From NCBI GenBank assembly GCA_017499595.2, contig CM038999.1:372001-436000 (forward strand): 64,000 nucleotides of DNA, in the 5' to 3' direction. Source of the DNA: Psilocybe cubensis (taxonomy: Eukaryota). This document shows positions 1 to 64,000 of the stretch, in pieces. The notes beneath the pieces are model-generated. The model had not been told where the DNA came from. It did no database searches and worked only from the letters and a program-made list of their open reading frames with translations. How positions within the stretch are numbered: position 1 is the stretch's first letter; each line of letters opens with the position of its first letter. The position numbers and the translations under genes are program-made.

Positions 1-36
1 GATCGATACATCGAGGTCTGGTACAGCAAGGTCACC

Positions 37-648
37 ATGGATTCTGTTAACAAGTTCCTCGCAAATGGCTGTCAATATTTGCCAGAGCAATGGGGACAAG
101 GATTCTGGGCCATATTATCTTCTATTTTATCGGTAATTGCCGAGTTCATGGAGTGCTTTGTTATGCTTCTTTTCCTGGTGCACTCCTTCTATGGTCGATT
201 TGAAGTTTATTTCATTGGGGTCTTTAAGGTGAGAGGGTTCACCATTGACCTGGGAACTATCTCATTTCGGCAATAGATAATTGCAGTACTTCTGTTACTT
301 GGTGGTGCATCGCTATATTTTAGGCAATTAACGACCGTCCAACGCCTCTTCAACGTCAATGGCAAGCGAAGGAAGAAACTACGCTTATCTTCTGTGTTGG
401 CTATTCTATCGGTTATTGTCGAGTTCATGGAGTGCTTTCTTATACTTCTTTTCCTGGTGCACTCCTACTGTGGTCAATTTGAAGGTTATTTCATTGGGAT
501 ATTTAAGGTGAGCGGGTTCATATTTTACCTAGGAACTATCTCATTTCGGCAATAGATAATCGCAGTACTTCTGTTACTTGGTGGTGCATTGCAATTTTTT
601 AGGCAATTAACGGCCGTCCAACACCTCTTCAACGTCAATGGCAAGTGA
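37..648 (+). CDS. Small hydrophobic (membrane) protein built from a tandem 279-bp duplication; may be 5'-partial
   Basis: Removing two 48-bp GT-AG introns (229-276, 508-555) gives a continuous frame ...FIGVFK|IIAVLLLLGG...FIGIFK|IIAVLLLLGG...NGK* with stop TGA at 646-648. Confidence 0.5.
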
Positions 649-663
649 ACGAAGAAACGATGC
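123..663 (+). repeat. Tandem duplication, period 279 bp, two diverged copies
   Basis: gagttcatggagtgc occurs at 142 and 421, and the flanking sequence aligns with scattered substitutions. Confidence 0.9.
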
Positions 664-1665
664 AGACGTCATGGTATCTGTATGCGCCTTGTTCTTTGGG
701 CACATCCTGAACGTCTCTATATTCCCGACGTCTTCAGATACACCTATCCGCACACGGTGAGAATCATCGACTTTGGCAGCAGTACAGGGGGTCAAGGGTT
801 GAGAAACCCCCGGCATTCAGGCATTGTCTGAGGAGATGACTCGCTGTCGTGTTGTCGTCGTCTTGTCATGATAGTCACAAGCGCTTAGGTGCGTTTCTAA
901 TTCCACAGCAACTGCTTAATTTTCATATTGATCTTCATTGGCTCTTCTTCTCAGGACACTCCTCGTACTATTCTTTTATCGCTTCTACCAGCAACATTAT
1001 CACCAGCATCGTTACCAAGCAATCATTATTAGCGATATCATTACCAGCATCATCATTCTAGATTTCATTTGGATGTTATCCAAGCCTCTCAAGTCGATGA
1101 GTACGGTGTCGACCCCACAAGTCCTACCAACTATCCCGCAAGTCTCATTCAAATCCAAATGACTGTCGCTACACAAGAGTGCCTCAACCACTTCACTGTT
1201 GACGAGTCCACCATGCACGATAACCTCGGTCGGTGTTTCATTGGTCATATTAATTTCCTTGATCTAACGTAGCAACAGATCATGGTGTCGATTCCCTAAG
1301 TCTCAGAGGAGATCCCAAGTCATGGAGTGTCGTTGTCTTTGCCCATCCTAGTGTGTATTTAACGTGTTTACATACCTCAATCTCTCATATTGACGACAAT
1401 TCTATACAGCCTCTCCCTTTGTCTACCGAAGTAGCGCCTTCAGCGGGGAACACCTTTCTGTCAGTTCCCCTGCGCTGCCTGTGTACATCGGTCGAGATGA
1501 AACGGATGGATCAAGACAACTCAGCAACATCAACTGGAAGATTTACACGGCATTTGGACTAGGACTCGTCGCACTTCTAAGCCTACTCTTCTGACACCTC
1601 CAATGCACCGTCACAAACCCACCAGCACCGGCAGACCGGCCAACCTTGCAGTACATACGATATGA

Positions 1666-2007
1666 CTCTCTTTCCAGCTTCGGTCGCATGCAAGAACAGA
1701 AGCTCGATACTCTATTCGAGTGTCGCTTCAGTGGATGCAAATGCAATCGATACATCGAGGTCTCGGGCACATCCTGAACGTCTTTATATTCCCAACGACT
1801 TCAAGATACACCCATCCGCACTCGTAGAGCAGCATCGAAATTCCTCTCTTTCCAGCTTCGGTCGCATGCAAGAACAGAAGCTCGATACTCTATTCGAGTG
1901 TCGCTTCAGTGGATGCAAATGCAATCGATGCATCGAAGTCTCGGGCACATCCTGAACGTCTTTATATTCCCGACGTCTTCAAGATACACCCATCCGCACT
2001 CGTAGAG
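1666..2007 (+). repeat. Near-identical tandem repeat (period 178 bp), with a diverged partial copy at ~698-760
   Basis: ctctctttccagcttcggtcgcatgcaag starts at 1666 and 1844. gggcacatcctgaacgtct occurs at 698, ~1765 and ~1943. Confidence 0.9.
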
Positions 2008-2550
2008 TTCACCAACACAGTAGATAAAATGAGACCTTACATGACTATCCTCTTCCCTTTTAAAGATCTCAGTCGATTAGGTAGAGTTTCAAAGAGTAAG
2101 GGACTGGGTATCGATTATACTGTCATAGAGTCAAACAGTTCTGGCATTCATTAGGGGTGAGATTACGCACGAGTATCTACGAAGCACTTTAATCAATTTC
2201 GAGCCGTTCATACGGGGATATATGGTCAAACTTGAGAGACCAGCCTATACAGATGTCTACGAGGAACAGTGAGATCGTGCTCGAAAACAGCTGGGAACGA
2301 AACAATTGGCTAGCGGTTCTAGAGGGAAAACCGTGACAATCCTTAACCAATCCTGACCTAAACCCCTAGAAATACTTTCCAAAAACTCTTGTAATGATAT
2401 TTTCTTAGTATAGTTCTTGAATGATTAGAATAGATTCCGGCAGGAAAGATAAGCATGAAGATGCATTCATATTGATCAGCACATTCGGTTGCGTGAAACA
2501 AATTGGAATTTGGATATTCAATTACTTGAATATAAACTGCTAGAGACAAA

Positions 2551-3635
2551 TTACCAGGACGCCCTGCTTCCGTCAACATTGATGAATTGCCCTCCATCTT
2601 TTTCCCTAGTCGACTCGTCGATAATGTTCAACAAAAGAACAGCAACCTTATCTGCAGTTGGAAATTCTCCATATGTCTGAATGACGGCTTGCAGAGCTCC
2701 GGATGCATCTGTCTCTTTGCTATAGTCAACTGTTATGTTAAATTAGTGTTTAGTATTAAACAACAAAAGGTTTGTTGTCAGGACTTACACATATCTGTGT
2801 CGACACCGCCTGGAGAGAGAGGAAATGTAACTAAGGTAATGTTAGTATTCTCATTGGTTCATATCGTTAAAAGACTATAACTCACTGAGCCACTCGTTTT
2901 CGTAGTGGATTTTACGGGTAATCCAGTTCAAAGTCGCTTTGCTGGACGCGTATGGGGTATTCCTCATATCGAGAGATATAGTTGGCTCCGAAATTGATCC
3001 AACAAGACTACTGATAGGCACGAAGCGAGGCTGCTTGCTTTTCTTCAACAGGTTGTACAGAGCTTGGAATAGTACGACCGGGCCAAGTACATTAGCCTGA
3101 CATGAAGATGATGCATCGTCAGAAAATATCCATATATCATTTCAATTATGTTCAGCGGCATACCTTGAAATGGTCCTCCAGATCACTAACGAGGACGTCA
3201 TTTACTCTATTATTTCCCGCAAGCAAGCCTAAGAATCCCGGATTCAGTATAAATTCTGGTGTGTCGACAGGACTTGAACGTTGAACACTTACTGGCATTT
3301 CCGATAACGGTGTCCACCCTTCCATGACGCTCTTCGATTTCTTTTGCCAAAGCCTTATTGCCTTCGACATCCGCGGCAACCCACTTGACAATCGCTAGTC
3401 TGGAGGGATATTTCTTCTTGAGTTCGTCAAGCGCCGGGGCCTTGCTCGGATCCCTGGCAGTTGCGTAAACGAACGCATCCTCGTGTTTGGAGAGTATCAG
3501 TGCAGTAAGGGCATAGCCTAGAATGGAACGTAAACAATGAGACGCTGATTTCAAGACGAGAAGGAAGGTGATCGTACCAACACCACGTGGACGGTTGGCG
3601 CCAGTGATAAGATAAACAGTAGATGGAGAAGACAT
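2551..3635 (-). CDS. Short-chain dehydrogenase/reductase (classical SDR), multi-exon
   Basis: N-terminal VYLITGANRPRGVG Rossmann motif, GRVDTVIGNA, NVLGP, catalytic YASSK, SPGGVDTDM, and C-terminus ...GGQFINVDGSRASW*. Confidence 0.9.
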
Positions 3636-4928
3636 GAGGCTAATTTCTATGGGTATGGTGTACTTTGTTTGGAGATGGTGAAGTTGTGTGATGCTAAAAC
3701 AGCCAGAGAAACGGCGTTATATAGGTGGGCCCCTGCTTGGTGCTTATGCATGATTTGAGACACGACGACACCAGAGTGCCTATTGCGGTGTCCTACAGCT
3801 GACATACTCGTCCAGAGGATATCAAATCGAGCATTGAAGTGTGCTGCCGCCAACGACTCGAAACGACGGCAGCAGATGTGTGTTTGTAATTAGCAAACCA
3901 ACATATATCACGGGCAATGACGTTTACTTCGAGTTATTTTTCAGCCTTACGAACCAAGGCTTGGCAGTCTTGTTTTGGAACTTGCGGACAACCCATTTCA
4001 TTTCAGTGTTTGTCATGTCCATCAAAATGCTTGATGATACAATCCAGCTTGAATCCAGCGAGCATTTCCACGATTAGAAATGGTGAGTCGATATTACTGT
4101 GTTGTTAGCGTGTTTGCATAAATGCTTATTATGGAGAAGTAATAACCAGGAAAGCTATTAGAGAGGGCTAAGTGGGACTGTGGAGGGCTATGTAAGGGTA
4201 TGTACTAGGTTGAAGATCACAAGATTTCCTTAGTTATCAATTACTCACGCTCTCTAGCCCCCCAACTTGATTGTCGCATGCCTGTAAATAGCGATGTTTG
4301 ATAGCGCGAATCTAGAAAGATGCCAAAGCAGGGACTCGAGGTTATGTCTCCCGGTTAGCGCCCACCACAGATTTATTGTGCTATTAATATCTTCAAGGTC
4401 AATTCAAACCTTTCTGATGTTGTCGGTAAAGATATTCAATTGCGCGCTCAGAATCCATCAGCCAGTATATGCAAGGGTGTGCCTTGCATCAAATCAGTGC
4501 GTGCGCCCCACTACAGTCAGCCCTGCGCGGCAATGGGAAGAAGATAAAACAAGGATACAGAAAAGAGATATAGGTATTAGAGTCAATTGCATACATTAAC
4601 CAATGTCATTAGGAAGTAAAAACCGAAAACATCTCGATGAGTAATGATAAAAAACAACAGCGATAAAATTGGAAAAAATGCAAGGTGGAGATGATTGCGG
4701 TTGCTGATGATCGCAAAGGGCCGGGAATTGGCGCAGAGGAGATCATTCAGAAATCAGCAGGTACTTGATGGAGATCGTCAAGCCGTCGATCTATTGTCGG
4801 TTTGAAGGCAATAACTACCAGGATGGTGCTATGTCCGCCCCAAGCTGAAAGAAAATGTTAAATAAAGTCCAATAAACCTGATCGACGATAGAATTGCAGG
4901 CAAAGGTGACGAGCACATGGCCACGATA

Positions 4929-6384
4929 TCAATGTATTGCAGCAAACATCGCCGCTGACTGAATCAAAGGCGGTGATTGCGACTGAGATGAGTGGGACGA
5001 CGAGTGAGGCGAGCTCGGCGTTGAGCTGGGTACATCAGCCCACGCCGATGAACCAAACACATCATCCTGAACCGGCATATTCGCGATGCGGAAGCGAGGC
5101 GTTGGTTGAGAGTCGTCCTCTGGTGACTGTACTGGTGGTGATAGCAGTGTGTTTGCTTCCAGCGGGTGATCATCCTCATGTCGGACGGCATCTGGGGCAG
5201 GTGAAGGTGGAAGGGGTGGGTAAGCCTCCAAGACTAGGGAATCTGGGCGAGATTTGATTGCCACTTCTGATGATGACCGTGAATGGCCGCGTGGATAGCT
5301 GGTGGTAGAATGGTTCACTTCTGGCTTTGGAGAGGCCAGTGGGTTTGACTCTCGTAGATGTGCATTCTCGACGTCAATCAAGCGCAAAGCGCTCTTGAGA
5401 GCCTCCTTCTCCAGTTTGACTTCTTTGAGTTCATCCTCAGTCTCTGCGCGCATCTTCCTTTCCGTGGCCACCATTTTGTTCGCCTGTAATCAAATTGAAA
5501 TTAATCTGGAGGATGAGAATTGGAAATACACACCTCTTCGAACAAGGCCTGCGAAAGAGACTCTAGTTCCTCCTCCAAAGCTGCTTTCTCCTCTGCGATT
5601 TTTTTCTTGGCCTTTCTTTCCTTCTCTAACTCCGCACTCAACTCCTCCAGCTCTTTCGAGCGTACCGACGACAACGATGGCATCGAAGGTGACGTTAGAT
5701 GATGAGTCTGCACTCCAGGGATTTGAGGGCTCGAAACCAGGGATGAAGAGCCAGATGGAGTACTGGGGCGACTCGCCGGTCGAGGGTTGGTGTTTGTGTT
5801 CCCACTAAAGCGAAATTTAAAAAAGCGATTGTCCTGGGTCGATGGTGTACTGGCTGACGGAGGAGGCGATGGATCTGAGGACGGAACGTAGTGATCTACA
5901 GATTGTGAACGTTCTAATGACGTTCTTGGGTTCTCTGCTTCTCGAGCGCTAGTTCGACGCCAACCGACGTCTTTGGACTGTCCCGTTGTATCTCTTTTGA
6001 GCGCATCTTCCAACATCTCGTTGTTGGCTATAACCAGCTGCAAATTAGACTTGGCCACGTTGAGTTGAACTTCGAGATCAGCTTGCGTTTTGTACGCTTC
6101 GCTGAGCAGTGCAGACTGTGAAAAGTTCCACCATCGATGAACAAGAACCCAAGAGATTTAACAGGGGGTTTACTCACCAATTCGGAGACCCTGTTTATGA
6201 CCATGCTCAAAGCTGATCGCAAGTCATCCTCCTGTCCGTCGGAATGTACTCTTCTAGCGTCGTGAAGTTCTTCCTCCACTTTCAGAAATATTGGGTGCGA
6301 TGATGACTTCTGTTGGGTAGCATTGAGATGCAGACTATCGGAACGCCGTGGTATTCCATTAACACTAGATGGGAAGTGTAGCAT
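4929..6384 (-). CDS. Sec2-like Rab GEF coiled-coil domain protein
   Basis: The spliced sequence ALEEELESLSQALFEE|ANKMVATERKMRAETEDEL matches the Sec2p N-terminal signature. There are 3 exons and Ser/Pro-rich flanks. Confidence 0.8.
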
Positions 6385-6807
6385 CGGGGAACTTTTCAAT
6401 ACCCAGTAAACCAGAAAAAGGTCTTGGGCGAAGGCGATATCAGAGAACAAAGCCAAAGCTATCCCCCGTCGCCGCCGTCAACAGTCTGTGACATATGTGT
6501 GACCTGACCTGCCGTGCAGCCGTTTATAGTCTAATCGGGATCAAGGGAATCCAACCTTTTGACATGAGCGACTGTTACATGCCTTGTACATCTGGGACTG
6601 CCTAATAGCTAATTAAAACAGGGGAGTAAACGTCTAACTCCTCTGAATTATACAGTGTATGATACAGCTGATTTGTTTCGAAAACTTTGAGATAGAACTC
6701 ACAATTAACTTGTCCAGGAATACAGAGATCAGGCTTCCAATAGTTCGTGCTCATGCATAGTATTAATTAATATTGTATCAGCGAGATCAAGCAAGTAATA
6801 GTACAAA

Positions 6808-7979
6808 TCATCTAACAGCAACATACAAACCTTCCACAGCGACATTGGCTTGCCATATCCCGACCTTTCTCACCGCTCTCAGCATTGCAGGGGCAGGGAG
6901 GACAAGCACAAATGCAGGGATGCCAATCGCTACAATAGCGATGGAGATGAGTAATGTGATGGCGGGTTTGATAACGATGAAATAGAATAGAGCCTGATAC
7001 GATGTAGGGTCTGTGAACTATAAAAACCGTGAGATTGAGCATCGACTCTATAAGATCTTTGAATAGATGGCAGCGCACCATGGCATAGGTGTTTTTATAG
7101 AACGAGTTTTCGCGAACTAAACCCTGTCTTGTGTGACCCATCTCGACTTCCGTTGATGTTGGTTCTCGATAACGGGTGAATATGGGCCGAGGCGGATAAG
7201 GTGGGGTATGATTGAATGGCGCGTGAAACCGAGTCTGAAGTGCAAGCTCTCCCCTCGCGAACGCTCTAGCCCCCAGCAAATCGAAGAAGCAAAGAACAGC
7301 GCCCAGTGGTAATGCTACCAGGAGCGTTGTTCCAGTCTTTCAACTGAATCAGACAATCGAGAAACATAACATGATGATACAGACGCACCACTGTGAACAC
7401 AAACAGGTATACCCATGCTATCAGTCCGTATGGAAAGTTCAGCACTGCCAGGTGGAATAATGCCCTGTAGTAAGACTTGACGAATATAGGGCGGAAATAT
7501 CGTTTCCATGCAGCTCTGGAGAAGAATCCCGTCCCTCGTTGCTGAGTAGAAGTGGCTGGCACAGTGGAGTCTGACTGTCCAACTACTCTCAAAGGCGTAT
7601 CGTCCTCATCTCCTTGGAATAGCGAAAGCACAGTATGGGCTAGCGACGGCGCAGCAGACATGGTGCTCGTGAATGAATGGGAACGTGGTCTGCCAGACGC
7701 AGGCCCCTGGTGTACATAGCGTGGATGGGTATTCGTTCCAAGGAATGGCGTCGTCTCCGTTGGCAGAACATCTTCATCAGCATAATCATCTGTTGGATAC
7801 TGTGTATCTCCCGAGGAGCTTTGGGAGATCTGTAGCCGGGAGTGCTGGCTCCTTCTTGATGTGCGCACTCGCCGCTCTCTTGATGGGTACGGGTACGGTG
7901 GTGGTGGATCTGCTGTTGCCGTGTCGCATACATCTGTCAACACCGGAGGCGTCGAGGGAGGTTCTGATTCATTGGCCAT
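6808..7979 (-). CDS. Multi-pass membrane protein resembling the 'putative sensor' (PF13796-like) domain, with an N-terminal PPPY motif
   Basis: LFHLAVLNFPYGLIAWVYLFVFTV|TGTTLLVALPLG...ARAFARGELAL...FTDPTSYQALFYFIVIKP, 3 exons. The domain call is from remembered consensus. Confidence 0.65.
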
Positions 7980-9368
7980 GGAAGTTGGAAGCAAAGGACA
8001 AAAATGATACAGGTCGCCACGGTGGTTTTAGGTCATGTTCCCACATGCGGTTAAGGTTAACTTCCGTGGATTCTTATGTCGATCAGTTCCGGAGCCCCTA
8101 TTGCAACTACAACCTCTGACTGAAGCCTTGACCAAGCTAAGCACATATCCTGCATGGCATTACAGAATCTGAGAGCAGTTCGTGTTATTTGCATCGCTTT
8201 CGATAGACGAGCATAAATGTTCTAATGTAGTATGACTCTACTACATCATTGTAAAGGTTATAATTAATAGGAGTCACTGTGAAAAGGCGTTCAGCTATTT
8301 AAAAAATGTATCCTGAATGGCTTTCAGCGTTTCATTGGGGCAGATGAAGGACTCATAGACCACATCCACACAATCGTCAAACTCGGAGTCTAAGTGCGTT
8401 GATGAATCTTTTCATTACTCACCACGAGACATGGCTTCAAGGGGTACTATTAGAAGCAACTACCCTGAGAATACTTGTCTCTCGACGAGGCAATTGCATC
8501 CCAATCGTAGTTAACCAAACTGACTTTGAAGGCCAACAGTAGTTATCGAAGCGCTTACACCGTCGAGTGGGGACCAGCTTGCATGTTGATCCGGATAGGC
8601 GTCTATTCGGTTGAGGTTGGAAACTTAAATTCGTTGAATTGTGGAGCGGAAGATCTTGGGCTTTCCCCGTGTAAGTTTCTAACGGAACAAAAGCTCTGGG
8701 ATTGGCGTTGCGGGTGTTATACCTATATATCTCTGGGTCCGCTTTCCAGGAGACTGAATTCAAATAGAGCGTCTAATCTTACAACTTGAATGATATAGTA
8801 CCGGTGGGCTGTTGATGTTACCCCTTGTCCTCATCTGCCACTGTGATTGTTCCCAATCTAGCGACCACATCAAAAGCGTATACCCAGATCACAGTTCTTG
8901 ACACGGGCGTCCTTTCAATCAGCGCTCTTTGCCAAGATTTCTAGTGTTTAATATCATGAGACGCTAGTTCTTTGTTCTATTTTTAAATCCCGAACACCAC
9001 TGCATCGTAAATTTTCTATGCAGCTAAGTATAAATCTCTTGCTCGACATCAAAGACTATGAAAAAGGCACAGGCGTGCAGCCACTCTAGAGAAACTTTTC
9101 ATGGTTTTATGGTTTTTAGTCACAGAGGGCTATACATGCTTTGCCATGGTAATTAACATAGCTTGCTGGAACCTGAGTCCACCCAATCATCCTGAGATCA
9201 AACCTTCGCTATTAGCGGCAATCGCTTACGGCGTTCTCATACTTGCAGTCATCTCGTTAACATATCAAAAGGTGTCATCGAAGCGAAATCAGACATATAT
9301 CTCACGTTCCTCTGGAACTCTAGACGAAGCTACTTCTACTTCCATTTCCACTTTATTCAGGAGCAAAC

Positions 9369-12300
9369 ATGGGGCCGACCTACCTTACTCCAAACAACTT
9401 CACTTCTGAGCCTGACGAAGTTCATGAAACGCTACTCGTTGAGGCATATACATCCACCCTCTCAGTTCCAGCAACGGGGGAAAAAGATGATAAGAGGATG
9501 AGTATGTCTCCATGAAGTGAACGTGGTTGACCCTGCCGTTAATCAGGTTTGACAGATACTTTGGACTCTATGGAGTCAGAGACAGATGCGCGTTGGGCGT
9601 GGTTCCACAACTTTTACGAGGCGAATGCAGAACTGATAGCTGCCCGGCCGCGAGGGATCACCTCAGAATCAAAGAATATCGAAGAGTCGATGAATACGTT
9701 TTCGGAAGCCGCGCAGGCCACTGTGAAGGGTTTGCAATGCCTTGGACAACTCCATCCATTCATCGGAGGTACGTTCTATATCTGCCGCAGAAATTCAACA
9801 CACTCAATCCTGGCCAAGCCGCTGTTGGAGCTTTTATTCTAGTCATCACCCTTGATGTGTCGCGAAGAGAAAATGAACGAAAAGTGCTGGCCGTAAAATT
9901 TCAGATGCGGGATCTCATGGCTGTTTTCTTCGAGTAAGTACTACCAGTAGATATCTTATCGCACAGACTGATGCGAATATTTGTTACCTCGCAGGCTTCG
10001 ACATTTTCGCCACTCAAACATCGCCCAGGGACATGATGGAGTGTCCATCGCTGAGCGATTGAAGGGGCTGATGACTATCATCGCGAAGGATGTGAGGAGT
10101 TGCGCATCAGACTGCGACGCATATCTGAAAAAGGGCTTACTCGGTGAGTATTGATAACATTCTCGGTTAGCTCTATGGAATAACTTACCTGTCAACAAAA
10201 AATGCAGCCAGAACCGTCAAGGCAACTGCTTACGAGACACGTCTAGCCGAATATGTTACACGGTTTGAAGAATATAGACGGAAGGTGGAGCTTGCATTCG
10301 CAATGCACACATCGTTGGGAGTTGACGTGGCGAATGATAAATTGACTGGGATCGAGAGTCGGCTTCGCTCCATCGAAGATAGAATCCAGGACACGTTGGC
10401 TCTTTTTCGCAGGCTGGAAACTGTACGAGAGCATGATTTGAAGAAATTCATTGAAGAGCACGGTGGAGTGAAGGCGTGCTTGAGCAATGATGAATCCCTC
10501 GAAGAACTTGTTCTGCGAAGCGGTGAAGCCTCCTCTAGGATATCGGGGAGAGATACATCAAGAAGATCGAGCGACTTGCCTTCAATAAGGAAACGTTTGC
10601 TCAAGGAGGTGGCAGAGGACATAGATGAGGCCTTCGAGCGAAACATGGTCCTTTTCGAGAGAAAACTGGAGATGCAGAAAAGGCAGATGGAGGACACAGT
10701 TATCCACGAATCTGATCGAGTGATTCAAACGCTAACTGCTGGCGCTCACGACCAAATCCTCGATCCGGTGAGTTCTTCGACATTATTTCGGTGTCTGTGT
10801 GTGACTTGAACGCAATTAGGATCTTCAAAAAATCTGGAAAGACATGGCATGTCAATTCACTATGACTATGGAGTAAAACACTTACTCTGCTTTATAGAGT
10901 TGGAAAGGCAGTGTTAAAGCCAGGCATTTTGTGTTGGCTCTTCACGACTACTACACCGATAAGCTCAGTAAGGCTAGGAAAGACTCTCCAATCATAGAGG
11001 GCACTGGATTAACATCGCCACTGCATCGTCCGCCTTTACGATCTCCTTCTAGCAGCGCATTTAAGAGGCAAGACGATAAGTGGGCTCTGGCCTACATAAA
11101 CGCAGCATACGTCCAACCCATCCTGGAAGCGGTCGATGACGACGGGACGGGATTTGTAAGTGTGAAAGAAGTGAATACCTTTGTCAAGGAGCGGCCAGAC
11201 GGGTGGAGGTTAGTATGTGGCTAATCAACCGATTTTAACCTTACTCACGTATATATTACAGTCTTCCACACTGGATCGCATATTGGGCAGTCGGTGAGTT
11301 TCGTGTAGTACTTTCGGTTTGAATTGACTATAATGCACACTTCTAGGTTGGCAAGCAAGTATTTCGATGTATAAAAATAAAATATACTCGCTTGTTCAAA
11401 CGATGTTCCAAACATTGGAACACGTTCTTCCGTCAAACAGGCATGCGGTGGACGAGTATCTATTCCATGAGTCCTTCTGGAGAATAGAGCTTCTTCTACG
11501 ATCCACCCGTTCAGCTAATCATAAAGTGATGCAAGATCCAGACTTGGCGAGGATTACGGATGCCTATGCTACAGCAGAGGAGGAAAGGCTCCAGAGAAAT
11601 TTAAACAGCGTTTCATTTGAATTGGATACCCCAGCTACTGTCTCCCTTGTAACTGGGGAAGGAAGAATAGAACGAGTGAGTACATCTTGTGAGATCTGAG
11701 GATTTGAACGGCACTGACCCAATCATGCTCACAGTATATTTTCCCGCTCCTCTACCTTCTACTTCGTCGTCATTTGAAAATTATGATGATTGCATGCAGG
11801 CATGTTATTCACACAGAGGAGTTAGCCGCCCATAGCGAATCGCTGGTGTCGATCTTGTTGTCCATCGACTATCGGATCCAAAGTTTGGAAGGTAAGAAGA
11901 CACGAAATTTTGATGCGTCGCCACGCCATACTCACGGCCACGTGAATCCAGCGGTTTTCAAACAAACCCATCTCGATGTGCAAGGTCGTCTGGGCAATTT
12001 TGCTTTCGGTATCGTGAGTACTGGGAAGTTCTACCGTTTTAACCATTACTGAAAGGGCATAGTTCCAACTTTCGTATGGAGACATCAAGCGGGCGCCTAT
12101 CCACAACTCCTTCGGGTCATGGGTCAATGACGATGAGTCCGGATCCTTGGACGTCGAGCCTTTGCCTCTGCAATGTATAAAGGAGAAGGTCGCGACTTTA
12201 CCTGTTTCTTCAATCTTGCGGTACGGTATACAGGACGCGTATCTTGCCACGGAGTACTTTGAATTCGAGCCTGCTCGCCTTGCCCGGACTGCTCATGCAA

Positions 12301-25500: not shown

Positions 25501-28489
25501 TTGTATTCTCGGTGTGTATTCCTTGACTTACGTTGAGCTACGATCACAAGCCTTTTTTCTTGGACGTCTCGACTTCGATTTATTGCAAGGCCCCAGCGCC
25601 CATACCCTTGTATGTGCAGCTACGTGCTCGGCCATTTGACCTTATTGACCTAAATCCATTATCCCTAGAATTGTCTAGATGAATTACAATTTCTTGTACT
25701 GGTCTAGAGCTGGATATGACGGACGCGAACTACTGTCAGCGTTGTTGTTGCCTAGTGCCGCCTAGCTCACGCATCTTTCTGGGCACCTGATCCGCTTGGA
25801 ATCTGAAAGTACTCCTGCGGCATACGATAACCCAGGAATCCATCGCTTCGAAATCCGCACGTTGCCACTCATTTGCCTCGTGGAAAAACGCCTCCGAAGC
25901 TCCAGGAAAGGCGGCTTCCCCATAAAGCAGTATCAGGAAGGTGGAAGATCGGTTTCCCAATTATCTCTGAAAGGCCGAGATAAAGTCTTAAAACATACCC
26001 TCGTTTTTTATTGTGGGTCACTATGAGCCATGCGCCGGTGGCTGGTTTATCTTCGGCGCGTTTTATCAATGGATCGATGGCCCACCTTTCCGACGAATAC
26101 CTTGCTTGGTGAAGAACGTTCTTCACATCGCCCGAGTGGCTTTGCACTTTGTAATACACAGCAATTACCTATGGACCGCATTGATCAGCGGTTCTTTGAT
26201 CGAGCATTTCATGCTACTCAGAGCAGCCGCTGACGTGGTGATTGGTGATGGGCTTCGCAGAGGAACTCACTCTGTACAATGGCGGGCATCTGTCATCTTT
26301 AAAGAGAGTACTGGAGCGTCTAAAATCTGCACGGCTGAGGATTGTGACTTGCAAATCTAAGATATCTGGCCTGTCGCTAATGCCTATTTCGTGGATGCGG
26401 GATTTTCGCGCTTCGCGGCAGTATCTCTTTGGCACCAGTGTTCCCTACAGTCTCTCTTCGTATAGCTCTTTACACGCTTGATGACCTTCGCGCGTGTGCA
26501 AATAATTTCGTTGATGTTTTGGAGCATCAGTTATGGATGTACATACTCTCCTATTGAAGGACGTGGACTCAGTGCGCTATGACGTCCAGTCATAATGGTC
26601 GCGCACCCATGGTTCTCGGCCAAAATCCCGCTAATGACTACGAACCTGGAATAGCCAAAATACCGCGGTTGGATGTACTCTCGCTGTCTGTCTGTCTCGC
26701 TCCGATCTTTCTTCATGGATGAAATGGAACATCCTTTCGTTTAGGATTCGGTCTCCTACTCCACATAGTTGAAAAGATCCTTCTTTGCGCTCCTTTCCCT
26801 AGCTTTTGCATAACTATCTGGCACAAACCTCTCTCAACATTTGGGTTATTGATCCCGGGTATTTCGGATGTGCGATTCCCAAATGATTCTAGTATGATTC
26901 ATGAAGCTGCATGGAGTCATCGCTTAAGAAGCGTGCTGATCGTCTTACGCAGAACGATCACGAATCCTATCATGGTACGTCCCCTCTCCATGACGCACTC
27001 ACATGTTTATCTATGATAAGAGTTCTAATTGTCACAAGTTTAACTTTGTTTCTGATCCTTTAATCGTAACTTGGCCATTGTCTGATGTTTGATACGAAGT
27101 GAGTGGCGAAACAATTGATTCCTGATTCAAACTGGCAAGCCAAATCTTGGTCTTGCATTGTCTTTGATAAGCCATTCAGGTCCGATATCATGAGCTTTGT
27201 TAAATCATGTGCGAATTAGAAATTTGCCTTGCAGAACCATTTATGTTGCGCCATCAGAGTCGGTGCCAGTGCAGAGACCCCATGTTAACCAAGGGTACTT
27301 TCTTTTTTTTTCTTTTTGACTAGTCACGTATAGTCTTTCCTTAGGAATCTGCCGTCTATAAGTATCCTACCTCATCTTGCTGACTTGCTTCTTACAATTT
27401 TTCTCAGTCCACTTTGTCTAGACTGCATCGAACGCGCTCATCGGGTCTTGAGTCGCAATCCACTCGCCTCTCTATTCATTGACAGTGCAATCCGGATGCC
27501 CAAAAACTGTTCCTGGAATTACCACAGGTAAGGCTCTCGGTCGAAAATCTATATTCGAAAGTTTAAGTCAAAGTCATGTAGGACCGCATCTAATAATGGT
27601 CCGTGATGTATTTAGATACACGCCTTTGCCTGCAGGCAAATTGGTCACGCAGACAACTACCAGGACTAGTGCTCTTCTGCCGGGGTCCGAAAAATCACAT
27701 AGACTTCAAACTTTAGTTCGTTGCTAAACACTTGATTTAAAACACAGGATCAGTTGCACTTAACTTTTAGATTATCAATGATTATTTTGGCGGCCCGTCC
27801 AACCTGGATTTTGGACACCACTGGAATTTGGCTGCTTTCATGTGGGCTGGGACTATTCAATATTGCAGTTGAAAGGTCGGCTGTGTATCGAGTTCCCTTT
27901 TTCTGATTCTTACTGAACACTATTTCTTTGCTACACAGGGTTTCAGGTGTTTTCCGGAAGGATCATATACTGCTTCTACAATCGCTATTAGACATGAGAA
28001 TGTTCTTGTTAGACATTTCAGACGGAAACATTTATACAACTCACGATGAACCATGTGGTCTATTATCAAACTCAGTTACGGTTAGTAGTAAATCAACGCT
28101 CATTGATCTCGTGGGTCCATACATTGTCCGTCATTCGCAGTATCTTCGCAGTCCTTTGGCTGGCATGTGAGTAGAGTATTCTCTGTATCCGCGCCCCACG
28201 TACTCGCTGCAGTTTTACAGTTTGGGAACATTTTCTTGATTAGCTCTGCTGAGATCAAACTTCAGAATTGAGAAAGAAAGCAAATCAAACCTCAGTCAAG
28301 TTCTTTGCCCTCATCAAGGAACCAAGTATCAGTAAAATTACCGTTCCAAAAAATTACACACCTGTGAGATAACTAAGTATCTACTTAGTACAGCCATCTT
28401 CTCTGTTAAAATGCTTGTATGTAAAAAGGAATTTTTTTTACATTTTATTCTGATCCAATTGCTTCACCTAGATACAAGCCGTATGTAAT

Positions 28490-29999
28490 TCACGACGTTC
28501 CAGCATATTCCCATGTGTCAGCTGTCGATGTCCAGCTGCGGGAACGCCTCAGGTTGGTCTTCATCTCCTTTACGGTGACGATAGAGTTGAGTGAAATTAG
28601 TGATAGGGCCATACGCCTATAGTAGAGCCCGTAATCAGTCTCCCCAGTACGTGAAGAAGCAACAGAATAGGAAGATTTCCCATCAAAAGTGTTTGACAAG
28701 TTGCTGTAACGAGACGAAAGGGTATTGATAAATGATGTAGCATCCCGTGCGGTAACATATGAGGATAGGGAGGTTGCGCGGCTTCTCGTGTGAGGTAGCG
28801 TTGAAGGAGTAGAAGATGGGTTGAATTTATAGAATGGTGTTTCTCCTGAAGGATTTTGAACGGTCCGATATGGTTCTTTCTCTGATAACCCTGTGGACTT
28901 AACAACTTCATCCTCTATAGAGCTCTCCTCTTCCCAATCTTTTCGAAGAGGATCAAGCTCCGGAAAAAGGCTGAAAGCTAAAGTCGCCTTCCTGTTGATC
29001 ATAACGCTACCGAATGCTCCTATAAACAGAGATGAGTACAGCGCGAGGGAGGTTTGAATCCGACATCGGTGTTCCTCAAATATTGTCGCCCATTGATACA
29101 GTGTCAATTTACTAGATGGATGAGAGGGGTCTGATATAAATTCTGACGACATACTTTTCTTCAGTATTGGGCCACGAAAACAATGCACTTAAGCGGCTTA
29201 CGCTTCAACCTTCGAGAATAAAAAGGTGCGAGGAGTCTTGATTTGCATTCTACGAGATGGGCGTCCAATTCTGTGATTAGAGCCTCCAGATGATCGGCTA
29301 TACATACGCCGCTCTGTGTACGCGCGCCTTGCGGGGTATATGATTCTTCAAAACTGACAGGATTGATGAGTTAGGTGATATGATTGGATTTGTTAGGACG
29401 ACTGACATTAGACACACCCTTCTCACCTTCCCACTTCTAAAAAAGAATTCGATGTCCTTCTGCTGCGTCTTTCTCTTTCTTGGGGAGCTAATCCATTGAT
29501 CCTGGAGGTTGATAGCTATAGCAAAAAAGTTAGGTAATTGTCTCAAAATGCACATGTTTTCCTGATGAACTAGCCTGATAGCTGTGGGTTTAATTGGACC
29601 ACCAAATTGACATCCTTTGGGACCAAGTCCAACGTGTTGAGGTAGTCAGAGATACTCGTGATATCCATAAAACTAAACGCGGTATGCGGGGTTGAGATGA
29701 GGTCTGAGTGAACTATCAAAAATTCAAGCAAAGAAGACCATCTCATGTCCAAAAAATTGATTAGTAATGCTGGCGACCATTTTATCTTCCTTGGTTCGGT
29801 AAGACGTCGAGACTCTGGAATGCCTTCAGGTTACGAAGTATGTTTGGCTGAGATTTGGTATCACGTCGCTAGCGCGCTGGAGTAACGTACTTTGAGGTTT
29901 TTGATGCTTGCCTCCAGTGTCCGCCTTTCTCAGGCCTTCTCTATGGTCAATTAGGGCCGCGTTTACGCCAAATAGACGACGTCCTTCAGTATTATCCAT
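28490..29999 (-). CDS. Short paralog A: helical domain homologous to the N-terminus of the 9369-13901 protein, plus the C-terminal YSVASSRT motif
   Basis: Exons encode DMRWSSLLEFLIVHSDLIS, GVCIADHLEALITELDAHLVEC, WATIFEEHRCRIQTSLALY...FPEL and YSVASSRTGETDYGLYYRRMALS. One donor appears to be GC (gctagt) and another is ambiguous. Confidence 0.65.
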
Positions 30000-30477
30000 T
30001 GCGAAGGGTAAACAATTTTCCTGCATAAATTCCCACATGTAAGTACAAACTACTATGCGTTCGAATGGAATGAATACAATAGACAAACTAGTGCCCTCGA
30101 AGTGGGATATACGGCTAACAATGAAAGAACCTGTCCCAATCAATGGGTGAAGGTAGTTGTTGCTTAAGCAGTGCTGCAAGAAACACTGAAGTGAGACCGT
30201 CGCTATAGAGACCCAAGGAAGGTTAAAGTTATCACTGAGAAGCAACAGACATGCGTGGGTATCGAACAGCCTCTATGAGTCCTCCTGAGTCATGCTAATT
30301 GTACCTCGCATTATAGGTGAACGGTGTAATATTATCTTGAGTGAGTTCCCGCAACACGTCATTAGCTAAATCTGAATTGGTAGAACATATTTTACAGTAT
30401 TATTTGACGTAGTGTATAAAAATGTGCGTGGAAAAAAATTCAAGCTCTGCCTTGGTGTATCCCCAGGTCTACGTTCT

Positions 30478-31093
30478 TCAATACTCCTCTGACGTATGTG
30501 ACAAAGCTCTTCGTGTGTAAAATAAACCGTAGTCAGACTCATCTGTACGCGAGGAGGCAACTGAGTACGAAGTCAAACTCTCGGAGTCCGTTGAAACTGG
30601 CTGACTGAGATCATAGTACCGATGATCTGTGTGGTTTGCTGTGAGTAATATAGCCGCTTGATATGATATTTCGGGTTTTTGGAGGTTATGGATCAGACAC
30701 AAAATGCTCATGCGATCTCCGTAGGTATCATGCTAGGGGCCGAATGCGCGTCAGCCATTTTATCACAATTATTAAAGTAAGAAAAGTGATACTCACAAGA
30801 TTTTGCAGCCGGATGAGGTTTTCTTCCTTAGCAGTACTATTTTCTGCCCTAACTCGCTCCATAACCTCAGATATCAATGCCACGCTCAGTGCGTACCCAG
30901 CCACAGCGGCTTCGACATTTTCACTGCTGGAGTCGAGATCGACGGCATCGCGGGCATGTTCGAGCGACATTTTGAGGATTTCGCCAGAGGACCGAAAGAA
31001 TTCCTTTTGCAAGGACCTTCCTACGGTACTTTGGGAATTTGGATGAGCTGAACTGGCTATCGGTGAATTTTCCATAGGCGTTTCAACACCCAT
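30478..31093 (-). CDS. MIT-domain protein with the C-terminal YSVASSRT motif
   Basis: ILKMSLEHARDAVDLDS...AAVAGYALSVALISEVMERV...LIRLQNL|HDTYGDRMSIL is an MIT three-helix pattern. The GT-AG intron at 30733-30796 joins it in frame to YSVASSRTDESDYGLFYTRRALS. Confidence 0.75.
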
Positions 31094-31587
31094 ATCAGGG
31101 TAAACAAATTGCAAGGAGAGGTTAAGGTCTCTGACAAATGCACGTTCGGGTGACGTTTTCGGATGAAAAGTTTGAGAAGACCGCAAACAGGTGACGAGAC
31201 TTATTGGCTGCCAGTGAATTGGGCCACTTTTAACCCTGCTATTATACCCAGTGTGAGGCAGTGTTCATCATACGTAAGCGTACCGATTCATGGCAGTGCG
31301 ATACCAACATAGCATTGACTCTTGAGTCTAGTACAGCATTAACTGACTCCAAGCAGAAATGCCGCATGGGATAGACCCTTTGATGGTCATATATATTGCT
31401 CATCGCTCATTGTTTAAGCAGTTTTCTAAGTTCCGTAAACTCACAATTACTGACGTTTAGTATTGCCTAATATAGACATTTTATTGCTCTTTTCGTCAAC
31501 CACATACCCATTGTCACCCAGGGCTCCAGTAATACGAAGGAATCATTCATGGTTTTACTAATTATGGGGCTCACAATAAGTAATAGA

Positions 31588-33083
31588 TTACATTCTAACG
31601 GCCAAATAGGCGAGTCTGTGTTTGGCCCCAACGTCTGTCAACGAAGTTTCGAATGAAGATACCGAAAGCGCCATGCGGGTATAATATACTCCATAATCAG
31701 ACTCAAAAGTTCGTGAGGATGCGACTGAGTAGGGAGTTGAGTCGGCATGGATAGAGCCACTGTAACTACTGCCAATTACAGAGAAGGATGAAGTCCGGCT
31801 TCGAAGATGGGTCTTGGGCAAAGTTGAAAGGGGTGACGACGGATTGAATTTGCACAAAAGCACCTTTACGATCTTGTGCAGTATTTTTTATCAAGCTCTG
31901 CAGCTGATTTGATTTTAAATATGCGGGAGTCGAAGGCATATTTATCATGTTTGGTCAAACCCTTGCAAAATGGATCCAATTCTGGAAAAATGCCGAATGC
32001 CAAAGTGATATTCCCATCGATGAAAATATTTCCAGAAGATCCCAGATATAAGAACGAGTAAAGGGCAAGTGTGGTTTGAATTCGAATTCTGTGGTGTTCC
32101 AATCGCACCGCCCAGCTACATAGCTGAGATTCGTATCCAGTGGCTTGCGGAAGGAATCCTAAACACCCAGCTTGAGAACAAACTACAGGATATGTTGATA
32201 CGGTAATGCACATAACTTACGTGTCATGTGTTGATCATAATAATTACCCAAAAATGCTCCACACTCTTGGAGGTCGATATTTAAATTGGTGATTAAAGAC
32301 CGCAAATAGTCTGCGATGCAAAGTTCTTCTCCACCGTCTAGAGTATAGTGACTCTCGAATCTGTATTAATCACAACAAGACAGGGTCAGAAAATGAAGAT
32401 ATAATCTAATGGTAGAAGATTTGATGACTAACATCATGCACACACTTTGAATCTTCCCATAACAGAGAAAAAGATTAAGATCCTTGTGCTCTTCTTTCCA
32501 TTTTCGGGTTGGGGTAAGTTGAGAGTACTTGAAGTTGAATGCTATTATATTGAGAAATAGGTAAATTTCTGCTATGACAGTATTTAGATATTACCATTGC
32601 GTTGGGCGTACCTGTGTCATGTTTGGACTCGGATATTTCTAAATCAACTGTTTTCGGAGTTGACAATATGGTCTTTAGGTAGCTTGAGATAGACTTGATT
32701 TCCATAGGGCTGTACAATGGATACTTCGTCGAAATCAAGTCTATATTGGTTTGCACAAAGTCCGCCAATGGGGTCCATTGCGTGTTGAGAAAGTCAATGA
32801 AGCGCGATGGTAATAATTCTCCCTTCAATGACCCTGACAAGGGGTCACTGACTTGAGCAAAGATGAAAGGGTCCGACACAGTGAGAATATGTAGATACCC
32901 AAGTAATCTTGGCTCACTGAGGTCATTTCCCACTAGGATCGGAGCTTCTACGACGGCTGAAGATGATTGAGATACGGGATGCTCTTGTGCAACTTCATAT
33001 CTGTCGGATTCTTGACATTTCTGTGTCGCTTCGTATCTATGGGATTCTTGATCTTCATATATAACACACAGCGAATTGCTCAT
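31588..33083 (-). pseudogene. Short paralog B (helical domain + YSVASSRT motif) with a 1-bp frameshift; a pseudogene or an assembly error
   Basis: It encodes NTQWTPLADFVQTNIDLIS, LCIADYLRSLITNLNIDLQEC and WAVRLEHHRIRIQTTLALY...FPEL. The frame breaks at the A6 run (31884-31889), just before KFNPSS...YSVASSRTFESDYGVYYTRMALS. Confidence 0.65.
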
Positions 33084-33907
33084 TTTGATCGAAGTGTGTA
33101 GGAATGAAGTAGGACTGAAACCTTTCCAGAGCAATGTAACAAGATCAAACGTCGATGCAACTTGAAAAGGTGGAGGATCAGTGAGGAGTGCAGTGGCAAT
33201 GTGCTGGAGCGTGTACTTTGACAGTCAGGACTCATAACTGCTTATATGTGTGCACAAACATATCTTCAAATTTATGCCTGGAAGTAGCACATAGTCAAAA
33301 GCTTGCAAGTTGCAAGCATGCTGATCGATTATTGTTGCCGCCACAGCGCAGCCACTGTGCAGTGAGTGTGAGTGCACTGTAATTTTTCACAGTTTGAACT
33401 TTGAAAGTTGAAGCTTGAAGCTTGAAGGCTTGCGTGTCACACTGCTAAAAATATACCTGCCAGCGCAAGCTGTTGCGGCAGCACTATGTAAAGTCTAATA
33501 ATACTAACGCGATCATCGGGATTCAAACTGACCTAGAGATTCAAATTCCCGTTTCTTGCCCCTCTGACACTGAGTTTTTCCCAAATCTTTTTGCACATTC
33601 AAGTGTAGATTGTACGCAGGTATATGAATATGCAAAAACATTACAAAAATGATGCATGGAAAGGTGCTAAATTTGATGATCTTCAGCCATCCATCAAGTT
33701 AACATGGCATCAAATTCCAATTTCTGTTTTGTCCACTTATGCTATCAACACAGAAATTGGTACACATCTTTATAACAGTATCAAATCCTTGTCTGCAGAG
33801 TGTCATCCAGCAAAAACAGTTCCTTGATTTTCCAGATGCCAAACGATGGAAATAGTGACATCTTGTAAAGTCACATTGATGTGTTTAAACTCTGTCTGAA
33901 ACGTGTC

Positions 33908-34627
33908 CACTGTGGGCTCCGATACATGTTTGATGTCAAACATCGACAATCAAACAGATATTATGTAGGATATAGATGTTTGATGTCACGCACATATTGT
34001 GTTTGACAACAAACATGCTTCAAACATAAATTGTGTTTGAACTCTGTGTGACATCAAACACCAAATATGTTTGAGCACTGTTTGTTAAAAAATATTAGCC
34101 TGATATAATTCCTGTTTGAATAGCTGTATGATAAGGTTCTGTAAGAGATCAACCATAAAATCCGTATCTTATCTAACATGAATATCAAACATATTTTAGG
34201 TAAGCATTCAACCAGAATATTTGTCCGAAATCAAACAATTATCAAACATCCATTTTTTCTCGAATCTGATTAGTTCATACATATATGTTTGGCAATCTGT
34301 TTGATTTCGGACAAATATTCTGGTTGAATGCTTACCTAAAATATGTTTGATATTCATGTTAGATAAGATACGGATTTTATGGTTGATCTCTTACAGAACC
34401 TTATCATACAGTTATTCAAACAGGAATTATGTCAGGCTAATATTTTTTAACAAGCAGTGCTCAAACATATTTGGTGTTTGATGTCACACAGAGTTCAAAC
34501 ACAATTTATGTTTGAAGCATGTTTGTTGTCAAACACAATATGTGCGTGACATCAAACATCTATATCCTACATAATATCTGTTTGATTGTCGATGTTTGAC
34601 ATCAAACATGTGTCGGAGCCTGCAGTG
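33908..34627. mobile_element. Non-autonomous foldback element with CACTG...CAGTG termini (CACTA/EnSpm-like) and a 3-bp TSD (GTC)
   Basis: Two ~330-bp near-perfect inverted arms (33908-34237 and 34298-34627) flank a 60-bp spacer. GTC lies at 33905-33907 and 34628-34630, and there are many internal CAAACA/TGTTTG subrepeats. Confidence 0.85.
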
Positions 34628-35281
34628 GTCGTGTCCGGTGTAATTGACCGCAACTTAGATAAAAAAGTTCCACTTCATGTTGATGCAACTTACGCACATT
34701 TGGCTTATTATACGTGATACTCTTGGAACTTTTACATACATTACCTTTACACATACATGCTAGCATCTGTAGTCTTAACCTTTTTTTCAATGTACATAGT
34801 CTCTACTAAGAAGCTTTATAACCGGTTTATACCCTTCCTCAGACTCAAGAGTGTGGTACTAGGGAACATACGAAGATACAAAACCGACCGAGGCCTTGTC
34901 GCCTCAAGTCGGATTGTTCTGATCGTACGTGTGCCGTCTGAGCTTGAAATCGGCACGGTGACTACGTGTGACGAAAAATTTGAATCTCTATGATTTTGGG
35001 TCCTTGCTGCCGCGGAAATGCTCCTGTTCCTCATCCGTTTGCGCTGCGGGCTTAAAATTTGAAATTAAAGGAGTGTATATGCTGTAATAGTATTGTGCAA
35101 AGTTTGACGCAAGGAAGGTGAGTGTATGTTCTGTTTCAAATATTTGAATCTCCCTGATTGTGATAGTAAGTAAGACTGTAAGAGCATGCCATTTCGCACT
35201 CCGCCTAAACTTTTACTCCCGCGGACCGGAACTAGTATAGCCGCACCGTGACTGCGGCGATTGCCGTGTACACCCATTGCG

Positions 35282-35911
35282 ATGCTCTCACTCGTGAAAT
35301 ACCTCCTTCTCCTCGTTCTTCCAGTTTCTTATCTCCTTCGCCGGCGCTTCCCTTCGCTGTCGTTCAAACTGTCGAGTTCCACTCCAGTACAAATTCCAGC
35401 GGAAGAAAATCCTGAGAAACCGCTCAAGACCATCATGCAGGCCCCTCGCGATGACTTGGCACCCCCCAAAGATGATCCATTTACGACGGAAGAGCTGAAG
35501 CAGTACGACGGTTCAGATCCTACTAAGCCTATATATGTCGCTATAAAAGGTGAGTTCAAGTTGTACTCGGATGCTTTAGGTCGTTCTGAGGGTTGTACCA
35601 TGCGCGTAGGAACTGTTTTTGATGTTTCGAGCAAGAAGGATGTGTACGGTCCGGGCAGGTCATACAGTGTTTTCTCCGGAAAAGATGGCTCTCGTGGTCT
35701 CGGAATGTCAAGTCTGAAGCCAGAGGACGCTGTGGCTGACTACAGCACCCTCGACGCTAAAGATATGAAGGTGTTAGATGATTGGCACGCATTCTTCTCG
35801 TGAGTGGTGTTTCAGAATTTCAATCTATCAAGCTATTGAATTTTCTTGGAAAGGAAACGATACAATATTGTTGGAAGGGTTACAGATGGACCAGTCATTG
35901 AAAGCCAATAG
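35282..35911 (+). CDS. Cytochrome b5-like heme/steroid-binding (MAPR family) protein
   Basis: FTTEELKQYDGSDPTKPIYVAIK|GTVFDVSSKKDVYGPGRSYSVFSGKDGSRGLG...LDDWHAFFS|KRYNIVGRV, with an N-terminal hydrophobic segment and 2 introns. Confidence 0.9.
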
Positions 35912-38312
35912 AACCAATTTTAGCGAGGAGAATGCACACAGATTAGAAGAGAAGGACCCAACATTGTAACTACAATTCCATGTTATTGATATTGCCTTTG
36001 TCGTTTTCATTCCCCGTAGGGTATGCCTCTGGAGAGTTAGGTATCATCATATAGCCTCTTCAAGCTATACCGAGAACATCACTTCGACACAGCTTCTTGA
36101 ACTGAAATCTGTTGGTGGCGAATCTCATGTCACGCCATCCTTCATGTACAGCCTCCGCTAACTTCCAGCGGTCTCGCACCTCCCTTTCTTCCCATTCCTC
36201 CGGCATTCGTTCCCACTCGTATTTCCCGAACACCTGAAGGTTGATGCAGCTTCACCCGGTTCCGCCATTCTCCTGCGTGGGAGCTTTGCTTGCTGATCGA
36301 GCGACTAAACGGAAATCATCAGGTAGATCGTTACTTTCATTCAATTTTGAGCTATTGTTCAATGCTGGACATTGATGTGAGAACTGTGTACCATATTTCC
36401 AGCAGGCTGTGTGCAAAGGCGGCGTGAATTCATCCCTTTGTACATTAATTCTTTTACTTGAAAACCACCGTAGTTAATTCTAGACCATATCAATCAACAA
36501 CGACAGACATATTCGAAGTGATGGGACATCTTGGTAAAGATGGTGAATAACAATACACACTCAACTGCAATTGGCATCGCCGTGACCTTGAATTCCCCTC
36601 TTTCAATATCTACGCTTCCCCTCTTTCAATATCTACGCCATCATACTTTCCTGCCCATACCGCATTATCCAAACGCCCCTTCTGTCCATATGTTGGTTGT
36701 TCGATGCTGAAAACATCCCATTGGAATGTACAATAGGTTGTCTACCATCACCTTCATCGTTTTCACTTGGCTCTTCTGACAAGAATTCAGGTTTGGACAG
36801 TTTAATGGGCTCAGAGTTAGGACCAAGCTCGATATTTCTGTTCATCAATTGCAGGCCTAGAGCGAACCCTGGGTTGACGCAGAGTAAATTGCGACGGTTC
36901 TCCTAAATGTTGTCTCCACCACATTGCGATTTCTGGAAATTTGACCCAGTGGTATGTGTATGATGGACAGCCACCTTTTCCACAATTTGAGGCATAACTG
37001 AAGATGATGTTGGGCCATGCAAAGACTTGCACTAAGGCATCCATCTTCTGCTCCCTTGATTTAACCCGAAAATTATTGCGTCGAACTGCCTCAAGTTTTG
37101 GTACGATATATTTTAATATCATTTCATCCCACTCGTCAGTATCGAGGACCTATTAGGGCGAGAGTCGAAAAAAATAATATGAAGGGTGGTATTTTACGTC
37201 GTTCTCGACAACACAGGGATTGGGCATTCGAAGACCTGATTTCTGAGAGCATCCTCAATCGTATGTCTGGATTCGCCCACTATTAATAATAATAAACCCT
37301 CCACTCAACACAAGCTAGTGGTGAAATTGAGGGAACAAGACGTGAAAAAACATCGACAATCTCATTTCTACTCATAAGTGCGCTACAGCCAATGTTGAAG
37401 CGTGTTCCCCTGATTTTAATACAACAGCACCTTGACAAATACTAGTAGTGGGATCAGACGGCCGGACAGTCAGTACGCCCTTACCTCAAGTGGTGCAATT
37501 CCTCATATCATAACCCCCCGATAGCTTCGCTCTTCCCAAACCTGTGTTGTGTATGTAGATGGCACCTGGGATATTACTTAAAGGACAAATCGAATTCGTA
37601 ACATGTTCAAAATTAGGCTCATTAATTATAGCCTGTCTTTAATTACCCCACACGCTAGAAGCTTTTCAGTAGAAGTAGTGTACCTGGCTCGAACGTTGCG
37701 TTGAGGTTTGAGTTCATACAAGAATGACTATTAGGTTATCATAGCGAGTTACAGCCCCAGCGGTGTTCTGTACACAAATCCGTTAAATCCGTTGGCACAC
37801 GTGGAACGCTGTGCTCAGGTCAAGTATGGCTGTTTGGGATGTAAAAGTCCTCCCAGTTCAAAGCAAAGTGAGCTCGGATTATTCATGGAAAATTAGTATG
37901 GGCCGTAACTTGGAGTACGATATGAGCGCGAGCGCTCGCACTAGACCTCTACTGACTTTTCTTTGACGAATTATAGTGTAGCTTCGTTTAGCCGAAAGGC
38001 CACGCCACGAGGTCCAAGAGAAACAAGGAGAAGGGCCTTACCCCCGTTGATATCCGCCGCTCCGTAAGAAAGCATATTTATAATATGAATGGTCTCTCGC
38101 TGTTTTTCTTGTCCACCATCGAACATTGCCGGGAACCTTATAACCTAGTCTCCGCCCGCTGGGCTCATATGCGACCTCTCGCTCTCTCGCTCGGTTTCTC
38201 TGCATTGTATTTCTCGGTTTTATAACAGGTGCCTTGTTATTGCTTTGTCGACAGGCCGCTTTCAACCAAACTTGATGCAATATTGGTCTCGTTTCTAGCC
38301 ATTTTCTATCTA

Positions 38313-39099
38313 ATGACCACACTCAACGTTACGAATCTGCCTTCGGAATTACAATCTTCACCGTCTCTGGTCTCCTCATCTTCCAACAACCTATCCAACA
38401 CATCACATCCTACTTTATTAAATGTACAACATGATCACAACTACCCTCCGATACCTCCCTACTCTTTCCATCCTCCGAATGACATACGTATATCGATAAC
38501 AGCACCAAGTCCTGAGCAAGAAGCAGACATTGGCGATTCTGATCTGCAACGGTATATGACTGCGCACGACCGTCATGGAAACATAGGTGTATCCCGACTC
38601 GTTGCTGACGACCTGTTATCGCTGCGATCGAGCCAAGGCCCTCCAGAAACCTTGCCCGCTTATGACTCCAATGTACCACCTTCGTACCGGCGACCAATCG
38701 CAAACGCTCCAAAAGAACCTCAAACTTTAGCCATGCATTTTTTCAAATTTGGGTTTTGTACGTTGATTCCTCCATAGTAATCTAAGTCAACTTTTGTTTA
38801 AATTTTGCCTTGAAGTCTTCCCTGCGTTTTGGGTGTTTGGGGCATTGATGCTGATAACACCGCTCCGCTCCGATCCTCTCTCTCCTGGCGCGCAGCTTTC
38901 GGTTTGGCCTCCCAACACGGCGTTTGAGGAATGGTGCAATGAGGATGCTCGATCGGAGGAGGAAAAGCGTGAATATTTGGCGAGGATGCAGGAAGTAGAA
39001 ATGAAATGGGCCAAACGATGCCTGATGGCTCTCGGGGTACTGGGCTGTTTTGGTATTGCCATCGGGGTGACGATATTTGCTGTGTTGAAGGCCCAGTGA
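38313..39099 (+). CDS. Hypothetical membrane protein with PY motifs (LPAY, PPSY)
   Basis: Two exons. EPQTLAMHFFKFGF|..FPAFWVFGAL is followed by EMKWAKRCLMAL and a C-terminal TM helix. Confidence 0.75.
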
Positions 39100-40622
39100 G
39101 ATGAATGCACGACGTTCATGCTAGGATCAGGAGGACATTGCGGGAGGAATGTAGCACATATGTACCGTTCAACTCATTGTATCATACCACGATTCGGATA
39201 CTTTTATAACTAGTACTGTAGAAGCAATTTTAGAATTTTTTATACACATATTGATGCTGGTACCCAGTGAGCCACTGAAATGTGTTTTTCTCTGGATTCA
39301 GCTTAAGTAGGTTGACGTATTGCTTGCGTATTGTTGCTAACATTTCAATTTAAAAACACGCTGCACACGGCTGCACACGCAATTGATGGTAAATTTGTGC
39401 CTAGCTTCAATTAAGTACATGCATGGATAAATAATGAGTTTCGGATACGGTCTATCTCGCGCGGCGTATACGTCTCTTGATTATCTAGACCGTCGAGGTC
39501 GAGACGCCCTTCACGAGATACCCTGCGCGATCCTGCTCCGGATGCCTTTAAAACTTCTTTGAAGCTGGGACTCGTGAACGTGTGCTTCATCAAGCCGAAA
39601 GTCTATTTGATCCGATTGTAACAATTGTATGTAATCCGAGTCACTAGATAAGACTTGGCGCCCACATTCAACGAATATATATCTACCCCTAACCCCTAAT
39701 GAGGTGGGATGTTGTAAAAAAACAGAACTTAACTCTCCAGATGATTTTGCAATGTCGACTGCCATTTTTAAGCACATACCTTCGTAGAAAGGCGGAGCGT
39801 AGGTGAGTCCCAGCGCAGCTGGCAATTACTAGTACTATTTGGGCAACCTTGACGCGCCTCGGACCCGTGGTTATTTACGCGTTGTTTGTTAGTAATTTCT
39901 TGAGTGCCTAAAAACAAATACATTCATTATTCGCAGGTTTATTCGCGCGCCTGACGCATCTTGAAATCGCATTTTGCAAGGTCAGGTTCACCGAAGTTTT
40001 AACTTGGTCGTCGCAGACGGGTTTCAGACGAATTTTCAAGAGCAGACCTAGTATTGATCGCCACCTCTTCATATCAAGCTGACGGCGGTGAGTAGGTTTT
40101 GAATTACGACTACATTACCAGAGTACACCTCACACCCGCGTGCCCAAACAGGTCTAAAAAGACCAATTCCCCTCCTCATTTACTGCATGAACTCGACTGC
40201 TCATAGACTCAACCCATAGGCGGTCGACATGACAATTTTCTCGGGATGTTTCCAACCGGTCGCTACTTTTTGGGTATTGGGCGCCCTTGAAACGTCTTAG
40301 GCGTAGCCTCCTCGAACGCCGACTCACAGTTATAGAATCTGTGAAAGTGCTGACTTGTTAACTATTTCAATGGGCGGTCAAAGACTTCCGCCGTTTGCCG
40401 CTCAAAGATGCACTTACACTTTTACCTATACTTCCATCACCACTACTTGGCTCCCGCATCACAATCATCCACTGTCTTTACTTGATTTTCTAAAAAGACT
40501 CTCAATCTATAGCCTAGGTGCCTCTGTAAACGCGTCGAATGCACCTTTTGCAGTTGGCAAGGTTATCAAACGACTGGGCATTGTAGAAGGTCGATCTGTG
40601 TGCCTCCGCTCTCTTCTGATTG

Positions 40623-41855
40623 ATGTCTTCAGCTGGCGGTCTCTCCAGCATCTCGGCTCCTAGCCAAAGCGCTACGGACTCTGCTACTCCAACAACGACA
40701 CCCCTACCCAGCTCTACAACTGGTTTCAGCAATGTCATCTCTGGCTCATTCACTGTACATGAGACAGGTGTGTACTATGTTTTCTTTGAGAAAGGAAAAT
40801 ATCCAAACATATTTTCTTTCGCAGTTACAGTGCCAACAACGATAGACGGACGAGCTACATCCGTTGAAATTGTGGTAACCACAATGATACCGAATACACC
40901 AGCACTCGATGTCATCCCAGTTCATAAGCGACCCAACACACATGTTGTGGCGGGTGTTGTAACATCCGTGGTCGTTCTTGTAGTGATTTTCCTGCTCCTA
41001 CTATTTTACTATCGAAGACGAAGGTCGCCAAAGCAGGGCGGCGTTGATGGCACTAAGGATCCTCTCGCAAATGTTCACCTTTCCCGCAGGAAAACGCGAC
41101 GCGTTGGGAATAATCATGAAGAGAACGAAACTGGCACCGTGACACCGTTCGAAGTTAGCCAATTAGCACCCTTGACGCCCAACACTCCAGCTTCATCGAC
41201 AGATATGTCCCATGAGACGTCGCCGACCCTCTCTGGGTACCTGTCGCCACCCGCATCACACACTATAAACAACAACGAACGCAGTTCAGAGAAAGGTTGC
41301 ATTAGACCTCCTTCTACTACCCACTCGAGCAATAATATTATTTTACCTCTTCCTCCCGGTCTAATACTTGATGAGAAACGCGCCCATGCTCCCTACGTGC
41401 TCCAGTGGGAGCCTTCGACCCCTTCGACCCTCCCGCCTACACCAACCGCTGGCTCATATAACCATCCAACTCCTTCTCCCTCACCCTCTTCATCCTCACC
41501 ACCCCGTGCCGAGCGCTCACTTTCGTACCTCCTCTCTAGCACGCGCCCCATGTCCACCATTGCCCCATCCATTGCCCCGTCAGAAGTCGCCCCAGCCTAC
41601 TCTGCGCGCCGGATGCACTTCCGCTACCGCTCCGGTGCATCGGTATTGACTAATGCCACTGAGAGCATCCCGCCCGCTTATGACCAGCATTACGAGCATG
41701 ACGCTGCGAACGCCCCGCCGGTGCCGCCACTTCCCCCTCTCCCTGCAACGGCGGTGCCTGGGGCAGCCTCTAACGCCAACTCCAGAACAGCTGGTAGAGA
41801 AAGGGAACCAGGGTCAGTAGTAGTACGTAGCTTGCCTTCCATTCCCCCCTCCTAA
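40623..41855 (+). CDS. Single-pass membrane protein: Ser/Thr-rich N-terminal region, TM helix, Pro-rich cytosolic tail with PPAY
   Basis: 411-aa ORF containing VVAGVVTSVVVLVVIFLLLLFYYRRRR. There is a probable in-frame intron near 40768-40823. Confidence 0.75.
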   Translation: MSSAGGLSSISAPSQSATDSATPTTTPLPSSTTGFSNVISGSFTVHETGVYYVFFEKGKYPNIFSFAVTVPTTIDGRATSVEIVVTTMIPNTPALDVIPVHKRPNTHVVAGVVTSVVVLVVIFLLLLFYYRRRRSPKQGGVDGTKDPLANVHLSRRKTRRVGNNHEENETGTVTPFEVSQLAPLTPNTPASSTDMSHETSPTLSGYLSPPASHTINNNERSSEKGCIRPPSTTHSSNNIILPLPPGLILDEKRAHAPYVLQWEPSTPSTLPPTPTAGSYNHPTPSPSPSSSSPPRAERSLSYLLSSTRPMSTIAPSIAPSEVAPAYSARRMHFRYRSGASVLTNATESIPPAYDQHYEHDAANAPPVPPLPPLPATAVPGAASNANSRTAGREREPGSVVVRSLPSIPPS

Positions 41856-42671
41856 TTTCTTGAATTTGGGGTTTGGAGTCTTCGCTTTTTCCACTGTGCG
41901 GCCTGTTGTATGTGTATGTGTCAACCATTCGTTCCTTTCGTCCCTTTCTTTTCAAATTGCCATTTACGTACTGTACTTTCTTTGAGATCTTACATATATT
42001 TTGATCCTCTCGTTATCCGTGTGAGACCTTATTTGCACGTTGTCCAGTTCTTCATGAACTACTGTTATTCAGGTTAAGAGTGTAGACTCTTGGAATCATT
42101 TTTGTGAGAGCTACAATATATCTGTTCGATACCAGTGATAATTTGAAACGGTTGCATGAGGTCGGCCGTTATCTTCCACAATTAACCACCATCAAAATTA
42201 ACAACGCTACAAAGTGTCAGTTCTAATGTATCGCAAAGATGTATCAAGAGTACTTTGACTGCCGTGGATAACGATCGCGGCACCCTCCTTTAGGTTATAC
42301 GAAAGTTCACTTGGAGTTCTCGAACATGCTAGAGGAGCATGTGCGCTTTTGCTTCGGACCTAAAACGGAATGGGCAACATAGGTTTCAATGGGGACGCTG
42401 GACAATGAGATGGCAAGGGAAGATAGAAACTAACTCTGGGAATAGAGATGAGGTATCCTGAAGGACTGAACATACAGACAGTAAAGAGTAATGGAAAACA
42501 GACATGGATAAAACGTGGCAAAATAACAAAAAAGCTAGTGGACAAAGAATATTTCGTGTCTCCTCCTCTTGTGGTCGCTGTCGAGGATGAGGTTCGTAGG
42601 GTCGTCAACAACATAAAAGTACATGTGGAATCGGCATGCTCGTTACATCGTAATTCCATCACTTTGGGCAT

Positions 42672-43414
42672 TTACACCCATTGGGCCCTGTCCCAGGCAG
42701 GGTCTTGAAGGAAAGCACACAAAACCTTGCTTCCAGTCTAAAACCAAATGATACCAATGAGAACCAATCTCTTTCGCGATCAGCATTCAACATACCTGCA
42801 GAAGAGGGTGCCCAGCTACAATGCTCAAGAACCTTTCGAGCCCCTCACGCCGACTCTCGATGACCTCATCAGAGAAGCGGTTGGTAAAGACTTTTCCTGG
42901 GAGAGGGGGGATGTTGACACGGGTAGATTCGTGCTCCAGGATATCTCGAAAGGCCTCGAAATCGGAGTATCGCCTGCGAACAAGCGAATGGCGCAGCTTA
43001 AAAGCAGGGATGTTGGTCTAGTTTGGCGAGGCATCAGTGTCGGATACGCATTTGTTGCAAATCCCGGCGCACCTTGCACACAATTTCGTAATCGGTGTAC
43101 ATTTTCCTTCCAAAACCTATGTTTGAGCAGTGATTGAGGACAATTAGAACGACCATTGGGAAGTACAACGGAGGGATTGGCAAGATGTGACTCACCATGT
43201 GTCTGCGGATTCCTGACCTCAATCTCCAAGAAACTCTCTGGGACACTGTACATTTCTTCAATCTAAGATATGCATATGGTTAGTACGAACCGAGAACAAG
43301 CGTACTCAGAACGTTGCAAAGACTATCAAATAAACGCACCGTCTGCTCCCTCGCAGATAAAAGACTCTCTTCAAACGCAGAACTGCGAGCAAAAGGGGAC
43401 ACTGTTGTCGCCAT
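42672..43414 (-). CDS. SNX3: Sorting nexin-3 (PX domain)
   Basis: [98 protein letters not shown], 5 exons. Confidence 0.93.
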
Positions 43415-43681
43415 TTAGAATTTAGAGTGTTGTTTACGTCTTCCTATGTAGATATGAGTGAAAATAGACCAAAGAGAACAAGCTTGTTGGGGCGAGATAT
43501 CAGAAAGAGTTTGAACGGATCCACAGCTGTGCGTCACGCTGCAGATAGTCGGTGACAAGTGTGACGAGGTTTAATCACCACGTGAAACTCTGCTGATAAG
43601 ATTAGATTAATTACATACCTTTCCAACTTAAAGATATCATCAATGACTCGGATCATACCTTGCAGCGTATTAGACTCGACT

Positions 43682-43820
43682 CCAGTCTAGTTGGGTGGAA
43701 TACACTTACTAATAGTATGTACATGTTGTATCCGAATACCTAGCCACCAAAAATGCCAAGAATTGTATTTGTTCCCAAATCAGTAAAACCCGGGTTGGGT
43801 ATTCCACCTAACTAGACTGG
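43682..43820. repeat. 139-bp element bounded by 22-bp inverted repeats (MITE-like or hairpin)
   Basis: ccagtctagttgggtggaatac (43682-43703) pairs with gtattccacctaactagactgg (43799-43820) with 1 mismatch. No clear TSD. Confidence 0.7.
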
Positions 43821-43974
43821 TGGGGATTTACCGTAAAGCAGTGCGTGGATGTTTTAAACTCCGTCTACCCTTTTTCGGACACGCATCAGATGCGCATCAA
43901 TGATTCACGTGCATACGCGTCAACGCGTCATCCCCTAATTACTGTTTAACTGGCCGTTTAGCCTCACGAAAAAC

Positions 43975-46900
43975 ATGTCGTACCCTACTCCCACCTCGCC
44001 GCGCAGGTCGCGACCCTATAACGATGAAAACTCAAGCTCGCCGTTGATGATTCGTACCCCCAACAATCCATTTCGAAGCCCGCTGACCGATCTGTCAAGC
44101 CAAACTAGCCCAAACTTCTCCACACCCGGTGTCAGCCACTTTTCTCAGCCCCTGCTGTACACGTTCGTTTCCACGCCTGCCATTGCTACCCCAAAACCTC
44201 GAAAAAAGCGTCGTGTTGCTCAAAATGTCTCGCCGAACACTAGACGACGACTTACAGAAGATTGGCAAGAGCGAAATAGTGCTTCTGTGGAGATGCAAAA
44301 AGAGGAAGAGGATAGGGATAATCGGGCCAAAAAGACCCGAATGCTTGACGAGGCATTTAAATCGATACGAAAGGCGGGTTTCCCAACGTTTCGGCACTTC
44401 TTGGAGGACGCACTTACCGCTCACGACCCCTCTCAAGCATCACAAATATCTCAACTTGTCAAAAACCACGGGCCCGCCTTGTTTTCTTTAGGTCGGAAAT
44501 TGCAGCCCGCCATCGTCGATGACTGGATTATTTCTTCACACCGAGAGCTTGTCAGCATGCAGTGTAAGGCACTGGCAGAGCTATTTCAGCCGCCGCAACT
44601 GTCCAGAGTCACGGATACGCTTTCTCATTTCTCAATCAAGCAGTACCTTGCTGATGCGGAACGTGTAGCACCTTTAATATGTGACATTCTTCGACAAATT
44701 GGCTACCCGAACGGCGCTCGAGAGTCAAAATACAAGAACCGTGAACTGGTAAGTAAAATTCTAGCAACTATTCTTCGATATTCTACTCAATATACATGTA
44801 TTCTAGATCATTGCAACCGCTCTGTGTATGCTTGCAAAGTCACGAAACGAGCATGCTACAGAGTTTCAAACAACAATGGGCATGTACTTTCTAGCGTCTG
44901 GAACTCAAAGCTCTCTGTTTGCTGTTCTCAACCATGCGGGCATTTCATTATCGTATACTCAGGTGATTTTGAAGCTAAAGCAGCTATCTCAAGAGCGGCT
45001 CAAGCTTGCACAGACTATTGCTCGACTCCAAGCCTTTATGCTTATTTGGGACAATTTGAACTTTAGATTCATTGTTGCTGAGCAGCGTCATGATGCAAAG
45101 TCGCATTTTGACAGTGGAACAACTGCTACAATGGTGCCATTATATGGTTTTAAACACGGCGAGCTTTCTTGTTCTTTAAAGCCTCCCCGTTTGCGGCATG
45201 TCTTAGAACTGGATATAAAAGCTGAAGACCTTTTACCGAGTGCCGAAGAAGCTCTTCGAGTTCAACAAGCGCAAATCTGGCACATTTCCGATATACTATA
45301 TGATGCGTTTCCAGATCTACGAAAGCGTATAGCTAAGACTATTCCACCTTTTCCTTCCGTGCTGCAGATTCCACTCCACAAAACTGAGCAATATCCGCTT
45401 CCAGCAATGCATATCGATGAATCAAGCCTCGACGGCACACTACAAGTCTTTAACTCCATTCTGAAGGACTCGCTAAAGCTGACCGAAGAGGAACTCAAAG
45501 CTCATGGACTGATCATTTGCGCCGGAGATCAGTTGTCGTTATCACTTCTTGACAAGGTATGTCGATGCTTATGTACTACAAATATTATTGTTTACAATTA
45601 CTTCTATCAAGGTGTCTGCAATCCGTCGAGATGATACAGACTTTATGGATAACATTGGCAAATATACGCTAGGTCAAGACGGCCTTCTTCATGTCAAGTT
45701 CTCGCACACGCGAATGGTTGCTAATGAGTACTGGGGTAAACCGAACTCAAAATCACCGTGGTCGCTATGGAGAATCAACACGCTTCTAGGGCGCAAGCCT
45801 GTCTGCGCTGGATGGACAGCAAAATCTCCTGCTCCGTTTCGGCCTATATGGGAGCTTATTTTGAATCTCACGCTGCCGGCTCATATTCTTGATGCGTTTC
45901 GCATCTTTTGTTCTGAAGAAACTGTTGAAGCGTGGGTGAAAAAGGTTGATCATCATGATACAATTGCTCTTGTTGCCCAAAAGATACATGACGAACTCTG
46001 TTCAGGCCACCGAGTGGCCCAGCTTCGTCAAGAGAGGGCTATCAAACGTGACGTACCTCTTGAAAACATTATCTTGTTTAATCGTGATGCTTTGCACCTT
46101 CGACAACTCAAGTATGCGATCAAACAAGGTGATGTGGGTGCCGTTTTGGACCTTATTACTCATTTAATGCTCGCCTTTCGAGGAACGGGACATACACCTA
46201 AATATGCTGATGCATTATTTCACATTGTCATCAATTTAAAGCGGATGGATCCATTGCTTCGGTAAGACATTATCCTTTCTATTTATGATTAGAATGCTAA
46301 TGTTATAATTTAGACGTGCCTGGCTGTTTAACTGGCTTGCAAATCTGACCGGTAAACCCAACGGTTTCAAAGAGATGGATCTTCTTCAAGAACATTTAAA
46401 TTTTTGGCTAAAAGTATGTTTAACAATCTTTTTATTCTAATTGGACTCATAAATTAGTATTACTAGGTAATATACAGTGCCAAGGGTGTTAACCGAACGT
46501 GGGCATGGCTGAGCATGGTCTCCGTATGCATATTTGCGCTTCGAGACGTTATTCGCAATGTGCGCGAGGAGTTTTCAATTCCATTTAACAGCATACGTCA
46601 TGCTATGCCATCAACATCAACAGACGTAAACACAATCCGCACCTATCTTCAGGCCCATCGACTTCAAGAATTCTGTCCAGCTAGGGAAAACAATGCCGCT
46701 GCAGTTGAAGCACGGGATCTCATGGTAATAGGTGCTCATTATGCTAACAAACCAAGTGCGTTTCGCAATTTCCGACATACAAAGTTCAAAACAAAAAATC
46801 ATGGTAATGCTGGCGAGCCAGATTGCGTATCCGCTGATGAAGCAGAAGATGAAGAGGCCCAATGTTCGGGTAATATTGACGTGGGAGAAGACCTTGAAAC

Positions 46901-47012
46901 TGGGCTCGAAGACTTGCTTTTGGATGAAGAAGAATACCCAGAGGGTTTAGATGCGGAAAATGTTTTTGCTGCGGTTAATGAGATTATAAATGAAATGCGT
47001 AGTTTAGATTAA
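43975..47012 (+). CDS. DUF6589-like protein (putative RNase-H-fold DDE transposase), 5 exons
   Basis: Motifs LIWDNLN, PAMHIDESSLDGT, AGDQLS, GLLHVKF, GHTPKYA and EMDLLQEHLNFWLK are present, and the spliced frame appears intact. Confidence 0.8.
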
Positions 47013-47031
47013 GGTGAGTAACTATATATTT

Positions 47032-49304
47032 CTAACTACTATCGCTCATATTACCACTTTCATCGCTTTCATAGATTGTATTCATATTAAATTCTGTTGC
47101 CACTGTACACCATATAAGTGGAACTTGAGGTAACGCATCCGAGAAAACGTGAGCGGTTTTTGGCTTTTTCCATTTTAATGAATTTGTGCTGGTAGGCTGC
47201 TGTTGCTTGCGCTGCAAATGTTTGCGAGCTTCGATTGGCTGGTTTTGCTGATCAAGCACTTCGTAAATGACTTCTAACTGTTGTATAAGCATACGTCCAA
47301 GCTCATTTGGACCACCTGTTTCTTCATTATGCCCCCGGTTCCATCGCACGTGAGCACAAAGTGTTGTATAGTCACGAACCGATTCTAATCGATGACCGCA
47401 GGTTGAGATGGTGGCAATGGTTTTGTCGGAAAGAATCAAAGACCCAGAAAGGCTAGTAATACCTGGGTATACCTTTCCAAAGAGGATGGTGTCGCGCCAT
47501 TCCGTAAGTTTTTTTCGAATGTATGCAGCTTCTTCATCCGGAACCTTTTTCTTCTTTCCTCGCTTTAAACCCTTTACCAATGGTACGGATGATATTTGAG
47601 GTACAAGAAACAAATGTGGCTGACAGTTGTCACAACAGCGTACATTGTTTCCTGGTCGATATGTGCTTGTGATTCCATAAATTAAACCAACTCAAATATT
47701 ATACTGTTAGTATATTATATTGTTCAAACATTTAACGCACACTCACGTTTCTTGGAATTTTGAAAAAATCTATTCCAAATGATGCGCCGGCATAATTTGG
47801 TCTGTGCATAAAGCAAAAGTGCCCGCCGTTCATGAATGTTGGTTTCTTTACCAAAACGTTTCAGCCGTTTTGCAGGAGCTGTTGATTTTTCTTGACGTAT
47901 CCCTTCTTCATCAACATCTTCCGTGACTTCATTATGCTCAATGGTCTCAGGTTCAGCTACTTCCAACTCGAAAATGGAATTAATTTCCGCAGGTGAATTG
48001 GATACATTTTCTTTCATCACGCTTTGCGGAATAATCATTATAGCTTCTCCCTGAGTATCCAAGTCACGGGCAGCTCTACCAGCCTCCTGGACAAATCCAC
48101 AAAAGGTAAGTGAAAGCCCCCATACAATAACTCGGGAAATGTTTCGATAGTCGCATCCCTATATGTATAAATGTAAGTAACCACTAATTAAATGGTACAA
48201 GAAAGAAATTTACCATTCCAAGTGCAGTAGTAGTAAACAAAATGCGAACCTTGCCTTTTCCGAGTAGAGATTCTAGCTCGCGCTTTTTTTTCTCGCCTAG
48301 ATAGGCATGATAAAAAGCAATGCAGCTTGGTATAATCCCTTGCTCGTTAGCCCAATCTCGAGCACGATCTGCACATATTTCTGCTATATCTCGTTGATTA
48401 CAGTATACCACTGAAACCAAAATGTCGTCAGGACAGGTTGCATTTTCAGGAATCAGAAAGCGAAGATCTGCTTTTGATTCATCTGAATGCTTCATAACCC
48501 GAACAGACAGAGCAACATTTGGTCTCTCATTAGTAACTGCAATTGTGCGCACCTCTTTTGTTAGACTAAGAGTGCTTTTAACGTTGTCAAGAATGTGATC
48601 TGGAAAGGTTGCTGATGCCACTACAATTGGTACATTGCGTGGAAGCCTGCCCCGAAGTATACCTAGTTGCTGATACTCAGGACGGAAAGTACCTCCCCAC
48701 ACTGTGATGCAGTGTGCTTCATCAATGTTTACAGCACGTAGTGCATCAGTGAATGAAACCTTCATAAACACTTCACGGTGAAACTCTTGAGATACAATAA
48801 TCTCAGGAGACACAATGACATGCCGAAACTTCAAGTTAACAATATCCTATTAATAATTAGAGTGTTATATTGATTTAAATTAGACTTGTGCTTGAAATTT
48901 TACACATACCAAATACATTTGGACCTTGCCAACACGGATAGCAGTTTCTTGACATACTGCAATGGTGGGAATAGGACTACCATTGGCCTACATGACTCCT
49001 CAATTAGAGTTTATTAAGAGAAACACCTAAAAATTACCTGCTCTATCATCAAGGCTGACAATGGAGATACAGTCACAGATACTGTTGTCTCATCAAGCAG
49101 CAAGGGCAGAATAAAGCATATGGTTTTTCCACATCCCGTTCCAACATCAAGAATAAGATCATGGCCACACAATACCGTTTTTGCGGCATCAAGTTGCCAC
49201 TGAAACGGGCGCCTATCAAGAACCTCAAGCGCCCTTTGAGCAAGAAGAGAGATATTAAAATCTTCCTCCTTGTATATCTTCACTCTGGACTCGGGTGGGG
49301 ACAT
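47032..49304 (-). CDS. RecQ-like (SF2, DEAH) helicase, transposon-associated type
   Basis: PFQWQ, GTGCGKT (Walker A), IDEAHC, ASAT, FYHA, TTALGM|GCD, QEAGRAARD and a Zn-binding CRR...CCDNC. Confidence 0.88.
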
Positions 49305-49514
49305 GAAATTAGGACCACAAGAGTGGCCTATATTTTCGGGGTTCTTATAAATAAAACTTGTTAAATTTCAGGCTTCAAAGTATTCCAAAAGTACAGAAAC
49401 GAGATTGAGGTGACTGGATCAATCTTGTTCCTCATCTTTGTATTGTGAATTACATGCGAATTTTGGGTGCTTTTATTCACAATATTTGAGCAGTAGACTT
49501 CCATTATATGCTAT

Positions 49515-49901
49515 TTAATATTGGTTATACTTACACAGATTAGAACATATGTATTTGGGTAAACGATACAAAAGTTTTGCAAAGGTACGAACGCCAGGGG
49601 TTTTGATTCCCAAAATAGATAGACGGAGTTTAAAAAGTCCATGTACTGCCTCACGGTAAATCCCTTCCAGACGATCTGGTACGAATATCATTGATGGGAT
49701 ACCCAATGCGGGTGCAACCCGTTTTCGGACAAGATCGGCTGGGGTCGAGACTAGCAGCGTATTAGGTCCAAGATGATCTTCACCAGCGAGCAAAAAAGTG
49801 TCCTGATCCACAGCAGGTTTAGAGCCTGGAAAATTAAGGACGGAATGTGATATGTGGTTCATGTCCAACAAGCAAGAAGTTTGGTTAGTGTGTGTGTGCA
49901 T
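49515..49901 (-). CDS. Hypothetical protein upstream of the RecQ gene (first exon only; 3' end unresolved)
   Basis: A 128-aa ORF with non-repetitive sequence and a gtaagt donor close to its end. Confidence 0.4.
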   Translation of the reverse strand: MHTHTNQTSCLLDMNHISHSVLNFPGSKPAVDQDTFLLAGEDHLGPNTLLVSTPADLVRKRVAPALGIPSMIFVPDRLEGIYREAVHGLFKLRLSILGIKTPGVRTFAKLLYRLPKYICSNLCKYNQY

Positions 49902-50533
49902 AATTTCAGGAAGTTCAGTGAGTTATCTAAAGAAAGAAGCTCAAGAATCACGTTGATAAGGCAGATAAGCAAGTGTAAGTAGCTAAGTACATGATTGCGA
50001 GCGGATCGAAGGAACCTTCTCTAGGGGTGAAGACCGCGACCCAACAAAAGCCAAATTGTACGAAGCATTTTCTCTAGTTTCCGAAGCCAAAAAATCCACC
50101 TTCCTTCTCGTCTTTCTGCTCCTTCAATTATCTTTTAGATTGTAGTGATATTTTTTATTGTTCATTGTGTACTTTGTAGGAGTCCATTTGTCATTTTTAC
50201 AGATTAATGTACCGATTGAGCTTGACTCAATAAGACGTTGTTTTTCTATGTTTAATGATATAAATAACTACTGTTCCATAATTTATTGTATCGTTCTTCG
50301 TTTCACGTATTGTAATGCTCTAACTACATGAAAATCCCCGAACTATAATCTAATCAGTAACGAGCCACATGATATAGGGGTAGATAATCAGCGTCATGAT
50401 CTAATCAAGTTTCAATTTGAAATTTGTTTTTTTCATTGCTTGCCCAGTGCCCATCGTCTACAGCGGTAATAGCAGGTAAATATCCAGTTTTCCAAGGCAA
50501 ATTTGCTCTCAACCTCAGTCTAACTTCATAGAA

Positions 50534-53500
50534 ATGCTGGTGCTTCCAGGTTCCTCTTCTGTCTCAAAACCGAAGCTCGAGACACTCCTAGGAAGCATCC
50601 AACAAAAATGTGCAAGGATCGCGTCCGTTGACGCTGTCTGGCTTCATCTCGTTCAATGCAAAGGCTCTCAGCAAGAGGAGGACCTCAGGAATATCACTTC
50701 CAACTATAAATCTTTGCTTGATCGCCTCTTGACATACGGCGATTACTCTTCTTTCCCCGGAACGTTGGACGCGATCGCACAGGCAAAAAATGTGGCTTAC
50801 GTCCTACCAAGGCCAGGATCCGTTTCACCGTGGTCGAGCAAGGCCACAGATATCGCTATTCTGTGCAGACTGGACGGTCATGTGGAGAGGATTGAGCGGG
50901 GCAACGTGTTTGTGTTCACGACAAGGGACGGACAGGCTATCACAGAACAGGAGGTCGCGACGTTCTCTCACCTGCTTCACGACCGTATGACACAGTCTAT
51001 CGGGCTTTCACCACCCGTTGAATCCCAAATATTCTTCCACAATGAGCCCAAGCCTCTCCGCATCGTCGATCTCCAATCCGCCTCGGATGCTAAAGCCAAA
51101 CTGGTCTCAGCGAACGTCGAGTTGGGACTGGCGTTGGCCCCCGCAGAGATTGACTATCTCATTGACGCGTACGCCACGATGGGTCGTGACCCTACCGACG
51201 CCGAACTGTTCATGTTCGCGCAGGTCAACTCGGAACATTGTCGCCATAAAATTTTCAATGCTTCATGGACTATTGATGACAATCTGCGCTCTAACTCACT
51301 GTTCCAAATGATTCGCAACACCGAGAAGATCAGCAGCAAAGGGACGATCTCTGCCTACTCTGACAACGCAGCTGTGCTCGAAGGACATTCGGCCCCTCGA
51401 TTCAGTGCTTCTACTTCTGATCATGTCTACGGAGCCAAGAAAGAAGATATGCCCATCCTCATCAAAGTGGAAACCCATAACCATCCTACTGCGGTATCTC
51501 CCTATCCTGGCGCAGCTACCGGTTCAGGTGGCGAGATTCGCGACGAAGGTGCTGTCGGACGGGGATCAAAACCAAAAGCTGGCCTTGCTGGATTTACCGT
51601 CTCCAATCTTCTCATTCCTGGCTTCGAGCAGCCTTGGGAAACCGATTTCGGCCGCCCTACGCACATCGCCTCAGCGCTTGACATCATGATCGAAGGACCC
51701 TTGGGAGCTAGCGCGTTCAACAACGAGTTCGGGCGACCAGCGTTGACGGGCTACTTCCGCACTTTCTCGGAGAGCGTCCCCCTCTCCCTCGATGGCCAAG
51801 AGCGCGAGGTTAGAGGGTATCACAAACCCATCATGATCGCCGGAGGATACGGAAACGTTCGTCCACAATTTTCAAAGAAGACGGGAATCAAGGCTGGTTC
51901 GAAGATCGTCGTGCTGGGAGGTCCAGGTCTGCTCATCGGCTTGGGAGGAGGTGCTGCTTCCAGCCAGGTTTCTGGTGCGAGTTCAGCCGAGCTCGATTTT
52001 GCCTCGGTACAGAGGGACAATGCAGAGATGCAACGTCGGTGTCAACAAGTCATCGACGCGTGCGTGAGCGCCGAGGTCAATCCGATCGAGAGTATCCACG
52101 ACGTCGGCGCTGGAGGGCTGTCCAATGCTCTTCCTGAGTTGGTGCATGACTCGGATTTGGGCGCGATTTTCGAGATTAGAGATGTTCTCGTGGCGGACTC
52201 GTCGATGTCCCCTATGGAGATCTGGTGTAACGAGAGCCAGGAACGGTATGTTTTGGCTGTCGCCAACGACCGCGTTGACGACTTTGTGGCGATTGCAAAG
52301 AGGGAGAGATGTCCGTTCTCCATCGTCGGTGTCGCGACTGAGGAACAGGAGCTCATCGTTACGGACCGTTTGCTCAAGAAAGACGTCATTAGGCTGAAGA
52401 TGTCGACTCTTTTTGGAAAGGCGCCAAAAATGCAGAGGCGGGACACCACACGCAAAATTGATCGCGCAGAGTTTGATTCTTCCCTCGTCACATTGCTTCC
52501 CGATGTCGCCCACCTCTCAGAGCGTCTTCCTCAGGCTGTGGAACGAGTTCTTCGTCTTCCCTCTGTAGGCTCCAAGTCTTTCCTCATCACCATTGGCGAC
52601 CGCACAATCACGGGTCTTGTCACAAGAGACCAGATGGTGGGCCCGTGGCAAGTTCCTGTCGCTGACGTCGCCGTCACCCGCTCTTCATATGGCTTTGATG
52701 TTCAATGTGGAGAGGCTATGGCCATGGGTGAACGCACTCCTCTTGCATTGCTAAACGCGGGTGCTTCCGCTAGGATGGCCGTCGCAGAATCTCTTACCAA
52801 CCTCGTCGCTGCTCATGTTGGAGACATCTCCAATATTAAACTGAGTGCCAACTGGATGTGCGCCGCTTCGAAGGAAGGCGAAGGTGCTGCGTTGTATGAG
52901 GCTGTCCAAGCTATCGGTATGGATCTGTGCCCTGCTTTGGGTGTCGGAATCCCCGTGGGCAAGGATTCCATGTCGATGTCTATGAAATGGCGCGAGGGAA
53001 CCCAGCAGAAGGAAGTCAGCGCGCCTTTGTCGTTGATCATTACGGCCTTCTCTCCCGTTACCGACATTCGCAACACGTGGACTCCCCAGATCCGCACCGA
53101 CATTGGCGAACCAACAAGTCTCGTCTTCTTTGACCTTGCCCATGGGAAGCAGCGCCTGGGTGGATCGGCGCTGGCGCAAGTCTTCAAAGAGATTGGTGCT
53201 GAAGCACCCGATGTCGAGGACCCCGCCGTCCTCAAGGCCTTCTTCACTGCGTGCCAGAATATCAAAGCGAACCATCCAGATTTGGTTTTGGCCTATCACG
53301 ATCGTTCCGATGGTGGGCTGTTCACCACCATCGCCGAGATGGCTTTCGCTGGTCGTGTTGGCGTTGAAGTTTCTCTTGATGCTGTTCACTCTACTCGTGA
53401 TCCTATTTCAACTTTGTTCAACGAGGAGTTGGGCGCTGTCGTCCAAGTCCGTCAGTCGCAGCTCGATGAACTTATCGCTGCTTTCAACAATGCGAATTTC

Positions 53501-54562
53501 CCTTCCACTTCCATCCATGTCATCGCCAGTGTGAAATCACCATCTGACGAGACGATCACAATAATCTATCAAGGCCAGAACTTTTACAGCGCACAGAGGG
53601 CTGACCTCCAGAAGCTATGGTCTGAAACCTCGTTCAGAATGCAATCCATTCGAGACAACGCCACTGGTGCTGCCCAGGAATACGCTCTCATCAGCGATAA
53701 GTCGCATACTGGTCTCTTCTATGATTTGACGTTTACTCCCTCGCCCATGCCCAATTTCGTCAGCCGCCCAAAGGTCGCTATTCTGCGCGAGCAAGGTGTC
53801 AACGGTCAGGTGGAAATGGCGTGGTCGTTCACCGCTGCTGGCTTTGACGCCGTTGACGTCCACATGTCGGATATTCTCAGCGGCAAGGTCAGTCTCGTCG
53901 GTTTCAGAGGTCTCGCTGCATGCGGTGGGTTTTCGTACGGAGATGTTCTCGGAGCTGGCAAGGGATGGGCTAACTCTGCGCTGCTCAACGAAGTCGCACG
54001 TCGTGAGTTTGCCGATTTCTTTGCCAACGAAAGTACATTCGCCCTGGCAGTGTGCAATGGTTGTCAGTTCCTCAGCCACCTGCGCGAGATCATCCCTGGG
54101 ACGGAGAACTGGCCCGAGTTTAAACCTAACCAGAGCGAGCGCTTTGAAGGTCGTGTGTCTATGGTGGAGATCGTCGAGAACGACATCACCCGCAAATCCG
54201 TATTTTTGTCTGATATGGCTGGATCGAAGCTGCCTGTAGCCGTCGCTCATGGAGAAGGAAGGGCGGCATTCGCAAACGATACGCAGAAGGATTCTCTGCA
54301 TGCGGATGGCCTCGTTGCTATCCGGTATATCGACTCTCAGGGGCGACCTACAGAAGTGTACCCCTTGAATCCAAATGGAAGTCCAGCTGGGGTTACTGGA
54401 GTGCAGACGCCGAACGGGCGTGTTCTAGCTATGATGCCTCACCCAGAGCGTGTGGCAGCTATGGAGAGCAACAGTTGGTATCCCCAGTCGTTGAAGGAAT
54501 CTTGGAAGGGAACGGGTCCTTGGTTTACACTTTTCCAGAACGCGAGGAGATGGTGCAATTAA
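50534..54562 (+). CDS. ADE6: Phosphoribosylformylglycinamidine synthase (FGAM synthase, large PurL type)
   Basis: 1342-aa uninterrupted ORF with NSEHCRHKIFNA, KVETHNHPTAVSPYPGAATGSGGEIRDEG, glutaminase GGFSYGD / VCNGCQ and MMPHPER. Confidence 0.98.
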   Translation: MLVLPGSSSVSKPKLETLLGSIQQKCARIASVDAVWLHLVQCKGSQQEEDLRNITSNYKSLLDRLLTYGDYSSFPGTLDAIAQAKNVAYVLPRPGSVSPWSSKATDIAILCRLDGHVERIERGNVFVFTTRDGQAITEQEVATFSHLLHDRMTQSIGLSPPVESQIFFHNEPKPLRIVDLQSASDAKAKLVSANVELGLALAPAEIDYLIDAYATMGRDPTDAELFMFAQVNSEHCRHKIFNASWTIDDNLRSNSLFQMIRNTEKISSKGTISAYSDNAAVLEGHSAPRFSASTSDHVYGAKKEDMPILIKVETHNHPTAVSPYPGAATGSGGEIRDEGAVGRGSKPKAGLAGFTVSNLLIPGFEQPWETDFGRPTHIASALDIMIEGPLGASAFNNEFGRPALTGYFRTFSESVPLSLDGQEREVRGYHKPIMIAGGYGNVRPQFSKKTGIKAGSKIVVLGGPGLLIGLGGGAASSQVSGASSAELDFASVQRDNAEMQRRCQQVIDACVSAEVNPIESIHDVGAGGLSNALPELVHDSDLGAIFEIRDVLVADSSMSPMEIWCNESQERYVLAVANDRVDDFVAIAKRERCPFSIVGVATEEQELIVTDRLLKKDVIRLKMSTLFGKAPKMQRRDTTRKIDRAEFDSSLVTLLPDVAHLSERLPQAVERVLRLPSVGSKSFLITIGDRTITGLVTRDQMVGPWQVPVADVAVTRSSYGFDVQCGEAMAMGERTPLALLNAGASARMAVAESLTNLVAAHVGDISNIKLSANWMCAASKEGEGAALYEAVQAIGMDLCPALGVGIPVGKDSMSMSMKWREGTQQKEVSAPLSLIITAFSPVTDIRNTWTPQIRTDIGEPTSLVFFDLAHGKQRLGGSALAQVFKEIGAEAPDVEDPAVLKAFFTACQNIKANHPDLVLAYHDRSDGGLFTTIAEMAFAGRVGVEVSLDAVHSTRDPISTLFNEELGAVVQVRQSQLDELIAAFNNANFPSTSIHVIASVKSPSDETITIIYQGQNFYSAQRADLQKLWSETSFRMQSIRDNATGAAQEYALISDKSHTGLFYDLTFTPSPMPNFVSRPKVAILREQGVNGQVEMAWSFTAAGFDAVDVHMSDILSGKVSLVGFRGLAACGGFSYGDVLGAGKGWANSALLNEVARREFADFFANESTFALAVCNGCQFLSHLREIIPGTENWPEFKPNQSERFEGRVSMVEIVENDITRKSVFLSDMAGSKLPVAVAHGEGRAAFANDTQKDSLHADGLVAIRYIDSQGRPTEVYPLNPNGSPAGVTGVQTPNGRVLAMMPHPERVAAMESNSWYPQSLKESWKGTGPWFTLFQNARRWCN

Positions 54563-55024
54563 AATGCCATGGTATGTGGTCACTTTCTCCCGCGTTCACG
54601 TTTCATTATTGAAACAGTTATATTTTTAACAGTTCGATTGGCGATAATGTATTATACTAAATTATAAACTGTGGAGCTAAAGTTTATAACATGAATCATG
54701 GAAATGCTGAAAACAATATCTGGTATTTACTCATCAGCTATGGCTGTCACTTTTTATCATTGAATATCTAAAGCAAAGCAAATTATACATTCCATGATTA
54801 GAGATTCATCAAATCATTGACATGCTATGTGATGTGGTTGTAGAAGTCATTGGGTGTTATTTGAGCTACTTATAACCGAGCGCTGCTCCAGATATGTTCG
54901 TCTACGTGACCGCGTGGGGAATCGTGGCCCCGCTCGTCTAGAAAGCTTATCAACGTCTCCCTTGAACTTCTTCTCTAAACCAAGAAATATGCTCATAAAT
55001 TCCACAGATCCCACTCATTTCAAT

Positions 55025-56408
55025 ATGAGCGGTACATCATATTCTGTCCTTTTTCCTGTCGAACAACCTCCACGGGAATCAGGATGCGGCTCGTTCTCTA
55101 GTAAAGACTATTGGGCTTCTCCATTCGTGGGGTCTCTGGAAGGCTTGCAACCCGGTGCGCTGCATAACATCCGCTAAAGTGATATTGAATATCTTATTAC
55201 CACCAAATAAACAGACAGTTTTGCATCAAGTCTCAGAAAGCTCCCTTCAAGCCGAGACGAAATTTTCCACGTCATAGAGAATTCAGACACGGAGTGGCCG
55301 TCGCTATTAGACTTTGTGGAGAAGTACTCAGCCCTGATTTCCTCTCGTGCCCAACACGTACAAGGACTCAATAGGAAGATTCAGGACTTCATTGATACTA
55401 AAGTCTATGAAGCAAAACTTCCGGCTTATTGGGGGAATCTGATATCGAATAATGGTTTGTACATCTTCTCTTTCAAAGGCTCTATGCAATAAATGACTAT
55501 GGTTAGCCTCGACGTCTGTCAGACATGGTTACACGCGAGAGGAGATTGATGAAGCTTTCTTATACCTCGAACTTGAGGTGCGAGATATGGGAAAGTTCTG
55601 TGCTGCGTGAGTAAGTTCGTGTTCTTTGCAAGGCAAACTCGTATAGGGAGATCTTTTAGATTTGCTCAATTCTTTCAGCCTGGCCGTGTAGAAAATTTAA
55701 AACCGATATCAATAGCAGACCAAATGATACCCCTCATTGTCACAATCGCAAAAGATGGCAAGGAATGTGACCTTATTGTGAAAGATTATTATGCTTCCAA
55801 AGTTAAACGGTCTTTGTGTGAGTATAATTCCATCAACCTTTACACCACTCATTGGTGTTGATAGTGGGTACACAGACACACAGCTTCATATCGACTACGT
55901 ACCGCAGATATCATCATGGGCCATCAAACTCAACTCTCACAGACTCCAGCTACAGCTTTCTCTGGCAGCTTACTTATCCTTGAGGTCGTTTGACGGGCCA
56001 ATTGGTACAGAGTTTGGGGCAGACTTTATTTTATTCTTGGGATGCAATATTTTCCCGGAATTACGCACGGATGGCCTTTTCCATGCTGATATACCGCGGA
56101 GTATCAGCCTGGAAGAAGCTCTTGATGTGGATGAAGAGTTCAACTTGGATTCTTTGAAGGATACAATTCTAAATTCTTGCTCTTTGATTCCACCAACCGA
56201 ATTGAATTCGCCTTGTTGGCGCCTTGACCTCGCCAAGAAGTATTTTTCAGTCACCAGTGCCATATACTCACCGTCAGATTCGTCAATATACTCAGTAGCT
56301 TCTTCGAGAACAAATGAAACGGACTACGGAACACATTATAGGAGAATGGCACTCTCTATATCTTCATTGGATAGCTTGCCTGCGTCTTTAGATATAATTG
56401 AATTATAA
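55025..56408 (+). CDS. Short paralog C: helical domain + C-terminal YSVASSRT motif
   Basis: 5 spliceable exons encoding DTEWPSLLDFVEKYSALISSR, ISIADQMIPLIVTIAKDGKEC, WAIKLNSHRLQLQLSLAAY...IFPEL and YSVASSRTNETDYGTHYRRMALS. Confidence 0.7.
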
Positions 56409-57132
56409 TAGGTCACTTAAATGATTATATTTAAAATTTCTACCTACTGCACTGCAAAAATCTAAATAGACGTTAAATATTAAATGCCAAACAAAAGGGG
56501 TGCGTTTCACAGCGCGCTTTAATCACGTGACGTGAATATTAATAATGCTGCCGCCGGCCTTTTGCGTTGTTTTTCCAATGTTTTCCCCTTATTTTCTCTT
56601 TCAAGTTCTCCTTCAACAGGGACAATGCCGTCGGTCTTCTTCACGTTCTATTTTCTCGCTCAAAAGGCAAATTTCTCAGAAAAACAATACCTCAGTTGAA
56701 GATTCTAACCAGAAACTGGAAACAACAGCAGCTTCTGAGCGCTTCCAAGTTCCGAGCAGAGAGTCTTCGCTGCTTTTGACTAATTTCTAGATGTATTGAG
56801 GCCAAGTTTTCGGTGTCAATGTTAATGGGAGCTTGAAGCCCATCATTTTCGTGCTCTACATACCGACTTTACAACGCCTTTCTTAGGTATCAATCGGTAA
56901 CCAACTTGCGAGGCAGACAAAGCAAAGCAACAAGGTGCCCACTGGTGACACAAACCAGGGTGGAAAATACGAATGTATTTCTTTTCTAGTACGTTCTTCT
57001 CCTTTTCCGGAATGTATGTGGCACTGAAAGGTATTCATATAAATTTTGTCTTCTCTCTTGCATTTTTCTCTCAACCCCCTCTGACTCCGACGACTTACCT
57101 TCACTCCGAATTCCTCTTCATCGCTTTCATAC

Positions 57133-57888
57133 ATGTCTGACAGTCTTAATCTGCATGATATTATGGTCAATTGCTATCCGGCAGGACTGTTATACGAATA
57201 CGGTGGCTTTGCATTTGCTCAACTACCGCCTGTGGCTCGAGAATTTTTACAGTTGTATGGACTTTTTGTCACGCGACAACCTGCTGAAGAACTCACCACA
57301 GACGGCTTCAAAGCTCTCAACGATCAACTCGTAACTGTACGCCGGGCAGAGCTTAATCGTCTTCATACCGCCACGCAAGAGGTTCACCGCAATATTGGTA
57401 TTCAACTGCTGGCTCTATCCTCCGGTGATGACTCGGCTCGTAATATTTTACGCGATACATTAATCCCATATTGGCGCAGTCTCTTAGATGAGTATGTCTT
57501 ACGAAACGATGCCCTGCTCTGGTATGAACTGGAAATGCGGGGAAATGGGCTTTTTCATTTACAACCTGGTCAATATCTTTTCGACCGCGTACAAGATATA
57601 GACCGAATGAGGGAGCTTGTCATGCGTTGGTTGCAAGAAGAGAGACCGCAGTCAGAAGAACCTTCAAATTCGAGAACTTTGGATGAAATCTCCACTGAAG
57701 AGCATGATGTAGTTGAAGGCACGAATTCATTGGTCCATGATGAATCGATCTTTTCTAGCGACGAGGAGCCGCAATTCTCAAGCATCGAATCGATGCAGAA
57801 TTTTATACCGAGCCCCAAGCCTAACCATCAGCGGCGAAGTCGTGCCCGAAAACGTGCCAGGAAATCTACGGTGTATACTTCGTATTAA
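57133..57888 (+). CDS. Hypothetical intronless protein, helical core with an acidic linker and basic C-terminus
   Basis: A 251-aa ATG-initiated ORF ending in RRSRARKRARK (NLS-like). Confidence 0.6.
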   Translation: MSDSLNLHDIMVNCYPAGLLYEYGGFAFAQLPPVAREFLQLYGLFVTRQPAEELTTDGFKALNDQLVTVRRAELNRLHTATQEVHRNIGIQLLALSSGDDSARNILRDTLIPYWRSLLDEYVLRNDALLWYELEMRGNGLFHLQPGQYLFDRVQDIDRMRELVMRWLQEERPQSEEPSNSRTLDEISTEEHDVVEGTNSLVHDESIFSSDEEPQFSSIESMQNFIPSPKPNHQRRSRARKRARKSTVYTSY

Positions 57889-58054
57889 AGAGGAGCAGGA
57901 AGTCTCTTGAGTATTTAGAAGCCTACGTATCGACATGTACAGGTTGTATACCGGTATCTAATCTAATCAACGACACGGGGACGTTAGTACTAGTACTCTA
58001 ATTTAATAATACACGTGCCATCTCCTCGGATACAATGGTTTTCCTTCTCCTGCC

Positions 58055-60105
58055 ATGTCGTCCGATTCTGCTGCCAGAAGTCAGCATGCTCGATCCGGGA
58101 TGCTGCGTGGCTTGGTACGCAGCATGAGTGGAAAGCAGAGGCAAGATTCATCTCCTGTAACAACTACTACTCATATGGGCGAAGAAAGAAAATTACTACA
58201 AATGAACTTGGAATCAGTAGATGTTTCTGCGGCGAGTGGATCACCTTTGCAAAGCATAGCCAGCACTAGTTCATCTCCAGCAGAAAGGAGACTTAAAATT
58301 AGCGAACGACTAAAGCAGCTGGGAAGAGATATAACCACAGGCAAACTACGGAAACATAGCGATAAATCCATTCCGGCATCCCCTAGAATTACCGTCGGAG
58401 AGTTTCAGCAAGGAGACATAATACAAACGACTGGTCATGCTGTGGTAGCTGAAGACTCCAACCGATCTGAGCTACGTACAAGCTCTGCTCTGGAATATAA
58501 CCACGCAAAACAATTAAGTGTGGTAGCAGAGGTCGCAGAACCAGGTCAAGAACCTGTAGTTGAGGTCCCTAATGAAGGTGTACCAGGGGCAACGATACCT
58601 CTAGAAGATCCCACAGAAGCGTCTACATTCGCAAAACGTATACAGTCTTTAATCGATTCCTTGCCATTCCCCACTTCAGGCGAAAAACAACCTATTTCTG
58701 CAGTCAAGGATCCTGATTCCCCTTCTCCAAATGACGCAGGGCGTCCCATTCCTCCTGATATTCCTTCAATTCAAGATTCCGGTCTCATTAATTTGCTATC
58801 TAGCCCCGCCATCATGAACGGCTCTACCTCGAAGGGCCGCCCAAGTATCTGGAGTATACTTGAAAGGGTCGGTTCTCCTACCCAACATGCCCCTCTTCCT
58901 TCCCCTTTTACAGCAGGAGATACCAATGTCGATGAACCTAGCGATGAACATTCTATATACTCAGATAACTCTAGCGTCATGGTATACTCACCTCTGATAC
59001 CGACCCTTGACGATCAAGTCGAGTTGGCAGAGCTCGTTCCCATCGAACCAGACAATGTTGTCTTGGAGACTGAGACTGCCATTGAGGGCACATCGTGGAC
59101 ATCGGTTTGGCCGCTTTCCATTTGGTATGGCTTGCCATCGCGCTCTACAGCGTCTCCTGTGGAATCGAAATCAGGTTTGTCACCAGAACCTATACCTTCA
59201 TCGCCTACACCAAATCAGGGTAAAGAGGGGAATGTCGTGCGTTCGCAGACTCCTCGAGCTTGGGTTCCGTCGAATACGAAACTGTCTGTACAAGCCATGT
59301 GGTGGGGGTATAGATTGTACGTATTTTTTCTGACCCTTTTACTCTCACTAAGAATCTTTGCTAGATACCTGCCCCCACCTGTGCTAGAAATTCTCAGCGA
59401 TAAAACCCTGGAGGCAACAAAGCGAGCCTCTATGATTACGACGGCACTAACCTGGTTTTTTAACCATCTTCCGATCGACGCTTTACCACCTCCGTTACGC
59501 CCTGCTGCCCTTCTTTTACAACGTCTTGCTCCCTTTCTAGGATACATTGGCACTTTCATCTCGTGGAGCTGGAGTACTATTAAAAGCTACGATATCGGTA
59601 GGTTTAGATATTTTTCTAGTGGTCTCCGCTTACCAGATCAGCAGGTTTTGGTGTCACCTTGACTGCAACATGGCTACTTCCCGTAGCACTGATTCCCGGT
59701 ACATGGAGAGAAAATGATTTCCCAAAATCGCCCACTCAAAGTCCAATCGCGCTACCTCCTACCAGTCCTCCCACCTCTCATGCACTGTTAGATCCCATTC
59801 TCCCTGATTCACCACCGGCAACGTCTCCGTCACTATCATACGTTACCGCGAACCAGTCAACCCCATCACCCCGATCTGTGTTTATCCCGGTGCCACCTAT
59901 GCCACTAGATCTTCCGCCCATCCCTCCATCTCCTATACCTCAACTGGTGCCAGTGGGATCACCTCTCATGAAAGAGCTTCTAAAAGGGCCTGTACTTGGG
60001 CCTGTACCTCTTCCTGACGAAGATGCACCTTCGCCAATGATGCCCACTGTAAAGCCAACTACGAAAAATCGAGCAAAAGCGTTTTTCACAAGAAGCCCTA
60101 GGTAG
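58055..60105 (+). CDS. Hypothetical protein, Pro/Ser-rich with a hydrophobic C-terminal core
   Basis: A 535-aa ORF plus a last exon. Core segments are WVPSNTKLSVQAMWWGYRL|YLPPP, LAPFLGYIGTFISWSW and LTATWLLPVALIPG. Confidence 0.8.
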
Positions 60106-60356
60106 CGACACCGGTTCCCTACTAATGGATTTCCAGAAATCCTTTCTGATTTAACGCTTCGCCATCCCGAACGTGTAGTTTTTATGACCTTACGACCACA
60201 TCCACAGCCACTAATAATGCCATATCTATGTTCTGTGTCAAGTAAATCATTCAAACCTTACTCTTACACGCCAAAGGTCCTAAAAATCACTCAAGAATGA
60301 TTGTGAATGAAATATTTCATTCGACATAATATACACTACTGTAAACGTAAGTGTAT

Positions 60357-61700
60357 CTACTTCTTCTTTCCCTTGACGGCAGCCTTGGCGTGAGCCTTCG
60401 CAGGAGCTTTGGCGGGGGCGGCGGCCTTGTGGGCTTTGGCGACAACGGGCTTCTTCACAGCGGCGGCCTTGGCGGGGGCGGCCTTGTGAGCTTTGGTGGC
60501 AGCTTTGACATGAGCGACCTTGTGAGCTTTGGCAACGGAGGCCTTGTGGACTTTGGGGGCATTAGCCTTGTGAGCTTTGGCGGCGGCGGGCTTCTTTTCG
60601 GCGTGTGCAGCCGACTTCGAAGCGTGCTGGACAGACTTCGCGGCAGCCTTGTTGGCATGGGCGGCCTTTGTCGCCTTCCCGGCTTTGAGTGGCTTCTTGG
60701 CGTCGACCGACTTCTGAGAACCATGGGACTTGGTGTTAGCAGCTACCTTTGCATTGGACTTCGCGGCAGGGCCCTTGGACTTAGGCTTCCATGCGCACGC
60801 TTTAGCAGCGCGGCGAAGCAATGCACGCCTCTAGAAATAAGTATCAATATATCTTGTTCATGTTGGAGAATCCAAATCTTGACTTACGACAACAGGATGA
60901 GACTCCTCCAGTGCTCTTCTGGCGACGTGGGGACATTCGTCACCGAAAACGCGGTATGCGTCTGCGTTGTGGTGCGTCTGATCGGAGTGCTTTGCATTCA
61001 GGATGTCCATATGACTGTCCTTATCTATAAGGTGTGACAAAGAAGTTAAACGAGTTTCAAGGAAGAATCGTATCTGATAGACGTACATCCAACAATGGGG
61101 TCTCCCTTCTTACCAGGGGTACCATCTGCCTTGAAGTGATCGACAGCTCCGTTCTTCGCATGGGCGGCTTCATGGAGAATTGTTCCAGCACGCGTATTTG
61201 CATCCGACGAATAAAAGGCGGATCCAAACTTGATGTGACCGTTGGGCCAGGTTCCTCCTTGAGTGAGGCCAGGCTCAGGGTCGGATGAGGGAATCATGAT
61301 CTTGGAATTGTCCATGTTGTCAATCTTCTTCCTAATCTCAGCGACGTTTGCGTTCTTGCCGAAGGCCTTGACAGTGGCTGGATGGGCCTTGGCTTGAGCG
61401 TCAGGCAAGTTGATGACGGCCTTCATGTTCTTGAGCTTTTGGTTGACTAGCAGGATAAATGAGCTTCCCGCAATACGAGATCAGATGACACCATTTAACT
61501 TACCGACCGGCATTGTTTCTTCAATCTTGCCTTTGTGTTCACCATCTGCGATCTTAGCCTGCATCGGCATAGGAGCGGCCAGGGCAGCTACAGGAAACCA
61601 GTCAGTGACTTGGTATAGATATGAACACAAGCAAAGAAGACGTACATTGCACAGAAATGAGTGCAGCAATAGCAAGGGTGACATAAGAAGGGTAGAACAT
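60357..61700 (-). CDS. Secreted M35-type (aspzincin / Lys-specific metalloendopeptidase-like) protease with a Lys/Ala/His-rich C-terminal tail
   Basis: Signal peptide MFYPSYVTLAIAALISVQ, then RAGTILHEAAH (HExxH), GAVDH and NADAY. The last exon consists of AKAHKA-type repeats. 5 exons. Confidence 0.8.
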
Positions 61701-62881
61701 GGTCGTGAATACGTCGAAGAGAAGTGTAAATTAATTGAGTTAGATTTGGGCGCGCAGCACCTACATGGTTGTAGAGAAAGCAGTGAGCATACTTCCAGTG
61801 AGAGTGGAATAAAATTACTTGCCTTAATTGATATCTAATCTGTGGAGGAAATCGACCAGCGAGAACCGTGAGGAAACCATTCCACCAACGGTCCACCTTT
61901 TATAGTTTCCCCCATTGATGGAATGTTAATTCAATTTGACCAAGACCCTAGCTGCCATCAATAATCGAAGATCATTGGTCGATCATGACAACACTGATGC
62001 TGTGAAAGCGTTTCATCAATATGAAGGGCGAATATCGGAGAAGCGTAAAGCTCGACGCTGGAGGCCTCCTCTTCATTCTAACTAATTAGCGTTGGATCTG
62101 ATCATGGGAAAGGCTTGCGTGCATTATTCTGTAGCCACATATTGTAAACCTTTTTTCTGTAGTAAGTGAGAATTAGTAGTCAGTTGGACTGCAAGCATAG
62201 TACACCATGAGCCGTGATCCACGGCAAAAATGACAGTTCCAAGGCCATCATATAATATAAGTCATACGGCCTAACCTTTACTCCTTCATTTCAAATTGGA
62301 ACCGAAACGTCTGAACCGTCTGATGCCATGTGCACCTTTCGAGCCGAGCATCCTCACTCCGGTAGAACATTATCTGCGTAAGTTACAGAAGGTTACAGAC
62401 TGTTACAGACTTCAAGGATGAGCAAAACCAGTCGCTCTCTTACAGAGGGTCAATTCACTTACTTGTTTGCCCATGAAGACACAGGTCGTGTCCCGCAAGG
62501 GCCCATGCAGTATCGAATTGATGTGCCTGGAAGGTTATCCGATTATCGTCCAGATGCACTGCCCGTTGCTGCAGGTTGGCCGCCACAAGGACCTGGAACA
62601 TCATGACGTCGTCGATATGTTGAGCCTCCCCTGCGTTTCAATATTTATATGTATAAGGAAATTTTCTGCTGCCGGTGAGTGAACACACAGGAGAAGAGTG
62701 GGATACACACTCGTATTTTGATATATACCCAGGTCGCTCATATTCCATTAGACAAGGATATCAGAAGAGCAAGAAAAAATACAAATGTTTGACATTCGAA
62801 TCTTTACATGGCATGCACGTCGACAAAGCAAAGATCAAGGCTATAAATATTAGATGATAAAGATTTTATCTTTAGATATCT

Positions 62882-64000
62882 TTAGACCTTGGTTGTCTGA
62901 AGCTCATAGCGAGATGTAAGAAGCCCTTCTTCAATGGCTTTGATTTCTTCAAAAAAAAAAAAACTATCAAAAATACTGTCAATTCGGATAATGTCAGGTT
63001 ACTCACGAAGTGCTAGATGACTCGAATGGAAGCGACACAAAGCAAGGTTGCCTATAGGGCAATTTCAGAGGCAAAGATGATAGGGTGTTCCGTTTCGACG
63101 ACGTACCCATCATGTACCATAAATTTACGACACCCAGATTTCTCCAAGCACCGTTTATTTCTCCTTCGTCGTTGAGACCCCAGATAGGTCTACACTTGTT
63201 GGCAACTTCTTCGCCACATACTTGACGGATATGGTCGATGGGAGTCCCAACTCTTCATGACACAATCAGGTGACGGTTTATGGATCGAGAAGACCAGGAG
63301 GAAATCATACTTACCCAGTGGAGAATACAACAACGTCAGCAGGGAGCTCAGAGCCGTTTTCGAATTTAATACTTGTTTCGGTAAAGCTCGAGATCGTGCT
63401 ATCTGTCTTCAACTTGATTTTACCTTCTGCAATAAGCTTGCTGGCCCCAGTATCTGTTAAGGTGATAGGGATTAAGAAATGGCAATGTCGATATAAAAAG
63501 GATGTACACACCGAGATAATATCCGCCGGCTTTGCTCCATGCCAGAAGGCCAAACCCAGTGTCTTTTATTCCTAAATTGGTACGGAAGCCAACTTTGTGG
63601 AGAGAGTCTAGTAGATCCCTATATATGTAGAGTTTTAGTATTACAGAGCCAACATCACAAGGTACCATCAGCGCACTTATCAAGTTCAGCGATACGTTTT
63701 GTTTGCCTTTGATTCAAGACTGTGGACATATGATGGGGGAAAGATGCATTGACGCGATCAACAATGTCAGCAGGAGGTCCCCCCTCCCAGTAACCCCCTA
63801 ATATTTTCATTAGCAAATAAACGCGCCTGACCAGGTCGACTGAATTACCTTTCATAATGACCTCCCAGCCGTTTTTAGTTGACATGATGTAAGTCGAACC
63901 GCGTTGGAACATGGTGACGTCTAGTAGCATCGAATAGCGTCGAAGAAGGAAAATGAATGGAGAGTCTAATGCATCAATTTTAGACTTCCTTACCAACGCC
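62882..64000 (-). CDS. Flavin-containing monooxygenase, 3' part (5' end outside the window)
   Basis: DVTMFQRGSTYIMS, KAGGYY|LDTGASKLIAEGKIKLK, LPADVVVFSTG and LWYMM|GNLALCRFHSSHLAL|QIKAIEEG, with the stop at 62882-62884. Confidence 0.88.

Follow-up and report, generated by a model that had tools for sequence, protein, structure and literature searches.

A conserved C-terminal tail on many unrelated proteins of Psilocybe, Galerina and Gymnopilus, a candidate docking motif

Introduction

Why do several genes within one 64-kb stretch of Psilocybe cubensis DNA (the window, meaning the whole stretch that was analysed) end in nearly the same short peptide? The initial annotation had described three such genes, A, B and C, as truncated helical-domain paralogs with a Ser-rich linker and a new C-terminal motif, and had drawn a link to fungal cell-death effectors, which are often activated through a short C-terminal motif. 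Here, we examine how many copies of the motif there are, what selection acts on them, which other proteins carry them, and what such a tail might do.

Results

Motif copies and genes in the window

A six-frame pattern scan of the 64 kb detected exactly four copies of the core motif, with no fifth in any frame. The intervals reported for A, B and C translate to the motif exactly, and the ATG and stop codons at the ends given for these genes are present in the sequence. The count of three copies was wrong, however, as the copy in a further gene, D, had been overlooked. The features are as follows.

28601-28669, minus strand: motif copy A, YSVASSRTGETDYGLYYRRMALS, translation of the interval
30499-30567, minus strand: motif copy D, YSVASSRTDESDYGLFYTRRALS, five residues before the stop codon
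31663-31731, minus strand: motif copy B, YSVASSRTFESDYGVYYTRMALS, translation of the interval
56289-56357, plus strand: motif copy C, YSVASSRTNETDYGTHYRRMALS, translation of the interval
28490-29999, minus strand: gene A, JR316_0001639 in the Psilocybe cubensis record; helical region, Ser-rich linker and tail
28493-28831, minus strand: full tail of A, made up of an SSYVTARD block (28745-28765, minus strand), the core motif and an RRSRSW block (28532-28546, minus strand)
29516-29574, minus strand: intron of gene A, 59 nt, GC..AG ends
30478-31093, minus strand: gene D, between A and B; 183 aa, two exons, small helical N-terminal part and tail
31093-30797, 30796-30733 and 30732-30478, minus strand: exon 1, intron and exon 2 of gene D, from open frames and contigs
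31588-33083, minus strand: gene B, helical region and tail in different frames
55025-56408, plus strand: gene C, colinear with Psilocybe cyanescens CVT25_003573 (P0015)
9324-13901, plus strand, limits approximate: gene E, long and multi-exon, its first part homologous to the helical region of A, B and C

Contigs of two runs, X1 and X2, which were guessed to be RNA, bridge the introns of A and D in a comparison that took in genes A, D and B: in gene A, an X1 contig runs directly from 29575 to 29515, and the 64-nt GT..AG joint of gene D is seen in contigs of both runs. Together, these contigs cover gene A at 28695-28938, 29202-29333 and 29440-29658. The database model for gene A (P0004) is 100% identical to its last exon but is at odds with the contig junction 29575/29515, and the record P0013 comprises the last 142 aa of gene D.

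Gene B cannot be taken as the simple intact gene that had been described, because no GT..AG intron among those of 40-250 nt enumerated in it joins the frame of the tail (31588-31887) to that of the helical core (31866-32216). The two frames are shifted relative to each other, so that the gene apparently contains a frameshift or else has an intron of an unusual kind; the only frame-joining introns are 15 GC..AG candidates, all with poor donor sites. A related protein, P0007, reads through colinearly at the point of the break, and no contig of X1 or X2 lies on gene B. For gene C, residues 60-392 of P0015 match 55253-56363. The description of A, B and C as truncated paralogs holds, as their helical region, here tail-less, begins the much longer gene E: by tblastn, residues 56-167 of P0011 match 9381-9761 (E 4e-17) and residues 22-171 of P0008 match 10186-10680 (E 5e-5). 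Gene E has the tail motif in no frame and no Pfam family above cut-off.

The helical regions

The helical regions of A, B and C align over a pattern of the form ...W(A/T).(K/R/I)(L/F)(E/N).HR...Q..LA.Y...FPEL, and the S+T content of the 40 residues upstream of the motif is 0.28, compared with 0.17 over the remainder of the sequences; the shared helical domain and the Ser-rich linker both stand. The proposed relation to HeLo/HELL/MLKL-type cell-death effectors is not supported. Pfam searches of the window exons, P0011 and P0015 returned no HeLo, HELL, MLKL-like or Goodbye match at E<=1; leads from the ESM Atlas (Goodbye, DUF7708 and NACHT_N) reached 0.83-0.86, below the bar of 0.9; and in the AlphaFold model of P0015 (mean pLDDT 48), a helical hairpin at residues 179-251 is the sole confident part, and the structural matches from VIA-align were helical hairpins of a generic sort (Z at most 8.3). 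A HeLo or Goodbye reading therefore has no support here. When the family alignment was compared by hhalign with P0085, a carrier of the tail that its source names "Fungal N-terminal domain of STAND proteins", the motif alone aligned. An MIT-like reading of the N-terminal part of gene D (mean pLDDT 66 in its AlphaFold model) is likewise unsupported, as this part has no match in Pfam or in a PDB sequence search and none in Foldseek at E<=0.001. By BLASTP, gene D aligns with two USP8_dimer carriers over the motif alone, and no papers linking Psilocybe cubensis to the MIT domain were found.

Selection on the motif peptide

Between any two of the four copies, just 45-48 of the 69 motif nucleotides are the same. 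Nei-Gojobori counts give all 6 pairs a pS of 0.79-0.95, which is saturated, and a pN of 0.12-0.20. Codon differences are thus mostly synonymous, as had been noted from the sequence, and the motif peptide is under purifying selection. Identity between family members is 19-21/23 in the motif and 7-43% in the linker from the helical core to the motif. Across 8 tails, 16 of the 23 motif columns are invariant, and, in a search of 1.84 billion proteins, the tail profile matches other proteins at E = 1e-36 to 1e-9, which excludes sharing of the motif by chance. DNA similarity among the four loci is limited to 41-86 bp of motif at 70-78% and 129 bp of helical core at 66%, and no flanks or terminal repeats common to the four loci were found.

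Architecture of the tail

The motif is the 25-residue core of a longer C-terminal tail of ~60-110 residues that is probably disordered, to judge from models in which tail pLDDT is below 50 (both AlphaFold models) with no confident strand and no beta-arch predicted. The core consensus is x-Y-S-[LVI]-A-S-S-R-T-x-[S/T/E]-T-D-Y-G-[LIV]-[YF]-[YFA]-[TR]-R-[MWR]-A-[LI]-S-Q-[ED], and at most 45 residues follow the motif in 66 of 75 motif proteins (median 21). R8 and T9 occur in 75/75 motifs, a count to be read in light of the selecting pattern, in which R/Q and T were fixed beforehand. At position 11, three residues beyond the invariant Arg, 53 of the 75 motifs have S, 10 have T, 10 have E and one has D; with S/T there in 63/75, the 14-3-3 mode-I-like or basophilic-kinase pattern R-[ST]-x-S/T is present, as a pattern alone. 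A basic-S-aromatic block resembling RRxSW lies downstream of the motif in 14/75, though not in C or D, and the core ends in S-Q in 55/75, in place of which the four window copies have L, V, I or H. Column counts of the 75 motifs confirm that an N/Q/G-rich composition is absent: there is one invariant G, no N, and Q at position 25 alone, and the prevailing residues are S, T, Y and R. The tail has neither a hydrophobic nor a lipidation feature. Complex prediction for four copies of a 62-residue tail, run without an alignment, scored 0.01, which speaks neither for nor against homotypic binding, and the tail alone gave no usable match in the ESM Atlas.

The carriers with E or D at position 11 are the helical A/B/C family, gene D, the NT-C2 protein P0010 and P0014 (a CRIB-domain protein by source name), and all of them that have an organism name are from Psilocybe. 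The tail subtype tracks genomic neighbourhood or lineage, not the N-terminal domain. Because all 11 cases fall in one Psilocybe subgroup, they do not represent repeated phospho-mimicry, and the shift from S/T to E/D may be one inherited change.

Carriers of the tail

A search of 1.84 billion proteins with the tail profile gave 70 matches at E<=1e-3, with one clear false positive (P0064, a 936-aa metagenome repeat protein, rejected as a carrier), and a broader profile gave 58 matches, adding further carriers. In total, about 80 proteins carry the motif at the C-terminus, on more than a dozen unrelated N-terminal architectures, so the motif is not confined to recent duplicates in the window. Pfam domains found twice or more among the 70 matches are BTB (8), G-alpha (2), Pkinase (2), RasGEF (2) and USP8_dimer (2); those found once are Kelch, RhoGEF with PH_10, POLO_box, PAH, MSP, SH3 and UCH, and additional scans contributed FYVE and NT-C2. 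The carriers include a Cdc24-like RhoGEF with PH_10, a Cdc25-like RasGEF, Polo-like and MARK/AMPK-like proteins, and one Git3-like receptor by source name.

Independent gene predictions in five genomes contain the motif. Every match with an organism name (58/58) is from Psilocybe, Galerina or Gymnopilus, a range that depends on the proteomes in the databases and on profiles built from these same three genera; a spread across agarics at large, which the initial annotation had envisaged searching, was not seen. Tail genes are often clustered: in addition to the four in the window, 4 P. cyanescens matches lie on one 100,644-bp contig, and 5 Galerina BTB matches with the tail lie on one 426,585-bp contig.

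Several enzyme-like carriers have lost catalytic residues. Four were chosen by hand, namely both kinase-domain matches, 1/2 USP matches and 1/4 G-alpha matches, and all four have substitutions: HRD to HGN and DFG to GLG in the kinase-domain carrier P0065; beta3 Lys to Asn and DFG to NFG in the kinase-domain carrier P0057; catalytic His to Glu in the USP carrier P0054; and Gln to Thr, Arg to Lys and NKxD to TKVD in the G-alpha carrier P0070. By these substitutions, the checked carriers appear to resemble non-catalytic binders, or pseudoenzymes.

The view that the motif is undescribed is supported by the searches. No Pfam model for the tail was found in the window exons, in P0005 or in 10 proteins scanned at E<=1, and searches with the motif strings and with terms for Psilocybe, Gymnopilus and Galerina gene families and BTB returned no paper on it among the matches listed. 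The text matches to motif strings among those listed concern lysozyme, immunology and other unrelated topics.

The scheme in which an NLR activates an effector through a shared motif, to which the initial annotation had alluded, is not supported, as N-terminal placement on an NTPase was seen in none of the matches. Of the 84 proteins matched by tail profiles, one alone, a G-alpha, has a Walker A, and the motif begins no earlier than residue 32, and that in a fragment of 107 aa; neither NACHT nor NB-ARC is present among the 25 of 37 Pfam families of carriers that were listed.

Discussion

Our best explanation, held tentatively and at somewhat less than an even chance, is that the tail is a lineage-specific, probably phospho-regulated docking tail with one shared partner. 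It would have arisen in the lineage to which Psilocybe, Galerina and Gymnopilus belong and have spread onto many unrelated signalling-type proteins, largely via local duplication and exchange of 3' ends, with several truncated or catalytically dead paralogs among the recipients. The tail would act as a short-linear-motif cassette, the 25-residue core of which is bound by one shared, putative trans-acting partner, with binding tuned by phosphorylation at R8-T9-x-S/T11 in the core and, in a subset, at RRxSW near the C-terminus. As one partner would bind the cores of dozens of unrelated proteins, these proteins would come under common control. The existence of the partner, regulation by phosphorylation and the route of spread are the parts that we infer. 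This explanation is favored because the peptide is under selection, the spread is modular, the position is C-terminal in an S/T-rich setting of low pLDDT, the pattern is of a phospho-type, the subtype follows neighbourhood or lineage, the genes are clustered, and the carriers seem to be non-catalytic. A phospho-switch or docking role would fit the conserved R-T-x-S/T and RRxSW patterns. Against it, a nearly invariant core of 25 residues is long for a phospho-site or 14-3-3 site, and folding on a partner or self-assembly would fit it too; the window copies lack the S-Q ending, C and D lack RRxSW, and E/D-11 may reflect one inherited change.

Comparable arrangements are known. A 14-3-3 site is far shorter than 25 residues, and in ESCRT-III, C-terminal MIT-interacting motifs are read by MIT domains. 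The latter resembles the tail in that one short C-terminal motif is common to a set of proteins and is read by one domain, and two tail carriers have a USP8_dimer (MIT-like) domain, but the tail pattern is just loosely like the MIM1 motif. Phospho-dependent 14-3-3 motifs at C-termini, such as that reported for the plant BTB protein NPH3 (PMC8531446), are similar in being C-terminal, probably disordered and of the R-x-x-S/T type, and many tail carriers are BTB proteins too. The tail differs from these sites in its far longer core and in the E/D subtype at position 11, and it is not homologous to them.

Two other readings of the tail are both unlikely. One is that it is a shared degron: a single E3 ligase would recognise it, perhaps once it is phosphorylated, and all carriers would be degraded in concert, for instance during a developmental switch. 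The low-confidence, probably disordered C-terminus and the conserved S/T beside basic residues suit this, as do the many BTB or USP-like carriers, which belong to the ubiquitin system, and the preponderance of regulatory proteins and dead paralogs, which could be removable inhibitors; known degrons, however, tend to be far shorter than a conserved core of 25 residues. The other is a targeting signal that brings the carriers to one site, such as the tip of the hypha, a septum or its pore, or a membrane domain. Many carriers do look like polarity, septation or trafficking proteins (RhoGEF, RasGEF, Polo-like, MARK/AMPK-like, Kelch, SH3, FYVE, MSP and Git3-like), but the PAH/Sin3-like and USP-like ones do not suit one site, and the tail is without a hydrophobic or lipidation feature.

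It is slightly more doubtful that the core is itself a self-assembly unit, a beta-hairpin, amyloid-like or condensate-forming element through which carriers co-assemble in the manner of fungal amyloid signalling or RHIM-type motifs. Aromatic and beta-branched residues abound in the core, which is short, highly conserved, lineage-restricted and C-terminal on many different proteins with clustered genes; one carrier, P0085, bears the name of a STAND N-terminal domain. The fungal NLR-associated amyloid motifs HRAM, PP, sigma and PUASM are likewise conserved, 20-30 residues long, C-terminal on diverse proteins, restricted to lineages and often in gene clusters, and the layout of the tail matches the effector side of that system (PMC9815663). 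The same source names Agaricales NLR-side motifs, including NLR20 and NLR29, to which the tail may conceivably be similar. Unlike the known amyloid motifs, the tail has no N-terminal copy on an NLR-type NTPase among the 84 proteins, no G/N/Q-rich pattern and, in the AlphaFold models, neither a confident strand nor a beta-arch; its carriers are signalling-type proteins and pseudoenzymes as opposed to pore-forming or lytic effectors, or to the HeLo, PNP_UDP or lipase effectors of that system.

A further, quite improbable, reading is that the tail marks a lineage-specific network of decoy or sensor proteins, in which dozens of truncated or catalytically dead copies of G-alpha, Polo-like and MARK-like kinases, Cdc24/Cdc25-like GEFs, USP and BTB proteins would be baits, each reporting through the tail to one reader. 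This would amount to surveillance or allorecognition outside NLRs in mushrooms, and the tail would fill the role that elsewhere falls to amyloid motifs or TIR domains. Paralogs that have become pseudoenzymes are familiar, as are decoy domains, for instance those integrated into plant NLRs, and the dead kinase, G-alpha and deubiquitinase copies expanded in one lineage are similar, but the tail carriers are joined to a short common tail and not to an NLR. It is very improbable that the tail has no function of its own and is left over from a mobile element or a captured 3' exon, or is a product of faulty gene prediction. The carriers do cluster, are confined to one lineage and are in many cases truncated or degenerate copies; gene B is apparently broken, and the window contains, at 43.9-48.8 kb, an element with DUF6589 and a helicase; yet the peptide is under purifying selection with synonymous sites saturated, the motif is in frame past spliced junctions in contigs of two runs, and motif proteins were predicted independently in five genomes. 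A mobile-element origin was rejected, as the loci have no DNA in common beyond the coding motif and helical core, neither flanks nor terminal repeats being shared.

If the docking-tail explanation is true, and one tail on ~80 unrelated regulatory proteins is bound by a common reader, it would represent a young, lineage-specific layer of signalling control in a mushroom group to which the psilocybin producers and the deadly Galerina both belong. It would also offer a natural case of a linear motif spreading across a proteome through exchange of 3' ends, and of pseudoenzyme paralogs being recruited together via a tail. For annotation, the motif is a useful marker, as it flags the mis-modelled JR316_0001639 and unannotated small genes such as the full form of gene D. 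The tail is also experimentally easy: a single peptide could serve as bait for the reader, and deletions or swaps could test its effect on stability, location and complexes.

Motif copies and gene models in the window

The initial annotation had described a C-terminal motif shared by three short genes, A, B and C, each with a helical core, a linker and a tail (here the motif of about 25 residues with its neighboring blocks). Translated, each of the three motif intervals yields a peptide of 23 residues that fits YSVASSRTxE[ST]DYGxxYxRMALS, and the limits proposed for each gene coincide with ATG and stop codons in the sequence. The three copies stand, but the total rises to four: another copy, on the minus strand at 30499-30567, emerged when the terminal exons were compared with the window by tblastn and when all six frames were scanned for the pattern, and there are none beyond these four. 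It closes gene D, a small gene placed between A and B, with a predicted GT..AG intron of 64 nt.

Genes considered in the window
28490-29999, minus strand: gene A
31588-33083, minus strand: gene B
55025-56408, plus strand: gene C
31093-30478, minus strand: gene D, open frames of 183 codons (ATG at 31093, exon 1 to 30797, exon 2 30732-30478)
9324-13901, plus strand: long gene with a helical N-terminal region in common with A, B and C (tblastn, open frames)

By tblastn, the Psilocybe cyanescens protein P0015 (CVT25_003573) is colinear with gene C, and genes A and B are matched by the database proteins P0011, P0008 and P0005. The last exon of gene A matches a Psilocybe cubensis protein at 100% identity. 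The tblastn comparison also found the helical region of this family at the start of the long multi-exon gene at ~9.3-13.9 kb, where the tail is absent (residues 56-167 of P0011 match 9381-9761, E 4e-17). The description of A, B and C as truncated paralogs is thus upheld: they are shortened copies of a longer gene, each with an added tail. No Pfam family reached the cut-off in the long gene; its later exons look EF-hand-like (Pfam E 0.067, below the cut-off) and, by eye, Cys-rich and zinc-finger-like.

Contigs from three sequencing runs were placed on a stretch of the window that lies outside gene C. Those from X1 and X2, which we only guess to be RNA, join 30797 to 30732 in both runs, exactly the predicted gene D intron, and in gene A one X1 contig connects 29575 with 29515 across a 59-nt GC..AG intron; X3 covers the whole stretch unspliced. 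Further contigs cover the last exon of gene A and its exon ending at 29202, a predicted GT donor. The database record for gene A (P0004, JR316_0001639, 320 aa) uses a junction other than the 29575/29515 joint and places two middle exons in frames not matching its homologs P0005 and P0011, and this model looks partly mis-spliced. At 28908 the window has T and one X1 contig has G, probably a strain difference.

No X1 or X2 contig fell on gene B, in which the helical-core frame (32216-31866) closes at a stop and the tail is open in a different frame (31887-31588). Enumeration of all GT..AG and GC..AG introns of 40-250 nt gave 15 GC..AG candidates that restore the frame, all with poor donors, and no GT..AG intron that does so, which rules out rescue by an ordinary GT..AG intron of that size. 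Since P0007, a related protein, is colinear through the point of the break, gene B probably carries either a recent one-base frameshift or an assembly error there; the X3 letters at the break are the same as the window's, and X3 may share its DNA source.

Three other regions were recorded. At 43939-48846 (plus strand), three consecutive open frames match DUF6589 (E 1e-25, 5e-50 and 2e-8), with a DEAD-helicase-like frame on the minus strand, and the region has the look of a transposon-like element inserted between gene C and the A/D/B cluster. Directly upstream of gene C, one open frame of 1360 residues at 50480-54562 (plus strand) is, judged by eye, a candidate phosphoribosylformylglycinamidine synthase of purine synthesis. 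The open frame at 35252-35803 (plus strand) gives a weak match of the cytochrome b5-like heme/steroid-binding type, at E 3.6e-4 and short of the Pfam cut-off.

Selection on the motif

The four motif copies have 45-48 of 69 nucleotides in common. Across all six pairs, synonymous differences in the motif are saturated (0.79-0.95) and non-synonymous differences are 0.12-0.20, which bears out the earlier suggestion, drawn from codon variation at synonymous sites, that selection acts on the peptide. Identity between family members is 19-21 of 23 residues in the motif, 35-81% in the helical core and 7-43% in the linker. At the DNA level, the four loci resemble one another only in the motif (41-86 bp, 70-78%) and in one 129-bp piece of helical core, and the comparison found no common flanks. 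The four copies are old paralogs in which the peptide motif has been held constant.

Distribution and composition of the tail

A HMMER search of 1.84 billion representative proteins with profile A1, built from eight tails, returned 70 matches at E<=1e-3, 10 of them at E<=1e-10; one of the 70, a metagenome repeat protein of 936 residues, is a false positive. The motif is therefore not confined to the duplicates A, B and C. Profile A3, which is broader and was made from 18 tails, gave 58 matches in a word-indexed search, including 11 new proteins; A1 had given 24 in an earlier search. A strict core pattern is present in 75 of the 84 proteins fetched (P0004-P0087), the other nine being seven close variants by eye, one protein truncated before the motif and one false positive. 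At most 45 residues follow the motif in 66 of the 75 (median 21). From column counts the consensus is x-Y-S-[LVI]-A-S-S-R-T-x-[S/T/E]-T-D-Y-G-[LIV]-[YF]-[YFA]-[TR]-R-[MWR]-A-[LI]-S-Q, then [ED]-[TS]-[IL]. Additional blocks, present in many tails, comprise S-[FIY]-Y-S-x-[IV]-S upstream (19 of 76), an ALDLA-like element, and a basic-S-aromatic block such as RRRSWDSF near the C-terminus (14 of 75). In the window exons and the scanned carriers, as we call proteins with the tail, the tail itself is matched by no Pfam model.

All 58 matches with an organism name come from five species, P. cubensis (2), P. cyanescens (11), Galerina marginata (27), Gymnopilus dilepis (10) and G. junonius (8), a range that depends on the agaric proteomes in databases and on profiles built from the same genera. 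Outside the 58 are 20 from Logan, ENA or JGI records, six others and one that is the window's own. The taxonomy used assigns Psilocybe to Agrocybaceae, and Galerina and Gymnopilus to Galerinaceae, all within Agaricineae.

Among the 70 matches, counting from the 25 Pfam families listed of 37 matched, the tail accompanies BTB (8), G-alpha, Pkinase, RasGEF and USP8_dimer (2 each), and Kelch, RhoGEF with PH_10, POLO_box, PAH, MSP, SH3 and UCH (1 each). Carriers beyond this tally add NT-C2, FYVE, more USP and more G-alpha domains, and source names include a Git3-like receptor, PH, ubiquitin-like, CRIB and one "Fungal N-terminal domain of STAND proteins". Four enzyme-like carriers, chosen rather than drawn at random, were aligned to solved relatives, and each of them is substituted at residues that we take to be catalytic in its family.

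Substitutions in four enzyme-like carriers
P0065, against MARK3: HRD to HGN; DFG to GLG
P0057, against PLK1: beta3 lysine to Asn; DFG to NFG
P0054, against USP28: catalytic His to Glu; Cys-box Cys to Ala (weak alignment)
P0070, against G-alpha t/i: switch-II Gln to Thr; switch-I Arg to Lys; NKxD to TKVD

Judged from these alignments, P0065 and P0057 would be pseudokinases, P0054 a pseudo-deubiquitinase and P0070 a GTPase-deficient G-alpha.

Discussion

We tentatively read the tail as a cassette of short linear motifs that would be bound by one common partner, with binding that may be tuned by phosphorylation. This reading fits the strict C-terminal position of the tail and its presence on unrelated domains, the conservation of S, T and Y beside an invariant Arg, the alternation of S/T or E/D three residues after that Arg, and the RRxSW block. 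It also fits the low-confidence setting of the tail in AlphaFold2 models, which is consistent with disorder: in two models run with small alignments, the gene D protein has a mean pLDDT of 66 with the tail below 50, and P0015 has a mean of 48, with only a helical hairpin at 179-251 confident and the second half of the motif under a weak helix. Fold searches returned generic helical hairpins only (Z up to 8.3) or no match. A degron and a targeting signal are variants of the same reading that differ in what the reader of the motif does, and each is rather unlikely.

The initial annotation drew an analogy with fungal cell-death effectors, and the tail shares its layout with self-assembly motifs of the amyloid-signaling kind. 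However, the partner that defines such systems is an NLR bearing the motif at its N-terminus, and the check for such copies proposed earlier found none among the 84 proteins fetched with the tail profiles. The motif also lacks the usual amyloid-signaling composition, as was originally observed, and we consider self-assembly quite improbable. That the tail is a functionless relic is contradicted by the selection pattern and seems extremely improbable.

We found no literature on this motif. A survey of fungal NLR motifs (PMC9815663) presents Agaricales motifs only in figures and supplements, and the passages of it covered here mention neither Psilocybe, Galerina nor Gymnopilus. Elements of this general kind, linear motifs or modular tails common to several proteins, are already known, and this motif appears to be a new one among them. 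Motif positions 11-17, STDYG[IL][FY], also occur in c-type lysozymes, in a segment that has been studied as an amyloid-forming core (PMC3584918, PMC9916845); this likeness is probably a coincidence.

At least four unrelated N-terminal architectures carry the E/D subtype of the tail, and those with a name are all from Psilocybe. Tail genes are also clustered, four motif genes of P. cyanescens (CVT25_003566, 003568, 003572 and 003573) lying on one 100,644-bp contig. Together these observations suggest that the tail spread through local duplication and the swapping of 3' ends. The four substituted carriers, together with the truncated genes A, B and C, suggest that the tail would typically be joined to copies that are binding-competent but inactive.
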